DNA of 64,000 nucleotides from NCBI GenBank assembly GCA_022823725.1, contig JAJEHL010000039.1:7632-71631 (forward strand). Direction: 5' to 3'. Below are positions 1 to 64,000 of this stretch, in pieces; within the stretch, counting starts at the first letter, position 1, and each line of letters starts with the position of its first letter. The notes beneath the pieces are model-generated. The model was given only the letters and a program-made list of their open reading frames with translations, made no database searches and was not told the origin of the DNA. A program made the position numbers and the translations under genes. The stretch comes from Candidatus Latescibacterota bacterium. Its GTDB lineage: Bacteria; Latescibacterota; UBA2968.

Positions 1-61
1 ACTGCTGGGCTAGTCTGATAACCTGCGGTTTTGGCATGTCGTTCTCGACACTTTTGGGTGA

Positions 62-301
62 TTCCTGTCTTTCCTTAGCCATTTCTACCTCCTGTCCAAA
101 TTTGGTCCCGGATCTACTCTATCGGAATATTACTGCCAGACGGGTCTTATCGCTAAAAATAAAAGAATGTCAGCGGCTTATGTCAACGCTCTTTCGGCAG
201 ACACTGCGCTTCGGTTGGTGCGTTACTTTGGAACCACAGATCAATTCTGGCTCAATCTGCATACGCGCTATAATTTAGATTTGGAGAAATCGCCTCGGTG
301 A
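62..301 (+). pseudogene. HigA-like XRE-family antitoxin, C-terminal region (remnant or start-less copy at window edge)
   Basis: Frame-2 translation ...KFGPGSTLSEYY...LSADTALRLVRYFGTTDQFWLNLHTRYNLDLEK ends at TGA 299-301. It matches the conserved HigA C-terminal motif (ALRL..FGTs.eFWLNLQ..YDL). The frame opens only after an in-frame TGA at 59-61 and has no ATG/GTG/TTG before the HTH region, so the gene is truncated, frameshifted or uses an unusual start. Confidence 0.35.
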
Positions 302-623
302 GCGATTGGAGGCAGAGGTGTGGGTTTTAGCGTGATGTGTTGACAGACATCCAATGACAGCAAATTGAGAACAACCTGCTCGAGCGGATGCGGGTGCCCC
401 AGACCTTTGGGAGCGCGTCAGAAAGATCCAGCGAGAGATCAACCCGTAATTCTCGAGCTGCTTACTCATCAGCCTCAGACTGCTCTCGACCACCTCATTC
501 ACATCCATCGCTTGGCGCGGCTCCTCGGACACATCACGGGAGAATACGCGCAAGTGATCGACCGTACCCGCCATCCTATCGGCCCACCCCGAACATCCTC
601 CATCAACTGTCTGTAAATCCCAT

Positions 624-2216
624 TCATACACCCGGACCTTTGACAAACATCCCTGGAGTCGCACCTGTGTGTTCGCCATTTTTGAGGACGTGGATGCCAT
701 TGACGAAGACGTCGCGGATGCCGGTAGAGAGTTGGTGGGAGTCGTCGAATGTCGAGCGGTCGGCGACGGTGTCGGGGGCAAAGACGACGACATCGGCCCA
801 GCAGTTGGGCTGGAGTCGCCCGCGGTCCCACAGTGAGAGGCGATTGGCGACCGAGGAGGTCATTTTGCGGATGGCTTCTTCGAGTGGCATGAGCTTTTCG
901 TCGCGGACATAGCGACCGAGGACGCGGGGATAGGTTCCGTACGACCGGGGGTGGAGCGGTCCCTCAGCAGCCGCCCATTCTGGATCGACGCCGCCCGCAT
1001 CTGTGGAGACTTTGATCCAGGGGAGTTGGAGTTGGAGACGGACGTTGTCTTCGGATATGGTGTGGTAGATGGTGAAGATGCGCTGGTTTTCCGATAGCAG
1101 GAGGTCGATGGTGGCTTCTATCCAGTCCTGGCCGCGCATCTCGGCAATTTCAGAAAGGCGCTTGCCGATGTACTGCTGATTTTCGGATTTTTTAAATCCG
1201 ACCGGAGCGATTCGGTCGGGGCGACGGGGAATCTCGCCCTGGCGGTTTCTGACTTCGGAGACGATTTTCGCGCGGGTGTCGGGATCGCGCAGGTTGGCGA
1301 AGAATTTGCCGTCTGCGGCCACCCAGGTGGGCAGGACAGTAGATAGGCCAGTGCCGCTGGCGGTGTAGGGGTACATATCGGCGGTGATGTCGAGGCCCTC
1401 GGCGCGTACTTGATTTATGCGCGCAATGACCTGGTGCATCTTGGGATAGTTGCGCTCGGGGACGGCTTTGAGGTGGTAGATTTCGACCGGGATGTTGGCG
1501 CGCTGTCCGATTTCGATGGCTTCGTCCAGGGCTTCGAGAAGTTTGTCGGCTTCGGACCGGATGTGGGTGATGTAGATGCCGCCAAATCTCGCCACTGTTT
1601 TGCAGATTTCGACGATTTCGTCTGTAGTGGTATATGTATCCGGTGGATAGATGAGGGCGTAGGAGGGACCGAAGGCGCCATCTTCCATGGATTCGGCCAT
1701 GATGCGGTGCATGGTTTTCATTTCGTCGGGGGTTGGCTCACCCATCCGCATGCCCATTGCGTGCGCGCGCAGGGTGCCCGCACCCAGGAAGGAGCCGACG
1801 TTGGGCGAGACACCGGCTTCGATCATGGCGTCGAGCCAGTTGCCAAAGCGATGCCAGCCCTGCGCCCGTTCCCGCCAGTTTTTGGGGAGAGATCGCGAGA
1901 GGTTATTGGAGCCGCCGACAGGTGCGGGGGTCCACGCTTCGCCCATGATTTCGGTCGTGATGCCCTGTGTGATTTTGGAGAGGCATCGGCCATCGCGCAT
2001 GAGTGGGACGATGGAGTGGCTCTGGATGTCGATGAAGCCGGGACAGACGATGTGACCGGAGGCATTGACGATTTCACCGATGTTATCGCGGGGGATGGTT
2101 CCCGGTGGCTCGATGGCGGATATTTTGCCGTTTTGTAGAGCGACATCGCCGTAGTGCCAGGGGTTGCCAGTGCCGTCAATGATCCTGCCTGAGTGAATAA
2201 GGGTAGTGATTGGCAT
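624..2216 (-). CDS. N-acyl-D-amino-acid deacylase (D-aminoacylase) family amidohydrolase
   Basis: The ORF reads MPITTLIHSGRIIDGTGNPWHYGDVALQNGKISAI...CPGFIDIQSHS..., typical of the D-aminoacylase/metal-dependent amidohydrolase family. The start is set at the internal ATG (2216) preceded by AAGGGA; the track ORF extends to 2366 and overlaps the upstream gene. Confidence 0.75.
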   Translation of the reverse strand: MPITTLIHSGRIIDGTGNPWHYGDVALQNGKISAIEPPGTIPRDNIGEIVNASGHIVCPGFIDIQSHSIVPLMRDGRCLSKITQGITTEIMGEAWTPAPVGGSNNLSRSLPKNWRERAQGWHRFGNWLDAMIEAGVSPNVGSFLGAGTLRAHAMGMRMGEPTPDEMKTMHRIMAESMEDGAFGPSYALIYPPDTYTTTDEIVEICKTVARFGGIYITHIRSEADKLLEALDEAIEIGQRANIPVEIYHLKAVPERNYPKMHQVIARINQVRAEGLDITADMYPYTASGTGLSTVLPTWVAADGKFFANLRDPDTRAKIVSEVRNRQGEIPRRPDRIAPVGFKKSENQQYIGKRLSEIAEMRGQDWIEATIDLLLSENQRIFTIYHTISEDNVRLQLQLPWIKVSTDAGGVDPEWAAAEGPLHPRSYGTYPRVLGRYVRDEKLMPLEEAIRKMTSSVANRLSLWDRGRLQPNCWADVVVFAPDTVADRSTFDDSHQLSTGIRDVFVNGIHVLKNGEHTGATPGMFVKGPGV

Positions 2217-2238
2217 GGGAGTCCCTTTCGTTTTTTTA

Positions 2239-3795
2239 TTAAAAGTCTGCGCCGAAGTTTTGGACAAAGATGAGGAAATCAGAGAAGGTAACGCGCAGGT
2301 CACCGTCGAGGTCAAAGGTGGGGTCAAAGCCAACGTCGCCTGCGGTTTTGCCAAAGCCCGAGACAAAGGCGAGGAAGTCTGAGAAGCCTATTTCACTGTC
2401 GCCATCAAAGTCTGATGTTGCGGGACCAGAAGCGAGTTCAGATACGGAGAGGGTGTAACCGATTGCTGTGCCAGATGTGGAGGTGATGGCGAGGCTTCGG
2501 GCAATATTGCCCGATGTGTGTATGCGTTTTGTCTGTGAGGCTGGGATGGGAATTGGCGCGGCAAAGGGTTGATTCCCTTCGGCAATGAGTGTGACGAGAA
2601 GGTCGTTGTCACCTGTGGATTGAATTGTGAAGGCGAGGTCGGGTGTTTTGCCCAGACCGAGATAGTCTATGCCCCAGCGCGTGGCGCGTCGCGTGAGATT
2701 GTTGGTCGGGACGGTGAGGATTTCGCGCTTTACCGGGGGCAGGTCAATGGCGCGATAGCCGAGGTCTCCCTCACCGTCGAGGTACATGGCTGCGGCCCAT
2801 TGCCCAAAGAGGTGATCAAAGCGTTCGGGCATGTTGAGCGATTGGAGAATATTGTCGATGCTCGCTATGCTGCTGTCTGGATCTGCGACGAGTTTGCGGA
2901 GTGCGCTGTCGCCATAGCGCTGTGCGAAATACGTCATATATAGATATGTCTGGTCAAAATCAAAAAACTGATCTTCCCAATAGGTGAGGTCTGTATTGGC
3001 CGCGAGCGAGAGAAAATTTTCAGTAGCGGCTGCTGTAGTGTCTTTGTATCCACAGGCGAGTTCGGCGTATTCCGAGCACCCTTCGTCGAGCCATTTGGCT
3101 TCGTCGGAATCGGCTTTCCAGTGGATCAGGTGCTGAAATTCGTGGGCGAGTGTGGCGCGTGCGAGGTTGCTGTCAATGTCAAGGGGACGGGCGTCGATAT
3201 AAATGATTTCGCGCGAGACGGGCGGGGCTTCGTTGTCGGTATCGATATAACCGATAAATGTGATGCCCGTGATTGGACTGTCGAGCACGTCGAGTACGAG
3301 GATGAGTATGCGGGGATCGGCATCGACATCTGGGGGATCGCCAAAGAGGTTGGTGACAGTCTCGTAAATGCCGAGGTCGGGATGACGTGCGGTGGATTGA
3401 TCAAACGCGCGTGCCAGGGATTCAATACCCGCTTGTGTTACGCGCGGGGTGTTCCACATGTCATCTTCTACAAAAATATAACAGTGGTCGCCCACATAGC
3501 GACAGGTTGTTGTGGTGTGGTATTTTCCGCCGCCAACGAGTTGGAAACTGTATGCGGGCAGCGTGAGTGTATCGCCAACGCGGAATGGCGTGGAGAAGGG
3601 AATTTTGGTCGCGGGGCGATAGGGTGTGGTTTGGCGTGGAATCAGGTGGGTTCCGCTTTGGGGGATGGGTTGGGCGTGGACGGAAAACCATCCGCAGAGG
3701 AACGCAGATGAGCACAGATAAATGCAAAAAGATCGCAATCCGGCTGTTATATTCGCGAAGAGGAGATCGCATTTGCGAATTGTTGGCGGAGACAT
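2239..3795 (-). CDS. secreted HExxH zinc metallopeptidase with C-terminal dockerin-like (EF-hand) repeat pair
   Basis: There is an N-terminal signal peptide (LRSFCIYLCSSAFLCGWFSVHAQP) and a LAHEFQHLIHW zincin motif. The C-terminus carries two repeats, DFDGDSEIGFSDFLAFVSGFG and DLDGDLRVTFSDFLIFVQNFG, with a DxDGDxxIxFxDF calcium-binding dockerin type-I-like pattern. Confidence 0.6.
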   Translation of the reverse strand: MSPPTIRKCDLLFANITAGLRSFCIYLCSSAFLCGWFSVHAQPIPQSGTHLIPRQTTPYRPATKIPFSTPFRVGDTLTLPAYSFQLVGGGKYHTTTTCRYVGDHCYIFVEDDMWNTPRVTQAGIESLARAFDQSTARHPDLGIYETVTNLFGDPPDVDADPRILILVLDVLDSPITGITFIGYIDTDNEAPPVSREIIYIDARPLDIDSNLARATLAHEFQHLIHWKADSDEAKWLDEGCSEYAELACGYKDTTAAATENFLSLAANTDLTYWEDQFFDFDQTYLYMTYFAQRYGDSALRKLVADPDSSIASIDNILQSLNMPERFDHLFGQWAAAMYLDGEGDLGYRAIDLPPVKREILTVPTNNLTRRATRWGIDYLGLGKTPDLAFTIQSTGDNDLLVTLIAEGNQPFAAPIPIPASQTKRIHTSGNIARSLAITSTSGTAIGYTLSVSELASGPATSDFDGDSEIGFSDFLAFVSGFGKTAGDVGFDPTFDLDGDLRVTFSDFLIFVQNFGADF

Positions 3796-3797
3796 TG

Positions 3798-4421
3798 TTA
3801 AAATCGGACTGAGAGTCGCACCTGTAAGTCCCCAGAGGTATTGGGGGAAACAGTTGCAATGGGACGGGTTTTGGCGGCGATGTTGGCGGCATTTAACGCG
3901 CTGGCAAAGCGATTGAAGATGAGTGCGCCCACAAAGAGAAAGCTGCGTGTGCGTGCCCAGGTGGCTTTGCTTCGCAGTTCTCGGAAGTGTTCACGGGAAG
4001 CCGGTGAGTCCCACTCCCAAAAGTTTTCGGGTGTTTCTGGTAGTGGGTTGCCCGATGAGCCTTCGACATATATCAATCGGGCGTTGTAGTCGTAGATGCT
4101 GTTGTAACTGGATAGGCGGTCGTAATGGGAGTTGGGTTTTTTGACGTTGGTTGCGCCAGCGCGTGCCGCGGCATAAGCGCGGAAGGTATTTTCTCGCGTG
4201 GTGTTGAGTTTTTGAAATGCAAATAATCCCGTCCAGAACATGCCTTCGGTAAATAGGAAAAATTTCGCAGATTTTCGCCCGCCCGCATATCGCTCGCCCA
4301 GGCCGGGTAAGAGGATCGATAAAAAGGCAGCTTTTTTTGGTGATTTCGCTTCTTGTGCAAATGCGGCAGACGGAGCGAGCAAACAGGCACAGACGATCAG
4401 GATTTGGGATGGTGTTTTCAT
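3798..4421 (-). CDS. secreted hypothetical protein (paralog A of tandem pair; conserved LLPGLGE-YAG motif)
   Basis: Signal peptide ILIVCACLLAPSAAFAQ. Shares AAFLSILLPGLGERYAGG / AFFLSLLVPGLGELYAGA, a FRAYA..R.. block and a C-terminal ...R.SV(E)L..RF with the neighbouring gene. Sits in the operon 3 nt from the upstream gene. Confidence 0.5.
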   Translation of the reverse strand: MKTPSQILIVCACLLAPSAAFAQEAKSPKKAAFLSILLPGLGERYAGGRKSAKFFLFTEGMFWTGLFAFQKLNTTRENTFRAYAAARAGATNVKKPNSHYDRLSSYNSIYDYNARLIYVEGSSGNPLPETPENFWEWDSPASREHFRELRSKATWARTRSFLFVGALIFNRFASALNAANIAAKTRPIATVSPNTSGDLQVRLSVRF

Positions 4422-4425
4422 GATG

Positions 4426-5097
4426 CTAAAATCTCGTTTTCAATTCAACCATGGACCGTCCATGACTATCGACAGGCGTGATGTCGATCCACAAGCTCGG
4501 ACCGGTCTTTTTTTGGCGTGTGCGCGTATAGGCCGAGGCGTGTATGGCACTGGCAATGTGGTTGAGTACTGCCAGACCTGTGACAACAGACGCGCGTTTG
4601 AGGTATTTGTTGCTGTCGTTGCGACGGGTTTCATAGTCCAGTCTGCGTGACGATGGCACGTTCTTATTGTCGGTGGAAAAGTCAGCCGTCACATCGTCCC
4701 AGCCATAGACAAATTGATGATATTTGCCAATGAGTTCGTAATACTGTTGCGTGTCGTTGCTTTTGGAAGGCAGGTCGTGGGTTTCGTAATACGGCTCGGG
4801 CTGAGTTTTGTTCCATTCCCGCCAGGCGGTGTACTGTGCTTCCTGCCAATGCCGATCGGCATATGCCCGAAATTCTTCCTTAATGTCATTGCCTTTGCTC
4901 CGCCATGAAACATAAGCGGTCCATGTGAGGGCTTCTGCACCTATAAATCCGACTGCGCGCATTTTGGCTCCGGCATATAATTCACCCAGACCCGGTACAA
5001 GTAGTGAGAGAAAGAAGGCCGTTTTAGGCGATTTTTCCGCAGCGACCTGTCCGCACATGAGCGCGAAAGCAAGCGTGCAGAGTGTGAATGTTCGCAT
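4426..5097 (-). CDS. secreted hypothetical protein (paralog B of tandem pair)
   Basis: Signal peptide TLCTLAFALMCGQVAAE. Same conserved blocks as 3798-4421 and the same C-terminal ...ELKTRF end, giving an aromatic terminus like outer-membrane proteins. Confidence 0.5.
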   Translation of the reverse strand: MRTFTLCTLAFALMCGQVAAEKSPKTAFFLSLLVPGLGELYAGAKMRAVGFIGAEALTWTAYVSWRSKGNDIKEEFRAYADRHWQEAQYTAWREWNKTQPEPYYETHDLPSKSNDTQQYYELIGKYHQFVYGWDDVTADFSTDNKNVPSSRRLDYETRRNDSNKYLKRASVVTGLAVLNHIASAIHASAYTRTRQKKTGPSLWIDITPVDSHGRSMVELKTRF

Positions 5098-5111
5098 GGG
5101 AATTCCTTTGG

Positions 5112-8100
5112 CTAAAAGTTGACTTTCCCAACATCCGTAACAAATCCAAATAATAATGTAAAATATACTTTAAAACCACTTTGTTCAAGTGGATCGCCAG
5201 CCCGTTGCAAAGGCACATGGTCGAAACCGTAGGCCACGTCGAGGCTGGCACGTGTGGGAAAAAGATAAAACGAGGTGGCGTCGTAGCGCAATTGCGTGCC
5301 CAGTTCGCGTTTCCATCCGCGTTTGAGTATCGCGTCGTCGGGTGTGCCATCCCAGGCGCGGGCGATTCCGGCAAAGAACGCGCCGTAGAGTTGATCGGAG
5401 TAGATTGGGCCTGTTTGTCGATCGATGCGCGACCATAAGGGAAAGCGATAAGCCGACCGCAACATCAGGGCGCGGCGACCTTCCAGGCTATAAAACGTAT
5501 ATCCTTTCATACCGGGCAAGCCCCCGAGAAAGAAGTCAAAGGTGTCGTCAACTTCGCTGTCGATCACGCCGCCAAAAAAGCGGAAACTCAGGGCACTGCG
5601 GCCGGGAGCGACCGGGATAAATTCGTTCCAGTCGAGGGAGAGTTGGTTGTAGAAATAGCGGTCGTAGGTTTCGACGATTAGCGAGGAATTTTCCTCAAAG
5701 CCGCTGATGAACCAGTTGAAATAGCGATCGTATCGCAGCGCGAGATGGCGTCCGGATCGGGGATTGATTTCCGAGTCTCGGGATCGACCTATGGCATTGA
5801 GGCGATAGGTGAGGGCGAGGTCAAATCCGTTGAGGGTGGTGGCGGCCACTATGTCGCGATTGAGGCCGTTGAATCGCGCTTGATCCAGGACTGCACCCGT
5901 GCGATTGTACACGAGGCGCGCGTCGATCGTACCGCCGCGTCTCAGGGTGTATTTGCCGCCTATTTCAATGCCCGTGAGCGCAAAGGTGCGGTTGTAGATG
6001 CGAAAGTCTTCGTCACGGCTGATTACATCTTCTTCAACGTGGCGCGATAGACGATAGGCTTCGAGAAAAAAGGTGGGGCGTTTTTTGCGGTATTCGTAAA
6101 GCGCGTACAGGTCCATATCCAGATCGTGGGCAAGCAGACCACTGATAAAAAAGGTTTGTTTTCGCAAGACGTCGTCGGATCCCGCTATGGCGCCGAGTTT
6201 GATTTTGCCGCTGTCAATTGCCAGACGCGGAAGTATGGTGGTGGATGAAAATTCGTTTTTGTATGGGCGGCTCGATATCGCGGGTTTGGGCGGTGTGGGG
6301 ACGAAGGGTTCGACTCGAAAAATGCTGGTCTCTACGGACTCTTTTAATGGCTGAGAGATAACGCGAATTTCGTAGGCGTTTTTGCCGTAGTGGCTATATG
6401 CGATGCGATGGCCATCTGGATGCACCTGGGGTTGAAATGCGCCGCCGTACACGCGGGTGAGGCGGTCTATTGCGCCGTTGGATAGATTGGCGCGATAGAG
6501 GTTGAAGATGCCGTCGTGGTCAGAGGCAAATACGAGGGATGAGCCATCGGGTGTCCAGCACGGATCGCGGTCGGTTTCGCGGGAGGCGATGCGCACTGTG
6601 TAGTCACCGCCTGTTGCGGGAATGGTGGCGATGTCCCGCGAGGTGCCGCTTTGGTAGAGCGAGAATGCGATTTGCGATCCATCGGGAGACCAACGCGGAG
6701 TGGCGACCTGTGAGCCATCGTCGAAAGATGTGAGATATCGAATAGTGTCTGCCGCGATGTCGAGGATACAAAGATTGGTGCTGCCCCCGCCGTTTTTGAT
6801 AAACGCTATTTGCGCTCCGTCTGGCGAATAGGCCGGGTGGATGCCGCGCAAGCCAGTGCTGAGGCGCGTTTCGCCCGGGAAAGTGGCTTGTGCGAGACCA
6901 ATTTTAGTTTTGACATTTTGAAATAGGCTCGATTTGACGGCTTTGGTTTCCATGGCGTAGAGGTCCCATTGCCGCGCACCGTATTTATTGGGCTGGCTGT
7001 GGCGCGCGTAGAGGAGTTGCTCGCCATCAGTTGACCAGTCAAAGGCCGTGACCGCGCTGGGAGCGGCGATTTCTACGCTGCTGTCGGCGAGGGTATAGAC
7101 CATCAAACTCGTGCGCCCATAATCGCTACCTTTATTGGAGAGGTAGGCGAGTTTTGTTCCATCGGGAGACCAGCGAGGGTGTAGATTGAGGTAGCCGTCT
7201 TCGCGGATGAGGTCGCCCTGTGCGGGACTGATTTCGATCTGTGCGATTTGATCCGCATAGCGTTTTTTGAGCGATGCGACCCAGCGCTCGTGCAATTCGC
7301 TTGCAGAGATGCCCAGGGTGGCGCGGATTGCGCCGCCAAAATCCGTGCGCCACCAGACTTTCATTTGCCGATACAATTCGGGGAGTTTGTCGCGCCCAAA
7401 AGTATCGACAATAAAGAGGGAGAGCGAGTAGCCGTGGTCGTACACTTTTTCAAATCCGAGACCTGTTTTGGCGCCAAAGACGGACATTTCGTCGCGGGTG
7501 AGTAAGCTTCCATTGCGCGTGGCCTGGCGCAAAACCATATCGCGGTGTGAGTCCCAGCGGTCGTGTTGTGCGCCCGGTGCCATGTATTGCGCCGTGCCTT
7601 CGGCAAACCAGGGCGGGATGATGGTGGCGGGAATGGCATAAGCGGCAAGGACATTGGGATAGCCAGCGAGGATGTCGTCGCGTTTGCCTTCGCCCTGATA
7701 TTGCAGGTAGTTGAGGAAGATGGCGGGGATGCGCCGCGAGGATTTTCGAGCGATTTGGAGCGAGATGATGTGCGTCAATTCGTGCGTTATCACGTTTGGA
7801 AGCCAATCTGTACTGCCGCGCAGTGCAAAGTCGAGGTTGGAGACCCAGATTTCGATGGTGTTGTGGTAATAATACGCTGCGCCATTGGCATAGTCTTCGG
7901 TGTCTTTGAGAATGATGCGGACTTTGCTATCGGGTTCAAAATTGTAAAAGGACGCGATCGGGCTGTACGCGTCTTCGGCGATTTGGGCAGCACGCGGAGC
8001 CAGCTTTTCCAGTCCCTGATGGTAATAGACTTTGAAGTGCTCGGTTTCAATGACGCGCCAGTTCAGTTCGGGGTGATTGGCGTCAAATTGCGCGAGGGCC

Positions 8101-8153
8101 TGTGTACTCAGGGTCAGGAGGATGAGGATCGTTTGTGTGAATTTGTAAGACAT
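5112..8153 (-). CDS. outer-membrane Omp85/BamA-type beta-barrel protein with N-terminal HExxH peptidase-like domain and TolB-like PD40 beta-propeller (no recognisable POTRA)
   Basis: Signal peptide (ILILLTLSTQALAQ), followed by the motif VITHELTHIIS. At least five PD40-type repeats are present (PRWSPDGTKLAYLS, PAYSPDGAQIAFIK, PRWSPDGSQIAFSL, PCWTPDGSSLVFAS, PQVHPDGHRIAYSH). The C-terminal roughly 350 aa carry Omp85 motifs (FLGGLPGMKGYTFYSLEGRRALMLRSAYRFPL) and the protein ends ...GKVNF with a terminal Phe. Confidence 0.65.
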   Translation of the reverse strand: MSYKFTQTILILLTLSTQALAQFDANHPELNWRVIETEHFKVYYHQGLEKLAPRAAQIAEDAYSPIASFYNFEPDSKVRIILKDTEDYANGAAYYYHNTIEIWVSNLDFALRGSTDWLPNVITHELTHIISLQIARKSSRRIPAIFLNYLQYQGEGKRDDILAGYPNVLAAYAIPATIIPPWFAEGTAQYMAPGAQHDRWDSHRDMVLRQATRNGSLLTRDEMSVFGAKTGLGFEKVYDHGYSLSLFIVDTFGRDKLPELYRQMKVWWRTDFGGAIRATLGISASELHERWVASLKKRYADQIAQIEISPAQGDLIREDGYLNLHPRWSPDGTKLAYLSNKGSDYGRTSLMVYTLADSSVEIAAPSAVTAFDWSTDGEQLLYARHSQPNKYGARQWDLYAMETKAVKSSLFQNVKTKIGLAQATFPGETRLSTGLRGIHPAYSPDGAQIAFIKNGGGSTNLCILDIAADTIRYLTSFDDGSQVATPRWSPDGSQIAFSLYQSGTSRDIATIPATGGDYTVRIASRETDRDPCWTPDGSSLVFASDHDGIFNLYRANLSNGAIDRLTRVYGGAFQPQVHPDGHRIAYSHYGKNAYEIRVISQPLKESVETSIFRVEPFVPTPPKPAISSRPYKNEFSSTTILPRLAIDSGKIKLGAIAGSDDVLRKQTFFISGLLAHDLDMDLYALYEYRKKRPTFFLEAYRLSRHVEEDVISRDEDFRIYNRTFALTGIEIGGKYTLRRGGTIDARLVYNRTGAVLDQARFNGLNRDIVAATTLNGFDLALTYRLNAIGRSRDSEINPRSGRHLALRYDRYFNWFISGFEENSSLIVETYDRYFYNQLSLDWNEFIPVAPGRSALSFRFFGGVIDSEVDDTFDFFLGGLPGMKGYTFYSLEGRRALMLRSAYRFPLWSRIDRQTGPIYSDQLYGAFFAGIARAWDGTPDDAILKRGWKRELGTQLRYDATSFYLFPTRASLDVAYGFDHVPLQRAGDPLEQSGFKVYFTLLFGFVTDVGKVNF

Positions 8154-8165
8154 AGTGTTAATGGT

Positions 8166-11156
8166 TTACTTAATTACTGCGGCTTTGATAAATCGCACCT
8201 CTGTGCGCGTGCTATTGCTGGCTTGCAGGCGACAGATATAGAGGCCGCTGGCATAATCGGATATATCCCAGGCGATTTCGTTGTCAGTATTGGGCATGGG
8301 ATTGTTGTGAGTGAGGTCGGCGACTCTTTCACCGAGGGGATTGTAAATGGTCATAGTGATTTCGGCGGGTTCTAACAAAAAAAAGCGAATGCGCGCCCTG
8401 TCGCCATTGCGGATCGGGTTGGGGTAGAGATATGCTCGTGCCGCAGGTAAAAGCGAGGTTTCTGTTGGGGTTGCGATTTCGCCCGGCTGTTGGAGCAATT
8501 TGCCCGTGTTGCCCGGTCCGCCGCCGAGTTGTCCCCAGATAATTTTGTTACCGGTATAAGATGGGTCAATTGTTTCCAGGTGGAAGAGTTGCGCGCTGCC
8601 GTCGGCGGTATAGATAATGAGTTCCAGGGTGCCGTCGTTGTCAAGGTCGTCGATAAGTGGTGATGAGAGAATGGGGCCGGGTACTAACAGAGGGAAGCCC
8701 GGTAGGGAATGTCCTTCGGCGGTCAGACCGTAGAGGAAGCCACCGCGTGTACCCGCGAAAATATCGGGGGTTGTGTCGTTATTGATGTCGGCGAGAATAG
8801 GCGGTGCTTCAATGGGGCCGGCGTCGTCTTTTATCGGGAGGGCGAGTGCGCCTTCGGTTTGCAAGATGGCGTTGAAGCGATAAAGCCAGAGTTTGCCGTT
8901 GCCGCCAAAGAGGACTTCGACAAATCCGTCGCGATCGACGTCGGCTACAACAGGGGGTGAATGCGCGCCGCCGGGTACGGGATCGCTTGTGAAGGCGAGG
9001 CCGTTGGCGTCGAGGATGGAGAGGATACCGTCTGTTGAGATGACTGCAATGTCGTCATTGCCATCGCGGTCGAGGTCGCCTATTGCCGGGCCGCCGATGA
9101 TGGGAGACGCGAATGTGGCGAGTGGATTGGATTGGTTGGTTCTGTGAATGAGGTGGAGCTGAGCACTGCTGGTAATGGCGATGAGTTCATTGTCCGAGTC
9201 GCCGTCGATATTTCCCACGGCGAGCGATTGGATGGCATCGCTCAGGGCGATGCTGCCCGTGGTTTCAGATAGAAGATTACCCCATTCGATTTTTCCATCG
9301 CTCCTTCCCCAGATATCGACATATGTTGTGGGGAATTTTGCAATGACGGGTGTTGAAGAGAAAAATGGATTGATATCGATGGTTTCGTGGACTGTACCAC
9401 TGGGACGCCAGTGCGTTCGGGTTGTTTCTCCGCGATGATAGATGAATCCGGCTATTTCCGGGTCGCCAATTGCAGGGGTTGTCGCAAATGACTCGTCCAG
9501 GCTGTGCTGTGTGCCCGCGATTTTCCACGCGCCAGCACTGTGAAGGATTTCTTTGCTTCCATCTCCGTCGAGGTCGATGACGCGGGGCGACTCCCGTGTG
9601 GGATTCAAGTTTGTAATCGGCCAGTTATCTATCCGATTGGCAAAACGGATAGCAACTGACATTACTTCGCCGTGTGGGCTGAGTACTTCGATAGTTATGC
9701 CGCTTTCATAGCCTGAGTTGCTGCGGGTGTTCGGCGAGGTGTTGGGATCAAATACGGCGTTGTTGCCCACGTAAAAGGCGTCTTCTGGCGCGCCTTCGAT
9801 ACTGCTTAATGAGATGATACCAGCTTGAATGATGCGGCTGGCCGATACATTGCCGATGTCTTGAAGGCCATCGGCTTCCTCGAGGGCAATGCCGCGGCGA
9901 TATTGGGCGGGTGCAATTTTGTAATCGGGATGGCTATTGATGTGTTTTTCTGCATTGCTGGCCCGAATAATCGCATCGTCAATGTGGTAGATGAGAATGC
10001 CCGAGCCGGGTATGAATGCGTCGTAGTCATCTGTGGAAAGCCAGACATTATGAGGGGTAGAAAATTCGATTTGCGGGATGCGATTTTCAATATTGAGGCG
10101 CGAGTAGCGATTTTCAATTAAAAAATATTCTGTGGCGCTGATAGGTACGCGAATAGCCTGCGGAAGATCGGACGCGCTACCGGATGCAGCGATTTCTACG
10201 GTGTCGTTGTGGGTGATCACGAGTGGTTCGAGCCAGCCGAGTTGCATGCGGCACCAGGCGATCATGCGACTGGGCAAGAATCCAATCAAATTTGTGCTGG
10301 CGGGGTCGTTTCTGAGGGGTTGGAGTCCCAGGCGCGCGGCGTCAATTTGATTGTTGGCACCCGTGTCCATCAAACTCCAGTCGCCAATTGCAGGCAGATC
10401 GTTTTCAAAGTCCGAAAGACCGGGCAAGCCGAGTTGCGAGGCAAAAAATCGAGCGATCGTACCGTTGAGACCACCCTGACCATTTGTGCTGATGGCTTCG
10501 GGCAATAGCATGCCCGATGTGACCTGAAAAGCACCGTTGTTGACGGAAATCGCGCCGTCGGCGAGTTCGATGAGGTCGCGTTCAAAAATAAAGGCCGAGG
10601 GTATATCATTGAGTTTTTGACCTGCTTCTCCGCCGAGTCCCGCATGAAATACTGCAAAGGCGCGGTATTTTGAGAAATCTATATTTGCGCCATCTGTGTT
10701 ATCCGCAGCGCGAATACCATCCCGAAAAAGCCGCGTGACGCGCTCATTTATTTCGCGCCTTGTGCGCCCATTGCCGTATTCGATCAAGGGGGTGTCGAGG
10801 ACGTAACTCGCGGTGGAGTCTTGTGGATAGACATCGTATTCGATGGTTAGTTGACCTCGGGATATGTCGCGGTAATAATTGGACAGTGCCTGCAGGTGGG
10901 CTTCAAAATAGGCGCGGTCATGGGGGGGGGCATCAAAGGGGTAGATGCGATCGGGACTTTCGACTGTACTGAGATTGAACGTGCCGTTTCCACTGGTGGT
11001 TTCGTTGTCGGGATCTTCGGGGGGAAAAGAGACGCGCACGGCTAAGACGCGATAGGTTGGGTCAGCTATAATAGGCTGTACAAAAAGGGCTATAAGACAC
11101 AGGAGGATTCCGCATCTGGACAGAAGGGTCATAGTTAAGCGTGTATTCGGTTTCAT
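8166..11156 (-). CDS. large secreted M6 (immune-inhibitor-A)-like domain protein with FG-GAP repeats and T9SS C-terminal sorting domain
   Basis: Signal peptide is present. The segment ...TIARFFASQLGLPGLSDFENDLPAIGDWSLMDTG resembles the M6 HEYGHNLGLPDEY...WSLM region, but with the His/Glu positions substituted. There are at least six FG-GAP-like Ca-binding repeats (IDLDGDGSKEIL, GNIDGDSDNELIAI, GDLDRDGNDDIAVI, ADVDRDGFVEVLF, ADINNDTTPDIFAG, DDLDNDGTLELIIY). The C-terminus LYPNPIRNGDRARIRFFL...TMTIYNPLGERVADL...GLYICRLQA...VRFIKAAVIK fits the T9SS CTD (Por secretion tail). Confidence 0.7.
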   Translation of the reverse strand: MKPNTRLTMTLLSRCGILLCLIALFVQPIIADPTYRVLAVRVSFPPEDPDNETTSGNGTFNLSTVESPDRIYPFDAPPHDRAYFEAHLQALSNYYRDISRGQLTIEYDVYPQDSTASYVLDTPLIEYGNGRTRREINERVTRLFRDGIRAADNTDGANIDFSKYRAFAVFHAGLGGEAGQKLNDIPSAFIFERDLIELADGAISVNNGAFQVTSGMLLPEAISTNGQGGLNGTIARFFASQLGLPGLSDFENDLPAIGDWSLMDTGANNQIDAARLGLQPLRNDPASTNLIGFLPSRMIAWCRMQLGWLEPLVITHNDTVEIAASGSASDLPQAIRVPISATEYFLIENRYSRLNIENRIPQIEFSTPHNVWLSTDDYDAFIPGSGILIYHIDDAIIRASNAEKHINSHPDYKIAPAQYRRGIALEEADGLQDIGNVSASRIIQAGIISLSSIEGAPEDAFYVGNNAVFDPNTSPNTRSNSGYESGITIEVLSPHGEVMSVAIRFANRIDNWPITNLNPTRESPRVIDLDGDGSKEILHSAGAWKIAGTQHSLDESFATTPAIGDPEIAGFIYHRGETTRTHWRPSGTVHETIDINPFFSSTPVIAKFPTTYVDIWGRSDGKIEWGNLLSETTGSIALSDAIQSLAVGNIDGDSDNELIAITSSAQLHLIHRTNQSNPLATFASPIIGGPAIGDLDRDGNDDIAVISTDGILSILDANGLAFTSDPVPGGAHSPPVVADVDRDGFVEVLFGGNGKLWLYRFNAILQTEGALALPIKDDAGPIEAPPILADINNDTTPDIFAGTRGGFLYGLTAEGHSLPGFPLLVPGPILSSPLIDDLDNDGTLELIIYTADGSAQLFHLETIDPSYTGNKIIWGQLGGGPGNTGKLLQQPGEIATPTETSLLPAARAYLYPNPIRNGDRARIRFFLLEPAEITMTIYNPLGERVADLTHNNPMPNTDNEIAWDISDYASGLYICRLQASNSTRTEVRFIKAAVIK

Positions 11157-11165
11157 AATGCGAGA

Positions 11166-12512
11166 TCAGTGAGAATAGCTGATGCGATAGATCAGGCCGG
11201 CCTGGTCGTCCGATACGAGCAGGGAACCGTCGGGCATGACGAGTACATCGACTGGCCTGCCCCAGTTCGATTCGCCCTGCAGCCAGCCTTTTGCGAATGG
11301 CTCATAGCTGACTGCCTCGTTGCCATTCAGGCGCACCAGGGTGACGCGGTAGCCGATCTTGCTGCTGCGATTCCAGGATCCGTGTTCGGCGATAAAGATC
11401 TGATTGCGGTACTCCTCTGGAAACATGTCGCCAGTGTAGAAGCGCATTCCCAGAGCCGCTACGTGTGGGCCGAGTTCCTGGACCGGCGCGACGAACTCGC
11501 CGCAGCTACGCTGATCGCCGAATACAGGATCGGCGATGTTGGTGCCGTGGCAGTAGGGATAGCCGAAGTGCTGTCCATTGACGGTTATTCTGTTCAGTTC
11601 GTCCGGTGGCACATCGTCGCCCATTCTGTCTCTTCCGTTGTCCGTGAACCACAGTTCGCCCGTTTCCGGATGCCAATCGAAACCGACGGTGTTGCGAATG
11701 CCTCGCGCTATGATGCCGAAGTTGCCATTGGTGTCCAATCTTCCGATTGAGGCGTACGGATCGCCGCGATTGCAGATGTTGCACGGCGCGCCGACGGGTA
11801 CGTACAGCAAACCGTCGGGGCCAAAGCGGATGAACTTCCAGCCGTGCGATCGATTCGTGGGAAAAGTGTCGTTGACGATTTCCGGCTGTGGCGGGTTGTC
11901 GAGTTGTGCTTCGATGTTGCGATAGCGCAGGATGCGGTTGATTTCGGCTACGTACAGGTCGCCGTTCTTGAAGGCGACGCCGTTGGGGTTGTTCATGCCG
12001 CGGGCGAGGATGATGACTCGTTCTGCTTTGTGGTCGCCATCTTCGTCGCGTAGTGCGTACACGCGGCCACTGGGGCGAGTGCCGACAAAGAGGGTGCCGT
12101 GTGGACTGAGGCTCATTGAGCGAGCACCCGTTATCCCTTCGGCGTATATGTGAATGTGGAATCCTTCAGGTAGTTCAATTCGCGTCAGGCGTGGATCGCT
12201 GGGTGGTTGTGGTGCCGTTGATGATGCCGCAAAGCTATTGACAAATAGCAGAAAATCGTCAAATGCAATCTCGCCATTCCCATCCAGGTCGTATTTCGCA
12301 TCGTACCGCTCTTGGCCGGCTTGAGATCCGAATGCGGTGACAAATAGCAAAAAGTCGGGAAAATCGACAACACCATTGCCATTAAAGTCCGAAGAAGGGG
12401 GACTGCTATTTTGAGAAAAAAGAGGCGAAAGCAAGAGTGTGAAGTTCAGCAAACTGGCGGTGCCGAGCGCGAGAAGGCGAGGTCTGGCATTGTATCTCAA
12501 GAGATTTAGCAT
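11166..12512 (-). CDS. PQQ-dependent soluble aldose/sorbosone dehydrogenase (GSDH family) with N-terminal dockerin-like repeat pair
   Basis: A signal peptide is followed by DFNGNGVVDFPDFLLFVTAFG and DLDGNGEIAFDDFLLFVNSFAA (dockerin/EF-hand pattern). The body matches GSDH/YliI-type beta-propeller dehydrogenases (...RNTVGFDWHPETGELWFTDNGRDRMGDDVPPDELNRITVNGQHFGYPYCHG...). Confidence 0.7.
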   Translation of the reverse strand: MLNLLRYNARPRLLALGTASLLNFTLLLSPLFSQNSSPPSSDFNGNGVVDFPDFLLFVTAFGSQAGQERYDAKYDLDGNGEIAFDDFLLFVNSFAASSTAPQPPSDPRLTRIELPEGFHIHIYAEGITGARSMSLSPHGTLFVGTRPSGRVYALRDEDGDHKAERVIILARGMNNPNGVAFKNGDLYVAEINRILRYRNIEAQLDNPPQPEIVNDTFPTNRSHGWKFIRFGPDGLLYVPVGAPCNICNRGDPYASIGRLDTNGNFGIIARGIRNTVGFDWHPETGELWFTDNGRDRMGDDVPPDELNRITVNGQHFGYPYCHGTNIADPVFGDQRSCGEFVAPVQELGPHVAALGMRFYTGDMFPEEYRNQIFIAEHGSWNRSSKIGYRVTLVRLNGNEAVSYEPFAKGWLQGESNWGRPVDVLVMPDGSLLVSDDQAGLIYRISYSH

Positions 12513-12569
12513 TGTATTTCAACTGATGTCTTCGTCGCAAGGAGAATCAGTTTGCTGAACTTGCGAGGA

Positions 12570-13634
12570 TTAAAATATAAATCCACCCGTAAAGCGGAAT
12601 GTATTGCTGGCAGGCGTATCTTCCGTCGGCACAAAATACGAGATATCGAAATTTGCCCAGTTGTATTTTAAACCCAGCCCAAAGGTGGGAAAGTTGCGTT
12701 TGCCATCCTTGTCGTAGGAATAGCCACTGCGCAGGGCAAAAGACGAATCTTCAGATAGCTGGTACATCCATTCGGCACCTACGCGGTAATCTATATCGTC
12801 AAATTCCGTAAAACCGTTTCCGCCCGGATTGGGCTTCCAGCCAAAGGTGTCGTCGTGCCAGCCAGAAATAAAGGAAAAGAAATTATCAGAGGCGAGAGGT
12901 TTGTAAATATCTGTGGTGAGCATCAGGGAAGACGAGTTGTTTTTCATCACTTTGTATGCGATGCCAAAAACGAAATTTTGCGGCAGCGGATCTGCCTGGT
13001 CGGCATCGATAAAGGTCATGTTTGGGCCAACATTGCGCAATACGCTACCGAAGCTAAGCCGATCTGTGGCGGCCCACATGAGACCTATGTCTCCGGCAAA
13101 AGAAGTCGCAGTGCCTTTGCCTTGCTCAATGCCCGCACCTGCGTCGGAGAGGTTTTCATGGATAAACTTAACCGTGATGCCCAGTGCCAGATTTTTGAAG
13201 AGATGCGTGCCATAAGATACACCCAGGGCCATGCCGTAGCTTTTAAATGTACCTAAAAGATTTCCCTCTTCATCGGTGCGTTGTTGTTCGCCCAAAGAAC
13301 TATAAATGAGGCTATATCCCAAATTGCCAATGCCACTAAAGGGATGTGTATAAGCACCGAATGACGAAAAGATGTCGCCGGCCAGTCGGGGAACAGGTTT
13401 GTACAGAGTGGTGCTGAGACTGTGAATTTGTAATGAAGCCAGTGCGGCGGGGTTGTAGTACGTGGCATTTGCGTCATTGGCAATAGCGACATAAGCATTG
13501 CCCATGCCCGCTGCACGGGCCGATGGCGCGAACAACAGAAAATTGGCTGCGGCATGGCTTTCGGGCGTTGCATAAACTGGCGTGCTGAGCAGGCCAATGC
13601 CAAGCGCAAATAGGGTGAGAAGACGGTATTTCAT
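12570..13634 (-). CDS. FadL-like outer-membrane beta-barrel, PorV/PorQ-family candidate (T9SS-associated)
   Basis: Signal peptide LFALGIGLLSTPVYA. The N-terminal hatch motif SARAAGMGNAYVAIANDANATYYNPAALA is typical of PorV/PorQ/FadL-like proteins. It is beta-strand-rich throughout, ends ...FTGGFIF with a terminal Phe, and is the first gene of the operon containing a T9SS cargo. Confidence 0.5.
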   Translation of the reverse strand: MKYRLLTLFALGIGLLSTPVYATPESHAAANFLLFAPSARAAGMGNAYVAIANDANATYYNPAALASLQIHSLSTTLYKPVPRLAGDIFSSFGAYTHPFSGIGNLGYSLIYSSLGEQQRTDEEGNLLGTFKSYGMALGVSYGTHLFKNLALGITVKFIHENLSDAGAGIEQGKGTATSFAGDIGLMWAATDRLSFGSVLRNVGPNMTFIDADQADPLPQNFVFGIAYKVMKNNSSSLMLTTDIYKPLASDNFFSFISGWHDDTFGWKPNPGGNGFTEFDDIDYRVGAEWMYQLSEDSSFALRSGYSYDKDGKRNFPTFGLGLKYNWANFDISYFVPTEDTPASNTFRFTGGFIF

Positions 13635-13929
13635 TGGGGCTCTCCTTTATGGAATTGGCCGGGAAGCTTGCAAAACATAAAAAAACCCGGCCGTGAGCGC
13701 GTGTGAACGCGCCACCAACCGGGGGGCATTCTAACATCGCGCGCTAAAGCAAGCACATCTCGAATATCGGACAAGATTTTACTGATGCAAAAAAACAGCG
13801 CTTTAGCGGTGATGCGATAGATAAATTTCCTGATTAATGGTGAGATAAGATCAAAAAAACCGCTTGTTTGAGACTCGCGTGTTGCCTATTTTCAGATCAC
13901 GAATTTTTGATTGATGAAAGGGAAGAACC

Positions 13930-14193
13930 GTGATTGACCGAGACTTACTCGATATTTTGGCCTGTCCAGAGAACAAAATGCCCGTAAAATTGGCCGATCA
14001 ACCGCTGATAGACGCCATCAACAGTGCGATTGCAAAAGGCGAGGTTAAAAACCGAGGCGGACAAAAAATTGAACAGCCAATTGATGGAGGCCTGGTGCGG
14101 GAAGATTACATCTGTTTATATCCCATTCAGGACGCGATTCCCATTATGTTGATCGACGAATCCATCCCAATAGAAAAATTCGCGGCTCAATAG
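13930..14193 (+). CDS. Trm112-family small protein (UPF0434/DUF343)
   Basis: MIDRDLLDILACPENKMPVKL... carries the LLDILACP...C-less Trm112-like motif. It is small (87 aa) and stand-alone. Confidence 0.6.
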   Translation: MIDRDLLDILACPENKMPVKLADQPLIDAINSAIAKGEVKNRGGQKIEQPIDGGLVREDYICLYPIQDAIPIMLIDESIPIEKFAAQ

Positions 14194-14346
14194 CTTTTTC
14201 CTCATTTTTAAAGTATTTTAAAACTTCAGCAAATCCTTCCCATGTGTCAAGCCTTTTTTGTTCGGTTTAGACGTTTCCACATGCAGCGGGTTCCGTATTT
14301 TTTAAAATTTATATAATATATAATATTTGGTCACACGTGGGTCGTT

Positions 14347-15807
14347 ATGCGGCAAAATATCTGGATCGCGTTCGTGTTTGGGGTTTTGGCCTGTGGTGGA
14401 GGAGATGAGGCGACAAAATTAGATGTAACGGCGTTGGATGGCGGAAGAATAAGCTGGCGGACATGGAGCCAAAGGGATTCCGCCCGAATCCTCGGGCGCC
14501 CCATCTTGTTGTTTTTGTACACGCAGCGGTCGGTTTGGTGCCGAGATCTCGTAGTGCGGTGTTTTGAAGATCCAGAAATTGCGCGAGCGATTACCCGTTA
14601 CACTTTGCCGATATGGATTGATGCCGATCAACGGCCCGATTTGTTTGAGCGTTTTGGTCTGGGCGGGGTCCCATCGCTCGCTTTTTTGACACCTGATGGA
14701 CAGTGGATTACAGGCAGCACCTATCTCGACCCCGGGGATATGACGGATCTGTTGCGGTGGGTGCAAATTTTGTACGACAATCCCGATAGACTCGTCAGGC
14801 TCGAGGTGCAGCGGGCAGAATTGATGCGGCGAGCAGAACGCGATAAAAAGAAAAATCCGCGCCCTCGTATCAATCCCAGTGCAGCGCTTTTGCACCGGGT
14901 GCGCGATAGTTTGAAATCGGTGGTAAAAAGCGGTTTTGATCCAGGTCCCGAAGGTCTTCTCGCGCTTGCAGAAGCGGGTATTGACTCGCCTTTGATCAAT
15001 TTTGTACACAGCGCAGGGCGCGATACAGATGGCGTTTATGTGTTGGGGGTATTAACACATCGCGGGCCTGTGATTGATGCAGAAAAACACATGGCGGTCA
15101 ATGCTCAATTATTGCGGGCATTTGCACAGGTAAATTTGTCCCGCGATCTGGCCGATGCAATGCTCGAACAATTTGCCGTATCTGGCGATGGTTTGTTGTG
15201 TGCCGGGCTGACGGGTTTTCGAGATCAGGCGGGAAATATATTGCGGGATGCAGAGGTTTATTCGGGCTGGAATGCACTGGCAGTTTCGGGTTTATGCGCG
15301 GCGTTTCTCGAAACTCGAGAGGCGCGTTTTTTAGATGCTGGGCGGCAAATTTTTGAAGCGATTAAGACGCATTTTGTGCAGGAAGATAGCCTGTTTGCCC
15401 ACGCGCGATCTCTGAGTACACCCCATTTTTTGATAGATCAGGTTTTAATCATTCGCGCTGCTCTCGATTTGTTTGAGGTGCAAGAACTCGAGGCCGATTT
15501 GTTATTTGCGCGAGCGCATGCAGATCGGGTTATGACAGCTTTTGCCGATTCTTCGGGCGCTTTGAGAGACCGAACGCCGGAGGCAGAGGTCTCGAACTCA
15601 TCCGCTATTGATCGGTGGTTGCCTTCGGGAAATGGTGTGGCGGCGCAGGTTTTAATACGGCTTTTTGCGCATACGAAAATGCCGCGCTATCGAGATCGCG
15701 CAGAGATAATTTTGACAGTTCTGGTTGGACCCAATATAGATCGTATCGGATATGCTGGCGCGCTGAATCGCGCATTGGCATTATTTGTTCGAGAAAGCGA
15801 AAACTAA
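14347..15807 (+). CDS. thioredoxin-domain lipoprotein, DUF255/YyaL-like (thioredoxin fold + six-hairpin glycosidase-like domain)
   Basis: Lipobox VFGVLACGG. The N-terminal thioredoxin-like region (...LLFLYTQRSVWCRDL...IWIDADQRPDLFERFGLGGVPSLAFLTPDG...) is followed by an alpha-helical domain typical of DUF255 proteins. Confidence 0.5.
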   Translation: MRQNIWIAFVFGVLACGGGDEATKLDVTALDGGRISWRTWSQRDSARILGRPILLFLYTQRSVWCRDLVVRCFEDPEIARAITRYTLPIWIDADQRPDLFERFGLGGVPSLAFLTPDGQWITGSTYLDPGDMTDLLRWVQILYDNPDRLVRLEVQRAELMRRAERDKKKNPRPRINPSAALLHRVRDSLKSVVKSGFDPGPEGLLALAEAGIDSPLINFVHSAGRDTDGVYVLGVLTHRGPVIDAEKHMAVNAQLLRAFAQVNLSRDLADAMLEQFAVSGDGLLCAGLTGFRDQAGNILRDAEVYSGWNALAVSGLCAAFLETREARFLDAGRQIFEAIKTHFVQEDSLFAHARSLSTPHFLIDQVLIIRAALDLFEVQELEADLLFARAHADRVMTAFADSSGALRDRTPEAEVSNSSAIDRWLPSGNGVAAQVLIRLFAHTKMPRYRDRAEIILTVLVGPNIDRIGYAGALNRALALFVRESEN

Positions 15808-16703
15808 TGGCTAATAATCGGTTGCTCATTGTCGGTGCATCGGGCTTTTTGGGGCACGCACTTTGCGATGTATCCGGTGGTGACTGGGAGCGAGTACCTG
15901 TGTCGCGTAGTGGCTCAAGGGGTCATCTTGTCGTAGATTTAACACGGCCCGATTTGGTGCACGAGGTGGTAGCGCAGGTGCGCCCTCAGTGGGTGATCAA
16001 TTCAGCAGCTATGACAAGCGTTGATGGATGTGAGCGAAATCCCGCGCTTGCGCGTGCGATACACGTTGATGGAACGCACAATTTGGTTCAAGCGTGTGAA
16101 CGGGTTGGATGCGGTCTGGTGAACTTATCGACCAATTATGTGTTTGATGGAAAGAAAGGGCCTTTTGCCGAGGCTGATGAAGCACATCCAGTGAATGTGT
16201 ATGGACAGACCAAGTTAGAAAGCGAAGTTGTTGTGTTGAATGCACTTTGTCCCGGCATTGTAGTGCGAACGGCGGTGTTGTACGGTTTTCGCCCGTCTTG
16301 TCGGCCCAATTTTGTGACCTGGGCCATTTCATCGCTGGCGGGGCGCGAGGCGATTCGCGTGGTGACAGACGAGTGGACAAATCCGACTTTTGTCGATGAA
16401 CTCGCCGCATTTATATTAAAATTGTGCCGCACGGACTTTCGCGGTGTGGTGCATTTTGGTGGGGCGGATTTTTTGACGCGCTTTGAAATGGTCGAGCGGA
16501 TTTGTACGGTGATGGGGCTTGACCTTTCGCTGGTGTCTGCCGCAACATCTGCAGAATTTGGACGGGCCGCACAGCGGCCGCCGCGAGCCGGGTTGACAAC
16601 CGCACTTGCCAGGACATTATGTGATATTGCGCCTGCCTCTTTTGAACATAACTTGAGGCAATTAAAGAACGTCTTTCACAGGATTGTTAATACCCATGTC
16701 TGA
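15807..16703 (+). CDS. rmlD: dTDP-4-dehydrorhamnose reductase (RmlD-like NAD(P)-dependent epimerase/reductase)
   Basis: MANNRLLIVGASGFLGHAL... matches the Rossmann GxxGxxG, and ...VINSAAMTSVDGCERNPALARAIHVDGTHNLV...NYVFDGKKGPFAEADEAHPVNVYGQTKLESE matches the RmlD substrate-binding domain. The ATG at 15807 overlaps the upstream TAA. Confidence 0.7.
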   Translation: MANNRLLIVGASGFLGHALCDVSGGDWERVPVSRSGSRGHLVVDLTRPDLVHEVVAQVRPQWVINSAAMTSVDGCERNPALARAIHVDGTHNLVQACERVGCGLVNLSTNYVFDGKKGPFAEADEAHPVNVYGQTKLESEVVVLNALCPGIVVRTAVLYGFRPSCRPNFVTWAISSLAGREAIRVVTDEWTNPTFVDELAAFILKLCRTDFRGVVHFGGADFLTRFEMVERICTVMGLDLSLVSAATSAEFGRAAQRPPRAGLTTALARTLCDIAPASFEHNLRQLKNVFHRIVNTHV

Positions 16704-17415
16704 TAATACACTCCGCATTTCTCTGATTACGCCCACCTATAACGAGCGCGAGAATATTTCCTTATTGGTCGAAGAAATATTTGACGTTCTGAAAGACTAT
16801 TCCGACATTGATCTCGAATTGATTGTGGTTGATGACAATTCGCCCGACGGTACGGGAGAGGTTGCCGAATCACTCGTGGATCGCTATCCGGTGCAGGTGG
16901 TTCACCGCGCCGGGAAATTGGGATTGGGCAGTGCTGTGATGGCCGGGTTTGAGCGGGCAGAGCGGGATCTGTTGGGGGTGATTGATGCCGATTTGAGCCA
17001 CGATCCCATTGTTTTGCCTCAGCTCATTTACGGGTTGCGGGATCACGATCTGGCTATTGGTAGTCGATTTGATTCGGATAGTCGCGTCGAAAAATGGGCC
17101 TGGTACCGCAAGTTTATTTCTCAATTGGGGGTGTTTCTCGCACGGCAGTTAACCGGCGTACAAGACCCACTGGCGGGCTATTTTTTCTTGCATCGGCGCG
17201 TTATTAAAGATATGGTATTGACTTCACCGGGGTATAAAATTTTGCTGGAGATTCTGGTCAAGGGGCATTATAAGTCTTTTATAGAGGTCCCCTTCGTGTT
17301 TCGCAACCGGCAACACAGCAGCAGCAAATTGAACTGGACTGAGTATTATTTGTTTCTCAAGCAATTGTTGACATTCTATTTTTTGCGAAAAAAGACCAAC
17401 GCCGATAATAAATAA
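16696..17415 (+). CDS. GT2 polyprenol-phosphate mannosyl/glycosyltransferase (Dpm1-like)
   Basis: ISLITPTYNERENI...ELIVVDDNSPDGTGEVAESL...GSRF... matches the dolichol-phosphate mannosyltransferase-like GT2 family. The start overlaps the rmlD stop by 8 nt. Confidence 0.75.
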   Translation: MSDNTLRISLITPTYNERENISLLVEEIFDVLKDYSDIDLELIVVDDNSPDGTGEVAESLVDRYPVQVVHRAGKLGLGSAVMAGFERAERDLLGVIDADLSHDPIVLPQLIYGLRDHDLAIGSRFDSDSRVEKWAWYRKFISQLGVFLARQLTGVQDPLAGYFFLHRRVIKDMVLTSPGYKILLEILVKGHYKSFIEVPFVFRNRQHSSSKLNWTEYYLFLKQLLTFYFLRKKTNADNK

Positions 17416-17500
17416 GTCTGGTATTTTGGCTTGACAGAGGGGCAATAGGCTTTTATGTTGAGCATTGATTTGTGCAATTTTTTTGTAACTGGAGGCGTTT

Positions 17501-18172
17501 ATGGCAGAGCAGCACGAACTCAACACCCAGATATCTCTTCCGCTTTCCAAAGCAGTTGAGATCAGCTTTAATAGCGTTAAGATCCGATTTGGTCGGTCTT
17601 TGATTACGGTGAGTGGCATTGTGCTTGCCATCGCTTTTTTAATGTCGATTTGGGCAGGCAATGCCATTATTGACGGTTTGATGGCTGCCAGCGATCCTAA
17701 AATTAACCTGATCTTGCAGCAAAAGGGCGTTGAAATTGATCCCGATAGTGCCGCAGCGATCCAGCAACGGTCAAAAGATGCCTGGCTGGTGGTGTTGTCG
17801 CTGCTCGTGTGTTTGGTGGGTATTGCCAATGCCATGCTTATGTCTGTTACCGAGCGGTTCCGCGAGATTGGTACCATGAAGTGTATGGGCGCATTGGACG
17901 GATTTATTATTAAGCTATTTATTCTCGAATCGACGTTTATGGGTGCAGCGGGCACGGTTATTGGCGTGGTCGTTGGGTTTTTGTTGACAGCATTGCTCAA
18001 TATGTCGAGTTTTGGCACGGTGATTTTCGATCATCTTCCCATGGTTCAAATCCTTCAAGATGGTGTTAAAGCTATTGTCATTGGTTCTTTTTTGTCGCTG
18101 ATTGGTGGCATTTTGCCGGCCTATCGCGCTGCCAAGATGGAGCCGGTTGATGCGATGTCTTTGGAAGTGTAA
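17501..18172 (+). CDS. ABC transporter permease, short FtsX-like (4 TM, no large periplasmic domain)
   Basis: There is an N-terminal TM helix, and the C-terminal ...MSVTERFREIGTMKCMGALDGFIIKLFILES...ILPAYRAAKMEPVDAM is the FtsX/MacB/LolCE signature region. Confidence 0.8.
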   Translation: MAEQHELNTQISLPLSKAVEISFNSVKIRFGRSLITVSGIVLAIAFLMSIWAGNAIIDGLMAASDPKINLILQQKGVEIDPDSAAAIQQRSKDAWLVVLSLLVCLVGIANAMLMSVTERFREIGTMKCMGALDGFIIKLFILESTFMGAAGTVIGVVVGFLLTALLNMSSFGTVIFDHLPMVQILQDGVKAIVIGSFLSLIGGILPAYRAAKMEPVDAMSLEV

Positions 18173-18198
18173 ATGACAAACCGATTGTGAGGTGTTTT

Positions 18199-18969
18199 AT
18201 GGCTGCCGAAGAAAAAACAGAAACAAATGCAGAGGCCGAAGAAGCGACAGTTGTACGCACACAAGATGTGAAAAAGGTGTACATAATGGGCGAGGAGCAG
18301 ATTCACGCACTCAAAGGTGTGGATCTGGAAGTGACGCAGGGCGAATACCTGTCCATCATGGGACCTTCTGGTTCGGGAAAGAGTACTTTGTTTAATATGG
18401 TGGGGGGATTGGATAAGCCGACAGAGGGCAAGGTTTATATCGATGACGTAGATGTCGCCCAACTCGACGCTTATGAACTCGCGTGGTTGCGCTGCCGAAA
18501 GATCGGTTATATTTTTCAATCTTATAATTTGATTCCGGTGATGACAGCGCTTGAGAATGTGACCTTGCCGATGGTGTTTGCCGGGCTGACGAGCGACGAG
18601 GCGCGCGACAAGGGTGTAGACTTGTTGACGCAGGTCGGTCTGGGCGAGCGCGTGATGCACAAGCCTTTTGAGCTTTCGGGCGGTCAGCAGCAGCGCGTGG
18701 CTGTTGCGCGGGCTTTTGCCAACGATCCGGCGATCATTTTGGCTGACGAGCCGACTGGGAATCTCGATTTGAATACGGGGCGGGAGATTATTGAGTTGTT
18801 GCGCCAGATGAACGAAGAGTCGGGTGTGACTGTGATTTCAGCGACGCACGATCACAAGATGCTGTCGGTGTCCGACCGCGTGGTGTGGGTGCGCGATGGT
18901 CGCGTAGATCGCATTATTGATCGCGACGAGTTGAAGATTGAGGTGGGCACGATTGACGGCCATGAATAA
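18199..18969 (+). CDS. ABC transporter ATP-binding protein (MacB/LolD-type)
   Basis: Walker A GPSGSGKST, Q-loop, ABC signature LSGGQQQRVAVARA and Walker B IILADEPTGNLD are all present. Confidence 0.9.
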   Translation: MAAEEKTETNAEAEEATVVRTQDVKKVYIMGEEQIHALKGVDLEVTQGEYLSIMGPSGSGKSTLFNMVGGLDKPTEGKVYIDDVDVAQLDAYELAWLRCRKIGYIFQSYNLIPVMTALENVTLPMVFAGLTSDEARDKGVDLLTQVGLGERVMHKPFELSGGQQQRVAVARAFANDPAIILADEPTGNLDLNTGREIIELLRQMNEESGVTVISATHDHKMLSVSDRVVWVRDGRVDRIIDRDELKIEVGTIDGHE

Positions 18970-18995
18970 CTTCCTTCTTGACACTGTTTTAGAAT

Positions 18996-19025
18996 TTGTT
19001 ATCTTTGGCGCGTCTGATATATAAC
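18996..19025 (+). promoter_or_regulatory. candidate sigma70-type promoter for trp leader/operon (-35 TTGTTA, -10 TATAAC, 18-nt spacer)
   Basis: Hexamers read from the sequence about 8-25 nt upstream of the leader RBS AAGGAA (19034-19039). The match is weak and has not been checked against any model. Confidence 0.25.
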
Positions 19026-19048
19026 TCTCGTTTAAGGAATTTGGTGTG

Positions 19049-19153
19049 ATGAACGCTTTTGCAACCTACTTCTGGTATTTTTGGCGTCGATTTGACGGCC
19101 GATATTATTATTATCGCCGCCTGTCCAAGAGTGTGGTTTGTCCTGCGTTTTAA
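19049..19153 (+). CDS. candidate trp-operon leader peptide, 34 aa, aromatic-rich (MNAFATYFWYFWRRFDGRYYYYRRLSKSVVCPAF)
   Basis: An ATG with RBS AAGGAA 9 nt upstream opens a 34-codon ORF containing 2 Trp, 4 consecutive Tyr (TAT x4) and 4 Phe codons. It lies about 25 nt upstream of a terminator hairpin and about 110 nt upstream of trpE. Confidence 0.5.
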   Translation: MNAFATYFWYFWRRFDGRYYYYRRLSKSVVCPAF

Positions 19154-19178
19154 GTGTGATGTAAGTGAATGAAAGTAC

Positions 19179-19215
19179 GAGGTCGTGGGCAAACTGCTCA
19201 CGACCTTTTTTTTTC
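19179..19215 (+). terminator. intrinsic terminator / attenuator hairpin (GAGGTCGTG-loop-CACGACCT followed by T9)
   Basis: The inverted repeat aggtcgtg...cacgacct with an 11-nt loop is followed by ttttttttt. It lies between the leader peptide stop and the trpE RBS. Confidence 0.6.
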
Positions 19216-19262
19216 TGCCTTTCATCTGCGTCCATCTGCGGATTTGACTTAAGGATTTTTTA

Positions 19263-20738
19263 GTGATTCAACCCGATCTCAAAACTGTCGAGAAGCTGAG
19301 CGAAGGCTGTGGTCTCGTTCCCATCTCAAGAGAACTGCTCGCGGATACAGAGACGCCCGTTTCGGCTTATTTGAAAATTCGCGCAAAGTCGTCTCATGCG
19401 TTTTTATTTGAAAGCGTGGTGGGCGGCGAGCAGATTGGGCGGTATTCGTTTTTGGGCGTGGATCCGTTTTTGGTTTTTCGTTCGCGCGGAACAAAAATTT
19501 CGATTGAACAGGCGACAACGGGTGAGTTGAGAATATTTGATGGGGAGCCTGTTGAGGTATTGCGAGGGTTGTTAAAAAAATACCACTCGCAACACATGGA
19601 AGGGTTTCCTCGATTTACGGGCGGTGCTGTGGGCTACGTGAGTTATGATGCCGTGCGTTTGATTGAGCGCATCCCCGAGACGGTTGAAGACGATCTCGAT
19701 ATAGACGATATATTTTTCTCATTTTACGATTCGGTGCTGGCATTTGACAATGTGACGCACAAAGTGCATGTGATGGCCAATGTGCATACAGAGGGCGATT
19801 TGAAGGCGAATTACGCAGATGCAGTCAAACGAATTGATGGACTGATTGAGCTACTGGCGCAACCTGCGGATACATCCTTAAAGCCAGGGACGAGTTCGTG
19901 CGCGGTGACCTCAAATACGAGCAAAGAAGCGTATATGGATGTGGTGGCGCGTTGCAGGGAGTACATCGTGGCGGGTGATATTTTTCAGGTGGTACCTTCG
20001 CAGCGTTTTGCAATGGATGTGACGGTTGATGCGCTGGATATTTATCGGGCGTTGCGGACGGTGAATCCGTCGCCTTATATGTTTCACGTCGATTTGATAG
20101 ACCATCAACTCGTGGGCGCGTCGCCCGAGTTGCTCGTCCGGGTAGAAGATGGGGTGGTGCAGGTGCGCCCCATTGCGGGAACGCGGTGGCGGGGTAAAAC
20201 AGAGGCAGAGGATCAGGTGCTGGCACAGGAGTTGTTGGCAGATGAAAAAGAATGTGCCGAGCATATTATGCTGGTGGATTTGGGACGCAATGATGTGGGG
20301 CGCGTCTCAAGGTTTGATACGGTGCGCGTGACCGAGCAGATGACGATTGAACGCTATTCGCATGTGATGCATATCGTTTCGAATGTGCGCGGTGAATTGC
20401 ACGAGGATGTCGATGCGCTGGACGCGCTTTTTGCCTGTTATCCGGCTGGTACGGTGTCGGGCGCGCCAAAAATTCGGGCAATGGAGATTATCGACGAGAT
20501 GGAGCCAACGCGTCGCGGGCCTTATGCCGGTGCGGTGGGTTATATCGATTTTGCGGGCAATATGGATACGTGTATTGCCATTCGCACGATGGTGATTAAG
20601 GAAGGCAAAGCGTATGTGCAGGCAGGGGGGGGCGTGGTGTTTGATTCAGAGCCGGGATACGAATATCAGGAGACCGTGAACAAAGCACGGGCACTGTTTC
20701 GGGCGGTAGAAATGGCTGAAGGAGGAGAGTTGTTGTGA
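19263..20738 (+). CDS. trpE: anthranilate synthase component I
   Basis: 491 aa with a chorismate-binding enzyme fold and conserved TrpE blocks (...[16 protein letters not shown]..., ...[12 protein letters not shown]..., ...[20 protein letters not shown]...). GTG start with AAGGA RBS. Confidence 0.9.
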
Positions 20739-21298
20739 TTCTCGTCATTGATAATTACGATTCTTTTACTTATAACCTCGTTCAATATCTCGGGGAACTG
20801 GGTGCGGATTTGGTGGTCTATCGCAATGATCAAATTTCACTTGAAGAGATTGATGATATGGCACCTGAGAAGATCGTGATTTCCCCGGGGCCATGCACGC
20901 CAAATGAGGCGGGAATTTCCGTGGCTCTGGTGCAGCATTTTGCGGGAAAGATTCCTATTTTAGGGGTTTGTCTGGGGCATCAGTCCATTGGGCAGGCATT
21001 TGGCGGGAAAATTGTGGGCGCGCCGACGATTATGCACGGGAAGGTGTCGGAGATTCATCATAGAGGGGAGTCTATTTTTGAGGGATTACCCGAGCCGTTT
21101 ATTGCTACGCGCTATCACTCTTTGATAGTGGAGAGAGATAGCCTTCCCGATTGTCTGGAGATTACGGCTGAGACCGATGATGGCGTGATTATGGGGTTGC
21201 GCCATCGAGATATGGCGGTGGATGGCGTACAGTTTCATCCCGAATCGATTTTGACAGGTGAAGGCAAGAATTTGTTGCAAAACTTTCTCGATACATGA
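20735..21298 (+). CDS. trpG: anthranilate synthase component II (glutamine amidotransferase)
   Basis: [23 protein letters not shown]...[11 protein letters not shown]...HPESIL is a class I GATase with the Cys-His-Glu triad. It overlaps trpE by 4 nt. Confidence 0.9.
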
Positions 21299-21314
21299 TT
21301 TGTGAGCTGAGGAG

Positions 21315-22334
21315 ATGAGTATGAACATACAAGAGGCAATTGCAAAAGTGATTGAAGGTGCAGATTTGAGCCGGGATGAGATGGCGGATGCGATGACTCA
21401 GATTATGTCGGGCGAGGCGACGGACGCGCAGATCGGCGCGTTTTTGATTGCGTTGCGCGTGAAGGGCGAGTGTGTTGATGAGATTGCCGGGGCCGCGTCT
21501 GTGATGCGCGAGAAGGCGACGCCGATTGTGACAAAGCACGATGTGATTGTCGATACCTGTGGCACGGGGGGCGATCATTCGGGCACGTTTAATATTTCGA
21601 CAACGGCGGCATTTGTCGCGGCTGGGGCGGGTTTGTGTGTGGCAAAACACGGCAATCGCGCGGCGACGAGCCAAAGTGGTAGCGCGGATGTGCTGGGTGC
21701 ATTGGGTGTGAATATTGAGGCATCGCCCGAGACGGTGAGCAGGTGTCTGGACGATGTGGGTATCGGGTTTTTGTTTGCCATTTCGTTGCATGGGGCGATG
21801 AAATACGCGATTGGGCCGCGTCGGGAAATTGGTGCGCGGACAATTTTCAATGCGCTGGGGCCACTGAGCAATCCGGCGGGTGCAACGCGGCAGGTGGTCG
21901 GTGTGTACAGCGCGGCATTGATCGAGACACTTGCAGGTGTTTTGGGGAATCTGGGGGCGGAGCGCGCGTTTGTCGTTCACGGTTCGGATGGTTTGGATGA
22001 GATGACGTTGACGGGACTGACGAGGGTGAGCGAATTGAAGAATGGCTCAGTTTCGACGTATGACGTATCACCCGGGGACTTTGGGTTGGCGCAGGCTTCA
22101 GCCGATGCGTTAAAAGGTGGAGATGCCGATTATAATGCAGAGATTACGCGGTCGATTTTGAATGGCGAAGAAGGTCCTCGGCGCGATATTGTGTTGTTGA
22201 ATGCGGCGGCGGCGATTGTGGCGGGCGATAAGGCGCGTGATCTAAATGAAGGCGTGCAGGTCGCGGCTGAAGTGATTGATTCGGGTAAGGCGTTGGAGAA
22301 GTTGGAGGGGTTGGTCGCGGCGAGTCGGGAATGA
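21315..22334 (+). CDS. trpD: anthranilate phosphoribosyltransferase
   Basis: ...DTCGTGGDHSGTFNISTTAAFVAAGAGLCVAKHGNRAATSQSGSADVLGALG... is the TrpD signature. Confidence 0.9.
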   Translation: MSMNIQEAIAKVIEGADLSRDEMADAMTQIMSGEATDAQIGAFLIALRVKGECVDEIAGAASVMREKATPIVTKHDVIVDTCGTGGDHSGTFNISTTAAFVAAGAGLCVAKHGNRAATSQSGSADVLGALGVNIEASPETVSRCLDDVGIGFLFAISLHGAMKYAIGPRREIGARTIFNALGPLSNPAGATRQVVGVYSAALIETLAGVLGNLGAERAFVVHGSDGLDEMTLTGLTRVSELKNGSVSTYDVSPGDFGLAQASADALKGGDADYNAEITRSILNGEEGPRRDIVLLNAAAAIVAGDKARDLNEGVQVAAEVIDSGKALEKLEGLVAASRE

Positions 22335-22357
22335 TTTTGGAGATGGAGTGACGTAAA

Positions 22358-23422
22358 ATGTCTCTTTCGGTAGGTGTTGCTGGTTTGCGATTTGGCATGT
22401 CCTGGGCGCAGGTGTTTGATGCGTATGCCGAGACTGAGTTGGTCGCTGTTTGTGATGTTCAGGAGGAGAGCCTTAGCCAGGCAAAAGAGCGGTTGGGTGT
22501 CGATGCCTGTTATACAGCTTTTGACGATCTGGTCGCTGATGAACGGATTGATGCGGTGGCTATTTTTACTCCCGCACCGCTTCATGCAGAACAGGTGATT
22601 CGAGCGATTCGGGCCGGTAAGCACGTTTTGTGTGCTGTCCCCGCTGCGCTGACTATGGATGAGGCAAAGGCATTGGTCGAGGCCGTTTCAAATAGTGACC
22701 GCATTTATATGATGGCTGAGAATTGGGTCTATGAACCCAGTGTGGTGCGTGCGAAGTCGCTTTATGAAGCGCAAAAATTGGGGCGTATTTACTATGCCGA
22801 GGCCGAGTATATTCACGGTCTAAAAGCGTTGAGACGACATCCCGATGGGCGTCCTACCTGGCGGAATAGTTTGCAACCCCTTCTTTATCCGACACATGGG
22901 ACGTCGCCGTATTTGAATATGACGGGCGATCGTTTGGTTGAGGTCATGGCTGTTTCGGCATCAGGGCGAGATGAATTTTTAGGGGGGTATGAAGCAGATT
23001 GGGTGCAGACGGCTTTGTTCCGAACGGAAGCAGGCGCGGTGTTCAGGTTGACCAATTCGTTTCAGAATGTGCATGGGATGAGCCATTTCTTGAGCTTTTA
23101 TGGCGATGAGGGGTCTTTTGAGACGGGGCGATTTCGCGAAGCAAGAACGGTGTGTTATTATTCGGTGGGAAATAAAGAGCAGGTGACGCGCGAAGAATGC
23201 CACCACCCCGAATTATCCCAGTTTTCGGACGCACTCGGTGCAGGGCATGGCAAAACGAGTATGCTCATTGTTCTGGATTTTGTGCGGGCGATTGTGAATG
23301 GGTCGCCATCGCCGATAGATTTGATGCAGGCGCTGGATATGACACTGCCCGGTATTGCGGGATTGCAGGCGGTGCGCGAAAATGGATGGGTGTCTGTTCC
23401 CGATCCGCGGTCTTGGCTTTAG
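22358..23422 (+). CDS. Gfo/Idh/MocA-family NAD(P)-dependent oxidoreductase
   Basis: The N-terminal Rossmann region (LSVGVAGLRFGMSWAQVF...VAVCDVQEESLSQAKERLG...) and ...AIRAGKHVLCAVP... are typical of Gfo/Idh/MocA. It is inserted between trpD and trpC. Confidence 0.75.
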   Translation: MSLSVGVAGLRFGMSWAQVFDAYAETELVAVCDVQEESLSQAKERLGVDACYTAFDDLVADERIDAVAIFTPAPLHAEQVIRAIRAGKHVLCAVPAALTMDEAKALVEAVSNSDRIYMMAENWVYEPSVVRAKSLYEAQKLGRIYYAEAEYIHGLKALRRHPDGRPTWRNSLQPLLYPTHGTSPYLNMTGDRLVEVMAVSASGRDEFLGGYEADWVQTALFRTEAGAVFRLTNSFQNVHGMSHFLSFYGDEGSFETGRFREARTVCYYSVGNKEQVTREECHHPELSQFSDALGAGHGKTSMLIVLDFVRAIVNGSPSPIDLMQALDMTLPGIAGLQAVRENGWVSVPDPRSWL

Positions 23423-23447
23423 CTCTGTCTGAGGATGGTGGGATTTT

Positions 23448-24242
23448 ATGGCCGGTAATATTCTCGACAAAATTGTGGCGTATAAACGCGAGTTTCTCGC
23501 CAGGTGTATGGCGCAGATGCCGTTTGAAGAGATGGCGCGATTGGCAGAAGATGCGCGAGAACCGCCTTCATTTTTTGATGGGCTGATAGATGGGGACGAT
23601 ATTGCTGTGATCGCCGAGGTCAAAAAGGCATCGCCGTCTAAGGGCGTGATCCGCGGGGATTTTGATGCGGTGGATATTGCGAAGGTTTATGTGGAAAATG
23701 GGGCTTCGGCGCTTTCGGTATTGACGGATGAGAAATTTTTTCAGGGGTCGGCAGATTATTTGACTCAGATTTCAACCGTTGTTGATCGGCCCATTTTGCG
23801 CAAGGATTTTACTATTGATCCCTATCAAATTTATGAAGCGCGCGCGATTGGAGCTTCGGCTGTGTTGTTGATTGTGTCGATTTTGACGCCTGGAGAATTG
23901 TCCTCATTTATAGCGACGAGTCGGGCATTGGGGCTGGATGCGCTGGTAGAGGTACACGAGAGAGAGGAACTGATGGTCGCGCTCGATGCGGGTGCGGAGA
24001 TTGTGGGGATTAACAATCGGAATTTGAAAACTTTTGATACGTCTCTGGATACGACTTATGGGTTGATAGATCACATCCCTGATGACGTGTTGACGGTGAG
24101 TGAGAGCGGTATTTATACGCGCGAGGATGTTGTCGCGCTTCGAGATGCGGGTGCAGATGCCGTGCTGGTGGGCGAGAGTTTGATGCGCGAATCGGATATT
24201 GCCGCCAAGTTGCAGGAGCTGATGGGATATGGTGCGAGCTAA
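23448..24242 (+). CDS. trpC: indole-3-glycerol phosphate synthase
   Basis: ...IAEVKKASPSKGVIRGDFDAVDIAKVY...GASALSVLTDEKFFQGS... is the IGPS signature. Confidence 0.9.
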   Translation: MAGNILDKIVAYKREFLARCMAQMPFEEMARLAEDAREPPSFFDGLIDGDDIAVIAEVKKASPSKGVIRGDFDAVDIAKVYVENGASALSVLTDEKFFQGSADYLTQISTVVDRPILRKDFTIDPYQIYEARAIGASAVLLIVSILTPGELSSFIATSRALGLDALVEVHEREELMVALDAGAEIVGINNRNLKTFDTSLDTTYGLIDHIPDDVLTVSESGIYTREDVVALRDAGADAVLVGESLMRESDIAAKLQELMGYGAS

Positions 24243-24837
24243 AATTTGCGGTGTTACAAATCGGGATGATGCGCTGTGCGCGATTGATAATGGCGCAGAT
24301 GCTCTGGGGTTTAATTTTTACGAGAAGAGTCTTCGCTATATCGCACCCGAGAAAGCTGGAGAAATTGTTTTTGATTTGCCGCCGTTTGTGACGCCCGTAG
24401 GGATATTCGTGAATGCATCGGAGCGAGAAATTGATATTGCCGTGAAGTTGGCGGGGCTGCGGGCGATTCAATTGCACGGGGATGAACCTCCCGAAGCATG
24501 TCTGAGGCATGCGGTTCCTGTGATTCGCGCGCTTCGCGTGGGACGCGATTTTGATGTGCATACCATGGGATCGTATCTGGTCAATACCTTCTTATTGGAT
24601 GCAGAGAAAGCGGGGTCTTACGGCGGTACGGGAGAGACATTTGACTGGACAAAGGCGATGGAAGCAAAAAGGTATGGGCGCATTATTCTTGCCGGTGGTT
24701 TAAATCCGGATAATGTTCAGGAGGCGATTGAGCAAGTTGGCCCCTATGCGGTGGATACGAGTAGTGGTGTGGAAGCCGAGCCAGGGAAGAAGGATCACAA
24801 AAAAGTACGAGATTTTTTGGCGCGTGTAAAGGCGTAA
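24229..24837 (+). CDS. trpF: phosphoribosylanthranilate isomerase
   Basis: MVRAKICGVTNRDDALCAIDNGADALGFNFYEKSLRYI... is the PRAI fold. It overlaps trpC by 14 nt. Confidence 0.88.
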   Translation: MVRAKICGVTNRDDALCAIDNGADALGFNFYEKSLRYIAPEKAGEIVFDLPPFVTPVGIFVNASEREIDIAVKLAGLRAIQLHGDEPPEACLRHAVPVIRALRVGRDFDVHTMGSYLVNTFLLDAEKAGSYGGTGETFDWTKAMEAKRYGRIILAGGLNPDNVQEAIEQVGPYAVDTSSGVEAEPGKKDHKKVRDFLARVKA

Positions 24838-24853
24838 ATATGGAGATAAAAAC

Positions 24854-26116
24854 GTGGATGTATTAGACGATTTGGCATTTCGTGGCTATATTTTTCAGAT
24901 GACAGATGAAGATAAGCTCCGCAGGCGTTTGGCAGAGGGACGGATGACACTGTATTGCGGATTTGACCCCACTGCCGATAGTCTGCATGCGGGCAGCCTG
25001 GTTCCCCTTATGGGATTGCGTCGCTTTCAAGATGCGGGGCACAAGCCCATTGCACTTGTGGGCGGGGGCACGGGGTTGATTGGCGATCCGAGTGGGAAAG
25101 CAGAAGAGCGACAGTTGAATTCACTGGAGGTGGTGCAGGCATATACAGAGCGTCAGCGCGCGCAATTGGAAAAGTATCTGGATTTTGAGACCGGGCACAA
25201 TCAGGCTCTGATGGTGAGCAATTATACCTGGCTTTCAGAGTTGCGTACGATTGAATTTTTACGCGATGTGGGCAAACACTTTTCAATGGGGTATATGCTG
25301 GGCAAAGAGTCGGTGTCGTCGCGTCTTTCGACCGGGATTTCGTTTACCGAATTTAGTTATATGGTTTTGCAGGCTTATGACTTTATGGAGTTGAATCGGG
25401 AGTATGGTTGTGAGCTTCAGATCGGAGGTAGCGATCAGTGGGGCAATATTACGGCAGGGATAGAGTTGTGTCGGCGCATGCTCAATAAGACTGTCTATGG
25501 GTTGACTTTTCCGTTGTTGGAAAAGTCTGATGGGACAAAGTTTGGCAAGACAGAGACGGGAACGTTATGGCTCGATCCCGAAAAGACATCGCCCTATCAA
25601 TTTTATCAGTTTTGGGTGAATGCAGCAGATCGCGATGTGGTGAAATTTTTAAAGTTGTTCACTTTTTTGAGCCGCGAACGCATAGAGGAGTTGGAACGAG
25701 AGGTGGAGGCACGGCCCGAGAAGCGCGAGGCGCAGCGCGTGCTGGCCGAAGAGGTGACGACTTTTATCCACGGTGTGGCCGCAAAGAATCGCGCCGTGCA
25801 TATTTCCGAGGCGTTGTTTTATGGCAATTTGCAGGATTTGAATGAACAGGAGGTCGCAGAGGGATTTAGCGATGTGCCATCTTACGCGCTCAATGGTGGC
25901 GATGAAGTGGGGTTGATCGATTTGCTCGTGGATGCACAAATTTCATCGTCCAGACGACAGGCGCGCGAAGATATCAGGACCGGTGCCATTTATATTAATG
26001 GTCAAAGGTGTACAGATATGGGCCATATTTTAGAGCCATCTGAAAGACTGGCTGGAAAATATCTGGTGATGCGCCGCGGTAAACGCCGCTACTTTTTGGT
26101 GAGTTGGTCGGTGTGA
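24854..26116 (+). CDS. tyrS: tyrosyl-tRNA synthetase
   Basis: The HIGH-type region ...LYCGFDPTADSLHAGSLVPLMGL... and the KMSKS-type KFGKTETG are present, with a C-terminal S4-like domain. GTG start. Confidence 0.88.
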   Translation: MDVLDDLAFRGYIFQMTDEDKLRRRLAEGRMTLYCGFDPTADSLHAGSLVPLMGLRRFQDAGHKPIALVGGGTGLIGDPSGKAEERQLNSLEVVQAYTERQRAQLEKYLDFETGHNQALMVSNYTWLSELRTIEFLRDVGKHFSMGYMLGKESVSSRLSTGISFTEFSYMVLQAYDFMELNREYGCELQIGGSDQWGNITAGIELCRRMLNKTVYGLTFPLLEKSDGTKFGKTETGTLWLDPEKTSPYQFYQFWVNAADRDVVKFLKLFTFLSRERIEELEREVEARPEKREAQRVLAEEVTTFIHGVAAKNRAVHISEALFYGNLQDLNEQEVAEGFSDVPSYALNGGDEVGLIDLLVDAQISSSRRQAREDIRTGAIYINGQRCTDMGHILEPSERLAGKYLVMRRGKRRYFLVSWSV

Positions 26117-26174
26117 CTGGGCAGGTGCATGTAGATTTTTTACTAACTACTTAATTCCAAAGAAAGGATTTTTT

Positions 26175-27152
26175 ATGAAAGCACCCTGGATTACCTACCG
26201 CCCGGAACTCAAGGTACTCGATTGTACGATCCGAGACGGCGGTTTGATGAATGACCATCATTTTGATGATGATTTTGTGAAAGCCGTGTATGAAACATGT
26301 GTCGCGGCGGGTGTTGACTATATGGAAATTGGGTACCGAAACTCCAAGGAGATGTTCCCCAAAGAAGATTTTGGTGCATTCCGCCACAGCGATGAAGAGG
26401 ATATTCGCAAAATTACCGGGGATCACGATCCCGAAGCAACGGGGATGAAACTCGCTATTATGGCCGATGCTGGCAAGAGCGATTGGGCCAAAGATATTTT
26501 GCCATCCGGCGAGAGCGTGGTCGATATGGTGCGCGTGGCGTGTTACGTCGATCAGATTCCCGAGACCGTTGAAATGTTGCTCGATGCCCATGAAAAGGGA
26601 TATGAAACGAGTTGTAATATTATGGCGATTTCGACTGTGCAAGATGTCGAGATTGATCAGGCATTAGAAGTGTTGATGCAAACTCCTGTGGGTACGATTT
26701 GCGTTGTGGATAGTTTCGGCGCCCTGTACCGCGAGCAGGTTGATATGCTTGTGCGAAAATACATGGACGCGACCAAAGGCTCGGGCAAAGAGGTGGGCAT
26801 TCACGCGCACAACAATCAGCAACTGGCATTTGCCAATACCATTGAGGCCATTATTCTGGGGGCCAACCGAATCGATGCCACTGTGGATGGATTGGGTCGC
26901 GGTGCGGGCAATTGTCCCATGGAATTGTTGCTCGGTTTTTTGCGGAATCCCAAGTTTAAGATCCGCCCTGTCTATAAGTTGCTGGAAGAGCATTTTGTCA
27001 AGTTGCGCCGCGAAATGGCGTGGGGGCCTCTGGTGCCCTATAACATCACGGGCCAGCACAACCAGCATCCCCGCGAGGCTATGGCATTGCTCGATGGTGA
27101 TGACCGCGAGCAGTATCTGGCGTTTTACGACCGCGTGGTTGGAGATGTTTAA
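26175..27152 (+). CDS. DRE-TIM metallolyase, DmpG/BphI-like (4-hydroxy-2-oxovalerate aldolase family) without adjacent DmpF-type dehydrogenase
   Basis: ...[12 protein letters not shown]..., ...[10 protein letters not shown]..., ...[45 protein letters not shown]... match the metal-binding DRE-TIM motifs of DmpG-like aldolases. It lies between tyrS and trpB. Confidence 0.65.
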
Positions 27153-27165
27153 GGGGATATACAAT

Positions 27166-28371
27166 ATGGCTGTAGATGCGAGTGATTTGCCCGATGCGCG
27201 CGGGCATTTTGGACCTTATGGTGGGCAGTATGTGCCCGAGACACTTATGGCGCTGTTGGAAGACCTGGAGGCGGCTTATCGGGAGGCAAAGCGCGATCCC
27301 GAGTTTTGGGCTGAACTGGATCGGTATTTGCGCGATTATGTCGGGCGGCCCACGCCGCTTTATTTTGCCGAGCGGTTGACAGAAGAACTCGGCGGCCCTA
27401 AAATTTATCTCAAGCGCGAAGACCTCGCCCATACGGGAGCGCATAAAATCAATCATGCCATGGGGCAGATTTTGCTCGCCAACCGAATGGGCAAGACGCG
27501 GATTATTGCCGAGACCGGCGCTGGGCAACACGGCGTGGCAACGGCAACTGTGGCGGCGATGTTCGGTCTCAAATGCGAAATTTACATGGGTGTTGAAGAT
27601 ATGGAACGGCAAGCGCTCAATGTGTTTCGCATGCGGCTCCTGGGTGCAAAAGTTACGGGTGTCCATTCGGGTAGCAAAACGCTGAAAGATGCGATTAATG
27701 AGGCTATCCGAGACTGGGTGACCAATGTAGAGGATACGTTTTATATTTTCGGTTCGGTTTTGGGACCGCATCCATATCCGATGATTGTGCGCGATTTCCA
27801 GCGGGTTATTGGCGTTGAAGCTCGTGCTCAAATTTTGGAGAGAGAAGGCCGATTGCCCGATGTGCTCGTCGCCTGTGTGGGCGGGGGAAGCAATTCTATC
27901 GGGTTGTTTCACGCTTTTTTGGATGATGCCAATGTGCAAATGATCGGCGTGGAGGCCGGGGGGCACGGTATTGCGTCTGGCGAGCACGCTGCGCGATTTA
28001 ATGGTGGCGATTTGGGGGTTTTGCACGGTGCGCGCATTTATGTGTTGCAAGATGATGACGGGCAAATCGCATTGACGCATTCGGTATCGGCTGGTCTCGA
28101 TTATTCGGGTGTGGGGCCAGAGCATTGCTATTTGCGAGATATGGCGCGTACGGCTTATACGTATGCGACGGATGAGGAAGCTCTCAGTGCTTTTGAGTTG
28201 CTCAGTCATACCGAAGGGATTATTCCCGCTTTGGAGAGTGCACACGCGATTGCCCATGTTTGCAAGTTGGCCCCCGAGATGAGTCGAGAGCAGATTGTGG
28301 TGGTCAATTTATCGGGACGCGGGGACAAAGATGTGCAGCAGGCGGCGCGGTTTATAGAAGGAGTGAGATGA
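27166..28371 (+). CDS. trpB: tryptophan synthase beta chain
   Basis: ...[16 protein letters not shown]..., ...[24 protein letters not shown]..., ...[10 protein letters not shown]... The start is set at ATG 27166 with RBS AAGGGG; the track ORF extends upstream into the preceding gene. Confidence 0.9.
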
Positions 28372-29171
28372 CGCGGATTAGACAGCGGTTTGAAGACTTG
28401 AGAAAAGCGGGCAGGACCGGGTTCGTCGCGTATATTACGGCGGGTGATCCGGATTTAAATACCACCCATCAGGTGGTGTTGGAATTGGATCGGCAGGGTG
28501 TGGATGTCCTGGAATTGGGTGTTCCCTTTTCAGATCCTCTGGCGGATGGGCCTGTGATTCAGGAGGCGTCACAACGCGCTTTGGCCGCTGGTGCAACGCT
28601 CGAGGGCGTGTTGTCTATGGTTGCAGATGTGCGCGCTGAGACCGAAATCCCCATTGTGCTGTTTACGTATTACAATCCGATTCATCGCTACGGTGTGGAG
28701 CGCTTTGTAAAACGCGCTGCAGATGTGGGCGTAGATGGTGTTCTGATGCTGGATCTGCCTCCGGAAGAGGGCGGTGATTACATAGCGCGGATGAATGAGT
28801 ACGGGCTGGATACAATTTTTCTCATGACACCTACCACGCGCGATGATCGGATGAAGCTGATTGCATCGCATACCAGGGGTTTTGTCTATTATGTGTCGCG
28901 CACCGGGGTGACGGGCGAGCGCGATTCTCTGGCTGATGAAATTCAAAGTAAGGTGTCTGCGATATGCCAGTACACAGATATGCCGATTGCCGTTGGATTT
29001 GGGATTTCAACGCCCGAGCATGTATCGGAAATTGCGCGGTATGCCGATGCGGTTGTGGTTGGTAGCGCGATTGTGCGTCGTGTGGGTGAGTACCAAAACG
29101 ATGTGGATCTGGTTTCAAAGGTCGGTGCTTTTGTCGGGTCTTTGATTGACCCTTTGAGAGAAGGTGTGTAG
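28368..29171 (+). CDS. trpA: tryptophan synthase alpha chain
   Basis: [33 protein letters not shown]...[18 protein letters not shown]... with an ATGA start/stop overlap with trpB. Confidence 0.88.
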
Positions 29172-29174
29172 GTT

Positions 29175-29459
29175 ATGGAGAAGGATCTGGATTTCTGGCG
29201 CGAGAAAATTGATGTCTTAGATGATCAAATTCTCGAGTTGCTCAATGAGCGTGCTCGATGTGCGCTGTCTGTGGGAAAAATTAAGTGTGCCGAGGGTTTG
29301 CCCTATCATGTCCCTGAACGAGAAACCCTGATTCTCAACCGCATTCGCGAATTGAATGGCGGTCCTTTGAGTCACGAAGCAGCACAACGCATTTTTAGAC
29401 AGATTATCGATGAGTCACTGCGGTTGGAAGAAGATCACGCAGAGTTTAAAAAAAGGTAA
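29175..29459 (+). CDS. chorismate mutase (AroQ class, monofunctional)
   Basis: 94 aa; ...REKIDVLDDQILELLNERARCALSVGKIK... is the AroQ helical CM signature. Confidence 0.8.
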   Translation: MEKDLDFWREKIDVLDDQILELLNERARCALSVGKIKCAEGLPYHVPERETLILNRIRELNGGPLSHEAAQRIFRQIIDESLRLEEDHAEFKKR

Positions 29460-29464
29460 TTATT

Positions 29465-30490
29465 ATGAGTTTCAAACGGATTCAGCCCATTCCCAGTGCA
29501 GAAGAAATTCAAGATGTTTTGCCTCTGCCCGATGATTTGAAGGCTAAGAAGGATGAACGCGATGCCGAGATTCGGGCTGTTTTTGAGCGTAAGAGCGATA
29601 AGTTTTTGTTGATTATTGGTCCTTGCTCGGCTCACAATGTCGATGCGGTGTGCGAATATGTGAATCGCCTATCGCGACTTCAAGAGCAGGTGAAAGACAA
29701 GTTGGTGCTCGTGCCGCGGATTTATACCAATAAGCCGCGCACGACTGGCGAAGGGTATAAGGGCATGGCCCATCAACCCGATCCCGAGGGTATGCCCGAT
29801 ATGGTTGTTGGGATTAAGACTATTCGGCAGATGCAGATTCGCGCTTTTCGCGAGTCGCATTTGACGGCTGCCGATGAGATGCTCTATCCTTCGAATTTGC
29901 CTTATGTGGAGGATTTGCTGAGTTATATTGCCGTGGGGGCGCGGTCTGTTGAGAATCAGAATCATCGCCTGACCATTAGCGGTGTCGATGTGCCTGCGGG
30001 CATGAAAAATCCAACGGGTGGCGATCTGGATGTGATGTTCAATGCCATTTATGCAGCGCAAATTCCGCATGTATTTTTTCACAACGGTTGGGAAGTCAGC
30101 ACGTCGGGCAATCCGCTGACGCATGCGGTGTTGCGCGGAATGTCGTATAATGGGCGGAGCATCCCCAATTATCACTACGAAGATTTGATGCATGTTGCCG
30201 AGCAATACCTGACGCGCAAGTTGAGCAATCCGACGATTATTGTGGATACGAATCACAACAATTCAGATAAAACGTTTTCCGAACAGCCGCGCATTGGTCT
30301 GGAGGTGATGCGCAGCCGCCGCCATTCTGCGCTTCTTCACAATGTGGTGCGCGGGTTGATGGTGGAGAGCTATCTGGTGGAAGGCGCGCAAAAACCCGAA
30401 GAGGGGATATTTGGGAAGTCGATTACCGATCCATGCCTGGGGTGGGAAGATACGGAAGTGTTTGTGAAAGACCTGGCGGGTCTGGTTTAG
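29465..30490 (+). CDS. 3-deoxy-7-phosphoheptulonate (DAHP) synthase, class I alpha
   Basis: ...FLLIIGPCSAHNVDAVCEYVNRL... and ...KNPTGGDL... are class I DAHP synthase blocks. Confidence 0.85.
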   Translation: MSFKRIQPIPSAEEIQDVLPLPDDLKAKKDERDAEIRAVFERKSDKFLLIIGPCSAHNVDAVCEYVNRLSRLQEQVKDKLVLVPRIYTNKPRTTGEGYKGMAHQPDPEGMPDMVVGIKTIRQMQIRAFRESHLTAADEMLYPSNLPYVEDLLSYIAVGARSVENQNHRLTISGVDVPAGMKNPTGGDLDVMFNAIYAAQIPHVFFHNGWEVSTSGNPLTHAVLRGMSYNGRSIPNYHYEDLMHVAEQYLTRKLSNPTIIVDTNHNNSDKTFSEQPRIGLEVMRSRRHSALLHNVVRGLMVESYLVEGAQKPEEGIFGKSITDPCLGWEDTEVFVKDLAGLV

Positions 30491-30511
30491 GGGTGTGAAA
30501 CCCCCAGATAA

Positions 30512-30604
30512 TACGAAGCGAAGTACGATCTGGATGGCGATGGCACAATTGGATTTGGTGATTTTCTCATTTTTGCCAACGACTTCGGTAAAGAAGCGTC
30601 ATAA
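30512..30604 (+). pseudogene. relic 3' end of a dockerin-bearing gene (single dockerin repeat, no start codon)
   Basis: The frame between TAA (30509-30511) and TAA (30602-30604) encodes YEAKYDLDGDGTIGFGDFLIFANDFGKEAS. This matches the second dockerin-like repeat of the proteins at 2239-3795 and 11166-12512 but lacks any upstream coding body or start. Confidence 0.55.
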
Positions 30605-30670
30605 AGCTAAAGAAGCGGGTACGATTCATGTCGTTCTTGTTTTTTATGCCAAATTGGGTATATTAGTTTT

Positions 30671-31003
30671 ATGTTGAATAAATCTATTTCTTGGATCTCG
30701 TCTTCAAGAGAAGATCTACGCAACTTTCCCAAATCGGTACGCCGCAAAGCAGGTCTTGAATTGAGAGCCTTACAACGGGGGGAAATGCCAACCGATTTTA
30801 AACCCATGTCTTCAATTGGCCCGGGCGTCATGGAGATTCGTATCAATGTGGGCAATACCTATCGGATTTTCTACGTGGCTAAATTTGAAGAAAGTATCTA
30901 TGTCTTACATGCTTTTCAGAAAAAAGCACGGCGCACATCGAAAAAAGATATTCAACTTGCCCAGCAACGGTACAGAATGATGATAAAATATAGGCAAGGA
31001 TGA
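30671..31003 (+). CDS. type II toxin, HigB/Gp49-like (RelE/ParE superfamily)
   Basis: ...GPGVMEIRINVGNTYRIFYVAKFEESIYVLHAFQKKARRTSKKDIQLAQQRY... matches the Gp49-like toxin family. It is followed 15 nt later by an HTH antitoxin. Confidence 0.7.
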   Translation: MLNKSISWISSSREDLRNFPKSVRRKAGLELRALQRGEMPTDFKPMSSIGPGVMEIRINVGNTYRIFYVAKFEESIYVLHAFQKKARRTSKKDIQLAQQRYRMMIKYRQG

Positions 31004-31018
31004 GAAGGAGGCTAAGTT

Positions 31019-31306
31019 ATGAAAGTGACTCAAAGTAGCGATAATGTATTCGAAGATATCGGTTTTGATCGAGAAGAAGCAGCGAGCTTAAAAGTTCGGG
31101 CTGATTTAATGCTTGACTTGAGAAAGTACATTGAAACGCAAGGGTGGACCCAGAGTCAAGCCGCTACATTTTTTGGCGAATCCCAGCCGCGTATTAGTAA
31201 TTTAATGCAGGGAGATATTCGTCGGTTTAGCGTGGATAAGTTGATCAATATGTTGACGGTAGCTGGGATGCAAGTCGAAGTTTACGTCAAACCACAAGCA
31301 GCCTGA
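31019..31306 (+). CDS. type II antitoxin, HigA-like XRE-family HTH protein
   Basis: ...DLRKYIETQGWTQSQAATFFGESQPRISNLMQGDIRRFSVDKLINMLTVAGMQVEVYV is an XRE-type HTH, with the Q-x-x-A...ISNL pattern. Confidence 0.7.
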   Translation: MKVTQSSDNVFEDIGFDREEAASLKVRADLMLDLRKYIETQGWTQSQAATFFGESQPRISNLMQGDIRRFSVDKLINMLTVAGMQVEVYVKPQAA

Positions 31307-31326
31307 TTGAGAGCAATGAAAGCGAT

Positions 31327-32436
31327 ATGAACGATCCTCCGTTTAGAGATGCCGCGATTGCCATTGTGGGTGTGGGGTTGATTGGTGGGTCGCTGGGGCT
31401 GGCGTTTAAGCGATTGGGTATTGGGCGCGAGATTATTGGTATTAGCCGCGCGGAGACCCTGCGAGAGGCCCGTGCGCTTGATGTGATCGATAGCGGTTAT
31501 GAATACGACGCGATGGACAGTGGCGTAAAACGGTCAGATCTGGTATTTTTGTGCTCGCCCATTGTGCGTATTCTGGAGCAGTTGCCCGCGGTCTTGCAAG
31601 CGGCCTCGCCGGGTTGTATTATCACAGATGTGGGCAGTACCAAGGGGGCAATTGTCGCATGTGCGGAGCGGGTCGCGCGTGAAGGTGTGCATTTTGTGGG
31701 CGGGCATCCCATGGCGGGGTCGGAAAAGAGCGGGGTGGGTGCTGCCGATCCCTTTTTGTTTGAAAACGCGCTTTATGTGCTCACGCCCGCAAGCGGTGTT
31801 CCCGATCAAATTGTAGATGCGCTTGCAGCGCTGGTGCAATGTATTGGTGCGCGTTCTATGCGTATGGAAGCCGAGACGCATGATCGGGTCGCGGCAACGG
31901 TGAGTCATTTGCCGCAGATGATGGCTACCACACTCGTGGGATTGGTGGGCAGGCTCAATGAGGCCGATGGCCTTCCCCTGCAAATGGCCGCGGGTGGGTT
32001 CCGCGATTTGACGCGCATTGCCTCCAGTCCGTTTGCGATGTGGCGAGATATTTGCCAGACCAATGCCGGTCCTATTCGAGAGATGATCGATGCATATCTC
32101 GACGCGCTTGTAGAGATACGAGAGAAAGTGGATCAGGAAGTGTTATCAGATGATTTTGACTATGCCAATCGCATTCGAGGGGAGATTCCCAAGGATTCTA
32201 AGGGGTTTTTGCATCTGCTCCATGAAATTCTTCTGGTGGTGGAGGACAAACCCGGTGTGATTGCAGATGTTGCATCGCGTTTATCTGCCGAAGGAATTAA
32301 TATTGAAGACATTGAAGTGCTGAAGGTGCGCGAAGGCGAAGGGGGGACGATTCGGATGGGGTTTGGGCAGCGGGAGGAAGCCGAGCGGTCTGTCGATATT
32401 TTGCGAGATGCGGGTTATCAAGTGCGGTTGCGTTAG
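31327..32436 (+). CDS. tyrA: prephenate dehydrogenase with C-terminal ACT domain
   Basis: ...IAIVGVGLIGGSLGLAFKRLG... is the NAD site, and ...HPMAGSEKSGV... The C-terminal ...VVEDKPGVIADVASRLSAEGINIEDIEVLKV... is an ACT domain. Confidence 0.85.
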   Translation: MNDPPFRDAAIAIVGVGLIGGSLGLAFKRLGIGREIIGISRAETLREARALDVIDSGYEYDAMDSGVKRSDLVFLCSPIVRILEQLPAVLQAASPGCIITDVGSTKGAIVACAERVAREGVHFVGGHPMAGSEKSGVGAADPFLFENALYVLTPASGVPDQIVDALAALVQCIGARSMRMEAETHDRVAATVSHLPQMMATTLVGLVGRLNEADGLPLQMAAGGFRDLTRIASSPFAMWRDICQTNAGPIREMIDAYLDALVEIREKVDQEVLSDDFDYANRIRGEIPKDSKGFLHLLHEILLVVEDKPGVIADVASRLSAEGINIEDIEVLKVREGEGGTIRMGFGQREEAERSVDILRDAGYQVRLR

Positions 32437-32446
32437 AGGGGTAAGT

Positions 32447-33106
32447 ATGTATGAAGTAAAAGAAGCGCGTGGGCTTATTGGGGAATGCAATGTGTCGGGA
32501 GATCCTGAGACTACGCTGTATTTGCTCGGCGCTGCGGCGATGTTACCTCAGTCGGATCTGACCCTTCACTGCGTTGGTGATGATTGGAAGACCCGACGCG
32601 TATTGGATTTGTTACGGCGATTGAATGCACAATTGGACATTCAGGTGACGCGATCAAAATCTAAGGTGATGCGTACGATTAAAGTCCAGGGGTCTGAATT
32701 GCGGCGCACGCGCATAGGGGGCGAGCAGACGGATCTATTTATGCAAGAAGTGCCTTTTCTCGCTGTGCTGGGCACACAGGCCGCGGGCGAAACGGTTATT
32801 CGGGATGCAGATGGTTTGCGACGGGGAGAGACCGACCGCCTATCACTGGTGATTCAAAATTTGCGTCAAATGGGTGCTAAGGTAGGCGAAATGCCCGATG
32901 GCCTGGTGGTGCAGGGACCTGTGCGTCTTCAGGGAATGGAGGTCGATGCCGGCGGCGATGCCCGTACGGGATTGACCTTTGCACTGGCGGGATTGGCAGC
33001 CGAGGGAGAAACCCGGGTGTCAAGTACGGGTGATATGTGCCGAGATTTTGATGAGTTATTCATGTGTTTATCGACCATTGTTCAACCAAAAGAGGTGAAA
33101 ATATGA
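32447..33106 (+). CDS. aroA: EPSP synthase (3-phosphoshikimate 1-carboxyvinyltransferase) C-terminal half only
   Basis: The 219-aa protein aligns with roughly residues 225-427 of E. coli AroA (...GDPETTLYLLGAAAM..., ...RRGETDRLSLVIQNLRQMGAKV..., ...DARTGLTFALAGLA...DFDELF). There is no N-terminal half: tyrA stops 10 nt upstream and RBS AGAGGG precedes the ATG. Confidence 0.6.
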   Translation: MYEVKEARGLIGECNVSGDPETTLYLLGAAAMLPQSDLTLHCVGDDWKTRRVLDLLRRLNAQLDIQVTRSKSKVMRTIKVQGSELRRTRIGGEQTDLFMQEVPFLAVLGTQAAGETVIRDADGLRRGETDRLSLVIQNLRQMGAKVGEMPDGLVVQGPVRLQGMEVDAGGDARTGLTFALAGLAAEGETRVSSTGDMCRDFDELFMCLSTIVQPKEVKI

Positions 33107-33258
33107 AGATACTTTTTAAGCTCGCGCTCTTTGCGATTTTGACGATTCTGGGCGGTGTGGCATTTATACGCTATACATACAACTGCTCGTGGAAGGAAAG
33201 TTTTGATATTGCCGATGAGTTTGTAAATGATTTGCTGGATGGCAATCGGCGGTCTTGA
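33103..33258 (+). CDS. small single-TM hypothetical protein (51 aa)
   Basis: MKILFKLALFAILTILGGVAFIRY... has one hydrophobic helix. It is translationally coupled (ATGA/TGATG overlaps) between aroA-fragment and aroE. Confidence 0.35.
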   Translation: MKILFKLALFAILTILGGVAFIRYTYNCSWKESFDIADEFVNDLLDGNRRS

Positions 33259-34136
33259 TGAGTATTCGCGCGACAAGTCAGGTGCTGGGCGTTATTGGTG
33301 ACCCGGTGGCTCATTCGTTTTCTCCCGATATGCACAATGCGGCAATTGCCGCATTAGATGTGGATTATTGTTATGTGGCTTTTCATGTGTTGCCCGACCG
33401 CGTGGGCGAGGCACTGAAAGGGTTGCGCGGGTTGAATATTCGCGGATTAAATGTGACTATTCCGCACAAGCTGGCGGTGATGGAACACCTGGACCGCATT
33501 TCAGAAGAAGCGCTGGCTGTGGGTGCGGTTAATACTATTTCGCGCGAAGAAGATGAGTTGGTCGGATACAATACGGATGTCTATGGCGTCTTGAGGGCAT
33601 TGCGCGATATTGCGGAGATTGAGACATTTCCCGCGCATTGCGTGGTGCTCGGTGCCGGTGGAGCTGCCCGCGCTGTGACGTACGCGCTGGGGACACAAGA
33701 CGGTGTGCAGCGGGTGACGATTTTAAATCGCACGGTCAAGCGCGCTGAGGCGCTGGCAGTGGATATGGAAAAAATAACAGGTACAAAAATGGATGTGGGC
33801 GCGCTGGATGCCGATGTGCAATGCAGGGCGTTTACCGATGCGGGCGTGGTTGTGAATACCACTTCGCTGGGGATGTATCCCGAGGTCAATTCCTCGCCCC
33901 TTGCCGATGTGAGTGCTGTCCATTCAGATTTGGTGCTCTACGATACGGTGTTCAATCCGCTGGAAACACAGTTGATGCGCGCGTTTCAGTCGGTTGGCGC
34001 ACTGGCCTTTGGCGGGCTGGATATGCTGGTTTTTCAAGGGGCGCGTTCTTTTGCGATCTGGACGGGTGTTGAGCCACCGACTGATGTGATGAAAAATGTT
34101 GTTGTCAAACGGGTCGGCACAAAAAATGAGAAGTGA
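33258..34136 (+). CDS. aroE: shikimate dehydrogenase
   Basis: ...VLGVIGDPVAHSFSPDMHNAA..., ...NVTIPHKLAVMEHLD..., ...VLGAGGAARAV... are AroE blocks. Confidence 0.88.
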   Translation: MSIRATSQVLGVIGDPVAHSFSPDMHNAAIAALDVDYCYVAFHVLPDRVGEALKGLRGLNIRGLNVTIPHKLAVMEHLDRISEEALAVGAVNTISREEDELVGYNTDVYGVLRALRDIAEIETFPAHCVVLGAGGAARAVTYALGTQDGVQRVTILNRTVKRAEALAVDMEKITGTKMDVGALDADVQCRAFTDAGVVVNTTSLGMYPEVNSSPLADVSAVHSDLVLYDTVFNPLETQLMRAFQSVGALAFGGLDMLVFQGARSFAIWTGVEPPTDVMKNVVVKRVGTKNEK

Positions 34137-34884
34137 GCACAGGCATAACCCACGACCGACAGATATCGCGCACGATGTGTTGCTCAAACCAGAAGCCAAG
34201 CGCGCTTTTGTGCGACAGATGTTTGACGGGATTGCCCGCAGATACGATTTGCTCAATCACCTGTTGAGCATGGGCGTTGATATTGTTTGGCGAAAAAAGA
34301 CTATTGACCGATTGCGACCCGGGCCGAACTGGCGCGTCTTAGATCTGGCTACGGGCACGGGCGATTTGGGGTTTGAATGCGGCAAGCGCGCTGGCGATAT
34401 TCAGGTGATTGGTGTCGATCCTTCGGTGCCGATGTTGCGCGAGGGCGCAAAAAAAAATGAGTCGCGAGCAAATCCGGTCGCGTTTTTGTGTGGTGATGGG
34501 GAGTGTCTCCCTTTTGGAGAAGGGACATTTGACGGCGTGACAATCGGATTTGGCATTCGCAATGTGGCCGGGTTGGAAACGGCCCTGAGCGAGATGTGCC
34601 GCGTGCTCAAGGTGGGTGGGCGCGTGGCTGTGCTGGAGTTTTCAAGGCCGCGAGCTCCTGTGTTCCGCGGCCTTTACAATTTTTATTTTCAGCGTATTTT
34701 GCCTCGTATTGGACATATGGTCTCCCGCGATCCGAATGCCTATCGATATTTGTATGAATCTGTGATGCTTTTTCCCGAAGGTGATGCTTTTTGCCAGCGA
34801 TTGTCCGATGCGGGGTTTGTCGATATACAGACAGTTCGGTTGAGCTTTGGGATTGCAACCATTTATCTGGCTTCGAAATCGTAA
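34126..34884 (+). CDS. ubiE: demethylmenaquinone/ubiquinone biosynthesis C-methyltransferase
   Basis: ...VRQMFDGIARRYDLLNHLLSMGVDIVWRKK...VLDLATGTGDL... is the UbiE/MenG signature. The start at 34126 overlaps aroE by 11 nt; the alternative start is 34096. Confidence 0.8.
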   Translation: MRSEHRHNPRPTDIAHDVLLKPEAKRAFVRQMFDGIARRYDLLNHLLSMGVDIVWRKKTIDRLRPGPNWRVLDLATGTGDLGFECGKRAGDIQVIGVDPSVPMLREGAKKNESRANPVAFLCGDGECLPFGEGTFDGVTIGFGIRNVAGLETALSEMCRVLKVGGRVAVLEFSRPRAPVFRGLYNFYFQRILPRIGHMVSRDPNAYRYLYESVMLFPEGDAFCQRLSDAGFVDIQTVRLSFGIATIYLASKS

Positions 34885-34885
34885 T

Positions 34886-35350
34886 ATGTCTTTGACGCTC
34901 ATACAAATCGTGTTGATTCTCGCTCCCATTTTATTGGGCGCGTCTATTGTGGCCTATTGGCGATTGCGGCGTCATGTGTCCAATGCACAAGAGCCTGTGG
35001 TGGTTTTTTTGCAGAAGCGATGGGATGTGTTTTTGATAGTGATGGGGGGTATTGTGCTGTTTCGGGGAGCTGCGATCTCAGATGGCGTGGGATTTGTGCC
35101 GCAATTATTCGGTTTTTTGCTTTCTCTCGAATTTTTTTATATCGCGTATGCTACTATTCGCGTAACTATGAGTGAGCGCGGATTGCTGATGGGTATGCGC
35201 TATATGCCCTGGCAGCGTTTTTCGAGATATGTGTGGCGTACAGAGCGCGATTTGGAACTCATTTCTCAACGAAAAAACTATCGATTTCGCGTACCCGCGC
35301 AGATGAAGGTCGATGTACAGAAAATTTTGGATTTGGATATTTTGAAATAA
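34886..35350 (+). CDS. hypothetical membrane protein (2-3 TM) of unknown function
   Basis: MSLTLIQIVLILAPILLGASIVAYW... and ...VFLIVMGGIVLF... are hydrophobic helices. The function is not recognised. Confidence 0.4.
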   Translation: MSLTLIQIVLILAPILLGASIVAYWRLRRHVSNAQEPVVVFLQKRWDVFLIVMGGIVLFRGAAISDGVGFVPQLFGFLLSLEFFYIAYATIRVTMSERGLLMGMRYMPWQRFSRYVWRTERDLELISQRKNYRFRVPAQMKVDVQKILDLDILK

Positions 35351-35372
35351 GGGAGGGCTGGGAAAGAAGTCC

Positions 35373-37100
35373 TTGAGATATTGGAGGTATTTTGTGGTAA
35401 ATCCCTTTGTCGATGAAATTGTATTGCAGGTGTCAAAAGCAACTGAGATGTCTTGTGGCGATGTGAGGGCGCTGATCGAAACGCCGCCAAAACCCGAGAT
35501 GGGCGATTATGCATTGCCGTGTTTTACACTGGCTAAAATTTTTCGCAGAGCACCCCATCTTATTGCCGAAGATCTATGTGCACAAATTGCGACGGGTGAT
35601 CGAATTTCAGAGGTGCGTCCCGCGGGTCCGTATCTAAATTTTTTTGTGCCAAAGACCAATCTGGTGGAGGAGACACTCTCGGCGGTCCTCGAACAGGGCG
35701 CGGATTACGGGCGCGGAGATCACGGTGCTGGAAAGACGATTGTGATCGATTTTTCGCATCCCAATATTGCCAAACCATTTGGCATTCACCATCTGCGGTC
35801 AACGGTGATTGGCAATGCCCTGCGAAATATTTATCGGGCGTTGGGCTACGAAGTGATTGGAGTGAATCATCTGGGCGATTGGGGATCCCAGTTTGCGAAA
35901 TTGATTCTGGCGTGGAATTACTGGGGTGAGGGCGAATTGACAGCGGATATTACCATTCAGAAGTTGCTGGAACTCTATGTTCGCATTAACGAAGAAATTG
36001 AAGACAATCCCGAACTCGAACAAGAAGCCCGCGATTGGTTTCGCCGCCTCGAAGACGGCGATGAAGAAGCCGTGCGGATGTGGCAGGTATGCGTGGATGT
36101 GAGTTTTAAGGAGTTTGACCGCGTTTACGATATGCTGGGCATTGGGTTTGAGTCGATTGCTGGCGAGAGTTTTTATCAGGATAAGATGCCGGCGACATTG
36201 GATCGATTGCGGTCAAAGGGGTTGCTGACCGAGAGTGACGGCGCAACCATTGTGGATTTAGAAAAATGGGATATGCCGCCTTTGATCGCATTGCGCAGCG
36301 ACGATGCGACATTGTACGGTACACGCGATTTGGCCGCGCTGGAGTACCGGTGGGCAACATATCGCTTTGAAAAGTTGCTCTATGTGGTGGATGTGGCGCA
36401 ATCGCTGTATTTTCGCCAGTTGTTTCAGGTGTTGGAATTGATGGAATACGACTGGCGAGAAAAATGCGCGCATGTGCAATTTGGGCGGTTGCGTTTCAAA
36501 GATGGCAGTGGGGCCTCAACGCGCAGGGGCAATGTGGTTTTTTTAGAAGATGTGCTGAATCGAGCGATTGAGTTGACGCAAAAAATTATTGCCGATAAGA
36601 ATCCCGATTTGCCCAATAGTGATCAGATTGCACGAGATGTGGGTATTGGTGCGATTATTTTTGCGGATCTGGATTCCAAACGGACGCGCGATATTGTGTT
36701 TGATTGGGACGAGGTTCTAAATTTTAACGGCGAAACCGGTCCCTATCTGCAATATACTCACGCGCGATATTGCAGTGTGTTGCGACGTTATGACGGCACT
36801 TTGCCGCCGCGAGATATCGACTTCGCGTTGTTAAATGAGCCAGAAGCTATTGAGGTCGTCAAATGTCTTGCGCGTTTCCCCGGGCAGATTCAAAAGGCTG
36901 CGGACGAATACGAACCCTCTGCTGTGACAACGCTTATGATTGAATTGTGTACGGTCGCCAATCGATTTTACAATGCCCATCAGGTTATTTCTGAACAAGC
37001 GGATTTGACGGCTGCCCGCGTTGCACTGGTTTATGCGATTAAGACGGTGCTGGCGTCGGGCCTGACTTTGCTGGGGATGAAAGCGCCAGAACAGATGTGA
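35373..37100 (+). CDS. argS: arginyl-tRNA synthetase
   Basis: ...IVIDFSHPNIAKPFGIHHLRSTVIGNAL... is the HIGH-type region, followed by the C-terminal DALR anticodon-binding region. 575 aa. Confidence 0.88.
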   Translation: MRYWRYFVVNPFVDEIVLQVSKATEMSCGDVRALIETPPKPEMGDYALPCFTLAKIFRRAPHLIAEDLCAQIATGDRISEVRPAGPYLNFFVPKTNLVEETLSAVLEQGADYGRGDHGAGKTIVIDFSHPNIAKPFGIHHLRSTVIGNALRNIYRALGYEVIGVNHLGDWGSQFAKLILAWNYWGEGELTADITIQKLLELYVRINEEIEDNPELEQEARDWFRRLEDGDEEAVRMWQVCVDVSFKEFDRVYDMLGIGFESIAGESFYQDKMPATLDRLRSKGLLTESDGATIVDLEKWDMPPLIALRSDDATLYGTRDLAALEYRWATYRFEKLLYVVDVAQSLYFRQLFQVLELMEYDWREKCAHVQFGRLRFKDGSGASTRRGNVVFLEDVLNRAIELTQKIIADKNPDLPNSDQIARDVGIGAIIFADLDSKRTRDIVFDWDEVLNFNGETGPYLQYTHARYCSVLRRYDGTLPPRDIDFALLNEPEAIEVVKCLARFPGQIQKAADEYEPSAVTTLMIELCTVANRFYNAHQVISEQADLTAARVALVYAIKTVLASGLTLLGMKAPEQM

Positions 37101-37122
37101 TACCGTATCGTGGAAGAGCACT

Positions 37123-37683
37123 GTGTTTAATCTACCTGATAAACCCATATTTCTCACTGGTTTTATGGCTACTGGGAAAACCAGAGTCGGGCGCATTTTG
37201 TCCGGATGGTTGAATCGGACCTTCGTTGATACAGATGAATTGGTGGTCGATGCCGCTGGGAAAACAATTCCGGAAATTTTTGAGGAATGTGGTGAAACCG
37301 CATTTCGCCAGTTGGAACACCAGGCGGTTATCGTGGCATCGAAGATGGGCAATGTGATCGTTTCTCTCGGTGGTGGTGCCATTACTCAGGAGCGGAATTG
37401 GGCGGTCATTCGCAAAACCGGCGTGTGTTTGTGTTTTCGCGCTTCTGTCGATACGATTTTTGAACGGGTCAGTCGCAAGCGCGATGAGAGACCCTTGCTG
37501 GCCGGGCTGGATGATGAGGGTTTGAAGAACAAAATTGAGGTGATGATGGCGGAGCGAGAGCCATTCTATGCGCGTGCAGATGCGTTTGCAACTTCGACAA
37601 ATGATCACACGCCCGAAGATACGGCAGAGACAGCATTGATTGAATTACAGAGTGTTTTTGAAACCACCGATAAACAGGGATGA
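37123..37683 (+). CDS. aroK: shikimate kinase
   Basis: ...IFLTGFMATGKTRVGRILS... is the P-loop, and ...VSLGGGAI... is a further match. Confidence 0.85.
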   Translation: MFNLPDKPIFLTGFMATGKTRVGRILSGWLNRTFVDTDELVVDAAGKTIPEIFEECGETAFRQLEHQAVIVASKMGNVIVSLGGGAITQERNWAVIRKTGVCLCFRASVDTIFERVSRKRDERPLLAGLDDEGLKNKIEVMMAEREPFYARADAFATSTNDHTPEDTAETALIELQSVFETTDKQG

Positions 37684-37700
37684 ACAATGAGGAGGTAAAA

Positions 37701-37910
37701 ATGTTGGAAATACACAAAAATTACGTTCTCGACGAAAACCAAAATCCAATCGCTGTGCAGATTCCGCTTGCGGAATTTGAACGCATCGAAGAGATCATTG
37801 AAAATTATGGTCTCGCACGCCTGATGGATGAAGTTCAAGATGAGCCGTGTCTCACAGGAGAAGAAGCATACCAACACTATCGGTCACTGAAAAATGAACT
37901 GGAGGGTTGA
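37701..37910 (+). CDS. type II antitoxin (Phd/YefM-like), cognate to downstream RelE/ParE toxin
   Basis: MLEIHKNYVLDENQNPIAVQIPLAEFERIEEIIENYGLARLMDE... resembles the Phd/YefM core (..AVVISAEEYERL..). GAGGAGG RBS upstream; the alternative in-frame start is 37680. Confidence 0.55.
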   Translation: MLEIHKNYVLDENQNPIAVQIPLAEFERIEEIIENYGLARLMDEVQDEPCLTGEEAYQHYRSLKNELEG

Positions 37911-38169
37911 TTATACGGAGAGATTTTTGAGGGAACTGGCCCGCCTCCCCAAACATATTCAAAAACGAGCAGAAGCCATTGTATTTCATCAATTTTCTTC
38001 AACTAACCCCTTTCAATCAGGATATATCGAAAGCATGAAGGGATACCGAGATAAATATAAGATCCGCATTGGTAATTATCGTATAGGGATCGCGGTTGAT
38101 CGAGAGAACAGGGTGATTATATGTCAGCGTATTGCTCATCGACGAGATATTTACAGAATATTTCCGTAG
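37894..38169 (+). CDS. type II toxin, RelE/ParE family
   Basis: ...YRDKYKIRIGNYRIGIAVDRENRVIICQRIAHRRDIYR is the RelE/ParE C-terminal signature. It overlaps the antitoxin by 17 nt. Confidence 0.7.
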   Translation: MNWRVDYTERFLRELARLPKHIQKRAEAIVFHQFSSTNPFQSGYIESMKGYRDKYKIRIGNYRIGIAVDRENRVIICQRIAHRRDIYRIFP

Positions 38170-38183
38170 TCAAGGATGGTGTG

Positions 38184-39287
38184 ATGGAAACGGTGACGGT
38201 TGATTTAGGTGATCGAAGTTATGATATTTTGATCGGTCGCGATTGCTTGCGCGGTTTGGGCGATTTGTATGCAGAGCGCGGTTTGGGAGAAACAGCGGTA
38301 ATTGTGACCAATCCGACGGTTGCCGCGCTCTATCTCAATACGGTTCGGCAGAGTCTCGCCCGCGCCGGTGTGAAGGTTGTGGTCGTAACTGTGCCCGATG
38401 GCGAGCAATACAAGACGCTTGAGACAGCGGGGCAGATCTATGGCGATTTGATCGCGGCGGGATTGGATCGCAAGTCCTGTGTCGTGACATTGGGCGGCGG
38501 TGTGGTTGGCGATATGGCTGGTTTTGTCGCTGCGACGTATTTGAGGGGTGTTGATTTTGTGCAGGTGCCCACGACGCTGGAAGCGCAGGTCGATGCGAGT
38601 GTGGGGGGAAAAACAGCTGTGGATCATGTTTTGGGAAAGAACATGATCGGTGCTTTTCACCAGCCAAAGTTGGTGTTGATCGATACGGCTACACTCGATA
38701 CTTTACCCAAACGCGAAGTGCGGGCGGGTATGGCCGAGGTGATCAAGCACGGGATTATACGCGATCCCGGTCTGGTGTCGTTTTTGGAAGATCACATTGA
38801 AGATGCTGCAAATTTAAGCCTGCCTTCGGATCAGATCAATTGGCTCGTTGCCCAACAGTGTCGCATCAAGGCGGGGGTTGTGGCTGCCGATGAAACCGAG
38901 AAAGGCGTACGCGAAATTTTAAATTACGGTCATACGGTGGGACACGCGCTGGAAGTGGTGACGCATTACGATTATTACAAACACGGTGAGGCGGTGTGTT
39001 TGGGGATGTTGGCCGCAGGGTATATCGCAGTGCAAAAGGGGATGTGGTCAGGGGATGCGTTCGAGCGGCAAAATGCTCTTATTGCCCGTCTGGGCATTCC
39101 CAAAGGCGTGCCTGATTTGAAGGTCGATGAGGTGTTGGAGCGGATGATGAGTGATAAGAAAGCGCGGGATGGTATCATCCGCTTTGTATTGCCCGAGCGG
39201 ATCGGAAAAATTGTGCCGCGAGATGATGTGGCACACGCAGAAATCGTTGCGGGGATTCAGTATATGCAGCATCAAGCGTTGGGATAG
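38184..39287 (+). CDS. aroB: 3-dehydroquinate synthase
   Basis: ...VVTLGGGVVGDMAGFVAATYLRGVDFVQVPTTLEAQVDASVGGKTAVDH... is the AroB signature. The start is set at ATG 38184 with AAGGA RBS. Confidence 0.88.
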   Translation: METVTVDLGDRSYDILIGRDCLRGLGDLYAERGLGETAVIVTNPTVAALYLNTVRQSLARAGVKVVVVTVPDGEQYKTLETAGQIYGDLIAAGLDRKSCVVTLGGGVVGDMAGFVAATYLRGVDFVQVPTTLEAQVDASVGGKTAVDHVLGKNMIGAFHQPKLVLIDTATLDTLPKREVRAGMAEVIKHGIIRDPGLVSFLEDHIEDAANLSLPSDQINWLVAQQCRIKAGVVAADETEKGVREILNYGHTVGHALEVVTHYDYYKHGEAVCLGMLAAGYIAVQKGMWSGDAFERQNALIARLGIPKGVPDLKVDEVLERMMSDKKARDGIIRFVLPERIGKIVPRDDVAHAEIVAGIQYMQHQALG

Positions 39288-39296
39288 GAGATTTTT

Positions 39297-40847
39297 ATGA
39301 GCGAAGATATTGGTCACGAATGCGGCGTGGCAGCCCTCTACTGGCTCGGGGAAAACGGCGATGCCGGCGATACCGATGATTTTGAAAATGTTGCAGCACT
39401 AATGCCGAGTATGTTGCTCGACCTTCAAAATAGGGGACAACTCGCCGCGGGATATTGCTCCTATCACCCCAACCGCGATCATCTTTTACGCACATTTAGA
39501 GATCTGGGCGGTGTTACCGAAGCCTTCCGCATGTCGCATCCCGGTAAATACCAGTCCATTATTGACCAATATGCAGGGATAGCTGCGATTGGACATACGC
39601 GCTATGCCACCAGTGGCGAAGACGATGTGCGCTACGCACAGCCCTTTGAACGGCAGCACGGGCGTATTTGGAAATGGTTTAGCCTGGCTTTTAACGGCAA
39701 TCTGGCCAATTACACGCTGTTGCGCGAACGCTTGTTGTCCAAGCAGGGGTATCACTTTACCCTAAATATCGATACCGAAATTATCATGCATACCCTGGCG
39801 TATCGATTGAAGGGTGAAAATGCGCCCGATCTGGCCGATGTGATGCGTTCGCTTTCCCGCGATTTTGACGGCGCTTATAATATCGCATTTCTCGATGCCT
39901 CGGGGCGTATGTTCGTCTCGCGCGATCCGCTCGGTTTGCATCCCATGTGCTGGGGGGTGAAAGGTCGTCTTTTTGCCGCAGCCAATGAATCAACGGCTCT
40001 TTCCAATCTCGGTTTTAGCGATATAAAATGGCTCAAACCCGGGGAAATGATAATTATTGAAGATGGTAATCTGCGCGTTGCGCACTATACGAAATCAAAA
40101 AAAACAGCCCGTTGTTTTTTTGAATGGGTCTATTTTTCTAATGTTGCCAGTGAAATTGACGGCCTCAGCGTTTATACTTCTCGCGCTGAGGCCGGTCGTA
40201 TTTTGGCTGAAAAAGAAAGCCAGAAAATTGACGATTCATGTGTGGTTGTGCCCGTTCCCGATACGGCCAAAGCTGCAGCCGATGCTTATGCTCATCACCT
40301 GAAAATGCCCTGTATGGAAGGTGTGATCCGCAATCGCTATGTGGGGCGCACTTTTATCCAGCCCAAAACCACCCGCTCGCAGAGTGCTAAAAGCAAGTAC
40401 ACGTCATTGGCCTCTGTTTTATCGGGCAAGCGCGTTTTTCTGGTAGAAGATTCTATTGTGCGCTCCCTCACGCTTCGCACCCTTGCCCATCAGGTACGCG
40501 ACAGCGGCGCGACCGAGGTACATGTGCGCGTGGCCTGTCCGCCCATTGTTGCGCCGTGTTTTTACGGGATTGATATGACGACCCTGGACGAACTCTTTGC
40601 CCCCGAACACGTTCCGGTGCGATACCGCGGTATGCCCAGCGTACAGACGCTAAAAAAAATGGCTATCGATCTCGATGTCGATAGCCTGAGATACCTCGAT
40701 GTTCCCGATCTGGGTTCCAGCATTGGGTGTGAAACAGATACCCTGTGTCTGGGATGTGTCACGGGCAAATATCCCACTACATGGGGCAATCGCCTCATGC
40801 GAGAGGCTCGCAAAAACCCCGAGACCGTTGGTCGCCTCTATGGGTGA
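39297..40847 (+). CDS. purF: amidophosphoribosyltransferase (glutamine PRPP amidotransferase), propeptide-containing type
   Basis: The propeptide MSEDIGHE is followed by the nucleophile Cys (CGVAAL). The C-terminal PRTase block ...FLVEDSIVRSLTLRTLAHQVRDSGATEVHVRVACPPIVAPCFYGIDM... is present. Confidence 0.8.
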   Translation: MSEDIGHECGVAALYWLGENGDAGDTDDFENVAALMPSMLLDLQNRGQLAAGYCSYHPNRDHLLRTFRDLGGVTEAFRMSHPGKYQSIIDQYAGIAAIGHTRYATSGEDDVRYAQPFERQHGRIWKWFSLAFNGNLANYTLLRERLLSKQGYHFTLNIDTEIIMHTLAYRLKGENAPDLADVMRSLSRDFDGAYNIAFLDASGRMFVSRDPLGLHPMCWGVKGRLFAAANESTALSNLGFSDIKWLKPGEMIIIEDGNLRVAHYTKSKKTARCFFEWVYFSNVASEIDGLSVYTSRAEAGRILAEKESQKIDDSCVVVPVPDTAKAAADAYAHHLKMPCMEGVIRNRYVGRTFIQPKTTRSQSAKSKYTSLASVLSGKRVFLVEDSIVRSLTLRTLAHQVRDSGATEVHVRVACPPIVAPCFYGIDMTTLDELFAPEHVPVRYRGMPSVQTLKKMAIDLDVDSLRYLDVPDLGSSIGCETDTLCLGCVTGKYPTTWGNRLMREARKNPETVGRLYG

Positions 40848-42925
40848 TCATCTATTCGTCTATATCGCGCTTCGAGATCGCGCAATCCTTTATTGTTTCC
40901 CAAAATTGTCAATCGATCATTTTCTTGCAGTACGGTATTGCCGCGGGGAATGACCATGCGCCCGCCACGGCGCAACATCGCCACGAGACAGCTTTTTGGA
41001 AAATCCGTCTCGATCAGGGCACGGCCAATGAGGTCGGCGGTCGCGTGATTGTGGCGCAGTGTTAATAATAAAAAGGCTTCGTCGCGCAACAGGGCTTCTT
41101 TTAACTCGACTTCATCGCTGGCGGAGTGCCATTCGCGCAAGAAGTTTTCATCGTCTGCACGCCGCGCAATTTGTGCCAGAATACGCAGGTGCTGTGAGGG
41201 GTCGTGCTCTGGGCTGAATAAGAAAAAGAGCGCGGTTAGCTGCGTTTCTACCTCGTGCCCGGTCAGTGAATCTGTAAACTGGATGTGAATGCCCGGCAGT
41301 GATCGCACGAGGACCATTTCGCAGTGTTCGATCCCATCAATCCGAAGATGTGGCAATCCCACGCCGTGTGTCACGGGGGTGGAGCCAATATGCGTGCGGT
41401 CCAGCAATTGTTTTTCGATTTCATCGATGGTATGCGGCACCCGACCCGCGAGCCAGTCCGCTACCTGCCGCACGACCTCCTCGAATTCAGCTGGGCGGTC
41501 CAGATCGATGACCAGACTTCGCGCCGCGATCTCTTCAAAGGGGTCTTCATCGCGCAATCCCTTTTCCTTCAGGATGCCCCGGAGTTCGACATCCAGCCCA
41601 GTGTACCGTCTTTGCCCCCAGCGTTCAAACATGTGGTAAATCGCACCATCGCGGTTTACCTTGTCTCGAGCAAATTTGAAGTACCAGATTGTTCCTATCA
41701 GGATCAGTCCGAGGGAGAATAGAGACGATAACCAGCCCATCTCAATGATTAACACACACGAAGAAATTATGCCGAATAATTGCATATAGGGGTATAGCGG
41801 TGAATGATATCCCGAGTCGTAGGAATCCAATCCGCTTTCGCGCATGACAATTACGGCCAGGCATACCAGCGCGAACATCAATAATTGAAATGCACTGGCC
41901 AATTTGGCAATTTTGGTTGGGTCGAGAAAGATGAGGATCAAGACAATTACGCCCATGGTGGCCAGTACCCCATGAACAGGGGCGCCTTTTGCATTCAAAT
42001 GCTGGAAAAATCTCGGCATCATGTAGTCTCGGCTCATTGCCAGGGGATAGCGCGAAGCCGAGAGCATTCCGGCATTGGCGACTGATATAAAGGCGAGGAA
42101 GGCAGCCACAGAGATGACCATCACGCCCCAATCGCCAAATACGGCTTTGGCTGCTGAGGCGGCGGGTGTTAAATCACCTACGAGTTGATCGAGTGGCAAT
42201 ACACCGACCATGACGCCCGTGCCCAATGCATAGACCAGAACTGCCGTGATCAATGAAAAGATGACGCCCAGGGGTAAATTGCGCTCGGGATGTTTTATTT
42301 CTTCAGACAAACTCGCAACTTTTGTCACGCCCACATAGCTGATATAGACCAGTCCCGCTGTGGATAATATCGTGTGGGTCTCTACCTCGAATACTGCGGT
42401 CAATCGCGCGTGTTCAATAGTGGGTATGCCTCCTCCGATAAATATTCCCAGGATCGCCAATAGGCCCAACACCAGTGCTATTTGAAATCCACCGCTTTTT
42501 TGCGTGTCCAATAGATTCAGGACGCCCAATCCAATCGCAATTGTGACGGCCACGGGTGTTATCGGCAATTCGGGCACATAAAGCGCGATGTACGCTCCCA
42601 TACCCACGAGTGCGAATGCCACTTTTAATACCATTGCCAGCCATGTGCCAATGCCTCCAAGCGTGCCCATCCACGGTCCGAGCGATCGATCCAAAAAATA
42701 ATACACGCCACCCGCGCGGGGCATTGCGGTTGCCAGTTCAATAATGCTGAACATCGCGGGTACGAGCGGAACAGCGGCAATGATATACGCCAGTACAATG
42801 GCAGCACCGGCCTGTTCGGCAGCCAGTCCCGGCAATAAAAAGAATCCCGCACTCAGAGTAGCACCTGTTGAGATTGCATAAACACCGAATAAGCCGAGTT
42901 CTTTTTTTAATTTTGTCGTTTTCAT
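40838..42925 (-). CDS. APC-family amino-acid permease fused to C-terminal PTS-EIIA(Ntr)-like and TrkA-C (RCK_C) regulatory domains
   Basis: The N-terminal roughly 430 aa have 12 TM helices (...GLFGVYAISTGATLSAGFFLLPG...). The C-terminus carries ...HGVGLPHLRIDGIEHCEMVLVRS..., an EIIA type-2-like region, and ...CLVAMLRRGGRMVIPRGNTVLQENDRLTILG..., a TrkA-C-like region. Confidence 0.65.
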   Translation of the reverse strand: MKTTKLKKELGLFGVYAISTGATLSAGFFLLPGLAAEQAGAAIVLAYIIAAVPLVPAMFSIIELATAMPRAGGVYYFLDRSLGPWMGTLGGIGTWLAMVLKVAFALVGMGAYIALYVPELPITPVAVTIAIGLGVLNLLDTQKSGGFQIALVLGLLAILGIFIGGGIPTIEHARLTAVFEVETHTILSTAGLVYISYVGVTKVASLSEEIKHPERNLPLGVIFSLITAVLVYALGTGVMVGVLPLDQLVGDLTPAASAAKAVFGDWGVMVISVAAFLAFISVANAGMLSASRYPLAMSRDYMMPRFFQHLNAKGAPVHGVLATMGVIVLILIFLDPTKIAKLASAFQLLMFALVCLAVIVMRESGLDSYDSGYHSPLYPYMQLFGIISSCVLIIEMGWLSSLFSLGLILIGTIWYFKFARDKVNRDGAIYHMFERWGQRRYTGLDVELRGILKEKGLRDEDPFEEIAARSLVIDLDRPAEFEEVVRQVADWLAGRVPHTIDEIEKQLLDRTHIGSTPVTHGVGLPHLRIDGIEHCEMVLVRSLPGIHIQFTDSLTGHEVETQLTALFFLFSPEHDPSQHLRILAQIARRADDENFLREWHSASDEVELKEALLRDEAFLLLTLRHNHATADLIGRALIETDFPKSCLVAMLRRGGRMVIPRGNTVLQENDRLTILGNNKGLRDLEARYRRIDDHP

Positions 42926-42930
42926 CTTTT

Positions 42931-44175
42931 TTATGTGCTTTCTATCTCGACTCTAACATTTTGGGCTTCAGGCGTAAAGGCCACCAGTGTTACATCGCCT
43001 TCTCGATAATATGTGCCATCCCGAAAGGTCGCTTTTGTCAACGCGGGTGTCAGGGGTTTGCCGTTTATTTTTACGCCTGCAACTGTTATTTCACGCAATC
43101 GCAATGTGAATTCGGGCACCTGTACGGGCAAATCGAGTGTTATTATTTGTTCTTCTACCTTTACATCGGCCATTTCGCGCGCGATTGCATAGTTGGTAAT
43201 TTCACTGCATTTGCGCCACTGAGATTTCTCGCCATTGGGATCGCGTTCTTTTAACCTTCGCACAATGGTCTGAAATGCCCGAAATCCGCGGCGATCTTCA
43301 TTGTGAATCCCGTAAAATCCCTGCCAGTGGCTGATCATCACGGCAGGGTCGCCCGCGTCGATGACTTCGGGCAAACGCCCACCCTGGAGGTCCGATGTGA
43401 TGTAATAATCTACATCTACCTCGCCATATCCTGTCCACGATCCCGTGCGATCACCCGTCGCGGCGATCACTTCACCCATTGCCTCGCCACGCTCGGGTTT
43501 GGGATACCACACCGGACAATCTACCGCACCGCTGGACGATACGCGCTTAAATAGATACGGTGTTGGATTGCCCGTTATCCTGCGCACGGCGTTTTCCGCA
43601 CATCTGGCATAAAAGTCTATTGGATTGCCAAATCCCCCCGGGCTTGTCACTCCTGCAGGTGTTAATCCCACATTGTGCAAAATTTCACATGCCAGTGCGA
43701 TATAATTTGTTACCAACTCTTCTTCGTCGGTTGGCAAATTGTTCCATCCCCATTGTTCCCACAAGTTTGGATCAACAGGTTGCAATGTTTCAAGGTCAAC
43801 CACAAAGGTGTGTGTGATCATTTCCGGCGTGATGTCGTAATTGGGCATAATCAGTTCCCGACACATCGCCAACCAGCTTTCCTGCTGCGCTTTGGAGAAC
43901 AAGGGGAGTCCATGGTCTATTCGCCCAAGTGCGGCGGGACACGGTACCACGCTGAATTTGCCCTTTACATCGTGTTCCAAACAGAATTCGGCAAATTCGC
44001 GCGTGAACGATTCCGGATGTACCACGGGCACATCTTCCCAGCGATAATCCGTTCCATCTACGGCCTGGCGGTCTCGCATAAAAAAATAATTCAGATTTAC
44101 CAGTACGGTGGAATCATCAAAAATGATCGATATCGGCACGCGGTCTAAGGCGTGTTTGTTGATTTCGACTTGCAT
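42931..44175 (-). CDS. hypothetical protein (possible polysaccharide-deacetylase-like fold)
   Basis: 414 aa with no signal peptide. ...PISIIFDDSTV... resembles deacetylase motif 1, but no confident family assignment can be made. Confidence 0.3.
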   Translation of the reverse strand: MQVEINKHALDRVPISIIFDDSTVLVNLNYFFMRDRQAVDGTDYRWEDVPVVHPESFTREFAEFCLEHDVKGKFSVVPCPAALGRIDHGLPLFSKAQQESWLAMCRELIMPNYDITPEMITHTFVVDLETLQPVDPNLWEQWGWNNLPTDEEELVTNYIALACEILHNVGLTPAGVTSPGGFGNPIDFYARCAENAVRRITGNPTPYLFKRVSSSGAVDCPVWYPKPERGEAMGEVIAATGDRTGSWTGYGEVDVDYYITSDLQGGRLPEVIDAGDPAVMISHWQGFYGIHNEDRRGFRAFQTIVRRLKERDPNGEKSQWRKCSEITNYAIAREMADVKVEEQIITLDLPVQVPEFTLRLREITVAGVKINGKPLTPALTKATFRDGTYYREGDVTLVAFTPEAQNVRVEIEST

Positions 44176-44345
44176 AAAACACTCCTGATTTATAGGGGTG
44201 GGCTTGAGGAGTGAGAAGATACCACAATTTTATACCCTCCACAATCCCCAATCATGTTGCTATCCAGAAATTCTTGCATTATCATGACGGATTGTGTACA
44301 ACTGGTCGCAGTTCATTTAAATTAAAAAATTACAGGAGAATTACC

Positions 44346-45401
44346 ATGGCAGCCGAAATGTATGCAGGCGCAGAATGGGATCCGGAAAACCCGCGCATGC
44401 ATATTGGTACACAGCGGTTTTCCACGTCGGATGAGCATCTCGAGTTTCTCGCGCGGTGTGGTGTTACGAATATGGCGCTCAACGATGCCAGAGAAATTAC
44501 GCCAGATCCAAGTAGCGGTTGGACAGTGGAAGAGATCGTGGAGAAAAAAGAAAAAGCAGCAAAACACGGCATTACCGTGGAAATGGTGGCATTGCCGGTG
44601 CAACATCTCAATGTCAATGGCAGTTTTGTGCCCGAGTTTATGCGCGGGAATATGAAGGATGGCGAGAAAGAAATTGAGATTGCCTGTGATATGGTGCGCG
44701 CTGCCGCAGATGCGGGTATTCCCGCGCTGAAGTATTTTCTTTGCGAAATGGAAAATCAACGCACGGAAGGCGTTCCGCTGGGGCGGGGAGGTGTGCGCTA
44801 TTCCACGTGGGATTTGTCTGTGGCCGATGTGGATACGCCGCGGTATGATGAACCGGTTACAGCAGAACAGAATTGGGAAAATATTACTTTCTTTTTGGAG
44901 CGCGTTATTCCCGTTGCTACCGAATGCAAAGTGCGTATGGCCTGTCACCCGTGCGATCCTTGGTTGCCGCCCGGTTACAAAGGTGTTGATCGCGTGCTGG
45001 GTGGATACGATGGATTCAAGAGTTTTATCGATATTTGCCCAAGTCCTTACCACGGTCTCAATCTTTGCCTCGGTTGCATGGCGGAGAGCGTTGTGGATCC
45101 TCGCAATGAGGTGGCCGATATTATTCGCTATTTTGGGGAAAGAAAAAAAATTCATCTTATCCACTTTCGCAATATTACGGGGGGACGCAACAAGTTTCAG
45201 GAGGTTTATCCCGATGAAGGCGATATGAATATGTTTGTGCTGATGAAAGCGCTCAAGGAAGTGGGCTATCCGCACATGATTGTTCCCGATCACGCGCCTG
45301 GCCACGAGGCGCAAGGGCATTTCGAACAGGCATTCGCTTTCCAGTTTGGTTTTATCAAAGCTCTGCTTCAGGCGGTGGAGATAGAAACAGGGGAGGAGTG
45401 A
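44346..45401 (+). CDS. uxuA: mannonate dehydratase
   Basis: ...VRMACHPCDPW..., ...IHLIHFRN..., ...IVPDHAPGH... align with the UxuA blocks (VRMAVHPDDPP, IYFTHLR, RPDHGH). Start at ATG 44346 with AGGAGA RBS. Confidence 0.75.
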   Translation: MAAEMYAGAEWDPENPRMHIGTQRFSTSDEHLEFLARCGVTNMALNDAREITPDPSSGWTVEEIVEKKEKAAKHGITVEMVALPVQHLNVNGSFVPEFMRGNMKDGEKEIEIACDMVRAAADAGIPALKYFLCEMENQRTEGVPLGRGGVRYSTWDLSVADVDTPRYDEPVTAEQNWENITFFLERVIPVATECKVRMACHPCDPWLPPGYKGVDRVLGGYDGFKSFIDICPSPYHGLNLCLGCMAESVVDPRNEVADIIRYFGERKKIHLIHFRNITGGRNKFQEVYPDEGDMNMFVLMKALKEVGYPHMIVPDHAPGHEAQGHFEQAFAFQFGFIKALLQAVEIETGEE

Positions 45402-46405
45402 TATCCTTGAGTTATTCAATTCGAGAGATTCGAGAGGCGTTGGGAATGTGTAGCCGATTGTCGCTTGCCGATTTGCCCACGCCGTTGATGGATTGCCCGA
45501 GGTTGGCAGAGAAGTTGGGTGGACCGCGTATCTTGGTCAAGCGTGAGGATCAGACGGGGTTGGCATTTGGGGGGAATAAGGTGCGCGAGTTTGAATATTC
45601 CGTAGCTCCTGCTGTGGATGAGGGGTATGATGTGTTGCTTCACGGCGCGGCATCGCAGTCGAATCAATCGCGGTTGACCGCAGCGGTTGCGGCGAGGTTG
45701 GGTCTGAAGGCTGTGATGGTGGGGCGCAAGGATGACCATGCAGATCCCGTGAATGGCAATTTGTTGCTCACGCATCTGTTTGGCGCAGAGGTGCATTTGA
45801 TTGAGGGCGAGCAGGAAAAGCAAGCTGTTATTGAAAAGTTAAAGGCCGATGGACACAGGGTCTATAACACGAGTTCGGATGGGTATTATTATCGCAGCGT
45901 GTCTTATGTGGATGGGTTTTTGGAATTGTGGGAGCAGATGCAGGCAATGGATGTGATACCCGATGCCATCTATGTGTGCGCGGGCGTGCATACGCATACC
46001 GGGCTTGTCGTTGGTGCAAAAGCACTGGGTGTTGATGTGCGGATTATTGGCATAAGTCCGAGTCCACAGGACGATGAGAAAAAGAATGTGCAACTCGCCG
46101 AGGTTGCAAATGAGGTGTGTAATATTCTGAATTTGGATCTGAATTTTACGGCAGATGATTTTGAGAGTTATGGCAAATACGCTGGACCGGCTTATGGGGT
46201 GCTGACGCCCGGCGCGCGAGAGGCCGTGTTGTTGGCCGCGCAAACCGAAGGGTTGCTGCTGGATCCCGTTTATGCGGGCAAAACGTATGGTGCAATGATT
46301 GAGCATATCCGCGAGGGATGGTATCGCAAAGATCAAACGGTTGTGTTTGTGCATACGGGTGGGACCCCTGCGCTATTTGCTTATGGCGATGAGTTGTTGG
46401 CATAA
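45398..46405 (+). CDS. PLP-dependent ACC deaminase / D-cysteine desulfhydrase family enzyme
   Basis: ...LADLPTPLMDCPRLAEKLGGPRILVKREDQTGLAFGGNKVREFEY... is the fold-type II PLP signature. The start is uncertain (GTG 45398 or ATG 45446). Confidence 0.7.
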   Translation: MISLSYSIREIREALGMCSRLSLADLPTPLMDCPRLAEKLGGPRILVKREDQTGLAFGGNKVREFEYSVAPAVDEGYDVLLHGAASQSNQSRLTAAVAARLGLKAVMVGRKDDHADPVNGNLLLTHLFGAEVHLIEGEQEKQAVIEKLKADGHRVYNTSSDGYYYRSVSYVDGFLELWEQMQAMDVIPDAIYVCAGVHTHTGLVVGAKALGVDVRIIGISPSPQDDEKKNVQLAEVANEVCNILNLDLNFTADDFESYGKYAGPAYGVLTPGAREAVLLAAQTEGLLLDPVYAGKTYGAMIEHIREGWYRKDQTVVFVHTGGTPALFAYGDELLA

Positions 46406-46425
46406 ATATTGAAAGGATTTGAACG

Positions 46426-48201
46426 ATGCAATCCGAATCTGACCGCCGCGACCAGAGTGTGCTTTACGAACCCAATGAGCGGCCCCCAAATACCATTGCT
46501 TTCGCGCTTGGATTTCAGGCGGCTATGCTCTGTATTGCGGGCATTGTGATCACGCCGGTCATCGTGGTGAGGGCTGCGGGTGGGGGGGAGCCTTATCTGT
46601 CGTGGGCGGTTTTTGGTGCGCTTTTGGTCAGTGGGTTGACCACGGTGTTGCAGGCTGTGCGCGTTGGACGCATTGGCGCTGGCTATGTTCTCCTCATGGG
46701 CACTTCTGGCGCGTTTATCGCGGTTTGTGTGACAGCACTTGCCAAGGGCGGTCCGGCGATGCTCGCGACTCTGGTCGTCATCTCGTCGTTGTTCCAATTC
46801 GCGCTCTCGACGCGGCTTTCGCTGTTGCGACGAATCATTACGCCAACCGTGGCTGGAACGGTGATTATGTTGATCGCGGTGACCGTTATGCCGATCGTCT
46901 TTGATATGTTGGCCGATGTGCCCGAAGGTACGCCCTCGGCTGCCGCGCCCGCGTGTGCTATCGCAACCTTGTTCGTCATCGTGGTGCTCGCGTTGCGGGT
47001 TTCGGGTGTATGGCGCCTTTGGGTGCCAATCATCGGGATCGTTGTAGGATGCATTGTCGCTTCGTTTTTTGGGCTGTACGACATCCAGCGCGTTATTGAA
47101 GCTCCCTGGATAGGGTTTCCCGCAGGTGGCGGTTGGCCGGGTTTTGATTTCAGCTTTGGCCCTGTTTTCTGGTCGCTTCTTCCCGCTTTCATATTTGTGA
47201 CCCTGGTCGGTGCGATCGAAACAATAGGCGATTCTATCGCCATCCAGAAGGTTTCGTGGCGCACGCCCCGCGCGCCCGATTTTCGGGCGGTGCAGGGCGC
47301 TGTCACCGCAGATGGCGTGGGCAACTTGCTTTCTGGCATTGCGGGAACAGTTCCAAACACGACCTACTCGTCAAGTGTTTCAATCACGGAACTCACCGGC
47401 GTTGCCGCGCGCGGTGTCGGCGTGTGTATTGGTATTGTATTTGTGACGGCGTCCTTTCTGCCCAAAGTGTCGGCCCTCCTTCTGGCAATTCCCAATCCCG
47501 TGGTCGGGGCCTATGTGACGGTGCTGCTGGCACTTCTCTTTGTCGTGGGTATGCGGATCATCGTGCAGGATGGGGTAGATTATCGCAAGGCGATGATCGC
47601 GGGAACCGCATTCTGGATTGGCGCGGGATTTCAGGATCAGGCCATTTTTGCGGAATATCTCGGCGAGTGGTGGGGGGCACTGCTCGGCAATGGGATGACG
47701 GCTGGCGGCCTCACGGCGATTTTCCTGACGCTGTTTATGGAGTTGACAGCACCGCGCCGGCAGCGCGTGGAGACCGCGCTCACTGTCGAGGCTTTGCCAG
47801 AGATTATGGCTTTCCTCGAAAAATTCGCTTCGCGCAGGGGTTGGGACGCCGGGATGACGAATCGTCTCTGTCTATCTGCCGAAGAAACCCTCCTGATTCT
47901 CATTCAGCAAGGGGAGGACGAACAGGCGGAGAAACGCTTGCTTCTAATTGTGCGCAGCGATGGCGGTAATGGCGCGGAACTCGAGTTTATCGCTTCGACG
48001 GGTGAGGGGAATATTGAGGACCGCATGGCCTATCTTAGAGAACAGACGGAAGAGATGCCGGTAGAGCATGAAATCTCGCTGCGATTGCTTCAGCATTTCA
48101 CATCGTCTGTGCGTCACCAGCAATATCACGATGCGGATATTGTAACGGTTCGCGTTGAGGCTCCGGTGGGAGAGAAAAAGTCAAAAGAAGAAGGCGAATA
48201 A
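46426..48201 (+). CDS. NCS2-family nucleobase (xanthine/uracil) permease with ~150-aa C-terminal cytoplasmic extension
   Basis: There are multiple TM helices, and ...SVSITELTGVAARGVGVCIG... is an NCS2-like motif. The C-terminal soluble region (...RLCLSAEETLLILIQ...ELEFIAS...) is not part of canonical NCS2 transporters. Confidence 0.6.
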   Translation: MQSESDRRDQSVLYEPNERPPNTIAFALGFQAAMLCIAGIVITPVIVVRAAGGGEPYLSWAVFGALLVSGLTTVLQAVRVGRIGAGYVLLMGTSGAFIAVCVTALAKGGPAMLATLVVISSLFQFALSTRLSLLRRIITPTVAGTVIMLIAVTVMPIVFDMLADVPEGTPSAAAPACAIATLFVIVVLALRVSGVWRLWVPIIGIVVGCIVASFFGLYDIQRVIEAPWIGFPAGGGWPGFDFSFGPVFWSLLPAFIFVTLVGAIETIGDSIAIQKVSWRTPRAPDFRAVQGAVTADGVGNLLSGIAGTVPNTTYSSSVSITELTGVAARGVGVCIGIVFVTASFLPKVSALLLAIPNPVVGAYVTVLLALLFVVGMRIIVQDGVDYRKAMIAGTAFWIGAGFQDQAIFAEYLGEWWGALLGNGMTAGGLTAIFLTLFMELTAPRRQRVETALTVEALPEIMAFLEKFASRRGWDAGMTNRLCLSAEETLLILIQQGEDEQAEKRLLLIVRSDGGNGAELEFIASTGEGNIEDRMAYLREQTEEMPVEHEISLRLLQHFTSSVRHQQYHDADIVTVRVEAPVGEKKSKEEGE

Positions 48202-48226
48202 TTACCCAAAAATGTAGAGGTTTAAT

Positions 48227-48715
48227 ATGGTGGATTTTAAGACAATGGCCGCAGATGTGGGTGCGTTGCTAAAAGAAAAAGGACAGACCGTGTCGGTGGC
48301 AGAGTCTTCGGCGGGTGGAATTATTTCAGCAGCACTTTTGGCTGTGCCGGGGGCTTCGGCTTATTTCAAGGGTGGTGGGGTGTGTTATACGGGTGATTCA
48401 AAGCAGACATTGATGGCTGTTTCAGATGCGGCAATGGGCGAGGCGCGGGCTGCGACAAAGACGCACGCACTGCATCTGGCTCGCGCTGCGCGCGAACGTT
48501 TGGGGGCGGATTGGGGCATCGGCGAGACGGGCGCGGCTGGTCCGACGGGAAATCGGTACGGCGATCCGCCCGGTCATACGTGTATCGGCGTTGTGGGGCC
48601 AGATACCGAGCGTGCGATTGCGAGCGCAACGGGCAGCGAGAACCGGGGCGAGAATATGGAAGTGTTTGCCCGCGAAGCATTAGATCTGCTGGTTGAATGC
48701 TTGCAGCGGGATTGA
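48227..48715 (+). CDS. CinA C-terminal domain protein (nicotinamide-nucleotide amidohydrolase PncC-like)
   Basis: ...TVSVAESSAGGIISAALLAVPGASAYFKGGGVCY... is the CinA-C signature. Confidence 0.75.
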   Translation: MVDFKTMAADVGALLKEKGQTVSVAESSAGGIISAALLAVPGASAYFKGGGVCYTGDSKQTLMAVSDAAMGEARAATKTHALHLARAARERLGADWGIGETGAAGPTGNRYGDPPGHTCIGVVGPDTERAIASATGSENRGENMEVFAREALDLLVECLQRD

Positions 48716-48733
48716 TTGTCCAAGGAGGGAGAT

Positions 48734-49981
48734 ATGGCAGAGTTAGCACTGTTGGGAGGCGAGCGTGAGGTAAAAGAGAAGGATGATATTTTATGGCCGA
48801 TGTATGATGCGGCCGAAAGAGATGCTCTTATTGAGGTGCTGGAGAGCCGGGCGTGGTACAATTCCTCGAAGTGCCAGGAGTTTGAAGAGACGTTTGCGGC
48901 GTTTCAAGATGCGAAATACGGGATCGCGTGTACTGGCGGCACGGTGGCTCTGGAGATGATTTGTCGCGGGGCGGGCATTGGCGTAGGCGATGAGGTGATT
49001 ACGAGTGCATATACGTTTATCGGTACGTGTTCGGGGATTCTGAAAGCAGGTGCTACGGTTGTTTTTTGCGATATAGACCCGGATACCAATAATCTCGATG
49101 TGGCGGAGGTCGAAAATCTCATCACAGAGCGCACGAAGGGGATTATGCCGGTGCATTTTGGTGGGTTGGCGTGTGATCTCCAGCGGTTGTTGGATATTGC
49201 CGAGCGACACAATCTCGCGATTTTAGAAGATGCGGCGCACGGGTGGGGATCTACTTATCGGGATCGCGGGCTGGGCAGTTGGGGACTGGCTTCGGGATTT
49301 TCTTTTCAGCAGAGCAAAAATATGACGGGTGGAGATGGGGGCATTGCCCTGACCAATGACGAGGCAGTTGCCGATGCGATTGGCTGTGCGACTAATGTCG
49401 GGCGGTCGCGGTATGGTCGTACGGAGGAATCTCGACAATGGGGTGGGAACCATCGGATGACGGAGTTTGTCGCTGCGGTCTTATTGTGCCAGTTGAAGCG
49501 CATTCCCGAGCATACGGAGATCCGCGAACAAAATGGGGCGATGTTGACGCGCACGTTGTCGGAGGTTGAGGGTATTGAGCCGATTCACCGGTTGGAAGAT
49601 GCAACCCGCGTCAACTGGCATGTGTATGGTGCGCGGTATTTATCCGAGGCGTTTGATGGCGTTTCACGCGATGCATTTGTCAGGGCGATACGCGCTGAAG
49701 GTGTGCCGGTGAGTACGGGATACGAGACGCCGGTTTACAAACATCCGGTTTTTCAAGAGGATTGGAAAGCACGCGATTACACGCCTTTTGCGTGGACAGA
49801 TGCGGCGCAGGATTATCGCTCGTTGCACTTGCCAAAGGTCGAGCAGTATTGCAGGGAACGGCTGTCGATAAGCCAGAGGGCTTTGCTGGCTTCTGAAACG
49901 CGGATGCGGGATATGGCGCGCGCATTTGTCAAGGTGCGCGAAAATGCAGATAAGCTTCGGGAATGGGAGAGAAGTAACTAA
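48734..49981 (+). CDS. DegT/DnrJ/EryC1/StrS-family PLP aminotransferase (sugar aminotransferase/dehydratase)
   Basis: ...CTGGTVALEMICRGAGIGVGDEVITSAYTFIGTCSGILKAGATVVFCDID... is the DegT family fold. AGGAGG RBS. Confidence 0.75.
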   Translation: MAELALLGGEREVKEKDDILWPMYDAAERDALIEVLESRAWYNSSKCQEFEETFAAFQDAKYGIACTGGTVALEMICRGAGIGVGDEVITSAYTFIGTCSGILKAGATVVFCDIDPDTNNLDVAEVENLITERTKGIMPVHFGGLACDLQRLLDIAERHNLAILEDAAHGWGSTYRDRGLGSWGLASGFSFQQSKNMTGGDGGIALTNDEAVADAIGCATNVGRSRYGRTEESRQWGGNHRMTEFVAAVLLCQLKRIPEHTEIREQNGAMLTRTLSEVEGIEPIHRLEDATRVNWHVYGARYLSEAFDGVSRDAFVRAIRAEGVPVSTGYETPVYKHPVFQEDWKARDYTPFAWTDAAQDYRSLHLPKVEQYCRERLSISQRALLASETRMRDMARAFVKVRENADKLREWERSN

Positions 49982-50000
49982 ACGAATAGAGGAGACGATC

Positions 50001-50720
50001 ATGTTTGAAAATGCAATTGGACTAAAGCAGAAATACCGCAATGGCGAACGCATTATTGGCGTGTCTATGGCACCGAATACACCGCCGGATCGGTTTGATC
50101 AGATTATGGATAAAGATGATTACGATTTCGTGTCTATTGATAGCCAGCATACGCCGTTGAGCGAAGAGCGCATTGCGGCGTTTTGCGATATGGCTGCCGA
50201 GCGCGATGTGTTCGTGCAGTTTCGGATTAAACACACGCGCAATGCCTATTTGATTGGCAATTATCTCGATTTGGGTCCGTGTGGGATCGAGATTCCGCAG
50301 ACCGAGTTGGAAGAGACGGTTGATGATGCGTTGCACTATTTTTATTATCCGCCAGATGGAGGGCGCAGTTTTGGCGGGGGACATCGGCGAGGCGCGGAAG
50401 GTAAAGAGGCAGAGGAGTACGCGGATTGGTGGAATAGCTTTGGGATTTTGTGGTTGCAGATTGAGTCGGTAGAGGCTGCAACGCGCGGGCATTTGCTCGC
50501 GAAGGCGGGTGTGGATTGTTTGTCGATGGGTCCGACGGATTTGTCTATGAGCATTAAGGCACATCCGCAACACTGGTTGAAATCTGTGGATGATACGATT
50601 GCGTATTTGTGCAGGTCTTTGGAAGGGACTGGCGTGGCGGTCTGTCATCGCAATCGCACACCGGATACGCGCGAGAAATACGCCGATATGGGGGTGACGG
50701 TGTTTTTGGAGAGTGCGTAA
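50001..50720 (+). CDS. HpcH/HpaI-family aldolase (2-keto-3-deoxy-acid aldolase / citrate-lyase-beta-like)
   Basis: ...VSIDSQHTPLSEERIAAFCDMA... and ...LQIESVEAATRGHLLAKAGVDCLSMGPTDLSMS... match the HpcH/HpaI aldolase. GAGGAG RBS. Confidence 0.65.
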   Translation: MFENAIGLKQKYRNGERIIGVSMAPNTPPDRFDQIMDKDDYDFVSIDSQHTPLSEERIAAFCDMAAERDVFVQFRIKHTRNAYLIGNYLDLGPCGIEIPQTELEETVDDALHYFYYPPDGGRSFGGGHRRGAEGKEAEEYADWWNSFGILWLQIESVEAATRGHLLAKAGVDCLSMGPTDLSMSIKAHPQHWLKSVDDTIAYLCRSLEGTGVAVCHRNRTPDTREKYADMGVTVFLESA

Positions 50721-50852
50721 AGACATGTCATCCGCAGATGAACGCAGATAGACACAGATAAAAGGCGGATACGACGGTCTTTTTGGAGAATGTGTAGGTG
50801 CGGGTTTGAAACCCGCACCTGCGGCCCACCCAAATTTCAGGAGGTTAATACC

Positions 50853-52085
50853 ATGCCTGCTATGCCAGCGAGAGAGATTCCATTGTCCGATGCGCCGCGA
50901 GATGAGGTGAATGCTGCGGATTTTTTTGATCGGGAATCTATGACATGTGGTCTGGAAGATGCGGTTGCATCGTTGCCAGAGAGCGGTGGTCGGGTGCGTA
51001 TTCCAGCGGGTACATATCTTTTGCGCAAGACGCTGTACGTGCCCAGTCGGGTGAGTTTGATCGGAGATGGGCCAGCGACGGTGTTGAGGATTCGGCCTTT
51101 GCAGGTGGCTTATCTGTCAAAAGATATTCGCAAAGGTGGTCGGGTGTTGACCTGTAAGACTGAGCCGCCTTTTCGCGTGGGTGAGGGGATTGGGGTTTGC
51201 GACGATAAGCACAGGGGATGGTGGGGTACGCATGGGGAGGTCGAACGGGTTGTGGGCAATCGCGTGTGGATGAATGTGCCGTTTAATCGGCGATTGTTGG
51301 CGTGTGACAATGCTCGGGTGGTGAATTTGTTTCCCTGTATATGGGCAGAGGGTGAGACGGATATTGAGATACGGGATTTGACGATTAAGGGACCTGAAGA
51401 TTACGAGGGTGATTGGTGGGATTTTACGTATTCGGCGGTGCATATTGTGGGCTGTGAGCGCGTACGCGTTCTGAATTGTTCGGTGTTTGGATGGCCCAGC
51501 GATGGGTTTGGGATTCAGCGCGGTTGCGATGCCCAGGTAGCGCATTGTCAGGCTCATGAATGTCGCGGGCATGGATTTCATCCCGGAACGGGGTTGGCGC
51601 GAAGTGTGTGGTCGCACAATATTGGGAAGGGAAATGGGGGCGATGGGTATTATTTTTGTGCGCGGGTGCATCATTCGGTGTGTAGCGATAGCGTGTTTTC
51701 CGAAAATGGACAACACGGGATTGGCGGTGTGGCAAATGGTGGGGATCACCACAATATTGTGAGTAATAATGTGTGTTCGTACAATGGGATGTGTGGGATA
51801 GATGCCAATAGAGGGGATGAGCAGGTGATTACGGGGAATTTGTTGCTGAGCAATTCCCGGGCGGAAAAGGGAGAATATCCCGGTATCCGCGTACACGATT
51901 TGACTCATTCGATCATGCAGGGCAATCGGTGTGCAGACGATCAGGAAAAGCCGACGCAGTTGAAGGGTATTGAGGAGAGCGGTGAGAGCGACTATAATTT
52001 GATTAGCGGTAATTTGTGTGTGGGGATGGATAAGGCTGTTGCTGTTGTGGGGAGAAATAGCCGGGCAGAGGGAAATTTGGTGTGA
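50853..52085 (+). CDS. right-handed parallel beta-helix (pectin-lyase-fold) protein
   Basis: Repetitive NxxxxN/G beta-helix rungs (...HNIVSNNVCSYNGMCGIDANRGDEQVITGNLLLSN...). The function is not assignable. Confidence 0.5.
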   Translation: MPAMPAREIPLSDAPRDEVNAADFFDRESMTCGLEDAVASLPESGGRVRIPAGTYLLRKTLYVPSRVSLIGDGPATVLRIRPLQVAYLSKDIRKGGRVLTCKTEPPFRVGEGIGVCDDKHRGWWGTHGEVERVVGNRVWMNVPFNRRLLACDNARVVNLFPCIWAEGETDIEIRDLTIKGPEDYEGDWWDFTYSAVHIVGCERVRVLNCSVFGWPSDGFGIQRGCDAQVAHCQAHECRGHGFHPGTGLARSVWSHNIGKGNGGDGYYFCARVHHSVCSDSVFSENGQHGIGGVANGGDHHNIVSNNVCSYNGMCGIDANRGDEQVITGNLLLSNSRAEKGEYPGIRVHDLTHSIMQGNRCADDQEKPTQLKGIEESGESDYNLISGNLCVGMDKAVAVVGRNSRAEGNLV

Positions 52086-52090
52086 TATGT

Positions 52091-52120
52091 AGGGGCGACC
52101 CCCTGTGGTCGCCCGCTTTT
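52091..52120 (+). terminator. intrinsic terminator (GGGCGACC-loop-GGTCGCCC + GCTTTTT)
   Basis: A perfect 8-bp GC-rich inverted repeat with a 6-nt loop and T-run lies immediately after the beta-helix gene stop. Confidence 0.6.
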
Positions 52121-52134
52121 TCAGGAGATGAATC

Positions 52135-52923
52135 ATGCTGACAGAAAAGCAAGTGGCGGAGTTTCACGAGAATGGGTTTTTGAATGGGGGACCGGTGCTG
52201 GACGACGCGCAGGTCGAGGTGTTGCGCGAGGAATTGTACCGTGTGATTGAGAATAAAGATCGCGATGATGTATCGCAGCCGGTTTTGTTGCGCAATTTGG
52301 GCGGTAATGATTCGGCGCCGGTCTGGCAGATTGTGAATATCTGGGAAGCGAGTGAGGCGTTTAGGAATTTGATGTATTCAGAGAAGATTGTAGAGGAGGT
52401 GGCGCAGTTGACCGGGGCGACGGAGTTGCGTATCTGGCATGATCAGATTCAGTACAAGCCCGCTGAAATTGGAGGGACGACCGGATGGCATCAGGACGCG
52501 CCGCTGTGGCCGATTATTCGACCGATGACAGAGGTGAGCGCGTGGGTGGCATTGGACGATGTGGATGTGGAAAATGGATGTATGAGTATGGTGCCAGGGT
52601 CGCACAAGTGGGGCAATCAGATTGCGTTTGTGCGACAGGTAAAGGATTTTGACGCCATGCCCTCAGAGTTTGAAGGTCAATCCATATCGGTGGTGCGCCG
52701 ACCGGTGAAAAAGGGAGAGGTGCATTATCACCACGCTCTGACCTGGCACGGTTCCCACGATAATCGCAGCAAGCGACCCCGACGCGCGATTGCGATTCAC
52801 TATATGACGCAGGATACGTATTACGATGCGAGCGGCGATCACGCGATGAAGGAATTTGTAACCGTGGAAGATGGCGAGATTTTGCGGGGGGAACATTTTC
52901 CAACGGTGTGGAGGGCTGAGTAG
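52135..52923 (+). CDS. phytanoyl-CoA dioxygenase (PhyH) family Fe(II)/2OG oxygenase
   Basis: MLTEKQVAEFHENGFL..., ...WHQDAPLWP... and ...HYHHALTWHGSHDN... are PhyH family motifs. Confidence 0.75.
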   Translation: MLTEKQVAEFHENGFLNGGPVLDDAQVEVLREELYRVIENKDRDDVSQPVLLRNLGGNDSAPVWQIVNIWEASEAFRNLMYSEKIVEEVAQLTGATELRIWHDQIQYKPAEIGGTTGWHQDAPLWPIIRPMTEVSAWVALDDVDVENGCMSMVPGSHKWGNQIAFVRQVKDFDAMPSEFEGQSISVVRRPVKKGEVHYHHALTWHGSHDNRSKRPRRAIAIHYMTQDTYYDASGDHAMKEFVTVEDGEILRGEHFPTVWRAE

Positions 52924-52927
52924 ATAA

Positions 52928-53407
52928 CTACACTTTGCGGTCTTTCAACGGCATTGCGTAGTGGATTTGTCGGGCGACTGCGGTAAAGCCCGAGCGCGGA
53001 TAAAAGTTCTGTCCAACGGGATTCTGGTCGAGGGTTTCGATTTTTGCCACGGCCATTTCCTGTTCTTCAAAATAGTCAAAGGCGGCTGTCATCAATGCTT
53101 TGCCGATTCCCTGGCCCTGGTATTCGGGCAAGACGGCGAGGTTGGGTATGCCGCCTATTTTGCTTTCATGGTCGATGCGCGTGGTGATGTAGGCCGCGAC
53201 TTTGCCGTTGTCTTCCCAAACGAAGATACCATCGGCATTGGCCGCGACGTCCGCGTCTATGTGTTTGGCTTTGCGGGTTTTCCAATCTGTGTCGGCAAAT
53301 TGACCGAAGTTTTTTTCGATATTCTGATCAATCGATACCCCATCAAAACAAATGACGGTGATTTCTTTGAGGGCGTCGAGGTCTTTGGGGCGGTATTTTC
53401 GGATCAT
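52928..53407 (-). CDS. GNAT-family N-acetyltransferase
   Basis: ...AVLPEYQGQGIGKALMTAAFDYFEE... is the acetyl-CoA-binding motif A. Confidence 0.8.
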   Translation of the reverse strand: MIRKYRPKDLDALKEITVICFDGVSIDQNIEKNFGQFADTDWKTRKAKHIDADVAANADGIFVWEDNGKVAAYITTRIDHESKIGGIPNLAVLPEYQGQGIGKALMTAAFDYFEEQEMAVAKIETLDQNPVGQNFYPRSGFTAVARQIHYAMPLKDRKV

Positions 53408-53420
53408 TGGGATAGTCCTT

Positions 53421-53539
53421 TATGCACCGATGCGGACGAGGGCCAGTGTGAGAAAGATAATGCCGATCACACAGATCCATGTGACGATGAAGCCTATGAC
53501 TGTTTCTTTGGATGGTTTTCGAATTTCAAGGCCAAACAT
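53421..53539 (-). CDS. small membrane protein, 39 aa (MFGLEIRKPSKETVIGFIVTWICVIGIIFLTLALVRIGA)
   Basis: Not in the ORF track (<60 aa). A strong AGGAGG RBS lies 5 nt upstream of the ATG. It is a single hydrophobic helix, between the GH gene and the GNAT gene on the same strand. Confidence 0.3.
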
Positions 53540-53555
53540 AATAGCCTCCTCGGAA

Positions 53556-55097
53556 TTAGTTGCGCGATAATTCTAAGATGCCAAAACTGTTTTTGGGAAT
53601 CAAGAGATTATTGCAAGCACCAGACCATTCGCGGATCGCGACTTCTATTTTGCCCGCGCCTTCCATTTCCGCATTGCCTCCGTTTGATGCATTGAGCCTT
53701 TCATGGGCTACGTAGCGGTATGTGAGCGCGCCTTCAAATTTTTTGCCGTCGATGGTGAGGCTCGGCGACAGGTCGTCTGCTGTGCGGTTGCTGATGAGAA
53801 CAAAAAGGTGCGAGGTGCTTCCGACTGCTTGTGCTTGAATGCCCGGTATTTGTTTTCCCTCGTATTCGAGTTGTCCATTGAGGATGGGTGGATTTTGGAC
53901 GGAGAGGGCGAATTTCGCGTCCGATTGCGCGAATGCTTCTCCAATTAATTGAAGGGGATAGTAGGTCGCGCGCCGAATTGTTTTTCCAAAATCCGCCTCT
54001 GGTTCGCCTCCGTATTTCCAATTGGTTCTCGGCGATGGGGGTGTGATTGGGGAGAATGCGGGAAATCCTTTGCCGGGACCAGCTATTACGTGAAAGTTTG
54101 CATGGGTAATGCGCGGTTGCGTGAGCATTTTTAAGAAGAAGTCGCCCGCGTACATGGCGTGCAGTTGTGTATTGGCGACCCGGTTTGCGGGGTTGGCGAT
54201 ATTCCACTCGGTTATCCACATTTCTTTGTTGGGGAATAATTTTTTATAGTAGTCCATGGCGTCGTCGAAGTCGCAGTGGATCCAACCAAAGAGATAGCCC
54301 CGATATTCCTCAATTTCTTTTTTTCGAGCGGTTCGATACGCATAGACGTGAACGGTATAGGCGTCGTAAAATTGATCCGCAGCCGCCAATGCACTATCCC
54401 ATTTGCGTTGATCCACGTTTTTTTCAAAGCCGTTTTTGTGGAAGGCTACCGGGCTTGCACAGACCGAGACTTTTATCGTTGGGTCAATCGCTTTCATCGC
54501 CTGTGCGTGTTTTTGAGCTTGTGCGATATAGGTTTCGGCAGAGGGATATTTTTCCGCGTACCAAGGTAGGTAGTACTCATTTCCGAGTTCCCAATACGCG
54601 ATTTCGTATCCCTTGTTTTTTGCGTATTGAACCCATCCAGCACTTTCTTTTGGGCTCCCCGTCCAAAGATTGACGACTGCGATGGGCGTTATTTTTAGCG
54701 CGTTGCACATCTGCATGAAGTCGTCAAATGCAAGTCTCCCATTTCTCCTTTTTCTCAGTCTGACAAAATTGCCTCTGTTTCGTCTGTTGAGTTGCTCGCT
54801 GGTGGTTGAACTCATTTCACTCTGGATAAATCCAGCTATTTTCCAGTGGTAAAAATTGCCGATTGTGCCTCCGGGAAAACGCAGTGTTTGGGGTTGCAGG
54901 TCTTTTGTGAGCGCGACGAAGTTAGAGTCGAGATAACCGTAGTCACCGCTCATCATGTTCGTGTTGAAGCCGTAGAGGCTTTTGGGGAGGGGTTGCGTCT
55001 GGTCAGTTTTTAGATGTAGTACAGGATCGGCGGCTTGAGAGGAATACCCCAAACTCGTGTAAAATACCGCGATAAGCAATATGGACCTGAGACGCAT
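53556..55097 (-). CDS. secreted clan GH-A glycoside hydrolase (GH5/GH51/GH79-like)
   Basis: A signal peptide is present, ...YWELGNEYY... supplies the acid/base NEP-type motif, and ...MWITEWNIA... the nucleophile. ...LRFPGGTIGNFYHW... is a GH-A (beta/alpha)8 barrel block. Confidence 0.65.
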   Translation of the reverse strand: MRLRSILLIAVFYTSLGYSSQAADPVLHLKTDQTQPLPKSLYGFNTNMMSGDYGYLDSNFVALTKDLQPQTLRFPGGTIGNFYHWKIAGFIQSEMSSTTSEQLNRRNRGNFVRLRKRRNGRLAFDDFMQMCNALKITPIAVVNLWTGSPKESAGWVQYAKNKGYEIAYWELGNEYYLPWYAEKYPSAETYIAQAQKHAQAMKAIDPTIKVSVCASPVAFHKNGFEKNVDQRKWDSALAAADQFYDAYTVHVYAYRTARKKEIEEYRGYLFGWIHCDFDDAMDYYKKLFPNKEMWITEWNIANPANRVANTQLHAMYAGDFFLKMLTQPRITHANFHVIAGPGKGFPAFSPITPPSPRTNWKYGGEPEADFGKTIRRATYYPLQLIGEAFAQSDAKFALSVQNPPILNGQLEYEGKQIPGIQAQAVGSTSHLFVLISNRTADDLSPSLTIDGKKFEGALTYRYVAHERLNASNGGNAEMEGAGKIEVAIREWSGACNNLLIPKNSFGILELSRN

Positions 55098-55106
55098 GGC
55101 GCTTCC

Positions 55107-56648
55107 CTACTCCATAACAACTTTTATACCTGCTTCGCGCAATTTGTGCTCTTGTCCAACGGGTGTGTGGAGCAAGGTGTAAAAGCGGTCGAGTCGTTCT
55201 TTGTCTTGCGGTTTGGTGAGTTTGCTGACGATGATGAGTGCGGCAAAGCCACCGGCGATGTAGAGCACATAGCGATAGGGCAATTCCCAGCCGAGGCCGC
55301 CAATGTAGATGCCCAGGCTTTCCAAATTGATGATTGTTTGACCGGATATGGCGAATAAGAATGCCGAGACGATCAGGCCCGCCCAGGCGCCGGGTGCATT
55401 GCACCTGCGCCAGAGAATACCTCCCCAAAATGCAATCCCAAAGAATGCCACGAGCGACCAGGAGAGGCGAATAATCGCGACGACAGAGGTGAAATAGAGC
55501 GCGATGATGATGCCGAATATGACCAGTATGAGGGCGACGATGCGACCTGTGGTGAGGTAGTGTTTGTCGTCGGCTTCGGGTTTGAAGAGGGGTTTGTAAA
55601 AGTTTTCGACAAAGAGGGCGGCGCCATCGACCATAAATGAGTCGCAGGTGGACATGACCGCGGCGATCATTGAGGCGAGCATGATGCCGATGAGACCGAT
55701 GGGCAAGAGGTCGCGCGAGGCGAGTCCAAAAGCGTGTTCAGGATCGTCGATGTTGGGGTAAAGGGCAATGCAGGCTACGCCGGTAAATGCCCAGGCTACG
55801 GTGCAGAGGCGTTTGATCATGTTGCCGTATGTGAATCCCACGCGGGCTTCGCGTTCGGTTTTGCCCGCACCGCCAATTTCCATGTGGTGGGGTTGGGCAA
55901 TGATGCCGACGAGGGCGTTGATGACGACCATGACGATGAAGAAGGGCGTGATGCGGTCGTATCCGGGCGGGGGATCGCCGGGTGCTGCAAGGCTAAATTT
56001 TTCAATGGGGACTTGCTGGTGAAGGCCGGTGAAGCCGCCGACGCCGTCGATGACAAAGGGGATGAGGAGAAAAGAGAGGACGATGATAAAGATGCCCTGG
56101 ATAAAGTCGGTGATGATGGCTGCGGGCAGGCCGCCTAACAGACCGTAGGAGAGGAAGAGGACGGTCATCACACCGATGGCGATTTCGGGGGAAATCGCAC
56201 CGCCGGTCATGGCACTGGCTGTTTTGCCCGTGCCCAGGAGCATGATGCCTATTTGTATGGCAAAGTAGAGCAGGCCATAGAGGGCGTAGAAATAACCGAG
56301 CGAGTTGCTGAACCGGTCTTCAAAGAAGTCCGCGATGGTGAGATAGCGCAGTCTTCGCCATATTGGCGCGATGAGCCAATAGAAGGGGGTGGCAAATAAA
56401 TAGAGCCATTGATACCATATTCCCGCCATGCCCAATTTGTAGGAGGCTCCTGCAACGGTGACGGCCTGATCTGTGTGGGTGCCGGTGCCAAAGGCGTGCA
56501 TGATCATAAATGCTTTGCCAAAGCTGCGTCCACCCATAAAATAGTCGCCCGTATTTTTGATTTTGCGGGCGACCCATAAGCCGGCAATCATGATGCCAAT
56601 TAAATAGATGGCGAGGGTGGCAAAGTCCAGCGCGTGTAGTCCAAGCAT
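55107..56648 (-). CDS. sodium:solute symporter (SSF family)
   Basis: 513 aa with about 13 TM helices and an SSS-like N-terminus (...DYFMGGRSFGK...). Confidence 0.8.
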   Translation of the reverse strand: MLGLHALDFATLAIYLIGIMIAGLWVARKIKNTGDYFMGGRSFGKAFMIMHAFGTGTHTDQAVTVAGASYKLGMAGIWYQWLYLFATPFYWLIAPIWRRLRYLTIADFFEDRFSNSLGYFYALYGLLYFAIQIGIMLLGTGKTASAMTGGAISPEIAIGVMTVLFLSYGLLGGLPAAIITDFIQGIFIIVLSFLLIPFVIDGVGGFTGLHQQVPIEKFSLAAPGDPPPGYDRITPFFIVMVVINALVGIIAQPHHMEIGGAGKTEREARVGFTYGNMIKRLCTVAWAFTGVACIALYPNIDDPEHAFGLASRDLLPIGLIGIMLASMIAAVMSTCDSFMVDGAALFVENFYKPLFKPEADDKHYLTTGRIVALILVIFGIIIALYFTSVVAIIRLSWSLVAFFGIAFWGGILWRRCNAPGAWAGLIVSAFLFAISGQTIINLESLGIYIGGLGWELPYRYVLYIAGGFAALIIVSKLTKPQDKERLDRFYTLLHTPVGQEHKLREAGIKVVME

Positions 56649-56660
56649 ATATCTCCTCTC

Positions 56661-57905
56661 TCAGAATGTATCTTTTTGCGGTGTTGCACCATCGGCCACG
56701 TCGCGTTTCCAGGCGTCGATTGCATGGCACATTTGTTGGACGCGATGGGATTGTTGCGATGCGAGGTCGTTACTTTCCGATATGTCACGGGATAGGTCGA
56801 ATAGATGCGGCGTGCCTTTTTCGATTACGAGTTTGTACTTGTCGTCGCGCATGGCAAGGCCATTCCAGAACAGTTGTCGGGCACCGGGTTCGCTCTCGTT
56901 CAGGAGGGTGGATTTGAGGCTGATGCCGTCAAAGTGATTGTCTGGCGCAGGTGCTCCTGTGAGGTCGCACATGGTGGGAAAGAGGTCGATGCTGATGGCG
57001 AGTTGGTCGGTGACGCTGTTGGGAGCAATTGTTCCGGGCCACCATGCAATGGCGGGGACGCGGTGGCCGCCTTCCCATACGGTGCCTTTGTTCCCGCGCA
57101 ACGGTGCATTGGATTCGGGATTTTGACGGGTGCCGCCGTTGTCGGAAAAAAAGAAGACGAGGGTGTTTTTCTCAATGCCGAGTTCTCTCACTGTGCCCAT
57201 AATTTCGGCCAGGCTGTCGTCCATGGCTTTCATCATCTGGCAATAGGTTTCTCGGGGGTCGTCGGGATGAAAGTTTGCTTTTTCCGGACCGCGAATGGCG
57301 GGATCATCTGGTCCCTGCAAGGGGGTGTGTACGGCTTCGTGTGCAACGTAGAGGCAAAAGGGCGTGTCTTTGTGGTCTTTGATGAATTGTACCGAATGCT
57401 GGGTGATGAGATGCGTGGTATATCCCTCTTCTTCGATGTGTTCGAGGCCCTCCCACCAGTCGTACACTTCCATACGGTCGTAGTGCGAGATGTAGTCGAT
57501 GTTGCCGCTTACATATCCGCGAAAGCGGTCAAAGTCGTGGTGCATGGGATTGAATTTTTTGTCGTATCCGAGGTGCCATTTGCCAAATATGGCAGAGGTG
57601 TAGCCAGCTTTTTTGAGCAGTTTGGGAAAGGTGATTTCAGAGGGGTACAATCCCACATAGTGGTCGGCGCTTTGGGGATTGGCACCGATCACTTTGGGCA
57701 CGCCAGCGCGCTGTTGATAGCGTCCGGTGAGCAGTCCGGCGCGCGTGGGGCTGCAAACCACACCGCTGGAATGAAAATCGGTGAATTTAAGCCCTTCGCG
57801 GGCCATTTGTTCCATTGCGGGCGTGTCGATCCAGCCCCCGTACGCACTGGAATCCCCATAGCCCATGTCGTCGGCGAGTACGATGATGATGTTGGGTTTG
57901 TTCAT
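56661..57905 (-). CDS. sulfatase (formylglycine-dependent, Cys-type)
   Basis: ...IIIVLADDMGYGDSSAYGG... and the CSPTRAGLLTGRY sulfatase signature 1 are present, along with a downstream GKWHLG motif. Confidence 0.85.
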   Translation of the reverse strand: MNKPNIIIVLADDMGYGDSSAYGGWIDTPAMEQMAREGLKFTDFHSSGVVCSPTRAGLLTGRYQQRAGVPKVIGANPQSADHYVGLYPSEITFPKLLKKAGYTSAIFGKWHLGYDKKFNPMHHDFDRFRGYVSGNIDYISHYDRMEVYDWWEGLEHIEEEGYTTHLITQHSVQFIKDHKDTPFCLYVAHEAVHTPLQGPDDPAIRGPEKANFHPDDPRETYCQMMKAMDDSLAEIMGTVRELGIEKNTLVFFFSDNGGTRQNPESNAPLRGNKGTVWEGGHRVPAIAWWPGTIAPNSVTDQLAISIDLFPTMCDLTGAPAPDNHFDGISLKSTLLNESEPGARQLFWNGLAMRDDKYKLVIEKGTPHLFDLSRDISESNDLASQQSHRVQQMCHAIDAWKRDVADGATPQKDTF

Positions 57906-57909
57906 ACGT

Positions 57910-58710
57910 TCAATTCACTTCATTCATTCTAAAGCCGGACACAATGGTGCTGTCTTTGCGTTCCAAGATGTTGTTGGGATCAATGCGGTAGGGGTCGTCT
58001 TCTGCGCGGCCCACGGGTTGCATCTGGGTGCTGTGGTAGCCGAAGCGCACGGATTTTCGCCATTCGTTGGTGCGGTTACAATCGGACCAGTGAATGATCT
58101 GATAGCTAAAGAAGATGACGTCTCCGGCGTTTGCCGGGATTAAGATGGAGTCGATTTTGTCGGGGTGGTACTCATCTGGGGGCAGATGAGGAGAGGTGTC
58201 TGGACCCAGGACGTGAACGAGCGGGCCCTTTTTGTGGCTGCCGGGTACCACGCGCAAGCACCCGCTTTCTATTGGGGTGTCGTCCAGGTGGAGCAGGCAA
58301 TCGACAAAGTCGGGACCGTCGTGCGGATAAAAGGGATAGTCCTGGTGCATGGGAAAAGGCGTGCCGAGTTCTGGTGGTTTGGCATGGAGTACGGTGTGGT
58401 GCCACTGAACGGTGTCGCGGATCAGGTCTTCTACACAGCCGACGAGTCGTTCGTTGAAGATGGCACGCCCCCAGGTTGCGGAGTAGAATTGGGGATTGTG
58501 CATGAAGACGGCTTTGGTGTTGAGACGTTCGTCTTTGGGCAGGTATCGATCGCGCCAGGGGCCCCGCCAGCCAATGGTCTCATTGCCCCAGTTTTCGATG
58601 ATGCGCACCATTTCCGAGCCGAGTTCGGCGGTTTCTTCAGGTGTAAAGAGCGCTTCGCATTTGAGATATCCATTTTCGTGGTAGAAGTCGATTTGTTCTT
58701 GTGTCAACAT
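57910..58710 (-). CDS. phytanoyl-CoA dioxygenase (PhyH) family Fe(II)/2OG oxygenase, second paralog
   Basis: MLTQEQIDFYHENGYL... parallels 52135-52923, and ...HQDYPFYPHDGPDFVDCLLHLDD...VPGSHKKG... The start is set at the internal ATG matching the paralog N-terminus; the track ORF extends to 58806. Confidence 0.7.
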   Translation of the reverse strand: MLTQEQIDFYHENGYLKCEALFTPEETAELGSEMVRIIENWGNETIGWRGPWRDRYLPKDERLNTKAVFMHNPQFYSATWGRAIFNERLVGCVEDLIRDTVQWHHTVLHAKPPELGTPFPMHQDYPFYPHDGPDFVDCLLHLDDTPIESGCLRVVPGSHKKGPLVHVLGPDTSPHLPPDEYHPDKIDSILIPANAGDVIFFSYQIIHWSDCNRTNEWRKSVRFGYHSTQMQPVGRAEDDPYRIDPNNILERKDSTIVSGFRMNEVN

Positions 58711-58873
58711 GGCGTCCTCCAAATATAATAACGCAAGAGAACAAGGGATTTGCAAGGATCTCCCCCAGTCCCTACGTCTCCCCGTTCTCTTGCGTGATTT
58801 TTTCAATTATTGCATTGGCCCAATATAGCATGATAGATGCGTTAAAAAAAGTAAAATTCTGCGTTTTAGACCC

Positions 58874-60118
58874 TCATTTTTTGGGAATTTGAATGGCCGC
58901 ATTGGGAAAAACGGCAACGCGGGCATTATCGGGCAATTTTACAATGAGTTGGTTGAAGAGCGTGTCCCAGTCGCGGAAGAGGACACCGTCGGGGTTGCGT
59001 TTGTAAAATTCGTCAACCGGAAAGTTTTCAGACCACATCAGGGTCTGGTGCGGACCTTCGATTTTGGGTTCGGGGAGTTCTTGCTGGGGCTGTTCAGATT
59101 TTAGTTTGCAAAATCGCGCGTAGTCTATTTCGTCGTATAATCCGTGGTGACATATTCCATCGGTGGCGGGATTGATGGCGACTTTGTAGGCGTTTTTGAA
59201 CAGCCGAAGCGGCCAGAGTGCTTTGCCAGCTTGAACGGGGTCGTAGTCGAGTGGATAGCAGTTGGCAATGACGAGGTCAGGCTCTGTTTCTGGTGCCTGG
59301 GTTGCGTAGGTTTTTAGTGCGAATCGGGCACCGGTACGCTGCGCCTGGATGAAGTCGCCCACAAATACACCGGTGATCTCGCGTTTGTGGTTGAGTGTTA
59401 CATTGACGACGGCATCGAGGCCCAGGACTTTTGCGACTGCTTCGGCGGCGTCTCGGTGGTCGGGTTCGTCGCCCTGTCGTTCAATATTGGCGTGTCCTCG
59501 GCTTGCGTAAAAGGTGTGGAAGTAGAACATGGTGGCAAAGCCCGATACGCCCGGTAAAATGAGTTTGGCACCGCCGCCAAAACCCACGTTGCCGTGGGGA
59601 TAGATGCCGCCTACGCAGAGCTTGAGGTCGGCATCTGCGACAACTCTGTCTATGTAAATGGGGAGGCCGCTGTCCAGGCTGCCCAGTGCGCGGAGGTCGC
59701 CGCTCATGAAGTTGTGGTTCGTGACTTGATATGCGCGGGCGATGTTAGCCCCTACTTTTTTGTCGATTTCCTCCGCGTCGATTGGACGATGAGAGCCTCC
59801 ACCTACGACAATGCGGATTTGGTTTTTTGGTATGCCGGCTGTGTCGAGTTCTTTGAGGACATAGGGGATGAGTTCGGCAGCGGGTGTGGGACGGCTCAGG
59901 TCATCGACGATGATTGCGGCGCTGTTTTTCCCTTTGGCGAGTTCTGAAATCCGCGGTGTGCCGATGGGGTTGTCAAAGGCGGTTTGGATCTGGTCTGCGG
60001 TGACTTGAGGACATTCCTGTGGACCAAAGGTTTCAACTATCCAGCCTTTGGGAAAGGTGATGGTGAGGGCTTCATCACCCGCCCATGCGCGGGTGTGTAT
60101 TGTGGCGGTGTTGGTCAT
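58874..60118 (-). CDS. LarA-family nickel-pincer-nucleotide-dependent racemase/epimerase homolog
   Basis: ...AAIIVDDLSRPTPAAELIPYVLKEL...IRIVVGGGSHRP... matches the LarA N-terminal (DUF2088) signature. 414 aa, typical LarA size. Confidence 0.6.
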   Translation of the reverse strand: MTNTATIHTRAWAGDEALTITFPKGWIVETFGPQECPQVTADQIQTAFDNPIGTPRISELAKGKNSAAIIVDDLSRPTPAAELIPYVLKELDTAGIPKNQIRIVVGGGSHRPIDAEEIDKKVGANIARAYQVTNHNFMSGDLRALGSLDSGLPIYIDRVVADADLKLCVGGIYPHGNVGFGGGAKLILPGVSGFATMFYFHTFYASRGHANIERQGDEPDHRDAAEAVAKVLGLDAVVNVTLNHKREITGVFVGDFIQAQRTGARFALKTYATQAPETEPDLVIANCYPLDYDPVQAGKALWPLRLFKNAYKVAINPATDGICHHGLYDEIDYARFCKLKSEQPQQELPEPKIEGPHQTLMWSENFPVDEFYKRNPDGVLFRDWDTLFNQLIVKLPDNARVAVFPNAAIQIPKK

Positions 60119-60347
60119 TGTTTCCTCTTTTGTTTTTGTCCGATCAGATTGGATTTTTGCGTGGTAGTTTCAGGTTGCAGCACATTATAAAACACTGTCG
60201 TTGAGTACACAAGAACTTTGCGGTGAAAAAAGTTGGATTTCCAGCCCGATATTGGTCTGGATGTGAAGATTTTTTGGAAACTTAAGAAAAAGCATCTTGT
60301 CTAAATCTGTGCTGGGGAAGCTGATTCAATTTAAAAAAGGGGAGGCC

Positions 60348-62774
60348 ATGTTAAGAAATTATCTGACAGTCGCTTTTCGCAATCTGTTTCGGCAAAAGGT
60401 TTATTCATTTGTCAATATAGCGGGATTGGCGATTGGCATAGCGACTTGTGTCTTGATTTTGAGTTTTGTTCGCTTTGAACTCAGTTATGATACGTATCAT
60501 GAAAAGGCGGACCGGATTTACAGGGTTGCACATGACCGTATAGCTGTAGATGGACAGGTTGTGCCAACGGCGACTTCCCCACCGCCATTGGCTCCTGCCT
60601 TACGAGCCGAATTCCCCGAGGTTGCTCAGGCCGCCAGATTCGTGCGCGGGTCATCTGTGATCTTTCATGAGAATAACCGCTTCCAAGAGCAGATCCTTTT
60701 TGGGGATGCATCGGTTTTGGAGGTTTTTGATTTTCCCATGATTGAGGGAGACCGACATACGGCGCTTCAGGCACCCTATTCTGTCGTGCTTACCGAGAAG
60801 GCAGCACGCAAGTATTTCGGTACAAAAAATCCTGTGGGGCAGGTTCTCACATTTGTAACGCCTGTCTTGCAAAACCATTACACAGTGACGGGGATTATAC
60901 GGGAAGTTCCGCGCAATTCTCATTTTAGATTCGATATTTTGGCTTCGTATGCGAGTTTACATGAGAGAGGCGCGACAAGTGCTATTCTGAAGAATTGGCT
61001 GTCCAATCCGTTGCTTTATACCTATGTGGTTCTTCCGAAGGGATATTCGCCCGATGAGCTTGAGGATAAATTTCCCGCGTTTGTGAAAAAATACATGGGG
61101 GAGGCGCTGGCAGAGCGTGGATTGGGTGTGAGATTTTTCTTGCAGCCCCTTACGAGAATCCATCTCTACTCGCATTTAAGTCACGAGATCGAGCCGAATA
61201 GCGATATTGTTCACGTCTATGTCTTCACCGCTCTCGCCTGTTTCGTGCTTTTGATCGCGTGTATCAATTTTATGAATCTTTCGACGGCGCGCTCTGCTGC
61301 GCGTGCGAAGGAGGTGGGTATAAGAAAGGTCGTAGGAGCTTATCGCTTGCAATTGATCCGACAATTTATAGGTGAATCTGCACTGCTGGCATTTATTGCG
61401 CTTTTGTTTGCGGTCTCCCTTGTCGAACTTTCACTGCCTTTTTTCAATAGTTTGATCAATCAACAATTGGTCGTTGAATACACCAGTATCTCTGCGATAT
61501 TGGGTTTGGCCAGCGTCGCGCTTATTACGGGTATTGTCGCGGGAAGTTATCCGGCGTTTTTTCTTTCGGCATTTCAACCTGTGGCGGTGTTAAAGGGAGG
61601 GCGGCATGCAGGTTTTCAAACTTCGCGCATCAGACAATTGCTCGTGGTTGTCCAATTTGCCATTTCAATCGCGTTGATTACAGGTACGAGCGTTATTTAC
61701 TCGCAAATGGCGTATGTGAAAGACAAGGACCTGGGGTTTGAAAGGGCGAACGTTATTTCTTTGCCGCTTTTCAGACAGCGGGATCTCCGCGCAAAATACG
61801 AATCAATCAAGGCAGACTTTTTACAGAGTCCCGATCTCCTGAGTTGCGCGCTTTCATCTCGTGTACCTGTGCCAACGCGATCAACGGGATTTCCACTTAT
61901 CAGACGGCCGGTGCATCCGGAAGGCGTGCAGGGTGAAATGCAGGTGCCAGGCTATGCGGTTGATCACGATTTTATAAAGACGCTTGGGATTGAGATACTT
62001 GAGGGGAGGGATTTTTCTAAGGCTTTCACAACCGATGAATCCGAGGCTGTTATTGTAAACGAAACAGCGGTTGAGTACTTTGGCTGGGGTTCGCCCAAAG
62101 AAGCTCTTGGTAAGGAATTGATTTTGGTATTTCGGGATAGCCGACCGCGTACTGTCATAGGCGTGGTGAAGGATTTTCACGTTCAATCTCTCTATCAGCA
62201 GATTGAACCGATGTTCTTGCATATTTCGCCGAGTGGCGGTCATTATCTTTTGGTACGAGTTCGTCCCAATCGGAGTTCGGATGCGCTGAATTTTTTGAAG
62301 GAGAAGTGGGCGTCCTATGTTCCCTATTCTCCATTTGAATACGCATTTTTGGACGATTATTTCGAACGCCAGTATCGCGCAGATGAACAGCGCGGCAAGA
62401 TGCTCGGCGGTCTGACGGCGCTGGCTATTTGTATCGCGTGCCTCGGTTTGTTTGGTCTGGCTTCTTATATAGCGGAACAGCGCACGAAAGAGGTTGGGAT
62501 TCGGAAGGTGTTGGGTGCATCAGTCGCGAATATCGTGCTGCTGTTTACAAAGGATTTTGTAAAGCCCGTTATTCTGGCAAATCTCCTCGCCTGGCCAGTC
62601 GCCTATTACGCGATGAGCGGCTGGCTCCACAATTTCGCCTATCGCATTGATCTGAGTATTGGGTTTTTCATTTTGAGCGGGGTGCTGACGCTGATCATTG
62701 CGCTGCTGACGGTGGGCTGGCAAGCAGTTAGAACTGCGGGCGCCAATCCTGTGGATTCTTTGCGGAGTGAGTGA
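60348..62774 (+). CDS. ABC transporter permease, MacB-like double-FtsX (large periplasmic domains), no adjacent ATPase
   Basis: MLRNYLTVAFRNLFRQKVYSFVNIAGLAIGIA... opens the protein, which has two FtsX signature regions (...LSTARSAARAKEVGIRKVVGA... and ...AEQRTKEVGIRKVLGAS...) and about 8 TM helices. Confidence 0.8.
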   Translation: MLRNYLTVAFRNLFRQKVYSFVNIAGLAIGIATCVLILSFVRFELSYDTYHEKADRIYRVAHDRIAVDGQVVPTATSPPPLAPALRAEFPEVAQAARFVRGSSVIFHENNRFQEQILFGDASVLEVFDFPMIEGDRHTALQAPYSVVLTEKAARKYFGTKNPVGQVLTFVTPVLQNHYTVTGIIREVPRNSHFRFDILASYASLHERGATSAILKNWLSNPLLYTYVVLPKGYSPDELEDKFPAFVKKYMGEALAERGLGVRFFLQPLTRIHLYSHLSHEIEPNSDIVHVYVFTALACFVLLIACINFMNLSTARSAARAKEVGIRKVVGAYRLQLIRQFIGESALLAFIALLFAVSLVELSLPFFNSLINQQLVVEYTSISAILGLASVALITGIVAGSYPAFFLSAFQPVAVLKGGRHAGFQTSRIRQLLVVVQFAISIALITGTSVIYSQMAYVKDKDLGFERANVISLPLFRQRDLRAKYESIKADFLQSPDLLSCALSSRVPVPTRSTGFPLIRRPVHPEGVQGEMQVPGYAVDHDFIKTLGIEILEGRDFSKAFTTDESEAVIVNETAVEYFGWGSPKEALGKELILVFRDSRPRTVIGVVKDFHVQSLYQQIEPMFLHISPSGGHYLLVRVRPNRSSDALNFLKEKWASYVPYSPFEYAFLDDYFERQYRADEQRGKMLGGLTALAICIACLGLFGLASYIAEQRTKEVGIRKVLGASVANIVLLFTKDFVKPVILANLLAWPVAYYAMSGWLHNFAYRIDLSIGFFILSGVLTLIIALLTVGWQAVRTAGANPVDSLRSE

Positions 62775-63237
62775 ATTTATTGATACCAGTGGGCGTACAG
62801 GATTTTGAGCTTTTCCATTCAGATTTTGAGCAATCTGTCGATCACCAGAGCCGTTATCGCGACATGGTATTGAGTAGTCTCCAGCTCTCGTCATCGCGGC
62901 AGGTCCCCTGCTTAAATCATACAGGGGCATGCGTTAGCCGCGATCCAGTGATTTTCGCCTGTCATCGTGGCATGATAAGAAGTACATATCTTTCACCATA
63001 TCACTCATTTATTGCTCAAAATTTACACTTTTGTTGCCAATGCTTGAGCTTCGCTTCAACAGACGATCCACAAATTCGAGTTGTAAATAAGAGCGCAATA
63101 CTGCATATTGAAAGCATAATGAGGTGTCTGCATTTCTGACAAGCCTCCTTTTATCGCTCAATTTTATGATCTTGGCCTGATATTTGCTACTGAGTGAACT
63201 GGATAGTCAAGTTATCCTCGATTCATGGAGGTAGAAG

Positions 63238-63648
63238 ATGAATATTTCTACAATTGATATGCTGCAGGTCCTGGACGAGCCAGCATTAGTGGAAGGACGA
63301 TTGATGGAGGTGAACTGGGCTTGTGGCACGGCGGAGTTGCACGACATGCCGCAACGGGTCGTACCGTTGTGTTTCGATTCAGCGCTGAACGACGACATGC
63401 GTCGGCTGGCGACACAGTATGTCGAGATCAGAGGCCGCGGCCGTTTTAACGACAATGACGAATGGGATGTTATTTATGTGGAGCAGGTAAACAGCACGCG
63501 GTCGTGGTCAGAGCCGTTTGACCTCGAAGCGTTTCGCAACGACCCCAATCCGAAGATTTTTGACCCTGATAAAATGGTCACCATTGACTTGACACAAGAA
63601 GAGTGGGAGGCTTTCAACCGCACGCTATGTGAAGGTCGGAATACCTGA
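63238..63648 (+). CDS. hypothetical protein, candidate cognate antitoxin of downstream VapC (atypically long, 136 aa)
   Basis: The stop TGA overlaps the ATG of the PIN-domain gene (cTGAtg). It has an acidic C-terminal half and no recognised DNA-binding motif. Confidence 0.35.
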   Translation: MNISTIDMLQVLDEPALVEGRLMEVNWACGTAELHDMPQRVVPLCFDSALNDDMRRLATQYVEIRGRGRFNDNDEWDVIYVEQVNSTRSWSEPFDLEAFRNDPNPKIFDPDKMVTIDLTQEEWEAFNRTLCEGRNT

Positions 63649-64000
63649 TGCTTTCAAGTCCTTTGCCCATAGTTCTCGATACCAGTGTTGTCTCAATACT
63701 CATACGCCGAGCAGAATCGGCTACCTACTACCAGGAGCGCATCGCGGGACGACGTGCAGTCATTTCATTTCAGACACTGGAAGAGTTGTGGTTTGGTGCC
63801 TACAAAGGGAACTGGGGCGACAGGCGGAAGAATGCTCTACGGCAGATCCTTAACCTGTATGAGGTTGTATGGCCAAATTCTGGTCTGGTTCGTATCTCTG
63901 CACAACTACGTAGCGAACGAGAGCGTGTGGGGCGCAGGCTAAACACGGGAGATGCCTGGATTGCCGCGACCGCACTATTCCTGGCGTGTCCGCTTGCTTC
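63648..64000 (+). CDS. PIN-domain toxin (VapC family), 3'-partial at window edge
   Basis: MLSSPLPIVLDTSVVSILI... and ...TGDAWIAATALF... give the PIN acidic residues (D11, D~104). The frame stays open to the end of the window. Confidence 0.65.
   Translation, partial: MLSSPLPIVLDTSVVSILIRRAESATYYQERIAGRRAVISFQTLEELWFGAYKGNWGDRRKNALRQILNLYEVVWPNSGLVRISAQLRSERERVGRRLNTGDAWIAATALFLACPLA

Follow-up and report, generated by a model that had tools for sequence, protein, structure and literature searches.

The gene at positions 8166..11156 (minus strand) of the window, meaning the whole 64,000-nucleotide stretch of Latescibacterota DNA analysed here, is the Latescibacterota representative of an FCB-superphylum gene that lies directly after porV and often after canonical porU. 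Its product is a homolog of the M6 (InhA-like) peptidases without both zinc-binding histidines, the catalytic glutamate, and the aspartate that serves as third ligand. As this homology and the lost site occur together with an FG-GAP propeller and a type-A C-terminal sorting domain (CTD) of the T9SS, the protein is regarded as a secreted pseudo-protease. The reading to which we incline, with moderate confidence, is that of a binding partner, exported by the T9SS and non-catalytic, within a surface module linked to porU/porV; the proteolysis there would be supplied by the neighbouring MA/PD40 protein.

Domain architecture of the M6-like protein

The reading frame, which was checked, runs from an ATG start to a TAA stop over 996 aa and encodes a signal peptide, the dead M6-like body, an FG-GAP propeller, and the T9SS CTD; this gene and all the other features given below lie on the minus strand. 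The probable Sec signal peptide occupies aa 1-31 (11064..11156; MKPNTRLTMTLLSRCGILLCLIALFVQPIIA, followed by DP) and is read from the sequence alone; the N-terminus is also conserved among the homologs. The InhA-like (M6/thuringilysin) body covers aa about 35-520 (9597..11054) and is assigned from NF052323, TIGR03296, a profile match to 4YU5, and AF2 modelling with Foldseek. The FG-GAP beta-propeller (aa about 521-905; 8442..9596) carries 5-6 DxDxDG Ca-loop-like motifs, and the type-A CTD (aa 910-996; 8169..8429) closes the protein.

The first-pass annotation had described FG-GAP repeats and a T9SS sorting domain, and both descriptions hold. Pfam FG-GAP_3 and FG-GAP exceed their cut-offs, five strict DxDxDG-type loops are present (aa 528, 694, 739, 790, and 837) along with an additional loop, NIDGDSDNE, near aa 646, and AF2 folds the C-terminal part into a propeller, with 29 strands predicted and a pLDDT of 88.8. 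The sorting domain scores 35.8 bits with TIGR04183 (cut-off 23) and 30.8 bits with PF18962 (cut-off 27), and AF2 models it as a beta-sandwich. From the signal peptide and the CTD, the protein is predicted to be exported as a type-A cargo of the T9SS.

M6 relationship and loss of the zinc site

The M6 likeness that had been noticed by eye is borne out by several comparisons. TIGR03296, the M6 domain model, matches the protein at E=4.8e-16 with 59.5 bits, below its cut-off of 110.8. The proposed comparison with Pfam PF05547 gave a divided result, as the window protein has no match at E<=1 while the intact syntenic orthologs score above the gathering score. A search of the PDB with the full protein sequence returned nothing relevant, and a search with the family profile returned InhA2 (4YU5) as the sole match, at E=3.6e-4 and spanning the active-site stretch. 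Structure prediction, also suggested at the outset, agrees: for aa 1-525, InhA2 is the sole match of the AF2 model (4YU5/4YU6; E=7e-13, prob 1.0; next E=0.012; Foldseek), with low model confidence precisely at aa 248-269.

The segment on which the M6 likeness was originally based, TIARFFASQLGLPGLSDFENDLPAIGDWSLMDTG, corresponds to aa 233-266 (nt 10359-10460). In zinc peptidases with the motif HExxHxxGxxD, the two His and the Asp are ligands of the metal and the Glu is catalytic (PMC12237041). The counterpart of HExxHxxGxxDxY in the window protein is RFFASQLGLPGLS (aa 236-248; 10413..10451, from the alignments). In register with InhA2 and the intact orthologs, the first His is replaced by R236, the Glu by F237, the second His by S240, the ligand Asp by G246, and the Tyr by S248. 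The motif thus reads R-F-F-A-S-Q-L-G-L-P-G, with the Gly (Gly243) alone kept, and the Met-turn-like WSLM at aa 260-263 (10368..10379) is retained. The HExxH columns are R236-F237-F238-A239-S240; the earlier string ARFFAS gave six letters for five positions and was off by one, although its substance, the loss of His, Glu, and His, was right.

No HExxH occurs elsewhere in the window protein, nor in any of its 120 best homologs, and the pseudo-protease call of the first-pass annotation is therefore upheld. Its question of whether orthologs retain the motif has a twofold answer, since HEFGHxLGLPDLYD is kept in some of the syntenic orthologs. Alternative catalytic residues were also sought. No clade-specific acidic or His residue is found near the dead site, and the conserved His, Asp, and Glu of the domain are all common to the intact-site orthologs, which marks them as framework residues.

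Gene cluster and synteny across the FCB phyla

The cluster in the window begins with a PorV/PorQ-family outer-membrane protein (12570..13634; NF033709, 231.6 bits against a cut-off of 90, and PF19572). A protein with a dockerin-like module and a GSDH-type propeller (11166..12512) comes next, encoded by a lineage-specific gene that has been inserted ahead of the M6-like one, directly after porV. Downstream of the latter lies the MA/PD40 partner (5112..8153), a 1013-aa protein with a Peptidase_MA-like domain, an intact HELTH (aa 124), and a TolB-like PD40 propeller. Its C-terminal region ends in KVNF, as in outer-membrane proteins, and its composition together with the terminal Phe suggests a barrel. 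Next come two small DUF5683-like paralogs, A (4426..5097; 223 aa, with a signal peptide and ending in RF) and B (3798..4421; 207 aa). The last gene (2239..3795) encodes a putative HExxH protein of 518 aa with HEFQH, weak MXAN_6640/Peptidase_MA_2 similarity, and a C-terminal dockerin-like pair. The intergenic gaps, in the same order, are 57, 9, 12, 14, 4, and 2 bp, and this spacing indicates that the genes are probably co-transcribed; a scan for sigma-70 promoters and intrinsic terminators gave counts about equal to those of shuffled sequences. No PorU gene was found within the window.

The position of the gene is conserved across the FCB phyla. A porV-family gene lies at most 1.6 kb upstream in 68 of 69 loci, a PorU-like gene precedes porV in 25 of 59, and the MA/PD40 gene directly follows the M6-like gene in 50 of 61 (by one count). 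The usual order is porU, porV, M6-like, MA/PD40 with HExxH, two DUF5683-like genes, and a further HExxH protein. The upstream genes are canonical, as shown by PorU scores of 935 and 709 bits with NF033707 (cut-off 420) and by the PorV of locus L083, which passes its equivalog model. A PorU2/PorV2 neighbourhood, suggested by the adjacent accessions NF052323-NF052325, was considered and set aside on these grounds. The family extends to at least 577 species-level genomes and several thousand homologs, most of which are labelled 'hypothetical' or 'FG-GAP repeat protein'.

Syntenic orthologs with the intact HEFGHxLGLPDLYD, among them those of L061, L057, L040, and L029, come from MAGs that bear the labels Zixibacteria, Eisenbacteria, Aegiribacteria, and Ignavibacteria, these taxon labels being unreliable. 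The state of the M6 site goes along with the presence of MA/PD40 downstream, scored within +/-10 kb of each locus: the site is lost with the partner present in 53 loci, intact with the partner absent in 10, lost with the partner absent in one (L060, the sole dead-site locus without an adjacent MA gene), and intact with the partner present in none. The association (Fisher p=7e-11) is uncorrected for phylogeny, and the 64 scorable loci are phylogenetically non-independent, with an intact set of perhaps 4-5 lineages. The MA protein keeps its HExxH in 52 of the 53. Synteny and this pattern of presence and absence together suggest a partnership between the M6-like and MA/PD40 proteins. The porU/porV context, the intact orthologs, and the adjacent partner with its intact HExxH had all escaped the first-pass annotation.

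Conservation of the dead cleft

The M6-like gene is under purifying selection. Its dN/dS is about 0.2 for the whole gene, falls to 0.12 within the M6-like domain, and is at most 0.08 for aa 226-266, a stretch that ranks first of 445 for conservation. No part of the domain is better conserved than this dead cleft, and the propeller evolves fastest (dN/dS 0.23-0.34). In the Latescibacterota clade, the first His is replaced by an invariant basic residue (R/K236), and the substitutions at the site vary widely among the dead clades (R/K-F, L-M, S-N, H-Q). The Latescibacterota clade groups with the intact-site orthologs at an NJ bootstrap of 66% versus 6%, so the loss of the site in this phylum may be independent of, and parallel to, the others. 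If so, the coupling with the MA gene would have arisen more than once.

Relation to known families

Pseudo-proteases of this kind are already known, as NCBI curates NF052323, 'T9SS-dependent M6-like inactivated metalloprotease', an NCBIfam equivalog of 1043 positions with a cut-off of 600 bits; the pseudo-protease call is therefore not new. The window protein matches it at E=3.6e-108 with 362.9 bits, under the cut-off, which is passed by the syntenic proteins of L083 (827), L028 (658), and L021 (618 bits), with L060, L062, and L036 just under. It shares with NF052323 the length, the M6-like body without HExxH, the FG-GAP propeller, the type-A CTD, and the slot after porV, and the three passing loci have the same order as the window of porV, M6-like, MA/PD40, and two DUF5683-like genes. 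However, the window clade has R/K-F-F-[AG]-[SHN]...G at the site, whereas mostly hydrophobic L/I/M or A/S stand there in NF052323, and the gene tree suggests that the window protein belongs to a separate branch.

The InhA/thuringilysins (MEROPS M6; for example Bacillus InhA2, 4YU5/4YU6) share the fold of the catalytic domain and the motifs HAG.G.E, LGLP, the WSLM Met-turn, EYFL.ENR, and G.L.WH.D. The window protein differs in having other residues at every zinc ligand, at the catalytic Glu, and at the Tyr, in carrying an FG-GAP propeller followed by a T9SS CTD where InhA has C-terminal domains of its own, and in its origin from a Gram-negative FCB lineage; the identity over the structural alignment is about 12-13%. 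The intact syntenic M6 orthologs share the slot after porU-porV, the combination of M6, FG-GAP, and CTD, and the DUF5683-like genes that follow, but they keep HEFGHxLGLPDLYD, pass the Pfam Peptidase_M6 cut-off, and have no MA/PD40 gene within +/-10 kb. Several of these loci also have a propeller-type insert of 450-600 aa in PorV. A literature search for the M6-like family, its T9SS context, 'PorV2', or a pseudoprotease with the T9SS returned nothing relevant.

Proposed role and alternative explanations

In the reading that we favour, the T9SS would carry the M6-like protein to the cell surface, where it would work without catalysis. The preserved cleft and the propeller would bind a ligand or partner, making the protein a binding or scaffold subunit of the porU/porV-linked surface module. 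Proteolysis itself would be the work of the MA-type HExxH/TolB-propeller protein (5112-8153), which is probably co-transcribed and probably located in the outer membrane. In lineages without this MA/PD40 partner, the M6 protein would itself retain the HEFGH...D site. A broader and more tentative proposal is that the M6-like, MA/PD40, and paired DUF5683 proteins form a new accessory module of PorU-PorV in FCB phyla beyond the studied Bacteroidia. The proteolytic role would then have passed from M6 to the MA-type protein at least twice independently, with M6 kept as an indispensable non-catalytic subunit. Such a module may act as a substrate-binding or PorZ-like adaptor, or in clearing or recycling cleaved CTDs.

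The protein could instead be a T9SS cargo that acts on its own as an adhesin or ligand-binder of the surface, untied to MA/PD40 or to the T9SS machinery, which occupies the slot after porV only for co-expression. A type-A CTD is the mark of a cargo, FG-GAP propellers are commonly binding modules (the fold search with the C-terminal model returned generic propellers only), and the fast evolution of the propeller is expected of an environment-facing surface. Yet the recurrence of the slot after porV and the near-perfect reciprocity with MA/PD40 are hard to explain in this way, and it is the dead cleft, not the propeller, that is best conserved. We consider this explanation rather unlikely.

A less probable role is that of a PorZ-like subunit of the T9SS attachment complex, in which a propeller with an uncleaved CTD docks on a PorV/PorQ-type barrel and aids the processing or anchoring of cargo by PorU in those FCB phyla that lie beyond the well-studied Bacteroidia. 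PorZ is built of two propellers and a CTD, and the architecture of the M6-like protein recalls it in joining a beta-propeller to a T9SS CTD. The place directly after canonical porU-porV and the component-like distribution over so many species would also suit such a subunit, the association with PorU/PorV being genomic only here. The PorZ of Porphyromonas gingivalis, whose function, alone of the two, is known experimentally, is reported to be a component of the attachment complex and to bring A-LPS to the sortase PorU (PMC8545088). However, PorZ has no protease-like domain, it is absent from the 50 best PDB hits to the C-terminal model, the NCBIfam scan of the window protein gave no PorZ match, and no sequence similarity to PorZ was seen; the resemblance was set aside with the generic propellers of the fold search. 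Moreover, that the intact orthologs are real proteases speaks for an enzyme of processing more than for a carrier of LPS.

The first-pass annotation had proposed a candidate dockerin-binding scaffold in this operon; such a role, taken as that of a cohesin-like scaffold for the dockerin modules of neighbouring proteins, now seems very improbable. The neighbours do carry dockerin-like EF-hand pairs, N-terminal in 11166-12512 and C-terminal in 2239-3795. In the window's subclade, the last gene has exchanged a T9SS CTD for the dockerin-like tail (judged from the C-terminal sequences themselves; outside this subclade, its orthologs carry a T9SS-CTD-like Ig domain at their C-terminus), and some binding partner therefore probably exists. 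However, a Pfam scan at E<=1 finds neither a cohesin nor another dockerin-binding domain in the window protein, and the structure models contain only the InhA-like body, the propeller, and the CTD sandwich. Neither FG-GAP propellers nor M6 folds are known to bind dockerins. The dockerin/GSDH gene is restricted to three loci, that of the window and those of L004 and L005, the two most closely related to the window, and the tail is confined to a single Latescibacterota subclade, whereas the M6-like protein spans phyla with a constant architecture. Least probable of all is a hydrolase with a non-canonical catalytic constellation, as might be read from the constraint on the cleft and the invariant R/K236, since the conserved His, Asp, and Glu belong to the framework, the vicinity of the site holds no acidic or His residue peculiar to a clade, and the diverse substitutions among the dead clades fit a new common mechanism poorly.

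Significance

What is new here is the porV-linked slot, the intact syntenic orthologs, the loss of the site that tracks MA/PD40, the possible independent loss, and the conserved dead cleft. To our knowledge, T9SS biology beyond the Bacteroidia is almost unexplored. A fixed place beside porU/porV across most FCB phyla is expected of an accessory of the secretion system and not of random cargo. The presence of live and dead versions in one slot, the dead ones with an intact HExxH neighbour, offers a clean natural experiment on the retention of a pseudoenzyme once catalysis has passed to a partner. The module model predicts that the proteins form a complex, that cargo processing would depend on the pair, and that an intact M6 would rescue the deletion of dead M6 and MA. 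The homologs now called 'hypothetical' or 'FG-GAP repeat protein' could be given a better annotation.

Architecture and active-site register

The M6-like protein is predicted from its sequence to be an M6 homolog that is catalytically dead and secreted through a T9SS, and it is strongly constrained. A single minus-strand ORF (8166-11156) with an ATG start and a TAA stop encodes its 996 aa; the N-terminus, MKPNTRLTMTLLSRCGILLCLIALFVQPIIA followed by DP, reads as a putative Sec signal peptide. The Pfam scan matched FG-GAP_3 and FG-GAP repeats, and five strict DxDxDG-type loops (aa 528, 694, 739, 790 and 837) and a sixth, imperfect one near aa 646 agree with the six or more repeats counted in the first-pass annotation. 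The T9SS C-terminal sorting domain read there is likewise supported by TIGR04183 (T9SS type-A sorting domain, NCBIfam; 35.8 bits, cut-off 23) and Por_Secre_tail (Pfam; 30.8 bits, cut-off 27). The AlphaFold model of aa 506-996 (pLDDT 88.8, pTM 0.89) comprises 29 strands and then a terminal beta-sandwich, and resembles generic multi-bladed propellers such as designed propellers, BBSome subunits, YxaL, BamB and integrin alpha; PorZ is absent from its top 50 structure matches.

For the N-terminal domain, Pfam Peptidase_M6 gives no match at E<=1, the NCBIfam M6 domain TIGR03296 matches under its cut-off (E=4.8e-16), and NF052323, 'T9SS-dependent M6-like inactivated metalloprotease', matches at E=3.6e-108 with 362.9 bits (equivalog cut-off 600). 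The M6 likeness proposed by eye is borne out by Bacillus anthracis immune inhibitor A2 (InhA2; 4YU5/4YU6), the sole solved structure found by a profile of 17 aligned N-terminal domains (E=3.6e-4), with an alignment spanning the active-site stretch. InhA2 is also the only structure matched by the AlphaFold model of aa 1-525 (pLDDT 71.8, pTM 0.78; E=7e-13, probability 1.0; next match E=0.012).

Metzincins follow the rule HExxHxxG/NxxH/D, in which zinc is bound by the two His, with Glu serving as catalytic base and, in thuringilysins, Asp as the third ligand (PMC12237041). Direct alignment of an intact syntenic ortholog (homologous locus L061) with InhA2 sets CHEFGHQLGLPDLYD...WDIM against AHAFGHDLGLPDEYD...WSLM, HAFGH being the motif as it stands in the deposited InhA2 chain, and the window protein reads ARFFASQLGLPGLSD...WSLM in a joint alignment of 80 orthologs. 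From this rule and these alignments, the two His and the Glu of the zinc motif therefore correspond to R236, S240 and F237, the Asp ligand to G246, and the Tyr of D-x-Y, invariant across 17 intact orthologs, to S248; the Gly is kept as G243 and the Met-turn-like WSLM is retained. The segment quoted at first pass lies at aa 233-266 of the translated ORF (nt 10359-10460, minus strand); its reading of 'ARFFAS' as HExxH was one residue out of register, and the loss of His/Glu/His stands. An HExxH elsewhere, which would speak against that loss, occurs nowhere in the window protein, nor in the best 120 of its 929 homologs.

Constraint on the dead site

The homologs (929 at E<=1e-5, the top 120 each about 1000 aa long) are nearly invariant over aa 226-266, and these 41 residues have the top conservation in the N-terminal domain (rank 1 of 445 windows). 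Against two close relatives, L004 and L005, dN/dS is 0.19-0.20 for the whole gene, 0.12 for the M6-like domain, <=0.08 for the former active site (aa 226-266), 0.11-0.12 for the CTD and 0.23-0.34 for the propeller. The gene is not decaying. H79, H171, D184, E220, E343, E348, H391, D393, E427, D429 and the other conserved His/Asp/Glu of this domain are just as conserved in intact-site orthologs, and so are framework residues rather than a substitute catalytic set.

The gene cluster and its conservation

The M6-like gene is embedded in a porU/porV-linked cluster kept across phyla. In the window, the cluster is tightly packed on the minus strand (gaps of 57, 9, 12, 14, 4 and 2 bp) and runs from a PorV/PorQ-family gene (12570-13634; NF033709, 231.6 bits) through a dockerin-like plus GSDH-type propeller gene (11166-12512) and the M6-like gene to the MA/PD40 gene (5112-8153). 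The latter encodes 1013 aa with a Peptidase_MA_2 domain, an intact HELTH, a TolB-like PD40 propeller (PDB TolB matches, E about 1e-19) and an OMP-like C-terminus with terminal Phe. Two paralogous DUF5683-like genes follow (4426-5097 and 3798-4421; ~210-220 aa, signal peptides, OMP-like -RF ends), homologs of which come after the M6-like/MA genes in most loci, across phyla. The product of the last gene (2239-3795) is 518 aa long, contains HEFQH and bears at its C-terminus a dockerin-like pair similar to the module of the 11166-12512 protein (phmmer E about 1e-16). Upstream of porV, a divergent pair (14347-16703, plus strand) of DUF255/thioredoxin-like and rmlD-like (dTDP-4-dehydrorhamnose reductase) genes is shared with a related locus (L003:5444-7726), so this flank is conserved in the window's lineage. 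Plus-strand GC skew is strongly positive (about +0.1 to +0.3) over nearly all of 1-64000 irrespective of gene strand, falling to about 0 at 40-44 kb only, an unusually strong strand asymmetry.

The cluster order is repeated in the loci of three distant homologs (36-52% identity), two of which have a Peptidase_C25 gene (1250-1275 aa) ahead of porV. A scan of species-representative genomes found a relative in at least 577, and the best 80 loci were compared; their MAG labels are Latescibacterota, KSB1, Zixibacteria, Marinimicrobia, Ignavibacteria, Calditrichia, Eisenbacteria, Aegiribacteria, LCP-89 and Bacteroidota. Of the 69 loci with sufficient flank, 68 have a porV-family gene <=1.6 kb upstream on the same strand; porV is itself preceded by a PorU-like gene in 25 of 59, and the MA/PD40 gene directly follows the M6-like gene in 50 of 61. 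PorU2/PorV2, whose models stand beside NF052323 by accession, were rejected since the upstream genes are canonical: the PorU sortases score 935 and 709 bits with NF033707 (cut-off 420), and the PorV of L083 passes the PorV equivalog.

Reciprocity with the MA/PD40 gene

The state of the M6 site, dead or live, matches whether or not an intact HExxH protein is encoded next to it. Whether orthologs retain HExxH was raised at first pass; 17 loci keep HE[FS]xHxLGLPDLYD at the equivalent syntenic position, and their labels are Zixibacteria, Eisenbacteria, Aegiribacteria, Ignavibacteria, Bacteroidota and one Omnitrophota, with no Latescibacterota among them. Of four intact orthologs scanned, three exceed the Pfam Peptidase_M6 cut-off and every one matches FG-GAP, the T9SS CTD or both. 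Dead motifs are highly varied (R/K-F-F, L-M-F, S-N-I, A-S-L). Two loci (L025:241-3564 and L027:9614-12889) read H-Q-F-G-H...S, with both His kept, Glu replaced by Gln and Asp by Ser, a possible intermediate state of inactivation; the MA/PD40 gene is already present at L027.

Among loci having enough downstream sequence, the site is lost with the MA/PD40 gene next to it in 53, intact with that gene absent in 10, lost with it absent in one (L060:9863-13012) and intact with it present in none (Fisher's exact p=7e-11, which overstates the independence of loci because shared ancestry is uncorrected). HExxH is kept in 52 of the 53 MA/PD40 proteins; the exception (L067:12988-16190) looks fragmented, its gene being split across three ORFs in which no HExxH was found, suggesting a pseudogene or an assembly error. 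A neighbor-joining tree built from the N-terminal domain places the Latescibacterota clade with intact-site clades, apart from the large dead clade. With active-site columns removed, this nesting recurs in 66/100 bootstraps, and the single-loss arrangement, with all intact sequences in one clan, in 6/100. This gives moderate support to two or more losses of the zinc site, each accompanied by the MA/PD40 gene.

Eight loci with intact M6 and no MA gene have a porV ORF of 770-980 aa (L029:7330-9657, L032:6915-9632, L033:3544-6126, L041:709-3282, L056:7094-9835, L057:7051-9750, L068:3027-5564 and L073:1083-4031), with a 450-600 aa insert after the first ~70 PorV residues. Reg_prop (propeller) repeats occur in the insert of two of three scanned, and the insert was not seen in intact-site loci of Aegiribacteria and Eisenbacteria. 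This form of PorV, with a propeller inserted, seems not to have been described before.

Relation to known proteins and possible role

T9SS-dependent inactivated M6-like proteins are already curated by NCBI. Against the NF052323 cut-off of 600 bits, orthologs score 827 (L083), 658 (L028), 618 (L021), 545-595 (L060, L062, L036) and 383 (L052), and intact orthologs 237-250. The window protein, at 363, differs from the equivalog in falling below the cut-off, and may represent a parallel inactivation. Some family members are labelled 'M6 family metalloprotease-like protein' by JGI; public sources still call most of the homologs 'hypothetical', 'FG-GAP/VCBS repeat' or 'T9SS type A sorting domain' proteins. 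The searchable literature yielded nothing on the family, its porU/porV linkage or the MA/PD40 reciprocity.

The dockerin-binding scaffold suggested at first pass is not supported: the Pfam scan shows no cohesin in the window protein, the glucose/sorbosone-dehydrogenase-type plus dockerin-like gene separates porV from the M6-like gene at three loci only (the window, L004 and L005), and just one Latescibacterota subclade has a dockerin-like tail on the last gene. When that gene (2239-3795, minus strand) was compared with its orthologs in L001-L019, L055, L061 and L079, the window's subclade had a DLDGD...F.DF[LI]IF..NFG pair at the C-terminus and sister clades a T9SS-CTD/FlgD_ig-like strand in the same place, as though one sorting or anchoring module had been exchanged for another at a fixed position. 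The M6-like protein would instead serve at the cell surface as a binding or scaffold partner that lacks catalytic activity, with the MA/PD40 protein supplying proteolysis. Candidate roles for such a module include cargo maturation, clearance of cleaved CTDs and a PorZ-like adaptor function.

Follow-up and report, generated by a model that had tools for sequence, protein, structure and literature searches.

The sequence directly 5' of trpE in the analyzed stretch of Latescibacterota DNA (64,000 nt, here called the window) probably encodes a classical ribosome-mediated (leader-peptide) transcription attenuator of an aromatic amino acid supraoperon. We put the probability of this reading at about 85%, based on sequence comparison and modeled RNA folds. 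The leader has a Shine-Dalgarno (SD) sequence and a short open reading frame (ORF) between a promoter-like site and trpE, codons for the end products of the operon, an intrinsic terminator, a predicted antiterminator helix (2:3), and a predicted anti-antiterminator helix (1:2) with a stop codon placed to match. Ribosome-mediated attenuation had been suggested in the initial annotation of this DNA. We looked for three results that would speak against it (no alternative antiterminator pairing, no conservation of the leader ORF in relatives, or a T-box or riboswitch that explains the region instead) and found none of them.

Anatomy of the leader and its operon

In the window, a promoter, an SD sequence, the leader ORF, a terminator, and trpE follow one another in this order on the forward strand, which is the complete anatomy of an attenuator. 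The SD sequence AAGGAA (19034 to 19039) lies 9 nt 5' of the ATG of the leader ORF (19049 to 19153), which comprises 34 codons plus TAA (19151 to 19153) and translates to exactly MNAFATYFWYFWRRFDGRYYYYRRLSKSVVCPAF. The peptide contains 2 Trp, 6 Tyr, and 5 Phe residues, the latter at positions 4, 8, 11, 15, and 34, where four had been counted before. A first cluster of regulatory codons, Y7 F8 W9 Y10 F11 W12 .. F15 (19067 to 19093), overlaps or abuts the 5' strand of helix 1:2, and a run of four UAU Tyr codons (19103 to 19114) is located in the loop of an inner hairpin (19083 to 19091 with 19113 to 19121). The terminator hairpin (19179 to 19207; 13 bp, loop AAC, −21.0 kcal/mol) begins after a 25-nt spacer and is followed by a T9 run (19206 to 19214). 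Its 5' arm GAGGUCGUGGGCA together with the loop AAC forms segment 3 (19179 to 19194), and its 3' arm UGCUCACGACCUU, running into the T9 tract, forms segment 4 (19195 to 19214). The SD sequence of trpE (AAGGA, 19251 to 19255) precedes a GTG start at 19263. The initial annotation had described the 34-codon ORF with a good ribosome binding site, the two Trp codons in YFWYFW, the four consecutive TAT Tyr codons, and the GC-rich hairpin with T9 located 25 nt past the ORF and ahead of the trpE ribosome binding site, and all of these are present at the positions given here. The sigma-70-like promoter, absent from that annotation, was read from the sequence at 18978 to 19005 on the same strand (TTGACA, a 16-nt spacer, and a TG-extended TATCTT). 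We found no promoter-like site between the terminator and trpE in the window.

The aromatic composition of the leader peptide is more than chance. Aromatic residues make up 13 of its 34 positions, and among the 541 small ORFs of 25 to 60 codons found in the six frames of the whole window, the leader ORF ranks first by aromatic fraction (0.37; mean, 0.08; standard deviation, 0.053). Its best 16-residue stretch holds 11 aromatics, compared to 7 in the runner-up. With the proteins of the window as background, a binomial test gives P values of 4e-4 (Tyr), 9e-3 (Phe), and 0.06 (Trp). Across 12 nonredundant leaders, Trp (7.6x), Tyr (3.6x), and Phe (2.7x) are the three most enriched residues, with pooled P values of 2e-18, 7e-12, and 6e-8, respectively, which are inflated because the choice of leaders rested partly on aromatic content.

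The operon behind the leader (19263 to 32436, forward strand) consists of trpE, trpG, trpD, a GFO/IDH/MocA oxidoreductase gene, trpC, trpF, tyrS, an HMGL-like gene, trpB, trpA, chorismate mutase, DAHP synthase, a toxin-antitoxin pair, and tyrA. The initial annotation had linked the mixture of aromatic codons to an operon that also contains tyrA, chorismate mutase, and DAHP synthase. This link holds and is conserved: the supraoperon trpEGDCF-(tyrS)-trpBA-chorismate mutase-DAHP synthase-tyrA lies behind the leaders of relatives, with gene order kept. The operon of candidate division KSB1 reads trpEGDCFBA-CM-DAHPS-tyrA-aroA-aroE. The sole locus with only trpEGDC, from Calditrichota (L167), has a leader dominated by Trp (5 Trp, 2 Tyr, and 1 Phe). 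The presence of tyrS in the window operon is a further observation that the initial annotation did not include. A possible second attenuator before trpB, suggested by a strong terminator-like site paired with a promoter-like one at 27343 to 27404, was rejected as a chance match, as it lies inside trpB (27166 to 28371, with its start at 27166).

Competing folds and the proposed mechanism

Segment 1 (19053 to 19075) and segment 2 (19125 to 19148) are the 5' and 3' strands of the predicted helix 1:2, as defined by an RNAalifold consensus of 10 sequences and by single-sequence minimum free energy (MFE) structures. The core of segment 2, GUUUGUCC (19136 to 19143), corresponds to codons V30-C31-P32. 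The full-length window leader folds into the long 1:2 helix plus the terminator (z-score, −2.3). With a ribosome masked on the aromatic codons and the terminator 3' arm not yet made, either this core or UGUCCA just upstream (19122 to 19127) pairs instead with UGGGCAAAC, which lies within the terminator 5' arm and loop (19186 to 19194), at −12 to −25 kcal/mol. A ribosome on the stop codon, which starts 8 nt past the segment 2 core and 3 nt past the end of segment 2 (19148), leaves nothing that competes with the terminator (−1.8 kcal/mol). Thus, the mutually exclusive structures anticipated in the initial annotation were found in the window as 1:2, 2:3, and 3:4 pairings. For these folds, the transcript was masked as far as the 3' edge of the ribosome; they took the place of an equilibrium scan, in which the pairing probability of the terminator 5' arm with upstream sequence was computed at each ribosome position but failed to separate the states, because a free G+C-rich arm always finds some partner.

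The window antiterminator is short (6 to 8 bp, about −12 to −13 kcal/mol) and overlaps only the loop-proximal 5 to 6 nt of the 13-nt terminator arm plus the loop. Because it is weaker than the terminator (−21 kcal/mol), the switch would have to be kinetic, as is also the case for the trp attenuation switch of Escherichia coli. Compared with dinucleotide shuffles, the energy of the 2:3 duplex gave a P value of 0.017 in the window and of 0.007 to 0.85 in the other lineages, and it is important to note that this test of 2:3 and 1:2 used a "free region" that cut into segment 2 of the KSB1 leaders. The shuffle test is marginal for each sequence, and thus, here we rely on the architecture conserved across lineages.

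Based on these folds, we infer that ribosome stalling occurs and switches the fold of the leader, as follows. Transcription would start at the promoter at 18978 to 19005, and a ribosome would load on the 34-codon leader. With charged tRNA plentiful, the ribosome would reach the stop codon and its footprint would cover segment 2; with no ribosome loaded, segment 1 would pair with segment 2. In either case, segment 3 would be free to pair with segment 4, and RNA polymerase would terminate at the T9 tract, short of trpE. If charged tRNA-Trp, and probably also charged tRNA-Tyr or tRNA-Phe, runs short, the ribosome would stall at codons 7 to 15 or at the Tyr run, codons 19 to 22, and would cover segment 1 or physically part it from segment 2. 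Segment 2, through UGUCCA or its core, could then pair with segment 3 before segment 4 is made, so that the terminator would be unable to nucleate and the operon from trpE to tyrA would be transcribed.

Conservation in Latescibacterota

The leader ORF is kept 5' of trpE in 14 Latescibacterota loci. The window-type relatives L001 to L009, L010/L082, L011/L081, and L012 keep it at TrpE identities of 66 to 96%. The distant Latescibacterota locus L166 also carries a leader ORF, and together with the loci from other phyla described below, conservation, which the initial annotation had named as a check, extends from 96% to about 55% TrpE identity and across three candidate phyla. One relative, the locus L084 (about 58 to 60% TrpE identity), had no leader 5' of trpE; it was one of only three relevant loci, with L082 and L085, that were added by a metagenome scan with the L011 TrpE. 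The body of the ORF has five indels, all of them in frame with lengths of 3 or 6 nt, and the three indels in the 25- to 30-nt spacer past the stop codon are each 1 nt. Read from the alignments, the in-frame indels are of a coding type and are evidence that the leader ORF is translated. SD-like purine runs precede most of the homologous leaders.

The aromatic codons themselves vary. At the site of the Tyr run there are 3 to 4 Tyr codons in L001 to L009 and YY, FYW, or YYDYW in L010 to L012, and single aromatic positions drift (Y7 to H, Y10 to S, and Y22 to C). The UGYCC core of segment 2 is invariant in 13 Latescibacterota sequences, and UGGGCA of segment 3 is invariant across the Latescibacterota lineages. 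Within the close group L001 to L009, no strict double compensatory change was found in 1:2 or 3:4; the changes there are wobble compatible and one sided.

Apart from the L001/L006/L007 subgroup, most leaders are preceded at the matching place by a promoter-like element, CTTGACA-N16/17-T(T)AT(C/A)TT; the copy in L166 is imperfect (GCTTGCC), and N letters mask the one in L164. L010 to L012 have a second promoter-like element (CTTGACA...TTATTT) past the terminator and ahead of trpE, by which the attenuator could be bypassed in these loci. In L001, L006, and L007, about 600 nt of different sequence separate lolD from the leader, and in KSB1 loci the upstream genes are unrelated. By this comparison of loci, the leader is associated with trpE and not with the upstream gene.

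Leaders in other phyla

Equivalent leaders rich in Trp, Tyr, and Phe codons are present in candidate division KSB1 and Calditrichota, with quite different nucleotide sequences. The three competing helices can be formed in every lineage: helix 1:2 joins early, mostly aromatic codons to the 3' end of the ORF, 2:3 is the antiterminator, and 3:4 is the terminator, which is present in all 13 lineages examined. The full-length MFE structure contained 1:2 and 3:4 in 11 of the 12 sequences folded, a count that uses the window's own full-leader fold, as the window folds differently in the set-wide run. The RNAalifold consensus agrees, and the exception, L085, has a full-length MFE structure with the antiterminator and no terminator. 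With the ribosome masked on aromatic codons in truncated transcripts, 2:3 formed in most of the masked states shown (−12 to −33 kcal/mol), whereas a ribosome on the stop codon left no more than −1.8 to −5.7 kcal/mol of residual structure, and the terminator formed.

The pairing partners change together across lineages. In Latescibacterota, 2:3 pairs UGYCC with GGGCA, and L166 pairs GUAUGUCU with GGACAUAC, so that a U-A pair of the window (GUUUGUCC with GGGCAAAC) is replaced there by A-U through a double change. In KSB1 and Calditrichota, segments 1 to 4 are represented by CUUCCCAC, GUGGGAAG, ACCCAC, and GUGGGU, respectively. The terminator stems covary as well (GGUCGU/ACGACC, GGCCCU/AGGGCC, and GGCCG/CGGC). 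These comparisons indicate that the architecture of the attenuator is conserved while its sequence is not.

An exact look-up of 10 leader peptides in a collection of 15 billion proteins returned none of them. Separately, gene callers were seen to place spurious antisense or extended ORFs over the leader. Small ORFs encoding HFWHFM 5' of planctomycete trpE (L013, L015, L019, and L021) were rejected as leaders, as they are the antisense of a divergent gene start (MKCQKCAKPA...).

Which amino acids are sensed

We infer the identity of the sensed amino acids from codon content and operon composition. Sensing of Trp by the leader is very likely, and additional sensing of Tyr and Phe is plausible, with the statistical support of the codon enrichment given above. 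We tentatively propose, at somewhat less than even odds, a trivalent sensor in which stalling at Trp, Tyr, or Phe codons would each relieve termination of one supraoperon. This design would be common to three uncultured phyla of the FCB group (Latescibacterota, KSB1, and Calditrichota) through convergent or very old RNA solutions, and it would be the first leader-peptide attenuator shown to respond to tyrosine. Our literature searches found no such attenuator responding to tyrosine; tyrosine genes are described there as controlled by T-boxes or TyrR. If the proposal is true, the leader would govern the synthesis of Trp, the common precursors (DAHP and prephenate), Tyr through tyrA, and even the charging of tRNA-Tyr through tyrS.

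The same mechanism could instead respond to Trp only, with the Tyr and Phe (and Cys and Ser) codons being mutational neighbors of UGG or by-products of RNA structure in U- and G-rich segments. We consider this unlikely, yet it accounts for several observations. Cys (2.6x) and Ser (1.7x) are also enriched in the 12 leaders; the codons of Cys, and most of those of Ser, begin with U, as do the codons of Trp, Tyr, and Phe. Against this explanation, Leu is depleted (0.48x), although it too has codons that begin with U. The drift of aromatic positions described above, the lack of Phe in L085, and the presence of only one Tyr and one Phe in L166 agree with a response to Trp only, as does the location of the four Tyr codons in the loop between segments 1 and 2 and not in segment 1. 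Further, the Tyr codon of the Corynebacterium glutamicum aroR leader was reported not to confer Tyr responsiveness. On the other side, the enrichment of Tyr and Phe is strong and is found in three phyla whose leaders are unrelated in nucleotide sequence, and RNA structure alone would hardly produce in-frame runs such as YYYY, WYWYYY, and FWFWFFWGFWYY. Moreover, the operons hold tyrA, tyrS, chorismate mutase, and DAHP synthase, and the single trp-only locus has a Trp-dominated leader.

Alternatives to a leader-peptide attenuator

Since the unit has its own promoter, SD sequence, and terminator, and since L010 to L012 have a second promoter-like element past the terminator, it could be an independent small gene for a trans-acting peptide or small RNA and not primarily a cis regulator of trpE. 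In Sinorhizobium, trans functions are described for both the trpL attenuator RNA and its peptide (PMC6614838, PMC7298713). A trans role of this kind would add to attenuation and not replace it. Between lineages, only the composition of the peptide is conserved, the unit is always directly 5' of trpE and co-oriented with it whatever lies upstream, and the conserved 1:2 and 2:3 helices would be needless for a plain small gene. In the window, there is also no promoter-like site for trpE past the terminator. We therefore regard an independent small gene as very improbable.

Slightly less probable still is that the hairpin terminates the upstream ftsX-lolD-like operon, or belongs to an undescribed riboswitch or protein-binding leader, and that the ORF is fortuitous. 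The ABC ATPase gene of that operon (18187 to 18969) ends 210 nt before the hairpin, and no other terminator was seen for it, but a promoter-like site stands between lolD and the leader ORF, and the leader unit precedes trpE even where the upstream genes differ. A fortuitous ORF does not agree with the in-frame indels, the SD sequence, and the extreme aromatic bias. Rfam holds only families that are already described, which leaves room for an undescribed riboswitch; within Rfam, positions 18500 to 19800 had no family match even at an E value of ≤10, including Trp_leader (RF00513) and the His, Leu, Thr, and Phe leaders, and neither the window nor eight related loci had a match at the gathering score. 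T-box (RF00230) and riboswitch models likewise gave no match, with only subthreshold chance matches (a snoRNA, part of the rli42 terminator, and DicF), so that the Rfam check proposed in the initial annotation turned up no T-box, riboswitch, or other family that fits the region. As for a protein-binding leader, there are no TRAP-type (G/U)AG repeat arrays in 19154 to 19262, and a direct reading of 19100 to 19262 found isolated GAG triplets only, none of them periodic. The motif CCATCTGCGGAT beside the terminator is not overrepresented in the window (10 matches versus 7.5 expected), and neither is GTGGGCAAAC.

Least probable of all is a TnaC-type arrest, in which a free aromatic amino acid bound in the exit tunnel would halt translation close to the stop codon: like TnaC, the window peptide has W12 and D16, and Cys-Pro lies 0 to 3 residues before the stop in Latescibacterota, L085, and L167, but D16 and the W12 spacing are missing from L010 to L012, Cys-Pro is missing from L161 to L164 and L166, Pro adjoins the stop codon only in L009 and L085, the presence of an intrinsic terminator means that no Rho-dependent step is needed, and a stall at the stop would cover segment 2 and favor termination, which the classical model already gives for a biosynthetic operon. 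Cys-Pro was rejected as a signal conserved in the peptide, since some leaders lack it and its codons UGYCC are invariant in Latescibacterota because they are the core of segment 2.

Comparison with known attenuators

The leader family is unannotated, absent from Rfam, and missed by genome annotators, and neither it nor these phyla had been known to use ribosome-mediated attenuation; literature searches found no trp attenuator from Latescibacterota, KSB1, or Calditrichota and no leader combining Trp, Tyr, and Phe codons. As the mechanism is a textbook one, the value of the family lies in annotation and comparison and not in new concepts. Tied as it is to a fused operon of Trp, Tyr, and common-pathway genes with tyrS, the family lends itself naturally to testing whether one leader can sense all three aromatic amino acids.

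The closest known counterpart of the proposed attenuator is trpL of E. coli and Salmonella (RF00513). Both have a short ORF with Trp codons before trpE, four segments with competing 1:2, 2:3, and 3:4 pairings, an intrinsic terminator with a U-run, and a stop codon placed so that an unstalled ribosome would block segment 2. The window leader differs in having no sequence or covariance-model similarity to trpL (Rfam, E value of ≤10), a peptide of 34 residues compared to 14, two Trp codons that stand apart from each other among Tyr and Phe codons, a segment 2 inside the 3' end of the ORF, and an extra inner hairpin that carries the Tyr run. Its operon adds tyrS, chorismate mutase, DAHP synthase, and tyrA, and it belongs to a different phylum.

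Multivalent leaders are known from enterobacteria, where the thr (Thr and Ile) and ilvGMEDA/ilvBN (Ile, Val, and Leu) leaders relieve termination upon starvation for any end product. Like the window leader, these mix codons for several end products of a branched pathway in one peptide, with the threonine and branched-chain set in place of the aromatic set; no aromatic trivalent example was found in our literature searches. The aromatic supraoperon of Bacillus subtilis (aroFBH-trpEDCFBA-hisC-tyrA-aroE) resembles the window operon in joining trp, common-pathway, and Tyr-branch genes in one unit with attenuation before trpE. There, control is exerted by TRAP, a Trp-activated RNA-binding protein, at (G/U)AG repeats, an array of 9 to 11 triplets spaced by 2 to 3 nt that overlaps the antiterminator, whereas the region before trpE in the window has a putatively translated leader and no such repeats.

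Phe-codon runs in upstream ORFs, followed by a terminator, precede aromatic-pathway or aminoacyl-tRNA synthetase genes in E. coli pheL (pheA) and pheM (pheST) and in the uORFC-13-1 motif upstream of aroF in Acholeplasma (PMC8632094). These resemble the window leader in layout but sense a single amino acid, control other genes, and have no homology to it. The aroR leader of C. glutamicum (Phe-Tyr-Phe), located 5' of aroF (DAHP synthase), is reported to respond to Phe and not to Tyr (PMC11802643). It has mixed aromatic codons, as does the window leader, and controls a DAHP synthase operon by attenuation, as the window leader probably does, but it has no Trp codons or trp genes, whereas the window leader has 13 aromatic codons of all three kinds before trpE. 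In a broad survey from 2010, leader-peptide attenuation was listed only for Proteobacteria, Actinobacteria, and one case in Firmicutes (PMC2965389); the leaders described here would extend the classical mechanism to candidate phyla without cultured representatives, Latescibacterota, KSB1, and Calditrichota.

RESULTS

Anatomy of the leader and its operon

A 34-codon ORF (19049-19153; TAA, 19151-19153) upstream of trpE encodes MNAFATYFWYFWRRFDGRYYYYRRLSKSVVCPAF. In a direct sequence reading of 18700-19500, its ATG lies 9 nt 3' of a Shine-Dalgarno (SD) sequence, AAGGAA (19034-19039), and the unit is preceded by a sigma-70-like promoter (TTGACA-16-TG-extended TATCTT; 18978-19005). After a 25-nt spacer, a 13-bp terminator hairpin (19179-19207; -21.0 kcal/mol) enters a T9 tract (19206-19214), followed by the trpE SD and GTG start (19263); no promoter-like site was found between this terminator and trpE in the window. 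The initial annotation had described this arrangement of ribosome-binding sites, ORF, spacer, and hairpin, and sequence and translation agree with it, the sole correction being that the peptide contains five Phe residues instead of four. The aromatic fraction of the ORF (0.37) ranked first among 541 window ORFs of 25 to 60 codons in six frames (mean, 0.08; SD, 0.053), and its densest 16-residue stretch holds 11 aromatics, versus 7 in the next-best ORF; chance in a small ORF does not account for this bias. The leader's Tyr and Phe codons are the genome's major codons for those residues.

The downstream genes, assigned by Pfam and NCBIfam, are in order trpE, trpG, trpD, a GFO/IDH/MocA oxidoreductase gene, trpC, trpF, tyrS (TIGR00234, 421 bits; 24854-26116), an HMGL-like aldolase gene, trpB (27166-28371), trpA, genes for type II chorismate mutase (CM) and DAHP synthase (DAHPS), a Gp49/HTH toxin-antitoxin pair, and tyrA, whose product carries an ACT domain. 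Beyond tyrA come an aroA fragment, then aroE, then a menG/ubiE-like gene, and ftsX-like and lolD-like ABC genes lie upstream of the leader. The supraoperon behind the leaders is trpEGD..CF-tyrS-trpBA-CM-DAHPS-tyrA in Latescibacterota and trpEGDCFBA-CM-DAHPS-tyrA-aroA-aroE in KSB1; the L085-type KSB1 locus has trpEGDCFBA-CM-tyrA with tyrS just upstream, and the Calditrichota locus L167 is the single one with only trpEGDC.

Several features of these operons vary. tyrS lies between trpF and trpB across Latescibacterota and just 5' of the leader in KSB1 loci L085 (3202-4356) and L168. It was confirmed in L011 (8908-10020) and L012 (10155-11279), where TyrRS is roughly 371-375 aa long (window, 420 aa) and only ~30% identical to that of the window, so that two TyrRS types occupy one operon slot. 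The oxidoreductase gene (22358-23422) and the HMGL-like (4-hydroxy-2-oxovalerate aldolase-like) gene (26175-27152) within the trp operon are present in the window lineage (L001-L007, with HMGL in L009 too) and missing from L011 and L012. The toxin-antitoxin pair (Gp49/HigB-like toxin, PF05973, and HTH_37 antitoxin; 30671-31306) sits between the DAHPS gene and tyrA. The aroA (EPSP synthase) ORF (32363-33106; 247 aa) begins within the last part of tyrA, and its match to the family model is confined to the C-terminal half (positions 225-410 of 417); it is possibly truncated or a pseudogene. At the equivalent position, aroA of KSB1 relatives is full length (428-438 aa).

Conservation of the leader

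A TrpE-based scan, with one genome per species, placed the window in Candidatus Latescibacterota. Comparison with relatives at 84-96% (L001-L009) and 66-72% (L010-L012) TrpE identity found a co-oriented small ORF in the same position at 12/12 Latescibacterota loci. The peptides are MNAFAT[YH]FWYFWRRFDGRYYY(Y)RRPSKSVVCPA[FC] and close variants in L001-L009, MNSSNRYWRGYFNRSFRYYGEMLQNTVCPPG in L010 (also L082), MDSKNLYWRGYFYRFSRFYWEMQFRAVCPSF in L011 (also L081), and MTSNRAFSFSFLRSYYDYWSSFYGEDCPSR in L012. Indels in the ORF body are of 3 or 6 nt with one exception, a 1-nt insertion in L009 located 9 nt 5' of the ancestral stop codon, after which the peptide ends following Cys-Pro; in the 25- to 30-nt spacer 3' of the stop codon, all three indels are of 1 nt. 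The leader ORF is thus conserved, with the indel pattern of a coding sequence. Although terminator sequences can ordinarily drift, the segment 2 core UGYCC (3' end of the ORF) and the segment 3 core UGGGCA (terminator 5' arm) are invariant in 13/13 Latescibacterota sequences. No leader was found upstream of trpE at locus L084.

Leaders were also identified in KSB1 (L085, 55% TrpE identity, MKSTVSINKRNKSCIYYWAWYWYCAPEVGGICP; L161, MSIFPSTNFRFNRWLWWRNWCHSGRDTVFPYQ; L162, MARFFPTFWFWFFWGFWYYARSGKDAAMKTA; L163, MRFSLPTHLFWSFGGFWYWYYYARSGKGAVLRAT; L164, MLNILSTAYFWRFWYWYYCANSGKDVRKSKPD), a distant Latescibacterota locus (L166, MRAHPLALLVGCFWYWRKNIGGDVCLSAGLVR), and Calditrichota (L167, MKQQLPTSFSLCWWYWWWYGSASGGGKCPPV). 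All seven have a terminator and U-run, most have an SD-like site, and, where the sequence can be read, a CTTGACA-type promoter precedes most of them. In public annotations, leaders are overlain by spurious ORFs, either antisense or 5'-extended (L161, 3603-3890, minus strand; L162, 3806-3973, minus; L167, 3614-3883, plus), and the peptides themselves are nowhere called; a look-up of 10 leader variants in a collection of 15 billion proteins returned none. Cys-Pro occurs within 0-3 residues of the stop in all of L001-L012 (window, 19139-19144), in L085 (…GGICP; 4651-4656), and in L167 (…GGGKCPPV; 3864-3869) and is absent near the C terminus in L161-L164 and L166.

Two further elements were noted near the leaders. 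A second promoter-like element (CTTGACA-N17-TTATTTATTTGGCG), resembling the window's leader promoter and followed by a 100- to 170-nt untranslated stretch, lies between terminator and trpE in L010 (3300-3470), L011 (2736-2906), and L012 (4840-4941); this region had no Rfam matches, and the element could allow transcription to escape attenuation or could harbor a further control element. Tandem units of CATCTGCG(T/G) form short insertions at the exact terminator-trpE junction in the window (19215-19250), L007 (~9880-9990; a ~100-nt element with inverted ends GAACCAC(C/A)GAT(A/G)AACAC), and L009 (~9965-10000), and in the leader 5' UTR in L012 (~4640-4665). The insertions are lacking in L001-L006, their core motif is not overrepresented within the 64-kb window, and a small repeat of mobile or REP-like type is one possible identity for them.

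Alternative RNA structures

In 11/12 sequences folded, the full leader formed a long helix between the early codons (segment 1) and segment 2, together with the terminator (helix 3:4). For the window, this fold was seen with a z score of -2.3 against shuffles, and its fold in the 12-sequence run differs; helix 1:2 pairs 19053-19075 with 19125-19148. RNAalifold gave the same fold as the consensus for ten closely related sequences. L085 instead folds as the antiterminator without the terminator. To mimic a stalled ribosome, everything up to 12 nt past the A-site aromatic codon was masked and the terminator 3' arm removed, as if polymerase were still inside the terminator. In this state, UGUCCA (19122-19127) or GUUUGUCC (19136-19143) in the window pairs with UGGGCAAAC (19186-19194), which comprises the loop and the adjoining end of the terminator 5' arm. 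Placing the ribosome at the stop codon leaves the window leader almost structureless (-1.8 kcal/mol), with the terminator as the sole fold. L008 to L012 and L085 showed both behaviors in most of the masked states displayed. Pairings alternative to the terminator, one of the checks named in the initial annotation, thus exist, and the leader parts and their possible pairings are shown by these data. Of the terminator arm, the window's 2:3 helix (6-8 bp, -12 to -13 kcal/mol) takes up just the stretch nearest the loop; being short and only partly overlapping, it must work by keeping the hairpin from nucleating. Shuffle tests of 2:3 on single sequences were marginal (P = 0.017 for the window; 0.007-0.85 elsewhere), and a scan of equilibrium pairing gave no separation of one ribosome position from another.

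Structure variation in the close group is wobble compatible only. A uniform duplex analysis found helices 1:2, 2:3, and 3:4 in every lineage. The KSB1 and Calditrichota segments are CUUCCCAC (1), GUGGGAAG (2), ACCCAC (3), and GUGGGU (4, the terminator 3' arm), with helix energies of -16 to -23 (1:2) and -13 to -19 kcal/mol (2:3) in L161-L164 and L167, and weaker helices in L085 (-7.3 and -10.5 kcal/mol). In place of the window's pairing of GUUUGUCC with GGGCAAAC, L166 has GUAUGUCU with GGACAUAC; the two differ by one double change, U-A to A-U, and by two changes compatible with wobble pairing. Terminator stems covary too. This architecture, kept across lineages despite sequence change, is the strongest structural evidence.

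DISCUSSION

The alternative folds, the conserved ORF, and the lack of an Rfam match support the reading first proposed from the window, and we put classical ribosome-mediated attenuation at a probability of roughly 85%. A ribosome at the stop codon would cover segment 2, so that 3:4 forms and transcription ends at T9; with no ribosome, segment 1 would pair with segment 2, with the same outcome. A ribosome stalled on codons 7-15 would cover segment 1, and one stalled on the Tyr run, with the inner hairpin melted, would sit between segments 1 and 2. Segment 2 would then capture UGGGCA(AAC) before segment 4 is made, allowing transcription into trpE. In this scheme we infer that the ribosome stalls, that the helices compete kinetically, and which amino acids are sensed.

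Pooled across 12 non-redundant leaders, whose ORFs were picked partly by aromatic content, and compared with the window's own proteins, Trp (7.6-fold; P = 2e-18), Tyr (3.6-fold; 7e-12), and Phe (2.7-fold; 6e-8) are the top three of 20 residues. Cys (2.6-fold) and Ser (1.7-fold) come next; a single base change separates their codons from UGG, UAU, and UUU, and their enrichment may reflect drift from aromatic codons. The aromatic codon set is unusual and possibly trivalent. The initial annotation's proposal that the codon mix follows operon content fits as a trend in a small sample, the L085 leader having Trp and Tyr without Phe and the L167 leader, before trpEGDC alone, being Trp dominated. Tyr availability is stated in a review to be without effect on Corynebacterium glutamicum aroR (Phe-Tyr-Phe) (PMC11802643), and a sensing role therefore cannot be taken for granted for the Tyr and Phe codons of the present leader; the mechanism with Trp as its only signal is a less likely but real sub-alternative. 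In contrast to the mixed aromatic leaders, the leader of a deltaproteobacterial (Syntrophaceae) trpE locus from the same scan is of the ordinary WWW type, with Trp as its only aromatic signal (MMQTALLNNWWWQIQEEGFVRC; L062, 4402-4470; terminator, -17.5 kcal/mol).

In L001, L006, and L007, ~600 nt of other sequence separates lolD from the leader, which by this comparison remains with trpE despite a changed upstream context. It is improbable that the sole function is that of an independent small gene, or of a leader whose RNA or peptide acts in trans in the manner of Sinorhizobium rnTrpL and peTrpL. Rfam scans, including Trp_leader, gave no T-box, riboswitch, or other family match, and an upstream-operon terminator or unknown riboswitch with a fortuitous ORF is less probable still. 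Least probable is a TnaC-like arrest peptide: Cys-Pro recurs near the C terminus, but it is not universal, and in Latescibacterota the segment 2 core is made up of its codons (UGYCC), which in L085 and L167 lie just 3' of segment 2.

All testable defining features of leader-peptide attenuators were found, and the leaders are an unannotated new family of a well-known kind of regulator. A 2010 survey reported leader peptides only in Proteobacteria, Actinobacteria, and one Firmicutes his case (PMC2965389). Our literature search found no description of attenuation in Latescibacterota, KSB1, or Calditrichota, nor of a leader that combines Trp, Tyr, and Phe; leader-peptide attenuation is here extended to these three uncultured phyla. 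The nearest systems in logic are Escherichia coli trpL and C. glutamicum aroR, together with the thr and ilv leaders, which are multivalent, and the Phe upstream ORF preceding aroF in Acholeplasma (PMC8632094).

Follow-up and report, generated by a model that had tools for sequence, protein, structure and literature searches.

The window, i.e., the whole stretch of 64,000 nt analysed here, carries between positions 19049 and 40847 a run of 26 genes, all on the + strand and contained in 21.8 kb, comprising Trp, Tyr and shikimate enzymes together with two tRNA synthetases. Gene identities were assigned by Pfam scans of the + strand ORFs, plus NCBIfam model cut-offs. The array begins with trpE (19263-20738), trpG (20735-21298) and trpD (21315-22334), whose dN/dS is 0.03-0.12 when compared with the related loci L007-L009. 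A GFO_IDH_MocA oxidoreductase gene (22358-23422) lies before trpC (23448-24242) and trpF (24229-24837), and these are followed by the tyrosyl-tRNA synthetase gene tyrS (24854-26116), an HMGL-like aldolase gene (26175-27152), trpB (about 27163-28371; the gene caller sets the start at 27094, and homologues align from about residue 22-33) and trpA (28368-29171). Then come an AroQ-type chorismate mutase (CM_2, 29175-29459) and a class I DAHP synthase (DAHP_synth_1, 29465-30490; TIGR00034 aroFGH score 235.7 vs. a cut-off of 173.2).

Downstream of a start-less fragment with a calcium-binding loop (30512-30601), we find a HigB-like toxin (Gp49, 30671-31003) and a HigA-like antitoxin (HTH_37, 31019-31306), tyrA, encoding prephenate dehydrogenase with a C-terminal ACT domain (31327-32436), aroA', which matches only the C-terminal part of EPSP_synthase (32447-33106), an ORF for a membrane microprotein of 51 aa (33103-33258), the shikimate dehydrogenase gene aroE (33258-34136), the quinone methyltransferase gene ubiE/menG (34126-34884; TIGR01934 score 249.8 vs. 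a cut-off of 158) and a 154-aa ORF (34886-35350). The last part of the array consists of the arginyl-tRNA synthetase gene argS (35394-37100), the shikimate kinase gene aroK (37123-37683), a RelB-like antitoxin (37680-37910), a ParE/RelE-type toxin (37894-38169), the 3-dehydroquinate synthase gene aroB (38184-39287) and purF (39297-40847). A convergent amino-acid permease gene on the - strand (40838-42925) bounds the 3' end. Intergenic distances range from -17 to +58 nt, with the sole exception of 180 nt at the HigBA insertion, and 19 of the 25 junctions are 20 nt or shorter, or overlap.

All genes named by the first-pass annotation are thus present, although some labels had to be amended. The aldolase described as DmpG-like reaches no DmpG model cut-off, and the supposed Phd/RelE pair is a RelB-like antitoxin with a toxin of the ParE/RelE superfamily. 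As for the putative dockerin relic, the fragment exists (30 codons, DLDGDGTIGFGDF...) within the 180-nt gap that the HigBA insertion opened, but it matches EF-hand_1 (E=7e-4) and just barely Dockerin_1 (E=0.14).

The order trpE-G-D-C-F, tyrS, trpB-A, chorismate mutase, DAHP synthase, tyrA, aroA', microprotein, aroE, ubiE, argS, aroK, aroB is found again in 11 further assemblies, from Candidatus Latescibacterota and related genomes of 5-8 Mb, and is maintained over deep divergence (TrpE 67-69% identical). This recurrence, together with the presence of the identical sequence in an independent Logan assembly (L001), rules out both an artefact of assembly and a chance arrangement. The consolidation on a single strand is therefore real; however, the claim that it is unusual for one genome is contradicted by this comparison, the order being the norm of the clade, an outcome that the first-pass annotation had itself named as counting against it. 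It should be considered that most of the close loci were found using the aldolase as query, so that the sample is biased towards aldolase carriers, a bias corrected only in part by the look-ups based on aroA'.

In every related locus spanning that position, tyrS sits between trpF and trpB. Conversely, 80 metagenomic loci with a TyrS 45-63% identical show no conserved trp/aro neighbourhood, apart from one trpA match in one locus, about 3.5 kb off and on the opposite strand; by comparison with these loci, the embedding of tyrS among trp genes is restricted to the clade. The order argS-aroK is common to L002, L007-L009, L012 and L167-L170. Hence tyrS, argS and aroK are core members of the array. 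The succession aroB-purF-permease is conserved in L167 and L168, while L170 has no purF after aroB; purF is probably a guest.

Between the core genes there is room for guest genes in the same orientation, and these vary among species; the window has the Gfo/Idh/MocA gene, an HMGL aldolase, HigBA and RelB/ParE. The HigBA insertion is specific to the window: at the DAHP synthase-tyrA junction, L007 and L008 have about 30 nt, and L009 has HicA/HicB-like genes. Other junction cargo in L008-L010 includes HicA, TumE, AAA_15/DUF3226 and a restriction-modification methylase, whereas the slot between aroK and aroB contains a Phd-like gene and other small ORFs in L167 and L168 and five unrelated genes in L169. 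The closest relatives lack the toxin-antitoxin pairs of the window at those junctions, in agreement with the earlier suggestion that they are foreign insertions.

The interspersed genes had also been proposed to be linked to the pathway. The Gfo/Idh/MocA gene (dN/dS 0.14-0.18) and the aldolase are both intact and under purifying selection (dN/dS 0.06-0.18 for the two), each of the seven loci in the window's subclade has the aldolase between tyrS and trpB, and the window lacks three steps of the pathway; these genes could therefore be new enzymes of aromatic metabolism, replacing, for instance, the dehydroquinase, EPSP synthase or chorismate synthase steps. We regard this as very unlikely considering how the two genes are distributed. 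The Gfo gene is limited to one genus, being found in the window and L007-L009 only; it is absent from the arrays of L002, L011, L012, L169 and L170, and L010 has none between trpD and trpC but a 27%-identical Gfo-like gene within an insertion between chorismate mutase and DAHP synthase. The slot of the aldolase is occupied in L169 by a restriction-modification pair (N6_N4_Mtase with RE_MjaI) and in L170 by a beta-lactamase-family gene. Moreover, homologues of the aldolase with 58-98% identity occur in many phyla. In 74 loci from outside the clade (Planctomycetota, Verrucomicrobiota, Acidobacteriota, Myxococcota and others; identity 58-76%), trp/aro genes are not conserved neighbours and amount to a few isolated matches, weak or on the opposite strand. 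Its neighbours in those phyla resemble sugar-acid genes. The Gfo protein reaches no NCBIfam equivalog cut-off and the aldolase is below all NCBIfam cut-offs, its closest solved structure being 3dxi, a "putative aldolase". Judging from sequence and gene context, both appear to be guests and not enzymes of the pathway.

The gene formerly described as half of aroA is not broken but an intact, conserved gene of 219 aa, derived from EPSP synthase and corresponding to one of its lobes, with a TIGR01356 score of 107 far below the cut-off of 287. Compared with the long form, residues 24-235 (about 212 residues) have been lost in frame. This shortening, the low score and a dN 2-3 times that of the neighbouring genes are what a decaying pseudogene left by a deletion would show. 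Yet this possibility is extremely remote, given that dN/dS is 0.15-0.19 in three species comparisons, that at least 15 clusters have the short form (209-224 aa) with intact frame, down to 74% identity and with identical deletion boundaries, and that the stop codon overlaps by 4 nt the start of the highly conserved microprotein. In addition, AF2 predicts a compact domain with high confidence (pLDDT 94.1, pTM 0.90), which matches one EPSPS lobe (TMq about 0.8). The retention of a complete structural lobe, the persistence of some C-terminal motif residues (E and R in RRGETDR, D and R in GDAR) and the lack of a visible aroA in the window might instead indicate a piece of a split, active EPSP synthase, whose other lobe is encoded elsewhere in the genome. 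This too is highly improbable: the full-length relatives (L002, L169, L170, P0139 and others) are already devoid of PGDKSISHR, GNSGT, RPM, SAQ, RDHTE, KExDR and GDHR, the short form has changed LIDEIP to FMQEVP, KVKETNR to RRGETDR and GDHR to GDAR, and the window contains no ORF resembling the N-terminal lobe. Most likely, the catalytic motifs of both lobes disappeared from the family when its proteins were still full-length, and a sub-lineage would then have lost one whole lobe by a single in-frame deletion, with purifying selection persisting. Thus, the product of aroA' is predicted not to be an EPSP synthase but a catalytically degenerate protein still under purifying selection.

The adjacent microprotein, of 46-51 aa across loci, has no Pfam match; 22 of its 46 positions are invariant over five lineages and its dN/dS is 0.08-0.12. 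The 154-aa ORF, labelled a membrane protein by the first-pass annotation, likewise has no Pfam match and shows a dN/dS of 0.08-0.20; besides the window, L007-L009 and L168 carry it, and L169 has a weak relative. As stated by the first-pass annotation, aroC, a dehydroquinase gene, prephenate dehydratase and the N-terminal half of aroA are absent from the whole window by Pfam and tblastn; the true aroA, aroC, aroQ/aroD and pheA presumably reside elsewhere in the genome.

A gap of 293 nt preceding trpE contains the elements of a putative regulator. Promoter prediction identifies a sigma-70-like site on the + strand (18978-19005; TTGACA, 16 nt, TG-TATCTT) with 10 of 12 matches plus an extended -10 TG, second among 20 sites in 20 kb; because the total of such sites is at chance level, it is the position that gives the site its weight. 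TTGAC occurs at the corresponding place in L010, L011 and L012. The leader ORF starts exactly at 19049, as first annotated, and extends to 19153 (34 codons, MNAFATYFWYFWRRFDGRYYYYRRLSKSVVCPAF), with AAGGA 10 nt upstream. Aromatic codons account for 13 of the 34 (2 W, 6 Y, 5 F), compared with 7.8% in the operon proteins (binomial P=7e-7; P values for the enrichment range from 7e-7 to 7e-3), and their identity fits an operon with trp genes, tyrA and tyrS, which makes the leader a credible regulator. The Tyr and Phe codons are the common ones, so that there is no rare-codon signal. An intrinsic terminator (19179-19214), top-ranked of 22 sites, consists of a 13-bp stem with 7 G-C pairs, a 3-nt loop and a T9 tail ending 48 nt before trpE.

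In the free RNA, MFE folds display a 1:2 helix (19061-19141), in which the Y-F-W codons at 19061-19075 pair with the 3' part of the leader (19126-19141), together with the terminator (z=-2.5). Constrained folding reveals an antiterminator (19136-19194) formed by GUUUGUCC (19136-19143), i.e., the last leader codons, and GGGCAAAC (19187-19194), i.e., the 5' arm and loop of the terminator. With the terminator 3' arm withheld and a ribosome set on the aromatic run, an antiterminator forms in all six loci examined, although in the L002/L011/L012 group it differs in sequence and register (UGCCCACG:CGUGGGCA). Homologous leaders are present in L007, L009, L010, L002, L011 and L012, so that the element is conserved in seven loci from two divergent subgroups, with the terminator core CGUGGGCA...GCUCACG invariant; the loci of the deepest relatives, L169 and L170, begin inside the operon, and the leader comparison concerns the others. 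Neither a T-box nor an Rfam family match was found for the leader.

This anatomy suggests a classical ribosome-mediated attenuator. Transcription would start about 70 nt upstream of the leader ORF; under a shortage of Trp-, Tyr- or Phe-tRNA, stalling of the ribosome on the FWYFW or YYYY codons would free GUUUGUCC to pair with the terminator 5' arm, and RNA polymerase would enter trpE. With plentiful charged tRNAs, a ribosome at the stop codon would cover GUUUGUCC and the terminator would form. Too little TyrRS activity would likewise stall the ribosome and raise tyrS expression, given that tyrS belongs to this array. Alternatively, 19049-19214 could encode a small functional protein or correspond to an sRNA ending at a terminator of its own, the trpE promoter being located in the following 48 nt. 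Sinorhizobium has attenuator-derived sRNAs and leader peptides with trans functions (PMC6614838, PMC7298713), the C-terminal VVCP of the leader is conserved, and there is a weak similarity to the terminator-bearing sRNA rli42 (E=0.038), which reflects the hairpin only. Nevertheless, we find this alternative unlikely: what is conserved at the C-terminus is precisely the codons engaged in pairing with the 5' arm of the terminator, the aromatic runs are kept while the remaining peptide varies between subgroups, and the T-run lies only 48 nt from trpE, and only about 12 nt in L009.

How far the control by the attenuator extends is less certain. Co-transcription beyond the first genes is suggested by the spacing and order of the genes. 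A single transcription unit of 21.8 kb would be very long. Shutting down the operon would silence tyrS and argS as well, both essential, if neither internal promoters nor basal read-through sustained their expression. Toxin-antitoxin cassettes usually carry their own promoters. It is accordingly possible, albeit clearly the less favoured option, that the array is a series of packed independent units, with the leader controlling trpE to trpF or trpA only, and tyrS, the tyrA-aro block, argS and aroB-purF expressed from internal promoters, some of them provided by the toxin-antitoxin cassettes. Consistent with this are the need for essential aminoacyl-tRNA synthetases when aromatic amino acids are abundant, the 180-nt gap with HigBA before tyrA, RelB/ParE before aroB, the multi-kb insertions that split the array in L010, L168 and L169 with the downstream genes retained, and the internal promoters of the B. 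subtilis supraoperon (cited in PMC1173090). On the other hand, most junctions offer no non-coding room for a promoter and a 5' UTR, no intrinsic terminator stands out within the array, and the order has been kept over the deep divergence mentioned above. Internal promoter-like and terminator-like sites occur at chance frequency, and neither support nor exclude internal signals.

Overall, we consider it likely that 19049-40847 is an aromatic amino-acid supraoperon typical of a clade of Candidatus Latescibacterota, with a leader-peptide attenuator upstream, variable guests and a degenerate aroA'. Supraoperons of trp/aro genes and the linkage of tyrA with EPSP synthase are already known (PMC1173090), as are classical attenuators upstream of aminoacyl-tRNA synthetase genes (PMC1262725). 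Equilibrium folding always favours the terminator over the antiterminator, so the attenuation model relies on co-transcriptional kinetics, as is the case for E. coli trpL.

The plus-strand array at 19049-40847 was assigned to gene families with Pfam. Its 5′ part encodes trpE, trpG, trpD, a Gfo/Idh/MocA gene, trpC, trpF, tyrS, an HMGL-like aldolase, trpB, and trpA; the middle part consists of an AroQ-type chorismate mutase, a class I DAHP synthase, a Gp49/HigB and HTH_37/HigA pair, tyrA with an ACT domain, and an EPSP-synthase homologue whose profile match is limited to the C-terminal half; the 3′ part comprises a small ORF, aroE, ubiE, a 154-aa ORF without family, argS, aroK, a RelB-like antitoxin with a ParE/RelE-type toxin, aroB, and purF. 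The ORF listing and the Pfam matches agree with the gene list of the first-pass annotation, which was complete and in the correct order, and an independent gene caller found the same array genes on an identical Logan contig. The small ORF (51 aa) and the 154-aa ORF have no significant Pfam family. Chorismate synthase, dehydroquinase, prephenate dehydratase, and the N-terminal half of aroA had been reported as missing, and indeed none of them occurs among the sizeable ORFs of the whole 64-kb window. As for the "dockerin relic" of the same list, a fragment does exist at 30512-30601, consisting of just 30 start-less codons with one calcium-binding loop; its matches to Dockerin_1 (E = 0.14, 12.8 bits, cut-off 22.9) and EF-hand_1 (E = 7e-4) both lie below cut-off. 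Adjacent genes of the array overlap by at most 17 nt or lie at most 58 nt apart, with the exception of 180 nt at the HigBA insertion; from this spacing we infer co-transcription of the array, or read-through between sub-operons. By gene layout, the array is a supraoperon in the sense of Xie, Bonner and Jensen: the trp genes adjoin tyrA and aro genes of the common pathway, all in one orientation, and the core order is kept, with local insertions, in 11 other assemblies.

The window was placed in Candidatus Latescibacterota by searching a genome collection for the aldolase. The protein is 88-97% identical in complete chromosomes of 5.0-5.7 Mb (L007-L010 and L012), and L011, a MAG labelled Gemmatimonadota, likewise has it. 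The T9SS genes of the window (PorV, Por_Secre_tail) are consistent with an FCB-group organism. As seen by tblastn with the window proteins, the loci found through the aldolase share the window's gene order, together with L002, from a 5.4-Mb genome. Look-ups starting from the aroA homologue added four further loci, all with the same order: L167 and L168, in which this homologue is 78% identical, and L169 and L170 (8-Mb genomes), whose core proteins are 53-84% identical to those of the window. The conserved core comprises trpE-G-D-C-F, tyrS, trpB-A, chorismate mutase, DAHP synthase, tyrA, the aroA homologue, a 46-51-aa ORF, aroE, ubiE, argS, aroK, and aroB. In 80 metagenomic loci carrying a TyrS of 45-63% identity we detected no conserved trp/aro neighbourhood and no tyrS embedded in trp genes; one locus had a lone trpA match, about 3.5 kb away and on the opposite strand. 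Since all these TyrS proteins are at most 63% identical, the scan delimits the clade and adds no new members to it. The array had been taken as an unusually consolidated cluster; its recurrence in 11 other assemblies of the clade, and not in the 80 TyrS loci, shows an arrangement typical of one clade and not peculiar to this genome. The novelty of the order itself is therefore lower, as the first-pass annotation had stated for an order common among relatives.

The 293-nt gap upstream of trpE contains four elements. A promoter-like site (TTGACA-16-TG-TATCTT, 18978-19005) is followed by a leader ORF (19049-19153), with AAGGA 10 nt ahead of its ATG, and by a 13-bp terminator hairpin (19179-19207) trailed by nine T, the terminator extending to 19214. 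The leader peptide, MNAFATYFWYFWRRFDGRYYYYRRLSKSVVCPAF, is aromatic at 13 of its 34 residues (Trp 2, Tyr 6, Phe 5), compared with 7.8% in the operon's proteins (P = 7e-7). The leader ORF and the terminator are both kept in 7 loci. Ahead of trpE, the homologous leaders, with their terminators, read FWYFWRRFDGRYYY(Y)RR in L007, L009, and L010, and GFSWRGYFYRSYRWYYRE in L002, L011, and L012; the subgroups diverge except in the aromatic runs and the last codons.

In folds of the untranslated leader RNA the terminator is present, and the Y-F-W codons are base-paired with the leader's 3′ part. At equilibrium, masking the RNA with a ribosome never removed the terminator, whose hairpin has a stability of about -21 kcal/mol; therefore, the in-silico folding was repeated with the 3′ arm of the terminator withheld. 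With the ribosome on the aromatic run and this arm still unmade, the last leader codons pair with the 5′ arm of the terminator in 6 of 6 loci, through GUUUGUCC:GGGCAAAC in the subgroup of the window and UGCCCACG:CGUGGGCA in the second subgroup. In the window, 8 nt separate the end of antiterminator segment 2 from the stop codon of the leader, and a ribosome finishing the peptide would therefore cover this segment. Leader-peptide attenuation is textbook, and the region has the anatomy of a classical ribosome-mediated attenuator; judging from the modelled foldings, it would presumably function as one. In the leader alignment the terminator core is invariant and the antiterminator register is shifted by about 3 nt between the two subgroups; hence, no single consensus structure describes both, and covariation counting was dropped.

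Rfam scans led us to reject a T-box, or any other known RNA element, both at the leader and ahead of tyrS and argS. At the gathering threshold, no family, T-box included, was found in the whole 64 kb, and a permissive scan of 18800-19400 returned only noise-level matches, with no T-box at E up to 10. Furthermore, the gaps of 16 nt between trpF and tyrS and of 43 nt before argS leave no room for a T-box. The predicted ribosome-mediated attenuator also agrees with the codon content of the leader, since the operon makes Trp, Tyr, and their common precursors and encodes TyrRS, which fits the mixture of codons. We found no rare-codon signal in the leader, TAT and TTT being common codons. The leader contains 5-8 Arg codons (enrichment P = 0.003-0.08); these codons also build GC-rich stems, so that a link to argS is at most possible.

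The EPSP-synthase homologue that follows tyrA (hereafter aroA′, 219 aa, 32447-33106) is related to EPSP synthase both by profile (95 bits to PF00275) and by fold (Foldseek E = 1e-16 to EPSP synthase structures). Its identification as the enzyme AroA was rejected on three grounds: it scores 107 bits against a TIGR01356 equivalog cut-off of 287 (145.7 bits for the full-length form of L002), it is a single lobe and not a two-lobe protein with a cleft, and its catalytic and substrate-binding motifs are replaced. On the other hand, aroA′ is not a casualty of gene decay. In L007-L009 the gene is intact, at 85-89% identity and with a dN/dS of 0.15-0.19; short forms of 209-224 aa populate at least 15 protein clusters, down to 74% identity; and the AlphaFold model is a compact domain (pLDDT 94.1, pTM 0.90) that superposes on one EPSP synthase lobe over about 200 residues (2.4-2.6 Å, TMq about 0.8).

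Compared with the 430-447-aa homologues found at the same position in L002, L011, and L012, aroA′ shows one in-frame loss (residues 24-235) between the two PGD motifs and retains the N-terminal strand. The long forms are already degenerate, both in L002 and in relatives with as little as 41% identity, among them L169, L170, and the family member P0139. In all members, long and short, PGDKSISHR, GNSGT, RPM, SAQ(VK), RDHTE, LRVKExDR, and GDHR are replaced, motifs whose residues have catalytic and substrate-binding roles in the E. coli enzyme. The family has conserved motifs of its own, GxDDLEVL, DWKxRRxxDLLRRxN, and GEMPDGLV. The degeneracy of the full-length forms gives the order of events: catalysis was lost before one sub-lineage shed the second lobe. 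As read from the sequences, the EPSP-synthase homologue after tyrA thus appears to have lost its predicted catalysis, to have been kept for another role, and then to have lost one lobe. The family represents a natural case of a two-lobe enzyme that became a predicted pseudoenzyme and dropped a whole lobe while still under selection.

Searches with short and long forms of aroA′ returned the degenerate family and unrelated canonical EPSP synthase fragments. Strong purifying selection acts on DAHP synthase, aroB, aroE, aroK, and every trp gene, from which we infer that the true EPSP synthase, chorismate synthase, and dehydroquinase are encoded elsewhere in the genome. Members of the family are named "hypothetical protein" at NCBI and 3-phosphoshikimate 1-carboxyvinyltransferase at JGI. 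They constitute a trap for automated metabolic reconstruction, as pipelines may call aroA where the catalytic motifs are gone; unless a second aroA turns up, the pathway would then wrongly be scored as complete in these genomes.

The small ORF of the array encodes a microprotein of 46-51 aa, which always comes after aroA′ (33103-33258 in the window; L002:17242-17382; L169:11382-11522; L170:11348-11488; L168:10650-10811); in the window the end of aroA′ and the start of the microprotein gene share 4 nt. An N-terminal hydrophobic/transmembrane helix is followed by GGVAFIRYTYNCSWKESFDIADQFV. Across five lineages 22 of 46 positions are invariant, a conservation higher than that of any neighbouring enzyme, and no Pfam family matches the protein.

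The non-pathway genes fall into two classes, fixed members versus guests in variable slots. To the former belong tyrS, argS, ubiE, and the microprotein gene, which occupy the same position in every locus covering it. Quinones derive from chorismate, and ubiE therefore has a clear metabolic tie to the array. The guests, all of them co-oriented with the array, vary between species. The Gfo/Idh/MocA gene is present only in the window and L007-L009. The tyrS|trpB slot holds the aldolase in the window's subclade, an N6_N4 methyltransferase with RE_MjaI in L169, and a beta-lactamase-family protein in L170. Between DAHP synthase and tyrA, HigBA is missing from L007 and L008 and is replaced by HicA/HicB-like genes in L009; L168 has HicA/B-like remnants, called by sequence resemblance only. 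The aroK|aroB slot contains RelB/ParE in the window, Phd-like ORFs in L167 and L168, and five unrelated genes in L169. Further cargo at other junctions consists of a TumE toxin pair in L008, whose 122-aa partner has no significant Pfam family, a methyltransferase in L009, and, in L010, an AAA_15/DUF3226 pair plus a 6-kb restriction-modification-like block. The junction cargo lies at L008:7850-8568, L009:9030-9953 and 14380-14854, L010:3922-5723 and 13385-19266, L168:3163-7032, and L169:2976-4871 and 16625-21144. Abi genes and a DDE transposase, again co-oriented, are also found among the cargo across species.

The interspersed genes had been proposed as candidates for pathway-linked functions. 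The exchange of the aldolase slot in L169 and L170 and the confinement of the Gfo gene to the window and L007-L009 contradict this proposal: the guests are insertions riding on the array, not candidates for the missing pathway steps. The window itself has two predicted type II toxin-antitoxin modules, HigBA (Gp49 91 bits, HTH_37 79 bits) and RelB with a ParE/RelE toxin (RelB-like 100 bits, ParE_toxin 35 bits), in which the partner genes overlap or lie 15 nt apart. From gene content, the array seems to act as a landing strip for toxin-antitoxin and defence cassettes, and its junction slots illustrate how a long biosynthetic operon can take up such cassettes without loss of order. Between an ABC ATPase gene and the trp leader, L007 (2355-2845) and L009 (1468-1955) share a conserved overlapping pair of 89-aa and 76-aa ORFs, with no significant Pfam family and a layout like that of a toxin-antitoxin module.

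The aldolase had been described as DmpG-like. It shares with DmpG the HMGL-like TIM-barrel catalytic domain (Pfam 79.8 bits); however, this is the only domain detected by Pfam, the communication domain is not found, and the neighbours are tyrS and trpB and not an adjoining DmpF/acetaldehyde dehydrogenase. A 4-hydroxy-2-oxovalerate aldolase was rejected, as the protein scores below the cut-off of every DmpG model (TIGR03217 and PRK08195; 104.7 against 286 and 120.3 against 229). The nearest solved structure is 3dxi, an uncharacterised "putative aldolase". Proteins 58-98% identical occur across Planctomycetota, Verrucomicrobiota, Acidobacteriota, Myxococcota, and other groups, and 74 loci of other phyla lack a conserved trp/aro neighbourhood, isolated matches, weak or on the opposite strand, being seen in a few. 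In Candidatus Moanabacter (Verrucomicrobiota; L003/L004:8566-14151) the aldolase is 77% identical to that of the window and is accompanied by an MR_MLE enolase-superfamily gene, an AP_endonuc_2 isomerase, a lactonase, and an HpcH/HpaI aldolase; these neighbours hint at a sugar-acid role for this very widely conserved protein.

On the minus strand, a convergent amino-acid permease fused to PTS EIIA-2 and TrkA_C domains (40838-42925) has its last 10 nt inside purF. The terminator-like hairpin of this gene (40686-40661), which has a T8 tail, falls in the coding sequence of purF; L167 and L168 keep the order aroB-purF-permease. GC skew is 0.08-0.38 where genes are on the plus strand and falls to about zero or below only over the minus-strand block at 40.8-44.2 kb; across 1-64000 the skew therefore follows the coding strand. 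Secreted or surface proteins are encoded by the minus-strand block at 5112-13634: a PD40/Peptidase_MA protein of 1013 aa, an FG-GAP protein of 996 aa that carries a T9SS sorting tail, a GSDH-like protein that weakly matches dockerin/EF-hand, and PorV. Such a set agrees with type IX secretion in an FCB-group organism. A neighbourhood for the utilisation of sugars or sulfated glycans, with no relation to the aromatic array, occupies 44211-60118; it encodes a UxuA-like dehydratase, a DegT aminotransferase, an HpcH/HpaI aldolase, two PhyH dioxygenases, a sulfatase, an SSF symporter, and a LarA-like protein.

A more ambitious reading, which we consider unlikely to hold as a whole, is that one leader peptide senses how far three aromatic tRNAs, and perhaps tRNA-Arg, are charged, to gate a 26-gene unit, and that aroA′ and the microprotein form a new non-catalytic module. 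If so, with tyrS and argS inside the gated unit, synthetase shortage and amino-acid shortage would feed back through one switch; the module, pared to a single lobe in the window lineage, might act as a tether to the membrane or might regulate shikimate/quinone enzymes.

Supraoperons of trp and aro genes are known from Bacillus, Desulfovibrio vulgaris, and Nostoc/Anabaena (work of Xie, Bonner, and Jensen reviewed in PMC1173090), and the linkage of tyrA to the EPSP synthase gene is ancient (PMC1173090). Like the aro-trp-hisC-tyrA-aroE cluster of B. subtilis and those of D. vulgaris and Nostoc/Anabaena, the array has a full trp set on one strand with aro genes, tyrA, and an EPSP synthase gene, with tyrA and the latter adjacent, and with shuffling and insertions around a conserved core. 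It differs in phylum and order, in the embedded tyrS and argS, in having ubiE and two small ORFs as core or near-core members, in an EPSP synthase slot filled by a homologue predicted to be catalytically dead, and in missing pheA, aroC, and dehydroquinase; it is also larger than the arrays described in PMC1173090. The predicted leader-peptide attenuator contrasts with TRAP in the known supraoperon system. In Pseudomonas syringae a truncated supraoperonic aroF (EPSP synthase) domain coexists with a replacement copy elsewhere (PMC1173090), a partial precedent for aroA′, which likewise lies directly after tyrA; unlike EPSP synthase, aroA′ is one lobe (219 aa), with its own motifs and under purifying selection across genomes of 5-8 Mb.

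Attenuators are also known before aminoacyl-tRNA synthetase genes (pheST, Streptomyces trpS, leuS; PMC1262725), and the classical ribosome-mediated examples include E. coli trpL, pheL, pheM of pheST, and the Streptomyces trpS/leuS leaders (PMC1262725, PMC1183508). The present leader resembles them in its short ORF with runs of regulatory codons, its predicted mutually exclusive 1:2, 2:3, and 3:4 pairings, and its terminator just before the first gene. In contrast to their single amino acid, it mixes Trp (2), Tyr (6), and Phe (5) codons; moreover, the controlled unit may hold two synthetase genes (Tyr, Arg), and the host belongs to an uncultured FCB-group phylum. Literature searches on Latescibacteria shikimate genes, EPSP synthase pseudoenzymes, and tyrS within trp operons returned nothing relevant. 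The array thus offers a compact picture of how the uncultured Latescibacterota (formerly WS3) organise, and probably regulate, aromatic amino-acid synthesis, and would extend leader attenuation, here with Trp, Tyr, and Phe codons mixed and with synthetase genes inside the unit, to a lineage for which we found no report of it. What is new here is the combination: a lineage unreported as far as we found, two embedded synthetase genes, three aromatic codons mixed in one leader, swappable slots, and an EPSP synthase-derived predicted pseudoenzyme.
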